Assembly (NCBI GenBank): GCA_036507075.1
Contig: DASXQR010000195.1
Span: 1-18,891 of the forward strand
Length of the DNA stretch: 18,891 nt
Direction: 5' to 3'
Origin: Acidobacteriota bacterium
GTDB taxonomy: Bacteria; Acidobacteriota; UBA6911; JACQSX01
Position numbers and translations under genes: made by a program. Shown one piece after another: positions 1-18,891 of this stretch. Under the pieces are notes generated by a model. That model was not told where the DNA came from and searched no databases. It saw only the letters and a program-made list of their open reading frames with translations. Within the stretch, counting starts at the first letter, position 1; the number at the start of each line of letters is the position of its first letter.

Positions 1-1
1 G

Positions 2-94
2 AGACTGAGAGTATTTATTGAATCAGAAGAACGAAAGACGATGGTTAAATTGGATCTTGCCAGGCAGGAGGTCTCGGTGTCGTCCGGAACTTAA
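2..94 (+). CDS. Possible 3' end of a gene entering from the left edge (product unknown)
   Basis: Frame +2 is open from the window edge (RLRVFIESEERKTMVKLDLARQEVSVSSGT) to TAA at 92-94 and is followed by a repeat/hairpin cluster. Too short to identify. Confidence 0.35.
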   Translation, partial: RLRVFIESEERKTMVKLDLARQEVSVSSGT

Positions 95-102
95 AACTGA
101 AC

Positions 103-245
103 TTTTCACCACAAAGGCACATCCCGGCCTTGGGCCGCAAGCAAAAAGCAGAGGCTGAGCAATGTGAGCCCGCTTTCAGCGGGCTTTTTGCTTTTCGGTT
201 AGCCCCGGCTTTTCAAGCCGGGGGTAGCCACGAAATAAAACGTGG
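103..245. repeat. Composite repeat cluster: CRCNRAG arm, GGC-loop-GCCGCAA end motif and REP-like hairpins
   Basis: TTTTCACCACAAAGGCACA (103-121) matches the arms at 6751-6810. CGGCC-TTG-GGCCG-CAAGCAAAAAG occupies 125-148. Hairpins: AGCCCGC-TTTCA-GCGGGCT (167-185), CCCCGGCTT-TTC-AAGCCGGGG (203-223) and CCACG-N8-CGTGG (228-245). Confidence 0.75.
167..190 (+). terminator. Possible intrinsic terminator formed by the first hairpin
   Basis: A 7-bp GC-rich stem is followed by a T run (GGGCTTTTTG) downstream of the putative gene ending at 94. It may simply be part of the repeat. Confidence 0.4.
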
Positions 246-292
246 TGGGGCAGGCAAAAAGACAGGTCAGTTCACTCTGAGGTGCTCTTCTG

Positions 293-1540
293 TTGACCCT
301 TAACCGGCTCTGCCTCGTTTTTACGCTAGCCATGCTTGTCGTACGCGCCGAGCCCGTCACACCTTCCCAGGAGCAGGAGTGGCGAAGCCGCATCAAAATG
401 GCGCTGTTCGCGGCAGGTCCCCAGCCGAAGCTCGCTCCCGAGGCTCACGGCACTTTTGAGCCGGCGCCGGGCGTCATTGCCGAGCGCGTCAGCTACGGCA
501 CCCAATTCGACATGCGCGTGCCGGCCATCCTGTACCGGCCGAAGTTGCGGGCCGGCAAGGCGCCGGGTCTGATTGTGGTGAACGGTCACGGGGGTGACAA
601 GTACAGTTGGTACGCCTTCTACTCGGGAATCCTTTACGCCGGCGCAGGCGCCATAGTGCTGACTTATGATCCGGTCGGCGAAGGCGAGCGGAACATCAAC
701 AGAAAATCGGGCACGCGCGCGCACGACAAGGTCGAGCCTCCGCCTGAACTCGGACAGCGCCTTGGCGGGTTGATAATGACCGATGTCATGCAGGCCGTGT
801 CCTACCTGAGCCGGCGGCCCGAGGTAGATAGAAGCCGGCTTGCTGCAATGGGGTACTCGATGGGCTCGTTCGTTCTAAGCTTGACTTGCGCGGTGGAGCG
901 CCGGTTGAAGGCCTGCGTGCTGGTGGGCGGGGGCAATCTAGACGGCCCCGGGGGCTACTGGGACAACTCCAAACCGATGTGCCAGGGCCTTCCATATAAA
1001 TCTCTATTGTTCCTTGGCGACCGACCGGCCGTGTTGTATGCGCTTCACGCTTCCCGTGGTCCCACCCTTGTCTACAACGGTCTGGAAGATACGACTGTGG
1101 CGATCCCGCAGCGTGGCGAGGCGCTGTTCCGCGACCTGCGGGAGCGCGTTGTGAAACTGAGGGGCGACACAGCCGGAGTCTTCGAGACCGACTTCGTTCC
1201 CGGCGCCGGGCACAGACCTTACTTTGTCACCAGGCCGGTGGCCCTGTGGCTGGAGCGGCAGCTCGATTTCCCGAAGTGGACACAAGAGAGCATTCAAGCC
1301 ATGCCCGAGACCCACATCAGCGAATGGGCACTCGCGAACGGCGTGGAGATGGATCCACTCTACTCCAATGAGCATCGGGAAGGAGGTGTGCGCGCGCTGG
1401 GAACCGAAGTGCCCGGACTGACGCGCGAGGACCTGAGCGTCTTCAGCGCAGAGGAATGGGGCAGACGCAGGGAGCGGCTGATTTACGAAACATGGCTGCG
1501 CAAAGCCAAGGCACTCGCCGCACAGCCGATCACGCACTGA
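293..1540 (+). CDS. Secreted alpha/beta-hydrolase (acetylxylan esterase / dienelactone hydrolase-like)
   Basis: 415 aa. TTG start with GAGGTG 8 nt upstream and an N-terminal signal peptide. Motifs: VVNGHGG, YDPVGEGER, nucleophile elbow GYSMG, candidate Asp (GLED) and His (GAGH). Confidence 0.85.
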   Translation: MTLNRLCLVFTLAMLVVRAEPVTPSQEQEWRSRIKMALFAAGPQPKLAPEAHGTFEPAPGVIAERVSYGTQFDMRVPAILYRPKLRAGKAPGLIVVNGHGGDKYSWYAFYSGILYAGAGAIVLTYDPVGEGERNINRKSGTRAHDKVEPPPELGQRLGGLIMTDVMQAVSYLSRRPEVDRSRLAAMGYSMGSFVLSLTCAVERRLKACVLVGGGNLDGPGGYWDNSKPMCQGLPYKSLLFLGDRPAVLYALHASRGPTLVYNGLEDTTVAIPQRGEALFRDLRERVVKLRGDTAGVFETDFVPGAGHRPYFVTRPVALWLERQLDFPKWTQESIQAMPETHISEWALANGVEMDPLYSNEHREGGVRALGTEVPGLTREDLSVFSAEEWGRRRERLIYETWLRKAKALAAQPITH

Positions 1541-1555
1541 AAGCTACGTGCGTTT

Positions 1556-3022
1556 TCAGGACGGCGGAACCAGGGCTATGCGAAGCTGAACTGGTCGAGC
1601 CCTGATTCCACGTAGCCACGGGACTGATACCGGCGGCTGAACCATCAAATTGGGGAAGCGCTTACAGAATCCCGCAAAGTCGGCGGTGGTCGACTCGTCA
1701 AACACGATAACTCCGCCCCGCCTTCTGAGATCCTCATCTCCGGTCCACGGACTTGTCTTTGGGTCGAGGTCAATATAGACGTCCGGACGGTTCTTCAAAA
1801 AAAAGCCGGTGCTATGAGTTGGCTTCATGCTCCCCGCCACTACAGGCAACGGGAAAGCGTAGCGAGCGCGCCATACACTCCCAAGAGTTTCCGCAATATC
1901 GCTTGCTGGATAGAACCTGTCGCTTGGTTTCATGGAAACCAAGTGCGGCGCGAACCTGGCCGCAACAGTTCCAGCCATCATCAGGATCGAAACAACAGCC
2001 ACGACGCAGACAAAGAAGTTCAGCCGTTTCGGAGTCAGTGTCAGTCTAAACGAGGTAAAGATGAGAGCGCCGGTCATTGACCACATCGGTATTTCCCAGA
2101 TTTGCCGCAGCTTAAAACCAAAGACAGCCGAAATTGCCAGCAGTGTCAACAGCGGTCCCAGAACTGCTGCGAAGAGAAACCAGCGACTGAAATGTGTCGA
2201 ACTTGTCGGAGATATGAATCGAAGAGGTCTTGCTACCAAAATCGATGCTGCCAGAAGCATCGGCAAAAGGAGAACCTGGTCACGGAAAAAAAAGACGGGG
2301 TGCAAGACATGTCCGATGAATCCGGCCTTGTTGCCTGCGCGGCCCAACGCGTAATGGATCGTAATGAAATCATGTTCCAGCATCCAGATCAGATGAGGGA
2401 GAGCGATCGCAACAACGGTTCCCAGCGCAAGGTAGGGGCCTGGTTTTCGAAAACATCGACGGGCCGTGGGGTGAAACAATAGAAAGACGGTTATCGGGAA
2501 GAGAAGGAAGACAATTGTATATTTCGCCAGGAAGCCGAGTCCAATCGAAATTCCAAAAAACAGCCAGGGTGCCTTCCGATTCGAGATCAGAGCTCGCCAG
2601 AGGAAAAGAAGTGCCAATACCCATAGGGCCAACAGCACGGTATCGCCATTGAGATTTCTCCCATAGACGTTATAAAAAGGAATGGTTTCCAGGAGCAACA
2701 TGCTGAGCAGGGCCACCGGCACATCCAGGAAATCCAGGGAGAGTTTCCAAACGGCCCACAGGCACAACACCACCAGTAGCTGGATTGCGAGATAGATTAT
2801 CCACAAGTTTCTTCCGGCTGCTTCCAGCAGAAACTCCGTGATCCAGGCGTAAAGAGGAGGGTGTTTGTGATAACCCCACTGCCAGTGATGGGCCCAATTG
2901 CTCGCCTCCATAATGTCAAAATTAGGTGTGGGCAAGCTCAGTGTGAAAACCAGAGTCCATCCAATCAGATGCCAACATGCAACGACCGCCAGGATCGCAT
3001 TGTTGTTTCGAATAAATTGCAT
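1556..3022 (-). CDS. Membrane glycosyltransferase, family 39 / ArnT-PMT-like (GT-C)
   Basis: 488 aa with many hydrophobic segments. Motifs D-x-x-E...WQWGYHKHPPL and GLGFLAKY are typical of ArnT/PMT_2 proteins. Confidence 0.85.
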   Translation of the reverse strand: MQFIRNNNAILAVVACWHLIGWTLVFTLSLPTPNFDIMEASNWAHHWQWGYHKHPPLYAWITEFLLEAAGRNLWIIYLAIQLLVVLCLWAVWKLSLDFLDVPVALLSMLLLETIPFYNVYGRNLNGDTVLLALWVLALLFLWRALISNRKAPWLFFGISIGLGFLAKYTIVFLLFPITVFLLFHPTARRCFRKPGPYLALGTVVAIALPHLIWMLEHDFITIHYALGRAGNKAGFIGHVLHPVFFFRDQVLLLPMLLAASILVARPLRFISPTSSTHFSRWFLFAAVLGPLLTLLAISAVFGFKLRQIWEIPMWSMTGALIFTSFRLTLTPKRLNFFVCVVAVVSILMMAGTVAARFAPHLVSMKPSDRFYPASDIAETLGSVWRARYAFPLPVVAGSMKPTHSTGFFLKNRPDVYIDLDPKTSPWTGDEDLRRRGGVIVFDESTTADFAGFCKRFPNLMVQPPVSVPWLRGIRARPVQLRIALVPPS

Positions 3023-3175
3023 GACAACTGAATTTGATCACATTATGCAGCAGGTAAAAAGTAGCGCCCGCGCACAAGGGCCCGCAGTAATATGCGGCGT
3101 GCACAAGCGCCTAGCTCTTGGCTGTGTCAAAACCACCTCTTAGGCCGCTTGTAGCCGCTTTCCCCAAAAGGTTTC

Positions 3176-3200
3176 AGCCCCGGCCTTTCCAGGCCGGGGT
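3176..3200. repeat. REP-like palindrome, second copy of the 201-224 hairpin
   Basis: AG-CCCCGGCCT-TTCC-AGGCCGGGG-T forms a perfect 9-bp stem. It lies about 50 nt downstream of the sialidase-like gene and could also terminate or stabilise that transcript. Confidence 0.75.
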
Positions 3201-3252
3201 CAGGCATCTGGTCGCTGCTCCAGAAAATTCGTGGCAGATGTCTCTTGCCTCG

Positions 3253-4515
3253 TCACAAAGGTGTGATCCGGTATAAATATGCGTCACCCGCCCATCCTTC
3301 AGGGTGCGCGAACAGGCGTGTCATGTGGACGGAGATCTCCCGCGTGCGGCGATCCTCGCGCGCGTAGAAGTTCGAGAGCGAAAGAATCGGGTCTTCCCCG
3401 GGCTGCAATGTGTCGACTGTCCGCACGCTCGAGCGCATCAGGCGGGCTGTGCGGCGGTCGACCTCTCCGATTACGAAGGGAAAACGCGGGCGATTGCCTC
3501 GCGGATTCTCTGCGGTGATGTTGCCGAGCCAGAAGAGTCGGCCCGACGAGTGGCGCAACAAACGAGAGCAGGCGCTCGGGCTGAAAAACGGTTCGCCCGT
3601 GTCGTAGGTCCACGGCTCGGGGTGTGTCCAGCGCCGGCCGCCATCGGAAGAGAATGCGACCCACCGCCAGCTCGGGAGTTCCGGACGGCGGTCGTTGGAG
3701 CCGCGCAGCACCATGAGCAAGCGCCCGTCGTCGAGGAACTCGATCGTGGGCTCGACCATGCCGCGAGTCGAATGCGCGGGATCGCCCTGGATTACCTGGG
3801 ACATCTCCCATTCGAGGCGATCGCCACGCCAGCGCCCATCGAGGATGGCGGCGTCCGTGTAGGTGTATGCGCCCGTCGGGTTGTAAAGCTTGCCGTCCGC
3901 TCCGAGGGGCGAGATCTCGATTGGAAGCAGGATATGGCCGCCGGAGGTGACAACAGGCACACTGGTCATGTCGCCGAGCATCGCCGAGTTCTTGCCCGTC
4001 CAGACGCCGGGCAGCGGATGCCGCCCGTCAAATTCCGCGCCCGCATGGACCACCTGGAAGGGCGGACCGAATCTGTGGCCGCCATCGCGGGAGATCCTGT
4101 AAAAGATGTTCCAGTTGCGCAGACCCTCGAGCGGGTCGTCCGTAGGAAGGACGCCCTCGATCCAGAATTCGATATAGCGGCGGGTGCGGGCATCAACGAA
4201 GCCGAAACGCGGATGGCGGCGCAGCATGCCTTCCGGGCGGCGCTCGCCTGTGCGAACCTCGAGCGGCATGCTCCAGGTCTGGCCGTAATCCTGCGAGCGC
4301 CGGAAGTAAGCGACATCGATCGTGTCCGAGCGCGACCAACGCTGCTCAATCGAAATCATGTCGCCGCCGCGGTGCCGCGTATAGAAGGCATAAGCCATGA
4401 TCGCGACCCTTTTTGCCGGCGAAGTCAGAAACACTTCGCGTCGAATACCCGGCATTGGGAGGTGCACGAGCCCGGCGGACGCAGCGAGAAACTCGCGGCG
4501 AGAGAGAGGCGGCAT
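3253..4515 (-). CDS. Tat-exported BNR/Asp-box beta-propeller protein (sialidase-like family)
   Basis: 420 aa with twin-arginine motif SRREFL, Asp-boxes SQDYGQTW, SRDGGHRF and SSDGGRRW, and the VEPTIEFLDDGRLLMVLR segment typical of BNR_2 proteins. Confidence 0.85.
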   Translation of the reverse strand: MPPLSRREFLAASAGLVHLPMPGIRREVFLTSPAKRVAIMAYAFYTRHRGGDMISIEQRWSRSDTIDVAYFRRSQDYGQTWSMPLEVRTGERRPEGMLRRHPRFGFVDARTRRYIEFWIEGVLPTDDPLEGLRNWNIFYRISRDGGHRFGPPFQVVHAGAEFDGRHPLPGVWTGKNSAMLGDMTSVPVVTSGGHILLPIEISPLGADGKLYNPTGAYTYTDAAILDGRWRGDRLEWEMSQVIQGDPAHSTRGMVEPTIEFLDDGRLLMVLRGSNDRRPELPSWRWVAFSSDGGRRWTHPEPWTYDTGEPFFSPSACSRLLRHSSGRLFWLGNITAENPRGNRPRFPFVIGEVDRRTARLMRSSVRTVDTLQPGEDPILSLSNFYAREDRRTREISVHMTRLFAHPEGWAGDAYLYRITPL

Positions 4516-4566
4516 GAGTGCATCATACTGGAATGCTCGCCGTCCAGGAGCTGCAATATGGACCGG

Positions 4567-5088
4567 CTATTCGAATAGTCTCTCGACTGTTGCGATGGGG
4601 AGGAAGAGCCGCTTCGGTATTTTGGGCAGTTCTATAAACCCGTACTTCCGATAGAACGCCAACCCCTGGTCGTCCTTCGCGTCAATGATCACTGCCGCCG
4701 ACGCAACCTTCATGCTCCCTGAGAGGCACCGATGAAGCGCATCCATCAGTAACATCTCGCCGAGGCCCCTGCCGCGAAACGCGCTGTCCACCGCCAGACG
4801 ACCGATCAGGGTCGCTGGTATTCGCGGATACTTAGGAAGCTTTCTCGCAATCTCTGGCGGGATTGCGTCCAGTTCAACGGCATACTGCGAGAGCGTGTAA
4901 TACCCGGCGATTGTTTCACCGTCCGAGGAGAGCACAAAGACCACGGCGACACGCTTGCGCATGTCCTGTCGTGCTTGTTTCTGAAGGTAGCTATCAAGAG
5001 CTTGTACGCCGCATGAAAAATTCTTTCGTTTGTGCTGCGGACCGAGGGGCTGAATTTCAAAATTGCCAGTGCGTGTCCGGGCCTGCAC
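4567..5088 (-). CDS. GNAT-family acetyltransferase toxin (AtaT/TacT-like type II TA toxin)
   Basis: Motifs FSCG..LDSYL, IAGYYTL, PATLIGRLAVD, acetyl-CoA loop RGRGLG and FYRKYGF. Directly downstream of a DUF1778 gene. The start codon is uncertain (see findings). Confidence 0.92.
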   Translation of the reverse strand: MQARTRTGNFEIQPLGPQHKRKNFSCGVQALDSYLQKQARQDMRKRVAVVFVLSSDGETIAGYYTLSQYAVELDAIPPEIARKLPKYPRIPATLIGRLAVDSAFRGRGLGEMLLMDALHRCLSGSMKVASAAVIIDAKDDQGLAFYRKYGFIELPKIPKRLFLPIATVERLFE

Positions 5089-5385
5089 TCATAGCCCCAT
5101 GCGTCTCTTGTATCGGCGCGCTGCTGCCTTGGCCGCCGCATTGGGGGCGGGCGGATTCAACAGCGCCTTCACGAACGCGTTGCGCGCTTCATCGCGCAGA
5201 CTCAGGGTCTCGAGATCCTTGATAGTCTCGGCAGCGGCCTGCTGGGCGCTTACGACTACAAAGTCCGTCACCGATGTTCCGCGCAGCTCTGCAGCATGCG
5301 CGATGATCCGTTTTTGCTCGCGCGTGACCCTTGCCTCCAGACGCTCAATCTTTCGAGTCTTGATTCCGGTTTGACGACGTGGCAT
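5089..5385 (-). CDS. DUF1778 ribbon-helix-helix antitoxin (AtaR/TacA-like)
   Basis: 98 aa from ATG 5385 (GAGG upstream; the longer TTG start at 5424 falls inside the promoter). ERLEARVTREQKRII..AA...G.SVTDFVV and LLNPPAPN are DUF1778 hallmarks. Confidence 0.92.
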   Translation of the reverse strand: MPRRQTGIKTRKIERLEARVTREQKRIIAHAAELRGTSVTDFVVVSAQQAAAETIKDLETLSLRDEARNAFVKALLNPPAPNAAAKAAARRYKRRMGL

Positions 5386-5400
5386 TTGTCCTCTCAAGTC

Positions 5401-5429
5401 ATTGTACGGCAGAAAGCCGTACAACTCAA
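5401..5429 (-). promoter_or_regulatory. Sigma70-type promoter of the TA operon with overlapping operator palindrome
   Basis: The minus strand reads TTGAGT (5429-5424), 17 nt, TACAAT (5406-5401). A perfect inverted repeat TTGTACGGC-AGAAA-GCCGTACAA (5402-5424) covers the spacer. Confidence 0.85.
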
Positions 5430-5451
5430 CTGGGATTGTTGAGATCCACGT

Positions 5452-6279
5452 TCAAGGCTCGGCCACCACAGGAACTCCCAGGAACTTGCCTTCAGGAAAA
5501 AATACGTCAACGGCGCCTACCGCAATCGGGGTGTTGGAATCGAAAAGCACCGAGCCTTCCGAACCAGGATCACAGTTCGGAAAAAAATCAGGTATGTAAA
5601 AGTTGCGTCGGGCCAGTGGGAGAATGGTGAGGGAAGTTGAGCAAAGTGGTTTCCCTTGCCGGTCCAACGCATCGACCCTGATTAGTGCTGGCTGGTCGGC
5701 GGAGGCATTGACCACTGCGTACGCTGTCCGTCGCAGCTCCGCCCCGCCATTCGGCGCAATGTACCCAAACGTCCTGCGTCTGAACTCGGAAGCGTTGAAG
5801 AATGGGGCTCGGAAACGCCTGGCAGGTCGAACTGCGTCAAGACGGGTGGTGCCTGTCAATTCCTGTTCAAAAACGCCACCTGGGCGAAACTGAAAAGTTG
5901 AAATGCTTGCCCAGACAAGCACCCTCTGACCTGCAGGGACAGCGGTACGCGCCCAACCGTTGTGTTCGAGTACTACGATATCGAGCTCCCTGGGGAATTC
6001 CACCATTCCGTTCACTGGAACAGCCGAAGCGCCGGTCGACAAAAAATTCCCGCCGTTGCTGCTGAAAAACTGCATTCTCGGTTGAAACTCACCCGGCCCA
6101 AGATTCAAAAATCCGTAAAGCGTCCGGTGAATGGGTACATCTGACCGGAGCAAGTCCACGGCAATCGGAAAGATGACTTGTTCATCAATACTTGGCGCTT
6201 GCGCCAACAAATCCGGCGCGGAACTCAGATAGAAGCACAATGGGAAGAAGAAAGCGCTGATGATTCGGACAAATCTCAT
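5452..6279 (-). CDS. Secreted hypothetical protein, probably two beta-sandwich domains
   Basis: 275 aa from ATG 6279 (AGGAG upstream) with a signal peptide ending LLAQA. Two similar halves: FLNLG...QFFSSNG...GWARTAV and VVNAS...DALDRQG...GSVLFDSNTPI. Confidence 0.7.
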   Translation of the reverse strand: MRFVRIISAFFFPLCFYLSSAPDLLAQAPSIDEQVIFPIAVDLLRSDVPIHRTLYGFLNLGPGEFQPRMQFFSSNGGNFLSTGASAVPVNGMVEFPRELDIVVLEHNGWARTAVPAGQRVLVWASISTFQFRPGGVFEQELTGTTRLDAVRPARRFRAPFFNASEFRRRTFGYIAPNGGAELRRTAYAVVNASADQPALIRVDALDRQGKPLCSTSLTILPLARRNFYIPDFFPNCDPGSEGSVLFDSNTPIAVGAVDVFFPEGKFLGVPVVAEP

Positions 6280-6488
6280 GGGTATCTCCTGTGACTGTAA
6301 AGATGCGGCTAGGAGGGAAAAGGTGGCGGGGGACAACATCTTCGAGGGTAGGCTTTCATCTCGGGGTCATTGCGCCAGGTTGATTGTCAAGCTATTCTGG
6401 AATTACTCACTTACGAGTGATTGGGATACTACCGCTGACAGCGATCTGCCGGCGGACAGGCTGGTTTTGCCAGGAAAGGACAAAAATA

Positions 6489-6740
6489 ATGTCGCTTCTG
6501 TGGATGATTATCATTGGATTGATTGTGGGAGCTCTTGCAAAGCTTATAATGCCGGGAAGAGATCCGGGTGGCATCATCGTGACTATCCTGCTCGGGATCG
6601 GCGGGGCGTTACTGGCCGGTTTCCTCGGCCGCAGCATGGGGTGGTATGCCGAAGGCCAAGCCGCCGGATTCCTTGCCTCTCTGGTTGGCGCCATCCTGCT
6701 GCTGATGTTGTACAGACTGATAGCCCGCCGGCACGCCTGA
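6489..6740 (+). CDS. GlsB/YeaQ/YmgE family (transglycosylase-associated) membrane protein
   Basis: 83 aa from ATG 6489 (GGAAAGGA upstream). WMIIIGLIVGALAKLIMPGRDPGG..TILLGIGGA...SLVGAILLL is the family signature. Confidence 0.93.
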   Translation: MSLLWMIIIGLIVGALAKLIMPGRDPGGIIVTILLGIGGALLAGFLGRSMGWYAEGQAAGFLASLVGAILLLMLYRLIARRHA

Positions 6741-6750
6741 GGAGCTTTTG

Positions 6751-6806
6751 CACCACAAAGACACCAAGGCACCAAACAAGATAGGTGCCTTTGTGTCTTT
6801 GTGGTG
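6751..6806. repeat. Periodic inverted repeat (CRCNRAG family), possible bidirectional terminator
   Basis: CACCACAAAGACACCAAGGCACC (6751-6773) and GGTGCCTTTGTGTCTTTGTGGTG (6784-6806) are 22/23 complementary with a 10-nt loop and an 8-nt internal period. It lies between convergent genes. Confidence 0.9.
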
Positions 6807-6874
6807 AAAATTCGATGTGCGGCACTCCACGTCCTGAGTATGCTGCACAATCAGTATTACTCAAGACACCAAAC

Positions 6875-8389
6875 TCAGCTCAACCCGCCGGTCGGCACGG
6901 CAGACATGCAGGCGGCAGGGCGCGGGTCAAGCCTGCGGCGCCAGCGAAGATGCCGCCGGCGGGAGAGGTCAACCAGCGGAAACCAGATACGGTGGGTGAG
7001 GCGGTGCCGGATTATGAAAGGCCAGAAGCGGTTGGATTTTTTGTACAAATAGCTCATCCCGAGATATCCAGGAACGGCGGTCCACTGCTCCGGTCGACGA
7101 CGCCAGATCGAGCTGTGAGAGAACAGCCGACGATAAGCCCAGGCGTACCCTTCATACAGCTCTTCGGGCAGCATGCGCTTCGGTTTAAACACCACGTGCG
7201 CCGTGTCGTAAAGATCCCAATTCTTGTGCAGCAGCCGATTCTCCGCCTCGAGTTGACGAAACAGCGGTGTTCCCGGATAAGGGGTGAGAATGTGGAACGT
7301 CGCGCATTCCAGGTGATTTGCCTCGATCCACTCCACCGTGCGGTCAAACACCTGTGGGCCGTCGTGATCAAAGCCGAAAACGAAGCTGCCGTTTACCTGG
7401 ATTCCGTATTCGTGCAGCAGGGCGACTCTTCGCGCATAGTCCTCAGGCCGCGGTGTTTTCTTTCTCGCGTCATTCAAGTTCTCCATATCGAGCGACTCCA
7501 GACCCACAAAAACGCCTGTGCAGCCGGCGCGCGCCATTTCGCGGACCAAATCTGGGTCGTTGGTGATGTCAATGGTGACCGCGGCGCTCCAGATCTTTTC
7601 GGCGCGCCGCAATCCGCGGCAGAGTGCGCGAACGTATTCAGGCCTTGATCCAAGGTTATTGTCGATGAAGACCCCGTATGGCTCGCCATTGGCGATGAAT
7701 TGGTCGACGACATCCTCCACATCGCGCATTTGATACGGCATTCGAAGACCATCGGTCGACAGATAGCAAAAACCACAGCGGTTATGGCATCCGCGAGTGG
7801 CAATGAGGCTGCTCGTCGTCAGGAAGCAGTCGCGCGGCAGAATGCCGCGCCGCGGACGCGGCTCGTCACGGTAAGTGCCCATTGGTCCCTTGACGAAGCT
7901 GCCGTCATAAAGCTTGCGGAGTTTGCGCTGCTCAAAGTCTTCGAGCACCTCCGGCCAGACCTGCACTCCTTCACCCAGCACCAGCGCATCGGCATGCGGG
8001 AGGCATTCCTCCGGGCGGGAGAGAACGTGCAAGCCGCCGAGGATCACCGTCGAGCCGCGCAATCGATACCAATCGGCCAGCTCAAATGCGCGCCGCGCGA
8101 ATGTCAAATGCACCGTGATCGCGACGATGGCAGGCGCCGGTTCGCAAGGCGGAGAACCCTGCAGGAGATTCTCATCCCAGTAAGTCGTGGTCCAATGGGG
8201 AGGTGTTGCGGCCGCCAGGGAAGTAAGAGCCAGCGTGGGTGTCAGAACATGTTTTCCAAAGCTGGCGTGGGGATCCTTGGGATAGAACGGGTTCACAAAC
8301 AGCGCCGCATGCTGCGCCAGCCGGGTTGGTTTCTGAAGAGGATCGAGCCGCGGGGCTTCCCGCATCGATTGGGGCCAATAGAGTGTCAT
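6875..8389 (-). CDS. B12-binding domain-containing radical SAM protein
   Basis: 504 aa from ATG 8389 (GAGG upstream). N-terminal cobalamin-binding-like segment (VILGGLHV...ADALVLGEG), then RGCHNRCGFC (CxxxCxxC), FIDNN, VGLES, FVFGFDHD and LTPYPGT. Confidence 0.92.
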   Translation of the reverse strand: MTLYWPQSMREAPRLDPLQKPTRLAQHAALFVNPFYPKDPHASFGKHVLTPTLALTSLAAATPPHWTTTYWDENLLQGSPPCEPAPAIVAITVHLTFARRAFELADWYRLRGSTVILGGLHVLSRPEECLPHADALVLGEGVQVWPEVLEDFEQRKLRKLYDGSFVKGPMGTYRDEPRPRRGILPRDCFLTTSSLIATRGCHNRCGFCYLSTDGLRMPYQMRDVEDVVDQFIANGEPYGVFIDNNLGSRPEYVRALCRGLRRAEKIWSAAVTIDITNDPDLVREMARAGCTGVFVGLESLDMENLNDARKKTPRPEDYARRVALLHEYGIQVNGSFVFGFDHDGPQVFDRTVEWIEANHLECATFHILTPYPGTPLFRQLEAENRLLHKNWDLYDTAHVVFKPKRMLPEELYEGYAWAYRRLFSHSSIWRRRPEQWTAVPGYLGMSYLYKKSNRFWPFIIRHRLTHRIWFPLVDLSRRRHLRWRRRLDPRPAACMSAVPTGGLS

Positions 8390-8407
8390 ATTCAAAACCT
8401 CATGAAG

Positions 8408-8444
8408 TACTTTGTACTATAAAGTAGATCAAGACAGAAGGCAA
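8408..8444 (-). promoter_or_regulatory. Candidate promoter and operator for the radical SAM gene
   Basis: The minus strand reads TTGCCT (8444-8439), 17 nt, TATAGT (8421-8416). The inverted repeat TACTTT-N7-AAAGTA (8408-8426) is centred on the -10 box. Confidence 0.6.
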
Positions 8445-8508
8445 GCCTCAGACACCCTGTACTACTAACCATGAGAATTTTAGCGGCCCGCGCAAATTAT
8501 TCGGGAGC

Positions 8509-8579
8509 GGAGAGACGGCCTGAGGGCCGTCTCAGCTTGGCAGAACACCGCAGAGAGACGGCCCTCAGGCCGTCTCTCC
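8509..8579. repeat. REP doublet (REPIN-like)
   Basis: GGAGAGACGGCCTGAGGGCCGTCTC at 8509-8533 has its exact reverse complement at 8555-8579, 21 nt apart. Each copy is GGAG plus an 8-bp stem with a 4-nt loop. Confidence 0.88.
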
Positions 8580-8582
8580 TTG

Positions 8583-8690
8583 ACTTTTGGTTGCGGCTTC
8601 GCCGCGCTAAGCCCCTGCGCCACTGATTTCGCATTTTCGCGCCTTCGCGGTTCCGGCTTTTTCGCACTCTTTGCAGCCTTAGCTGGCTCT
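8583..8690 (-). repeat. GGC-loop-GCCGCAACCAAAAG end motif plus two solo CRCNRAG-type arms
   Basis: Minus strand: AGCTAAG-GC-TGCAAAG-AG-TGCGAA (about 8684-8661), AACCGCGAAG-GCGCGAAA-ATGCGAAA (8652-8627), then GCGGC-GAA-GCCGC-AACCAAAAG (8605-8584). Confidence 0.75.
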
Positions 8691-8801
8691 CTGGATTCAT
8701 TCCTCCGCACCCTCCGTTAACACTTTCCCGGATGGATCGTCTTGCGGGAAGATAGGGCGGGTGTTCGAACAAGTGATCGAGCCGGTGGGTGAATATCATG
8801 A

Positions 8802-8860
8802 GGGAGGGATAGAGTGGGAGAGTGGGAGAGGGGGAGAGTGGTAGAGGGGGAGAGCGAGAG
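8802..8860 (+). repeat. Purine-rich 8-nt tandem repeat (AGAGTGGG-like, 6 units)
   Basis: AGAGTGGG AGAGTGGG AGAGGGGG AGAGTGGT AGAGGGGG AGAGCGAG at 8811-8858 ends 4 nt before the permease ATG. Two further GGG tracts lie at 8802-8808. Confidence 0.9.
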
Positions 8861-8862
8861 GA

Positions 8863-11196
8863 ATGGTCCACAATCTTCGCCATAGCATTCTTCTTATAAA
8901 TTCCCAACCGGGTTTCACAGTAGTGACGGTGCTGGCGCTTGGCCTGGGGATCGGTATCAACTGTGCGCTGTTTACAGTGGTGAACAGCCTGTTGCTTCGT
9001 CCACTGCCGTACCAGAACGCGGCTGAGCTGGTGGAGATCACGCTGCCGGAACGCCGCCCGGCGCTCGAAGATCTGCGGCGCGCCAGATCCTTTGCGGGCG
9101 TCGCCGGCTTTATTTCGCGCGGTTTCAGCGTGACGACGCCGGAGGGCGTGAGAAACATCTATGGCATTCGCGTTTCGGCAAATCTGTTCGAACTTTTAGG
9201 AGTTCAGGCTGCGGCAGGCAGGAGATTCTCGCCTGAGGAAGATCAACAACCCGTCGTGATGCTAAGCTACGACTACTGGCGGAGGATCTCGGGCGATACC
9301 AAGATCGTCGGCCGGACGCTGACTCTTTCCGGAGAGAAACACACCATTGTTGGGATACTGCCTGCCGGGTTCACGCTGCAGGTTCGGGATGCCAATTTAT
9401 TCATCCCCTATCGGCTGACCGAGGGAAGAGTAGTGGCGCGTCTGAGTCTCGGCGTCTCTTTGGCACAGGCGCACGCCGAAGTGGCGGCGCTGCTTCGTGG
9501 AATGGAATCGCAGCCGGCCCGTGCCAATCGCCCGCCCGGGACACTGGTAATCCCGCTCTCGCAAGCCTTTCGTAACAGTGAAGTCCGGACGGTTCTTCTG
9601 CTCCAGGCTACCGCAGGACTGGTGTTGTTGATTACCTGCGCCAATTTGGCGAACTTGTCGCTGGTGCGCGCAGCGGCGCGGCGCAAGGAGTTCGCTGTCC
9701 GCGCGGCTCTGGGCGCCCGGCCGTCCCAGTTGCTGCACCAACTCATGATTGAGAGCGCGCTGCTGGCTGCGATGGGCGGGCTGCTGGGATTGCTGCTCGC
9801 AAAGTGGAGCCTCGACTTTCTCCAGGCGAATCTGCCCGCCAACATCGGGCGCACCCTGAGAGGCGTCGAGGCCTTGTCCATCGATCACCGGGTGCTCGCT
9901 TTCACGGCGGGCATATCGGTGTTGACGCTTCTACTTTTCGGGCTGCTCCCGGCGATCAGTTCTCTGCGCTTCGACGTTATGCCGGTGTTGAGAGATTCGA
10001 GCAGGAGTTCAACGCCGCGTCAAAGATTCGGTCAACTGCTTGTGATCGCAGAAGTGGGGCTGGCTCTGATGCTCCTGATCGGCGCGGGACTTACGCTCAA
10101 GAGTCTTGTCGGACTGCAGAACGCCGACCTGGGATTCAGCGCCGACCACATACTGCGAGGCGCCGTGGACCTGCTGCCTTCGCGCTATCCGCAGCCGGAG
10201 CAGCGCGTCGCGGTTTTCGCCGAGATCGTGCGCCGATGCCGTGCGCTGCCCGGAGTGGAAACGGTTGGCGTACTGGCGCCGCAGTTTTTTCCATTCGGCG
10301 GGCCGCGCGTTCGAGGCTCTCTCTTCGAGATTCAGGGCCGGCCGGAGCTGCAAGCCCGGGCGGAAGTGTACGTCGCAAATCCCGATTACTTCCGTTCCGT
10401 ACGCATTCCTCTGCTTAAAGGCCGGATGTTCACCGGAGCGGATACAGACGCATCCACTCCGGTCGCCCTCATCAGCGAGATCGTCGCGCGTCGTTACTGG
10501 GGCCAGGAAGATCCGGTGGGCCGCCTGATCCGCCTGCAGGCGGAGAGCCCCGACAGTTCCTGGGTAACGATTGTCGGTGTGGTCGGCAACGTGCGAAATC
10601 CCGTCGCCCTCGATGTACAGCCGACTGCATACCGCCCCTTTGCGCAAACGCCTTCGACCGGCGCGATCTTGATGATCCGCACCGCCGGCGATCCCATGGC
10701 GCTGGTGGAAACGGTTCGCAAGGAACTTCGCGCCATCGATCCTACCGCCCCCGAGATGCGCGCTGCCGGCCTGGAGAGGGCTGTGTGGAGTTACGTGTCG
10801 CCCCAGCGCTTTACGACATCGTTACTTGGATTCTTTGCCGGGTTAGGCCTGTTACTGGCGGCTGTCGGCGTCTACGGAGTGATGCGCTACTGGGTCGGTG
10901 CGCGGATGTCCGAGATCGGCATACGAATCGCTCTGGGGGCGCAGCGCAAGGATGTGTTGTGGCTCGTATTCGGCAGGGCGGGGAGGGCAGCACTGATGGG
11001 CGTGGTGCTCGGCATCGCCGGAGCCCTCGCTCTACAGCGGGTGATTGCCAGTCAGCTCTATGGAGTGAGCCCCACAGATCCTGCCGTCTTCGTTGCAATC
11101 TCGGCGCTGATGGGCCTCGTGGCACTAGGCGCCGCTCTCCTGCCCGCGTTGTGGGCGGCACGGGTCGATCCACTTGTGGTTCTGAGGCATGAGTAG
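8863..11196 (+). CDS. Duplicated MacB/FtsX-type ABC permease (ADOP, acidobacterial duplicated orphan permease)
   Basis: 777 aa with motifs PGFT...LALGLGIG.N.ALF..VN..LLRPLPY, LLITCANLANL..R...R.KE.AVR.ALGA, EVGLALMLLIGAGL, EIGIRIALGA and the C-terminus A.RVDP...LRHE. No ATPase gene is adjacent. Confidence 0.93.
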   Translation: MVHNLRHSILLINSQPGFTVVTVLALGLGIGINCALFTVVNSLLLRPLPYQNAAELVEITLPERRPALEDLRRARSFAGVAGFISRGFSVTTPEGVRNIYGIRVSANLFELLGVQAAAGRRFSPEEDQQPVVMLSYDYWRRISGDTKIVGRTLTLSGEKHTIVGILPAGFTLQVRDANLFIPYRLTEGRVVARLSLGVSLAQAHAEVAALLRGMESQPARANRPPGTLVIPLSQAFRNSEVRTVLLLQATAGLVLLITCANLANLSLVRAAARRKEFAVRAALGARPSQLLHQLMIESALLAAMGGLLGLLLAKWSLDFLQANLPANIGRTLRGVEALSIDHRVLAFTAGISVLTLLLFGLLPAISSLRFDVMPVLRDSSRSSTPRQRFGQLLVIAEVGLALMLLIGAGLTLKSLVGLQNADLGFSADHILRGAVDLLPSRYPQPEQRVAVFAEIVRRCRALPGVETVGVLAPQFFPFGGPRVRGSLFEIQGRPELQARAEVYVANPDYFRSVRIPLLKGRMFTGADTDASTPVALISEIVARRYWGQEDPVGRLIRLQAESPDSSWVTIVGVVGNVRNPVALDVQPTAYRPFAQTPSTGAILMIRTAGDPMALVETVRKELRAIDPTAPEMRAAGLERAVWSYVSPQRFTTSLLGFFAGLGLLLAAVGVYGVMRYWVGARMSEIGIRIALGAQRKDVLWLVFGRAGRAALMGVVLGIAGALALQRVIASQLYGVSPTDPAVFVAISALMGLVALGAALLPALWAARVDPLVVLRHE

Positions 11197-11284
11197 TCGA
11201 ACTTGAACTTAGCCACCTGGGAAGCCTTTCGTAAATTACGGCATCTGGCCAGTACAGGTTAGATACTGATTGGATCGTGTCGGC

Positions 11285-11341
11285 GAGCCCCTTCCGGTCG
11301 CGGGTCGGTGGCTGGGCGTCGGCGCTGTCTCACACCGACCC
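11285..11341. repeat. Degenerate REP-like inverted repeat between convergent genes
   Basis: GGGTCGGTG (11302-11310) and CACCGACCC (11333-11341) form a perfect 9-bp inverted repeat, preceded by GC-rich CCCCTTCCGGTCGC. Confidence 0.45.
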
Positions 11342-11359
11342 TCATAGTGCAAGGATCCT

Positions 11360-12628
11360 TCAACTCAAATCCAGAGCCATGATGGTCTTTCGATCGCGAA
11401 TGTACAGTTTGGTCCCGGCGAGCGTCGGTGGCGTCCAGGCCCTGTTCGTCAATACAGGTACTTTTGAAATTACTTTCATCCCTTCTCGTGAGAGCCGGAC
11501 GAGCGCAAGGTTGCCGTCTTCATCGAGCAAGATTACTTTTCCGTCCGCATAAACGAAGTTGGTTTTCGGAAAGCTGAGGTTCTGCCAGACAACGCTTCCG
11601 GTTTTCACGTCCAGCGCGGTCATCGGAGCGGGACCGAAATCGCCGCTCGATCCAAACACCAGATCGCCCAGGCGAACCATCGTGCTGTGATGGACGCGCA
11701 TCCTGCGGCTGGCCCACAACTCTTTGACGGTGGTCTTGCCGCCGGATTGACTGAGTTGCAGCGCCCGACTGCCGCCGCTGTAGGCGGATGAAACGAAGAG
11801 AATGTTGCCTTCGCCCCACAACGGCAGGGAGATGTTGAGTCCCCAGTCGCACGGATGAGGATGGCTCCAGAGCAGCTCGCCGTTATTCGGAGTGAGACCG
11901 ACGATCTTGTCGGCCAGAACAATCACAAGCTGATCCTGGCCGTCGACAGTGATGATCAGTGGGGTCGAAGGCGACAGGTCGAAGTCTTGCTTCTTCCAGG
12001 CGATCGCCCCGCTCTTCTGATCGAAGGCTATCAGCGCCTGACCCGGTCCGCCCACTGTGACGATTACCATGCCTTTGTAGGCAAGCGGGCTGCATGAATA
12101 CCCGCGCCCCATTCGTTGTCCGCCATAATCCTTGTAGAGGTCGTGCGACCAAACAACTTTGCCGGTCATTTTGTCGAGAGCATGCATCTTCCCCACCACG
12201 CCGACGGTGAAAAGCAAATTGCCAACGACGAGCGGGGTTGAATGCGGGCCGTTGCCGTTTTCCAATTTGAGCCCGGCGGTCGGCGCTTCATAACTCTTTT
12301 CCCAGACAGTTTTGCCGCTGGCCGCATCGAGCGCGATGACAGACTCCTGGTCGTCTTTGCTGTACATCGTGTACAGCCGGGCGTTATCGACTACGATCGA
12401 GGAATGCCCTTCGCCAAGAGCGCGGCTCCACAACTGTTTCGGACCGGTAGCCGGCCATGAATCGGCCAGCCCTTTCGCCTCGATCATGAAATTCCGATGC
12501 GGCCCGCCCCATTGCGGCCAGGCGGGGGCCTGAGCGTGTACACCATTACCTGACAACACAAGGAAGGCCAGACAAAACCAACTTGTTGTCAACGCCTGTG
12601 CATTCGTTCTTAATCCCGGCAATCTCAT
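11360..12628 (-). CDS. Secreted PQQ-binding-like beta-propeller repeat protein (BamB-like fold)
   Basis: 422 aa with a signal peptide, WPQWGGPHRN and repeated ALD..(S/T)GK.VW blades, ending WTPPTLAGTKLYIRD. GGGAGG upstream. Confidence 0.9.
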   Translation of the reverse strand: MRLPGLRTNAQALTTSWFCLAFLVLSGNGVHAQAPAWPQWGGPHRNFMIEAKGLADSWPATGPKQLWSRALGEGHSSIVVDNARLYTMYSKDDQESVIALDAASGKTVWEKSYEAPTAGLKLENGNGPHSTPLVVGNLLFTVGVVGKMHALDKMTGKVVWSHDLYKDYGGQRMGRGYSCSPLAYKGMVIVTVGGPGQALIAFDQKSGAIAWKKQDFDLSPSTPLIITVDGQDQLVIVLADKIVGLTPNNGELLWSHPHPCDWGLNISLPLWGEGNILFVSSAYSGGSRALQLSQSGGKTTVKELWASRRMRVHHSTMVRLGDLVFGSSGDFGPAPMTALDVKTGSVVWQNLSFPKTNFVYADGKVILLDEDGNLALVRLSREGMKVISKVPVLTNRAWTPPTLAGTKLYIRDRKTIMALDLS

Positions 12629-12662
12629 TTACTTAGTCCCTCCCGGCATGCGAAATTTGTAA

Positions 12663-13580
12663 TCATTCACCGGCGGGGCGTGTTGCTGCGGATTGATCGT
12701 TGAGGGATCTGGGTCCAGCCCTTTGTGACTGCTCGACCTTGGCGAGCCCAATCGGTGCCCGGGCGATCACAATGTTGTCCAGGTAGAGGTGAATGTCGTC
12801 GCCAGGCACCGGCGTCGCGCCGCCGTGGTACACATTCATCCAGATCTCCTCGATCCGGAGCGTGTTCAAGTCCCGAAAGCGTATGTCGGTCTTTTCGAAG
12901 GCAAACTGGCCGTCGATCCATCCACGAAGGATGCCGTCGTTCCGACCCTTTCCCGCTGCGTCAGCGGGCGCGTTCAGCTTGCAGTACTGCTCGACCGAGT
13001 ACCATCGCCCGTGTTGGAGACTCGGCTTGAAGGCCCAGTGCTCGCCGTATATGCCTTTCATATCTGCGTGGTAGCAGTAAAAGCCCACGGTTGTGAAACT
13101 CGCTCCAGGCCGCGTGTCGAACAGCCCACGCGCGGACCAGCCATCGCTGCCGTTGACGCGTCTGCCGCCCCATCCGGCTCTGCCGTAGGTACCGCTGATC
13201 CCCGGAAGCTTCCCGCCGGACGTGGCGTTGCGCCAACTCGGGTCGAACTTGAGGTAGTAGCGAAAATAGATCTCCTCCGGCTCCGCGCCGGTCTGCTGCC
13301 GAAATTTGTAGGCAAAACTAGTGCCCATGTGCTCGTCGCGCCGAACGGTCACCTTAAGGCTCCTCCCCTTGAATGCCCCTTCTCCGTCCACGAGCGACGT
13401 GTTGTCGGGCGGCTTTTGCATCCCCCAGGCGCGCCACCAGTCGTCCGTCTCGAAGCCGCAGAAAAGGAGCACATCCTTGCGCCCGGCGAGCGCCGGTTCG
13501 ATCCGGTCGCTACCTTCGTTTGCCTGATAGGCAGTGCTGTAGGCGAGGCTGAAGATTAGTACTAGAGCAAAGAATCTCAT
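12663..13580 (-). CDS. Secreted polysaccharide lyase-like protein (PL14-like beta-jelly roll)
   Basis: 305 aa from ATG 13580, where the signal peptide starts. Motifs YFRYYLKF, GGKLPG, GWSAR, GRWYSVEQYCKLN, DGILRGWIDG, DIRFR and YHGG. Confidence 0.75.
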   Translation of the reverse strand: MRFFALVLIFSLAYSTAYQANEGSDRIEPALAGRKDVLLFCGFETDDWWRAWGMQKPPDNTSLVDGEGAFKGRSLKVTVRRDEHMGTSFAYKFRQQTGAEPEEIYFRYYLKFDPSWRNATSGGKLPGISGTYGRAGWGGRRVNGSDGWSARGLFDTRPGASFTTVGFYCYHADMKGIYGEHWAFKPSLQHGRWYSVEQYCKLNAPADAAGKGRNDGILRGWIDGQFAFEKTDIRFRDLNTLRIEEIWMNVYHGGATPVPGDDIHLYLDNIVIARAPIGLAKVEQSQRAGPRSLNDQSAATRPAGE

Positions 13581-13641
13581 GGGTCTTCCCCGCATCCGAG
13601 CCGCGCGCGTAAGCAAGGTGTGAAAAAATCAAAAAAGCTTA

Positions 13642-13782
13642 AACCGCGAAGTACGCGAAGCATCTAATGGACCTAGTCATGTCATTCCGTAAATATTTTA
13701 TACTGTTCGACAAACGCCCCGCAGTCGCAGTGCGACAAAACTGGAATTAATACACTTCGCGTGCTTCGCGCTCTTCGCGGTT
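13642..13782. repeat. Periodic inverted repeat (CRCNRAG family) enclosing a spacer of about 90 nt
   Basis: Left arm AACCGCGAAG-TACGCGAAG-CA (13642-13662). The right arm reads AACCGCGAAG-AGCGCGAAG-CACGCGAAG on the minus strand (13782-13755). 9-nt period. Confidence 0.88.
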
Positions 13783-13806
13783 CAATTTTTTCTCACGTTC
13801 TAATTG

Positions 13807-13878
13807 CGCCAATTTCACGACTTTCACGAATTTGAAATTCAAGTTCGTGAAATTCGTGAAATTCGTGAAATTCGTGTT
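13807..13878. repeat. Periodic inverted repeat, CACGAAT variant
   Basis: (TTCGTGAAA)x3 plus TTCGTG at 13844-13876 faces AATTTCACGACTTTCACGAA (13811-13830), 19/20 complementary. It abuts the stop codon at 13881-13883. Confidence 0.9.
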
Positions 13879-13880
13879 GC

Positions 13881-14231
13881 CTAACGCGGTTTTGCCTTCT
13901 CATACGCCCGTTCCAACCACTGCAACGCCTCGTTAATATCACTTGCCGATCCGATCTCGAACGCAACCCAGCCGGCGCCTGGCCTGCCCGCAATCCTGAG
14001 TCGATCATCCCGCGCCCTGGGCAACTTGAAGAGCACAGATGTCTCTGTCCCTGCCGCTCGTGTCCGCGGCACCGCGGCAAAGATATTCTTGCCACGGTAG
14101 AACGCGACCATCCCGAACATCGGCTTGGTCTTCACGTGCGGCCATTTCAAGAGCTCTTCTTCCAGCAGCGCGCACCAGCGCTGCATTTCGATGCCGATTT
14201 TCCAGAGCTTTGGCATACGCCCAACGGGCAC
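13881..14231 (-). CDS. Small TfoX N-terminal-like / YjbR-like protein
   Basis: 116 aa. V..KPMFG...FY....IFA and W.......ALQWLERAYE resemble TfoX_N/YjbR folds. The start is GTG 14231 or ATG 14216. Confidence 0.55.
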   Translation of the reverse strand: MPVGRMPKLWKIGIEMQRWCALLEEELLKWPHVKTKPMFGMVAFYRGKNIFAAVPRTRAAGTETSVLFKLPRARDDRLRIAGRPGAGWVAFEIGSASDINEALQWLERAYEKAKPR

Positions 14232-14276
14232 TTTGACGGAGACAATCCGACTTCGAAAATCTAAATCGGGTTTTCT

Positions 14277-14489
14277 CTACTTGCGGGTCTCTTCCACCAG
14301 GAATGCGATCTTCACGGTGGCTTTGTACTCGGTGATTTTGTTTTTCACCACTTTCGCAGTCATGTCACGTACCTCGACGCCGCTGATCCCTTTCACCGTC
14401 TCGGCGGCCTCGGCGACAGCGTTACGAACCGCGTCCTCCCAACCTTTCGTAGAATTTCCCACTATCTCGATTATCTTGGCAACAGCCAT
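14277..14489 (-). CDS. Dodecin family (flavin-binding) protein
   Basis: 70 aa, VAKIIEIVG.S.KGWEDAV..AV.EA..TVKGI...EV......V....ITEYK..VKIAF. AGGAAGG upstream. Confidence 0.93.
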   Translation of the reverse strand: MAVAKIIEIVGNSTKGWEDAVRNAVAEAAETVKGISGVEVRDMTAKVVKNKITEYKATVKIAFLVEETRK

Positions 14490-14584
14490 GGTACCTTCCT
14501 TTCGCGCTCATTTTATCAAAGCCGGGAAATGTCATGGTTGGTGCGCAACTTCCAAAGCTTGTCTGTCCCGTGCAGGCTAGGAGT

Positions 14585-14694
14585 CTTTCTGTGTCCTCTG
14601 TGTATCAGGTTGCATTCACCGCAGAGCCGCAAAGAACGCCGAGTTTCCGCAGAGTTTCATCACAACCTCAGTGAAACTTGGCGTTCTCGGCGGC
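14585..14694. repeat. CRCNRAG-family arms: one solo arm and one inverted pair with a truncated right arm
   Basis: Minus-strand solo arm ACACAGAG-GACACAGAAAG (14603-14585). Left arm TTCACCGCAGAGCCGCAAAGAACGCCGAGTTTCCGCAGAG (14615-14654). The right arm (14667-14694) lacks its outer 11 or so nt. Confidence 0.85.
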
Positions 14695-14796
14695 GCTCCC
14701 CGCACTTTGCCCTGCGCCGAAATCAGGAGCCCACAGCGCAAGCGCGCTCAGGCCGCCAAGCTTAAGAAACAAACGACGGTCAATGCCTTTTTGCAT
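14668..14796 (-). pseudogene. Truncated gene: only a Tat signal peptide remains
   Basis: ATG 14796 (GGAG upstream) encodes MQKGIDRRLFLKLGGLSALALWAPDFGAGQSAGS, then reads into the repeat arm (AAENAKFH) and stops at 14668-14670. Confidence 0.7.
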
Positions 14797-16132
14797 GGAT
14801 AGACTCCGCCTGCATGCCGTCTCCGACGAGGGCGCATTCGAATCCGGAAGGCTGCGATAGCCCAATGGGGTCGCGGGTCCGACTTGAGGCATTGGTGATG
14901 AAGAAAAGGAGAATGAGAAGCGCGAAACCTCCGCCCAGCATTGCCAGGAAGCCGCTCCCCAGCCAAAGCGCGAATGTTCGCGTACCATTGACATAGGCAA
15001 GGATCCATTTCACGATGGCATTCGCTGTCACGCCGATCAAGATTGCCACGACGGCTGCCATAATCGAGAGCGATCCCGCTCCAACCAACTTGGCTATTGA
15101 GAACGCGATCGCGCTGACGTCGCCTGCACCGGCAACAACGCTTCCCAGGTAAATTCCGCGCGCACCCCAGTACACCGTGACCACCTTCGAAAACAGCAAA
15201 ATGCAGACAAAAAATGCGGCGAACTTGAGAGCCGGAATCAGTGAGTAGGGATTCTCAACTGGAAGGTCGTCCATGCCTGTGTACTTTGTGCCACGCGAAA
15301 TTAACAAAGCGCCGACCAGGCCAATGACCGCCATCCCTATCAGTGGAAGGCTCAGAAACTTTCCGAGGTGCCGGTCTCCGATCCAAACGAACAGCAAGAG
15401 GCGAGGGAACTGCGCCGCATTGGCGAGGATCGCGGCGACCCCACAGGCTCGCGATTGTTGCGGCTCTTCCCGGGCGCGGCCGGCGAGTGAGAGTGTTGCG
15501 GCCGTCGTTGAAACAATGCCGCCCGCGATCCCGCTGATCAGAAGGCCGCGGTTCTTCCCCAGGCAGCGCATTAAGACATAACCGGAAAAGCTTATGGTCG
15601 AAAAGAGAATCACGAGGAGCCAGACATGTGTGGGGTTAAAAAAGTTGTAGGGACCAATATCGCGGTCGGGCAGCAGAGGGAGCACCAGGAACACCACTGC
15701 CAGAAACTTTACGGTATCGTAAAACTCCGTCTCACTGACTGTCTTCTTCACAAAGTCGTGAATCTTCCGCTTTGATGCCAGAAGAATCACCAAAGCCACG
15801 CTTGTACTGACAGCCAGCGATTCGTATTTATACACGAGGAATCCGAGCCAAAAAGTCAACAGCCCGGCAGCCTCTGTTGTGATGCCGATGCTCTTGGTTG
15901 AATGCCGGTAGTAGCCGATGCACAGCAGAATAATCAGGCCTGCAAAAGTGACCAGGGTGAATCCTGGCTGGTCAAGTACCGCGCACACCGCTCCCAGGAG
16001 TGCAAAAAGTGCGAAGGTGCGCACCCCCGCTTCCTTTTCCTCGCCCGGCTGGCGGGCTTTGTAGCGCTCGACCCCGACCAACAAACCGATAGCCAGTGCT
16101 TCTGCGAAGACTTTGAAGACTTGGGTACTCAT
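14780..16132 (-). CDS. MgtC/SapB family membrane protein with DUF4010 domain
   Basis: 450 aa. N-terminal ALAIGLLVGVER...AGVRTF.L and GITTEAA (MgtC), followed by LPLLPD...GP...FNP..VWLLV.L.S.ISF.GY, GG.VSTTAAT and NP.SL..ALKF (DUF4010). Confidence 0.9.
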   Translation of the reverse strand: MSTQVFKVFAEALAIGLLVGVERYKARQPGEEKEAGVRTFALFALLGAVCAVLDQPGFTLVTFAGLIILLCIGYYRHSTKSIGITTEAAGLLTFWLGFLVYKYESLAVSTSVALVILLASKRKIHDFVKKTVSETEFYDTVKFLAVVFLVLPLLPDRDIGPYNFFNPTHVWLLVILFSTISFSGYVLMRCLGKNRGLLISGIAGGIVSTTAATLSLAGRAREEPQQSRACGVAAILANAAQFPRLLLFVWIGDRHLGKFLSLPLIGMAVIGLVGALLISRGTKYTGMDDLPVENPYSLIPALKFAAFFVCILLFSKVVTVYWGARGIYLGSVVAGAGDVSAIAFSIAKLVGAGSLSIMAAVVAILIGVTANAIVKWILAYVNGTRTFALWLGSGFLAMLGGGFALLILLFFITNASSRTRDPIGLSQPSGFECALVGDGMQAESIHAKRH

Positions 16133-16285
16133 AAAAACTGCAGTTCCACAAAAAATATTTGTGTGCCCACTGTATACGCCGGGTTCGGAATAAGGTTTAA
16201 TAAAGCCAAGCGGTCCACTCCCTTGGGAAAATCGGGACGCCTCACGTAAATGCCTCGGTCATTATCAAAGATGAAGGATATTACT

Positions 16286-17220
16286 ATGAAGACATTCGTA
16301 ATCACATTCATTGCGTCCTTAATTCTGCTCTTGCTCACCTGCAGCGCGCTGGCGCAGGATCCGCGGGGTTTGATTCGCGGGCGGGTGACGGACGCCACCG
16401 GCGGCATCGTCGTGGGCACGCGGGTGGTGGCGGTCAACACGGAAACGCAAACACGGGCTTCCGCTGAAACCAATGCTGAAGGGCTGTACAACATTCCCTT
16501 TCTGCTGCCCGGCACATACATCGTTACAGCCGAATTGCCTGGCTTCAAGGTCTACTCACGCTCCGGCGTTCAGGTGCGGGTCAGCGAGACTACAGACCTG
16601 AATATCCAGATGGAACTGGGAGAAGTAACCGATCCATGGAGCGCACCGCAAGCTTTGCCATGCAGGATAAATTTCTTGGCGTCTACCTTCATGACGATTT
16701 TAAGGTGAGCGCAAAGCTCACGTTGAATCTGGGACTTCGTTACGAACTCGAGACGCCGCTTACGGAGCGTTTCAATCGGCTGGTAGGCGGTTTTGCTTTT
16801 GGCACACCCAATCCCGTTGAAGCAGCGGCGCGGGCGAATTACGCCGAGTCCCCGATCCCTGAACTTCCGCCTGACCAGTTCCATGCTCTGGGTGGTTTGA
16901 CCTGGGCCGGTCAGGGAAGCAACGGCCGCAGTCCGTTTAGAACGGAAAAGAACAACTTCATGCCGCGTTTCGGTTTTGCCTGGCTGTTCAGTCCCCGGGC
17001 TACACTGCGGGGCGGCTATGGCGTTTTCTACGACACCATCGGCGTTAATGCCACACGCGCTATTCAGACCGGTTTTTCGCAGACCACTCCCATCCAGGCC
17101 TCACTCAACGAGGGATTGACCTATATTGCCAGTACGGCCAATCCTTTCCCAAACGGCCTGCTTGCGCCGCTTGGTCCCGCAGGCGGATTGGCTAACCTTG
17201 GCCAATCGCTCGAATTTTAT
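16286..17220 (+). pseudogene. TonB-dependent receptor pseudogene (carboxypeptidase regulatory-like N-terminus), internally deleted and 3'-truncated
   Basis: A signal peptide plus G.I.GRVTDATGG.V.G..V...N..T...TN.EG.Y....LLPG.Y.V.AE..GFK runs to about 16632. It then jumps, out of frame, to the mid-barrel segment YLHDDFKV..KLTLNLGLRYE...NNFMPRFGFAW...LRGGYGVFYD and breaks off at a repeat arm at 17221. Confidence 0.88.
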
Positions 17221-17222
17221 TT

Positions 17223-17262
17223 CTCTGCGAAATCTCAGCGTGCTCAGCGCCTCGGCGGTGAA
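17223..17262 (-). repeat. Solo CRCNRAG-family arm, inverted relative to 14615-14654
   Basis: The minus strand reads TTCACCGCCGAGGCGCTGAGCACGCTGAGATTTCGCAGAG, 32/40 identical without gaps to 14615-14654. Confidence 0.88.
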
Positions 17263-17327
17263 AGAACGGATGACGTTCACAGCTTACTTCTGACTTTTGA
17301 AATAATCCGGTTGCAGGAGGATAAATC

Positions 17328-18827
17328 ATGAAAAGCATATTAATGACAGGCCTTGCTTCTCTTGGACTATTGATTATCGTGACTTCTGCCCCAGACCTTT
17401 TGGGTAAGGACACAGGCGCTCGCAATCTGGTCCAGAATCCCGGTTTTGAGCTCATGGACGAATCCGGAAAGACCCTCCTGGCCTGGCGCAAGGGATTTCC
17501 TCGGGAAGAGATTGCGCCGCTTTTCGAATTGGATTCCAAAGTGGTCCATTCCGGCCGACACTCGGCAAAGCTCACCGCCAGAGGAAGCCCCGGAACGTTT
17601 GGTTACTGGGCAACCACGGTTAAAGGAATCCAAGCCACCAATAACCCGGTTTCGGACGCGTCGCCCACCGCCCTCAGCATCCCGGGTACCGATTTTCTGA
17701 GCGACAAAAGTTATCGAATAAGCTGCTACTTCAAGACAAAAGATGTCGAATCCATCGGCAAGAGCGTGGCTGTCAGGATCAGTTGGAATGATGAAAAGGG
17801 CCGGGAAGTATTGAAAGAATACATCCTCCCGTCCGGTGACGACGGAGATTGGCAAAAGGCAGAGCGAATCTTAACCGCGCCGCGGAGCGCCCGAAGCATT
17901 GACATCGAACTGGTACTGCAGTGGTCGAAAGCGGGCACCGTCTGGTGGGACGACTTACGCGTGGAGGAAGCTGCGTCGTTGCCCCATCGCAAGATCAAGG
18001 TGGCAACCGTGAGTTATCAGCCTCCTGCTCCTTCCACCCCGGCGAAGAACCGGCAGTTCTATGCCGAGAAGGCCGCGGAAGCGGGAAGGGCAGGGGCCGA
18101 TATTCTATGTCTGGGCGAAGGAATCACGGTGGTCTCCACGGGAAAGAAATATGACGAGGTCGCCGAAACCGTTGCCGGTCCCACCAGCCAGATTCTGGGG
18201 CAAGTAGCCAAAACTTATCGCATGTACATCGTCGCAGGAATTTACGAAAGAGAAGGAGCGCTGGTATACAACACGTCGCTGCTGATCGGACGAAACGGTG
18301 AGATCGTAGGCAAGTACCGCAAGATCCATCTTCCGGAAACCGAGATCAGCGGAGGCCTCACTCCCGGCGACAGCTATCCTGTCTTTAAGACGGATTTTGG
18401 AACGATCGGACTGCAGGTCTGTTATGACAATTTTTTCCCGGAAGGCGTAAGGACCTTGGCCCTGCAAGGCGCAGAAATCATTTTTCTCCCGATCTGGGGA
18501 GACGGTCGAGGCGAGGGGTACCAATGGGATATCGTGGCCCGGGCCCGGGCCATCGATAACGCTGTCTTTTTGATTGCATCCATTTATACCGACAAACGAA
18601 GTCTCATCATCGACCCGAACGGGCACATCCTTGCAGATACAAGCGGAAAGAGCGGCATGGTGATGTCTGAAATTGACCTCGACCAGCGTACCTTTGAGCG
18701 CTGGCTGTCGGTGCACGGTTATGGCGATTGGAAAAACCTCTATCCCAAGGAACGCCGCCCCGACACGTATCAAAACCTTTCGAAAGACAAGCCCATTGCG
18801 CGATCGCCTGACCAGCCGAAGCAGTGA
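17328..18827 (+). CDS. Secreted carbon-nitrogen hydrolase (nitrilase superfamily) with N-terminal carbohydrate-binding-like domain
   Basis: 499 aa with GGAGG upstream and a signal peptide. NLVQNPGFE...HSG..S...GTVWWDDLRVEE is a CBM4/9-like jelly roll. Catalytic triad E (LCLGEG), K (YRKIHL), C (VCYD), plus ARAIDN. Confidence 0.9.
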   Translation: MKSILMTGLASLGLLIIVTSAPDLLGKDTGARNLVQNPGFELMDESGKTLLAWRKGFPREEIAPLFELDSKVVHSGRHSAKLTARGSPGTFGYWATTVKGIQATNNPVSDASPTALSIPGTDFLSDKSYRISCYFKTKDVESIGKSVAVRISWNDEKGREVLKEYILPSGDDGDWQKAERILTAPRSARSIDIELVLQWSKAGTVWWDDLRVEEAASLPHRKIKVATVSYQPPAPSTPAKNRQFYAEKAAEAGRAGADILCLGEGITVVSTGKKYDEVAETVAGPTSQILGQVAKTYRMYIVAGIYEREGALVYNTSLLIGRNGEIVGKYRKIHLPETEISGGLTPGDSYPVFKTDFGTIGLQVCYDNFFPEGVRTLALQGAEIIFLPIWGDGRGEGYQWDIVARARAIDNAVFLIASIYTDKRSLIIDPNGHILADTSGKSGMVMSEIDLDQRTFERWLSVHGYGDWKNLYPKERRPDTYQNLSKDKPIARSPDQPKQ

Positions 18828-18891
18828 AGCCGTTGGGGTCAGGTCTTCAGAATTCATTTTTTGAATGACTATTGAAGATGGGAACTACAAC

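Follow-up and report, generated by a model that had tools for sequence, protein, structure and literature searches.

Bacterial MITEs have inverted ends and derive from a gene-bearing parent by internal deletion or loss of the gene, and homing endonuclease genes are nuclease genes that spread by allele conversion using flanking homology. DNA uptake sequences consist of one uniform motif across the core genome, coding DNA included. The REPIN-RAYT system, in the available part of its description (PMC3116915), comprises a short palindromic arm that lies between genes in hundreds of inverted doublets, singlets and clusters, and one dedicated nuclease gene, encoding a tyrosine (HUH) transposase, flanked by the same repeats. 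According to the accessible text of PMC5350276, the PD-(D/E)XK genes of Rpn/YhgA (PF04754) occupy operon spacers, with versions differing at the same junction, and promote recombination by DNA breakage with little sequence specificity reported. TAACTGA/STRR repeats are contiguous direct 7-mers in abundant intergenic arrays with a patchy phylogeny, for which the portion of PMC4679880 available gives no known mechanism. The GxxExxY family (PF13366) has been placed in the PD-(D/E)XK superfamily with its function listed as unknown (PMC3424549).

Here, we analysed an 18,891-nt stretch of an Acidobacteriota genome (contig DASXQR010000195.1; the window) together with its source genome and other genomes and metagenomes. 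The repeats we describe share with REPIN-RAYT the inverted hairpin doublets in extragenic space (463 inward pairs) and a dedicated nuclease-type gene flanked by the same repeats. In contrast to that system, as far as the available part of its description goes, the enzyme here is a predicted PD-(D/E)XK protein, the arms are phased heptamer arrays closely enclosing the gene, and outward pairs occur at a fixed spacing. Gene-less and internally deleted derivatives with inverted ends recall MITEs, but there is no 5-mer target duplication, no fixed terminal base and no DDE transposase in the parent. As with homing endonuclease genes, a nuclease-type gene apparently spreads by allele conversion; unlike them, it has no intron or intein, occupies many unrelated sites and carries the candidate recognition motif inside the element itself. 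A PD-(D/E)XK-type gene in operon spacers is common to Rpn/YhgA, whereas GxxExxY is another family (~125 aa) with flanking arrays, which the accessible Rpn text does not describe. Abundant intergenic heptamer arrays with a patchy phylogeny also characterise TAACTGA/STRR, as partly seen in its source, from which the 8-10 nt spacing, inverted pairing and GxxExxY link differ. No description of the arms or their link to GxxExxY was found in the literature searched (most subscription journals and supplements lay outside its coverage), and the available parts of PMC12378983 and bioRxiv 2021.01.26.428298 contain nothing on the arms.

Abundance and architecture of the heptamer arms

Arms were defined as heptamers CRCNRA[G/T] with spacers of 1-3 nt, and the heptamers were phased 8-10 nt within each arm. 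The window contained 10 two-heptamer and five three-heptamer arms, compared to 0.99 and 0.005 expected (200 order-2 Markov simulations), so the repeats recognised in the initial annotation are real and not background. The exact threefold recurrence that it reported for AACCGCGAAG was recovered (13642, 13773 and 8643; 0.09 expected). Genome-wide, 1,221 three-heptamer arms were found against ~2 expected (order-5 model), and all 1,756 arms grouped in 1,135 clusters. At this density, 3.5 strict clusters are expected in the window, which holds four and is not unusually rich. Gene cores held 3% of arms (51/1,756) versus 69% expected, confirming the intergenic enrichment that the annotation had proposed to check. 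Individual elements of the window are listed in Table 1.

Table 1. Heptamer elements in the window.
Element	Position	Strand	Description
Lone arm	103..121	+	CAC, CACAAAG and a partial unit; one full heptamer; cut short at 122 by a hairpin repeat of the GCCGCAACCAAA type
Inward pair, clean	6751..6806	.	CACAAAG/CACCAAG subtype; between convergent genes; 18 related genome matches at >=80%; DNA hairpin -25.7 kcal/mol
Degenerate lone arm	8627..8652	-	Outer end AACC-GCGAAG; one exact heptamer, 8643-8649; 3 related loci
Possible decayed arm, doubtful	8661..8684	-	No exact heptamer
Inward pair, clean	13642..13782	.	CGCGAAG subtype; interior ~95 nt; similar stretches in a relative (G003)
Inward pair, left arm degenerate	13807..13878	.	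CACGAAT subtype; 53 related genome matches
Degenerate arm	14585..14602	-	CACAGAG; one exact heptamer; back-to-back at 17 nt with the 14617 arm, forming an outward-facing junction
Inward pair, right outer end lost	14617..14692	.	CGCAGAG subtype; 25 matches, best 93-98% identical
Lone right arm, clean	17223..17260	-	CGCCGAG/CGCTGAG; at the end of the match between a TonB-receptor remnant and its paralogue

The inward pairs were dispersed in extragenic space and hairpin-forming. Their partner arms resembled each other more than non-partners, as the annotation had noticed (identity 0.81 over 463 pairs, versus 0.75 (SD 0.004) in same-subtype shuffles and 0.53 in all shuffles). Its statement that paired arms always face inwards does not hold, since 154 of the 1,135 clusters were outward pairs, and the 14585-14602 and 14617 arms stand back-to-back within the window. 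The spacing of outward pairs was 16-18 nt in 113 of 154 (mode 16-17 nt). In the second repeat family (GCCGCAACCAAA-type), a heptamer lay <=12 nt upstream in 68/88 genome copies. The architecture is distinct from attC sites and CRISPR repeats, in agreement with the annotation: the elements are dispersed, in all orientations and inside conserved operons, and not one direct-oriented site per cassette; nor are they identical direct repeats with even, unique spacers, and no Rfam match was obtained.

Association of the arms with GxxExxY genes

The same arms flank GxxExxY (TIGR04256) genes. Six such genes occur in the genome, four with strict arms and two with arms that are degenerate (recognised by eye). 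Several copies of the gene exist, enclosed by arms and often broken; in one case (C152) an internal deletion leaves both arms intact. The cassette layout is seen here together with forms that have an internal deletion and forms without the gene, and the repeats of the window are probably gene-less copies of a ~0.5-kb cassette in which inverted heptamer arrays surround a small GxxExxY gene. The annotation's proposal of a dispersed non-autonomous element agrees with this, with over a thousand copies in the intergenic DNA of the genome.

The annotation had suggested GxxExxY as a candidate partner, and wider sampling bore this out. Across the phylum sample, an inward arm lay within 170 nt at 25/29 GxxExxY loci (on both sides at 18), compared to 0 and 1 of 29 control windows. 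In metagenomes, an arm was found at 58/65 fully flanked loci, with inward arms on both sides at 44 and <0.5 per side in shuffles; of 80 loci, five without the anchor motif and 10 with a short flank were left out. At least 10 arrays occurred in 63/79 GxxExxY-positive versus 17/120 GxxExxY-negative genomes (kin are not independent), with the same direction in 14/17 mixed families. Exceptions were the 17 array-rich genomes in which GxxExxY was not detected and 16 array-poor genomes bearing it. Viral contigs yielded one GxxExxY locus, with arms, plasmids had the gene in 8/72,556 records, and a genome-collection scan gave five loci, two with strict arms and three without. All eight proteins associated with T-ending heptamers formed one clade (96/89), apart from the 27 with G-ending heptamers, a match that represents a single event.

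The ~125-aa protein has D67, E77 and K79 invariant in 35 sequences, forming a D...ExK core. Structural matches to its predicted model (pLDDT 95.5) were mostly PD-(D/E)XK nucleases among the top hits, the best being Cas4 SSO0001 (Z 7.9, rmsd 3.0, 99 aligned), with a Z of the size that this tool gives for common arrangements. A 35-protein profile sequence search of solved structures gave no match at E up to 1, and Foldseek gave none at E up to 0.001. With its conserved core and restriction-endonuclease-like modelled fold, GxxExxY is a predicted PD-(D/E)XK-fold nuclease.

Allelic variation and target sites

Close relatives swap whole spacers among full, gene-less and element-free alleles. At one spacer in the genus g55, 30 genomes carried five full cassettes, two partial cassettes, seven hairpins and 16 short alleles, with the allele types dispersed over the flank trees; since a heptamer is present in the short allele, which may represent a decayed element, the comparison does not distinguish gain from loss. 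These junction sets used 30/41 genomes of g55 and 30/37 of g81. At 9/10 comparable sites, genome G122 differed from at least one close relative (4/8 stretches compared; three sites with both flanks missing in relatives and three chance in-gene matches were dropped). Alleles could likewise be dispersed by ordinary recombination among co-occurring species. The window itself shared only single genes or repeats with 30 relatives, none of them close. Contigs of two DNA runs (X1 and X2) matched it piecewise, e.g. across 8588-13873 and 15834-17694, and an X2 contig spans the 17223-17260 arm; X1 possibly represents the sample of origin. Across four runs, no joint removing an element was found; contigs drop rare variants, so this comparison says nothing on excision.

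No 5-mer target duplication was detected at any offset around 461 inward or 148 outward elements, and no precise element end was found. Inside the genome, plain heptamer hairpins had no clean empty site, flank joining giving nested repeats only. The single precise empty site (8-bp duplication) is that of a separate MITE carrying the hairpin, and other copies of the young 14617 subfamily often lie inside a separate MITE, for which a TA duplication is apparent. Hitchhiking inside these two MITEs thus accounts for part of the spread.

These two subfamilies, whose MITEs bring terminal repeats and target duplications of their own, would fit REPIN/MITE-type hairpins moved in trans by a RAYT or DDE transposase, with GxxExxY as a captured passenger or addiction gene, as would the 12 genome matches to Y1 transposases and a doublet architecture resembling REPINs (PMC3116915, in the part available). 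We consider this unlikely. Plain elements lack the 5-mer duplication, with duplications at enclosing MITEs only; a heptamer arm, and a weak one, lies near only 1/12 Y1 genes, several of which have other palindromes, and an arm lies near 1/7 four-helix-bundle loci. The flanked gene is instead GxxExxY, the parent encodes a 125-aa PD-(D/E)XK-fold protein and not a DDE transposase, and arm subtype tracks the GxxExxY tree.

A competence-type promoter-like motif

In this family, the promoter-like motif found at comEA, comEC, dprA, comM, recA and ssb is also present at GxxExxY genes, an association that is new here (5/6 own and 7/11 held-out loci). The motif came to notice through its position upstream of these mobile genes, and RAYT and four-helix-bundle genes also carried it. 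In other families, 29 GxxExxY loci lacked it; it was also missing from the window and present at only 8/1,135 clusters. From this motif, GxxExxY expression is predicted to start together with that of the DNA-uptake genes.

An apparent competence regulon could also mark GxxExxY as a host processing factor and the arms as natural-transformation signals that, in the manner of DNA uptake sequences, build up through molecular drive. Their density (~1 per 3.5 kb) and inverted pairing suit this reading, and Neisserial uptake sequences likewise occur as close inverted pairs (PMC2397512, available part). It is nonetheless quite unlikely, as 97% of arms lie outside gene cores, many subtypes coexist within one genome, and the gene is found inside the arms, multicopy and often broken.

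Position relative to genes

The repeats lay a median of 31 nt downstream of stop codons, and 29% occupied convergent-gene spacers versus 21%, a modest excess. This intergenic placement would suit ordinary terminators, or hairpins stabilising mRNA, that are conserved where they stand, but 55 inward pairs fell in divergent-gene spacers, orthologous spacers were not conserved, Rfam gave no match, and on the sense strand G.U was not favoured over A.C (171:147, p=0.2). We regard this explanation as very unlikely, with a secondary terminator role possible at some sites.

The annotation took the elements to mark junctions between unrelated genes and to explain a gene mosaic. Arms were present at only 5/16 gene junctions in the window, and elements filled three consecutive spacers of one housekeeping operon whose order is kept in relatives; being seated in syntenic operons too, they do not explain the mosaic. 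The open frame that contains the 17223-17260 arm is no intact gene but a truncated remnant of a TonB receptor; the arm starts at residue 196, the BLAST match ends at 205/231, and the paralogue has 1155 aa. Integron-like recombination sites shuffling neighbouring genes, the annotation's extension, are highly improbable: the TonB gene truncated at a lone arm, the other neighbour in G003 of the gene upstream of 13642, GxxExxY genes between direct repeats in some cases and a g81 junction hosting several unrelated small genes are outweighed by the occupied syntenic spacers, by 39 inward pairs (180-1600 nt apart) that enclose diverse host genes, often with arms of unlike subtype, and by a window density equal to the genome average.

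Discussion

The reading we favour, and hold to be probable, is a selfish nuclease cassette with non-autonomous hairpins, spread by break-and-recombine, probably in natural competence, with binding and cutting predicted. Subunits of the predicted nuclease would bind the 8-10-nt-phased heptamers and cut near the arrays, with the break near the A/T-rich outer flank. Repair templated by a second copy, or by homologous DNA entering the cell, would convert the spacer, which would homogenise partner arms and yield the fixed 16-18-nt back-to-back junctions. If GxxExxY is expressed alongside the DNA-uptake machinery, cuts would be made when donor DNA comes in. Spread would thus proceed by recombination rather than cut-and-paste transposition. 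More tentatively, and with some doubt, this may be a new class of selfish element, in which a 125-aa PD-(D/E)XK nuclease reads its own arrays, is competence-wired and, by converting intergenic spacers during natural transformation, propagates itself along with a thousand gene-less hairpins, without transposase, target duplication or fixed ends.

GxxExxY (PF13366), a widespread family, gains a candidate substrate, a repeat at >1,000 loci per genome, and a direct assay. If true, this would be a PD-(D/E)XK-driven counterpart to REPIN-RAYT. The pairing of array subtypes with protein clades could reveal how iterated sites lend specificity to a tiny nuclease. The competence-type promoter, which in this lineage extends to RAYT and four-helix-bundle genes, points to a testable way in which small selfish repeats may exploit natural transformation.

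Heptamer arms in the window and the source genome

A motif count recovered the initially annotated arms (arrays of phased CRCNRA(G/T) heptamers) at their places in the window, well above chance. These comprised four clean inward pairs, one clean lone arm and three degenerate arms, amongst mutually unrelated genes. The source assembly (6.1 Mb, 233 contigs; window at C195:1-18891) probably belongs to Acidobacteriota, judging by the family structure and by the named relatives of one protein. It contained 1,756 strong arms, with a heptamer period of 8-10 nt, grouped in 1,135 clusters. Of these, 463 were inward pairs and 154 outward pairs, alongside 445 lone arms and a number of composite clusters. 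Using our own ORF caller, only 51/1,756 arms fell within gene cores, compared to 69% of random positions, confirming the expected intergenic enrichment, and across the arm pairs of the genome partners were more similar than subtype explains, as proposed. The claim that paired arms always face inwards had overlooked the outward class, in which 113/154 pairs had 16-18 nt separating the first heptamers, with an A/T tract between. No flanking duplication of at least 5 nt was found around inward or outward elements in the genome. An absence of G.U bias spoke against the arms being ordinary terminators, which we consider highly improbable.

Features of the window and example motif sites in the source genome
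Feature	Position	Remarks
GCCGCAACCAAA-type hairpin repeat	122-147; 8586-8609	
Other REP-type palindromic repeats	201-225; 3176-3200; 8509-8579	8509-8579 pair: perfect 25-nt arms; contig depth very high in sequencing runs X1 and X2
GNAT + TacA-like toxin-antitoxin pair plus upstream gene	4567-6339	
Doubtful arm	8661-8684	
GAGAGTG/GGGAGA heptamer run	8810-8860	
Half of abundant CCGCGCGCGTAAGCAAGCGG palindrome family	13596-13617	
Outward junction	14585-14640	Degenerate; sole one in window
TonB-receptor remnant	16250-17331	Lacks ~500 internal residues and C-terminal part
Two-box motif, example sites	C111:347-1438; C100:18005-20569; C110:8723-9820	~36 sites in total

Other repeats adjoined the arms. 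Of 88 genome copies of the GCCGCAACCAAA-type repeat, 68 lay directly in a heptamer arm, mostly following ACAG, TTAG or GCAG, which suggests that a second element targets arms and creates lone arms. Elsewhere, CCGCGCGCGTAAGCAAGCGG palindromes enclosed heptamer hairpins (gene-less arm pairs), and on contig C231 similar GAGAGTG/GGGAGA runs adjoined a four-helix-bundle gene. The second break of the TonB-receptor remnant coincided with the window's clean lone arm. A copy of the toxin-antitoxin stretch (86% identical, contig C127) kept the antitoxin and had its GNAT gene reduced to a fragment.

Association with GxxExxY genes

The window encoded no GxxExxY gene (PD-(D/E)XK-fold family TIGR04256/PF13366). 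Six matches occurred in the genome, four with strict and two with degenerate arms, one of the six being an internal deletion that retained both arms. Amongst best-scoring matches, not random draws, arms flanked 25/29 loci in a phylum sample and 58/65 in a metagenome sample, upholding this family as the candidate partner. Movement of the hairpins by another transposase is unlikely, as arms occurred at only 1/12 RAYT-type transposase (Y1) and 1/7 four-helix-bundle loci; the elements work in a similar way to REPIN-RAYT, yet failed its defining tests and those of DDE MITEs. In 200 genomes searched for both, at least 10 arrays occurred in 63/79 GxxExxY-positive versus 17/121 negative genomes (17/120 without the unpublished genome G052, on which no other claim depends). 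The direction was the same in 14/17 mixed families, relatives in the set being non-independent. All eight T-ending arm types formed one clade on a 41-protein tree, which amounts to a single event.

The D...ExK core was invariant in the protein alignment, and the confident structure model matched mostly PD-(D/E)XK nucleases, with Cas4 first at a modest Z. PMC3424549 gives PF13366 as a family of unknown function. At four loci (L030, L047, L021 and L109), the arms around GxxExxY genes faced outwards or formed direct repeats, a hint of circular or tandem intermediates.

Site variation among relatives

Elements occupied three successive spacers around what we take to be pgk, tpiA and secG, with gene order unchanged in three relatives (G001, G002, G004); the pgk-tpiA spacer was 101 nt in the source genome and 22 nt in G004. 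Element presence therefore needs no synteny break, and the first supposition that the elements mark junctions between unrelated genes is not supported. One spacer in genus g55, presumably between thiolase and dehydrogenase genes, had a short allele in 16 of 30 genomes, a full one in 5, a partial one in 2 and a hairpin in 7, the alleles being of several arm subtypes and intermixed inside well-supported clades of the flank trees. A junction in genus g81 gave 5 full cassettes (GxxExxY genes enclosed by inverted arms) and 1 extended one; 2 alleles were deleted forms, 2 were hairpins and 1 was a lone arm, and 19 had no arms. In genome G122, 9/10 comparable sites (stretches ~80-99% identical) differed in at least one of three relatives, usually by exchange of the entire spacer out to the gene ends. 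Neither this comparison nor the g55 and g81 spacers revealed precise element ends. The search for empty versus filled sites yielded a single clean empty site; this site, which shows a duplication of 8 bp, belongs to an enclosing MITE. The window's 14617 subfamily was also carried inside a MITE at other loci. In one assembly (G251, loci L192 and L198) the same spacer occurred as a full cassette and as a hairpin, possibly a population polymorphism or binning mix. PMC5350276 describes a comparable site pattern for rpnC.

A promoter-like motif

A two-box motif (TTCGCA, ~17 nt gap, GTTATGT; A/T tract upstream) scored at least 18 before 36/4,178 called genes of the source genome, including recA, ssb, dprA, comEA, comEC, radC, recG, recQ, a pcrA-like helicase and a pilin; comM also carried the motif, and some of these genes were identified below curated cut-offs. 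As it was first spotted upstream of mobile genes, the matrix was retrained on 10 non-mobile sites, whereupon 5/6 GxxExxY genes scored 19-35 (the 99th percentile over all genes was ~15 with the first matrix). Among held-out relatives, 7/11 loci scored at least 16 and all 33 control windows 8.8 or less. The motif lay between left arm and start codon in several cassettes and just outside the arm in others. It was absent from 29 GxxExxY loci of other families, the window and nearly all gene-less copies, and present on most Y1 (8/11, within 290 nt) and four-helix-bundle genes (6/7). Its shape and gene content point to a promoter of competence rather than SOS type, and the set to a candidate competence regulon of the source family with three small selfish gene kinds (GxxExxY, RAYT, four-helix-bundle) attached.

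Proposed mechanism and novelty

Most likely, a selfish nuclease cassette and its non-autonomous hairpins spread via nuclease-induced breaks. We infer expression, binding and cutting by the predicted GxxExxY nuclease; recombination or template switching would mend the break and spread cassette and hairpin, in the source lineage probably during competence. Such spread would explain why arms are symmetric, why duplications are missing and element ends imprecise, why spacers are swapped and why outward pairs keep a fixed spacing. Uptake-signal drive is improbable and an integron-like shuffler the least probable reading. The elements failed the defining tests of uptake sequences, integrons and CRISPR. 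The literature searched held no description of heptamer arms or their link to GxxExxY. The heptamer-arm element is real and probably undescribed, and its proposed mechanism is directly testable.
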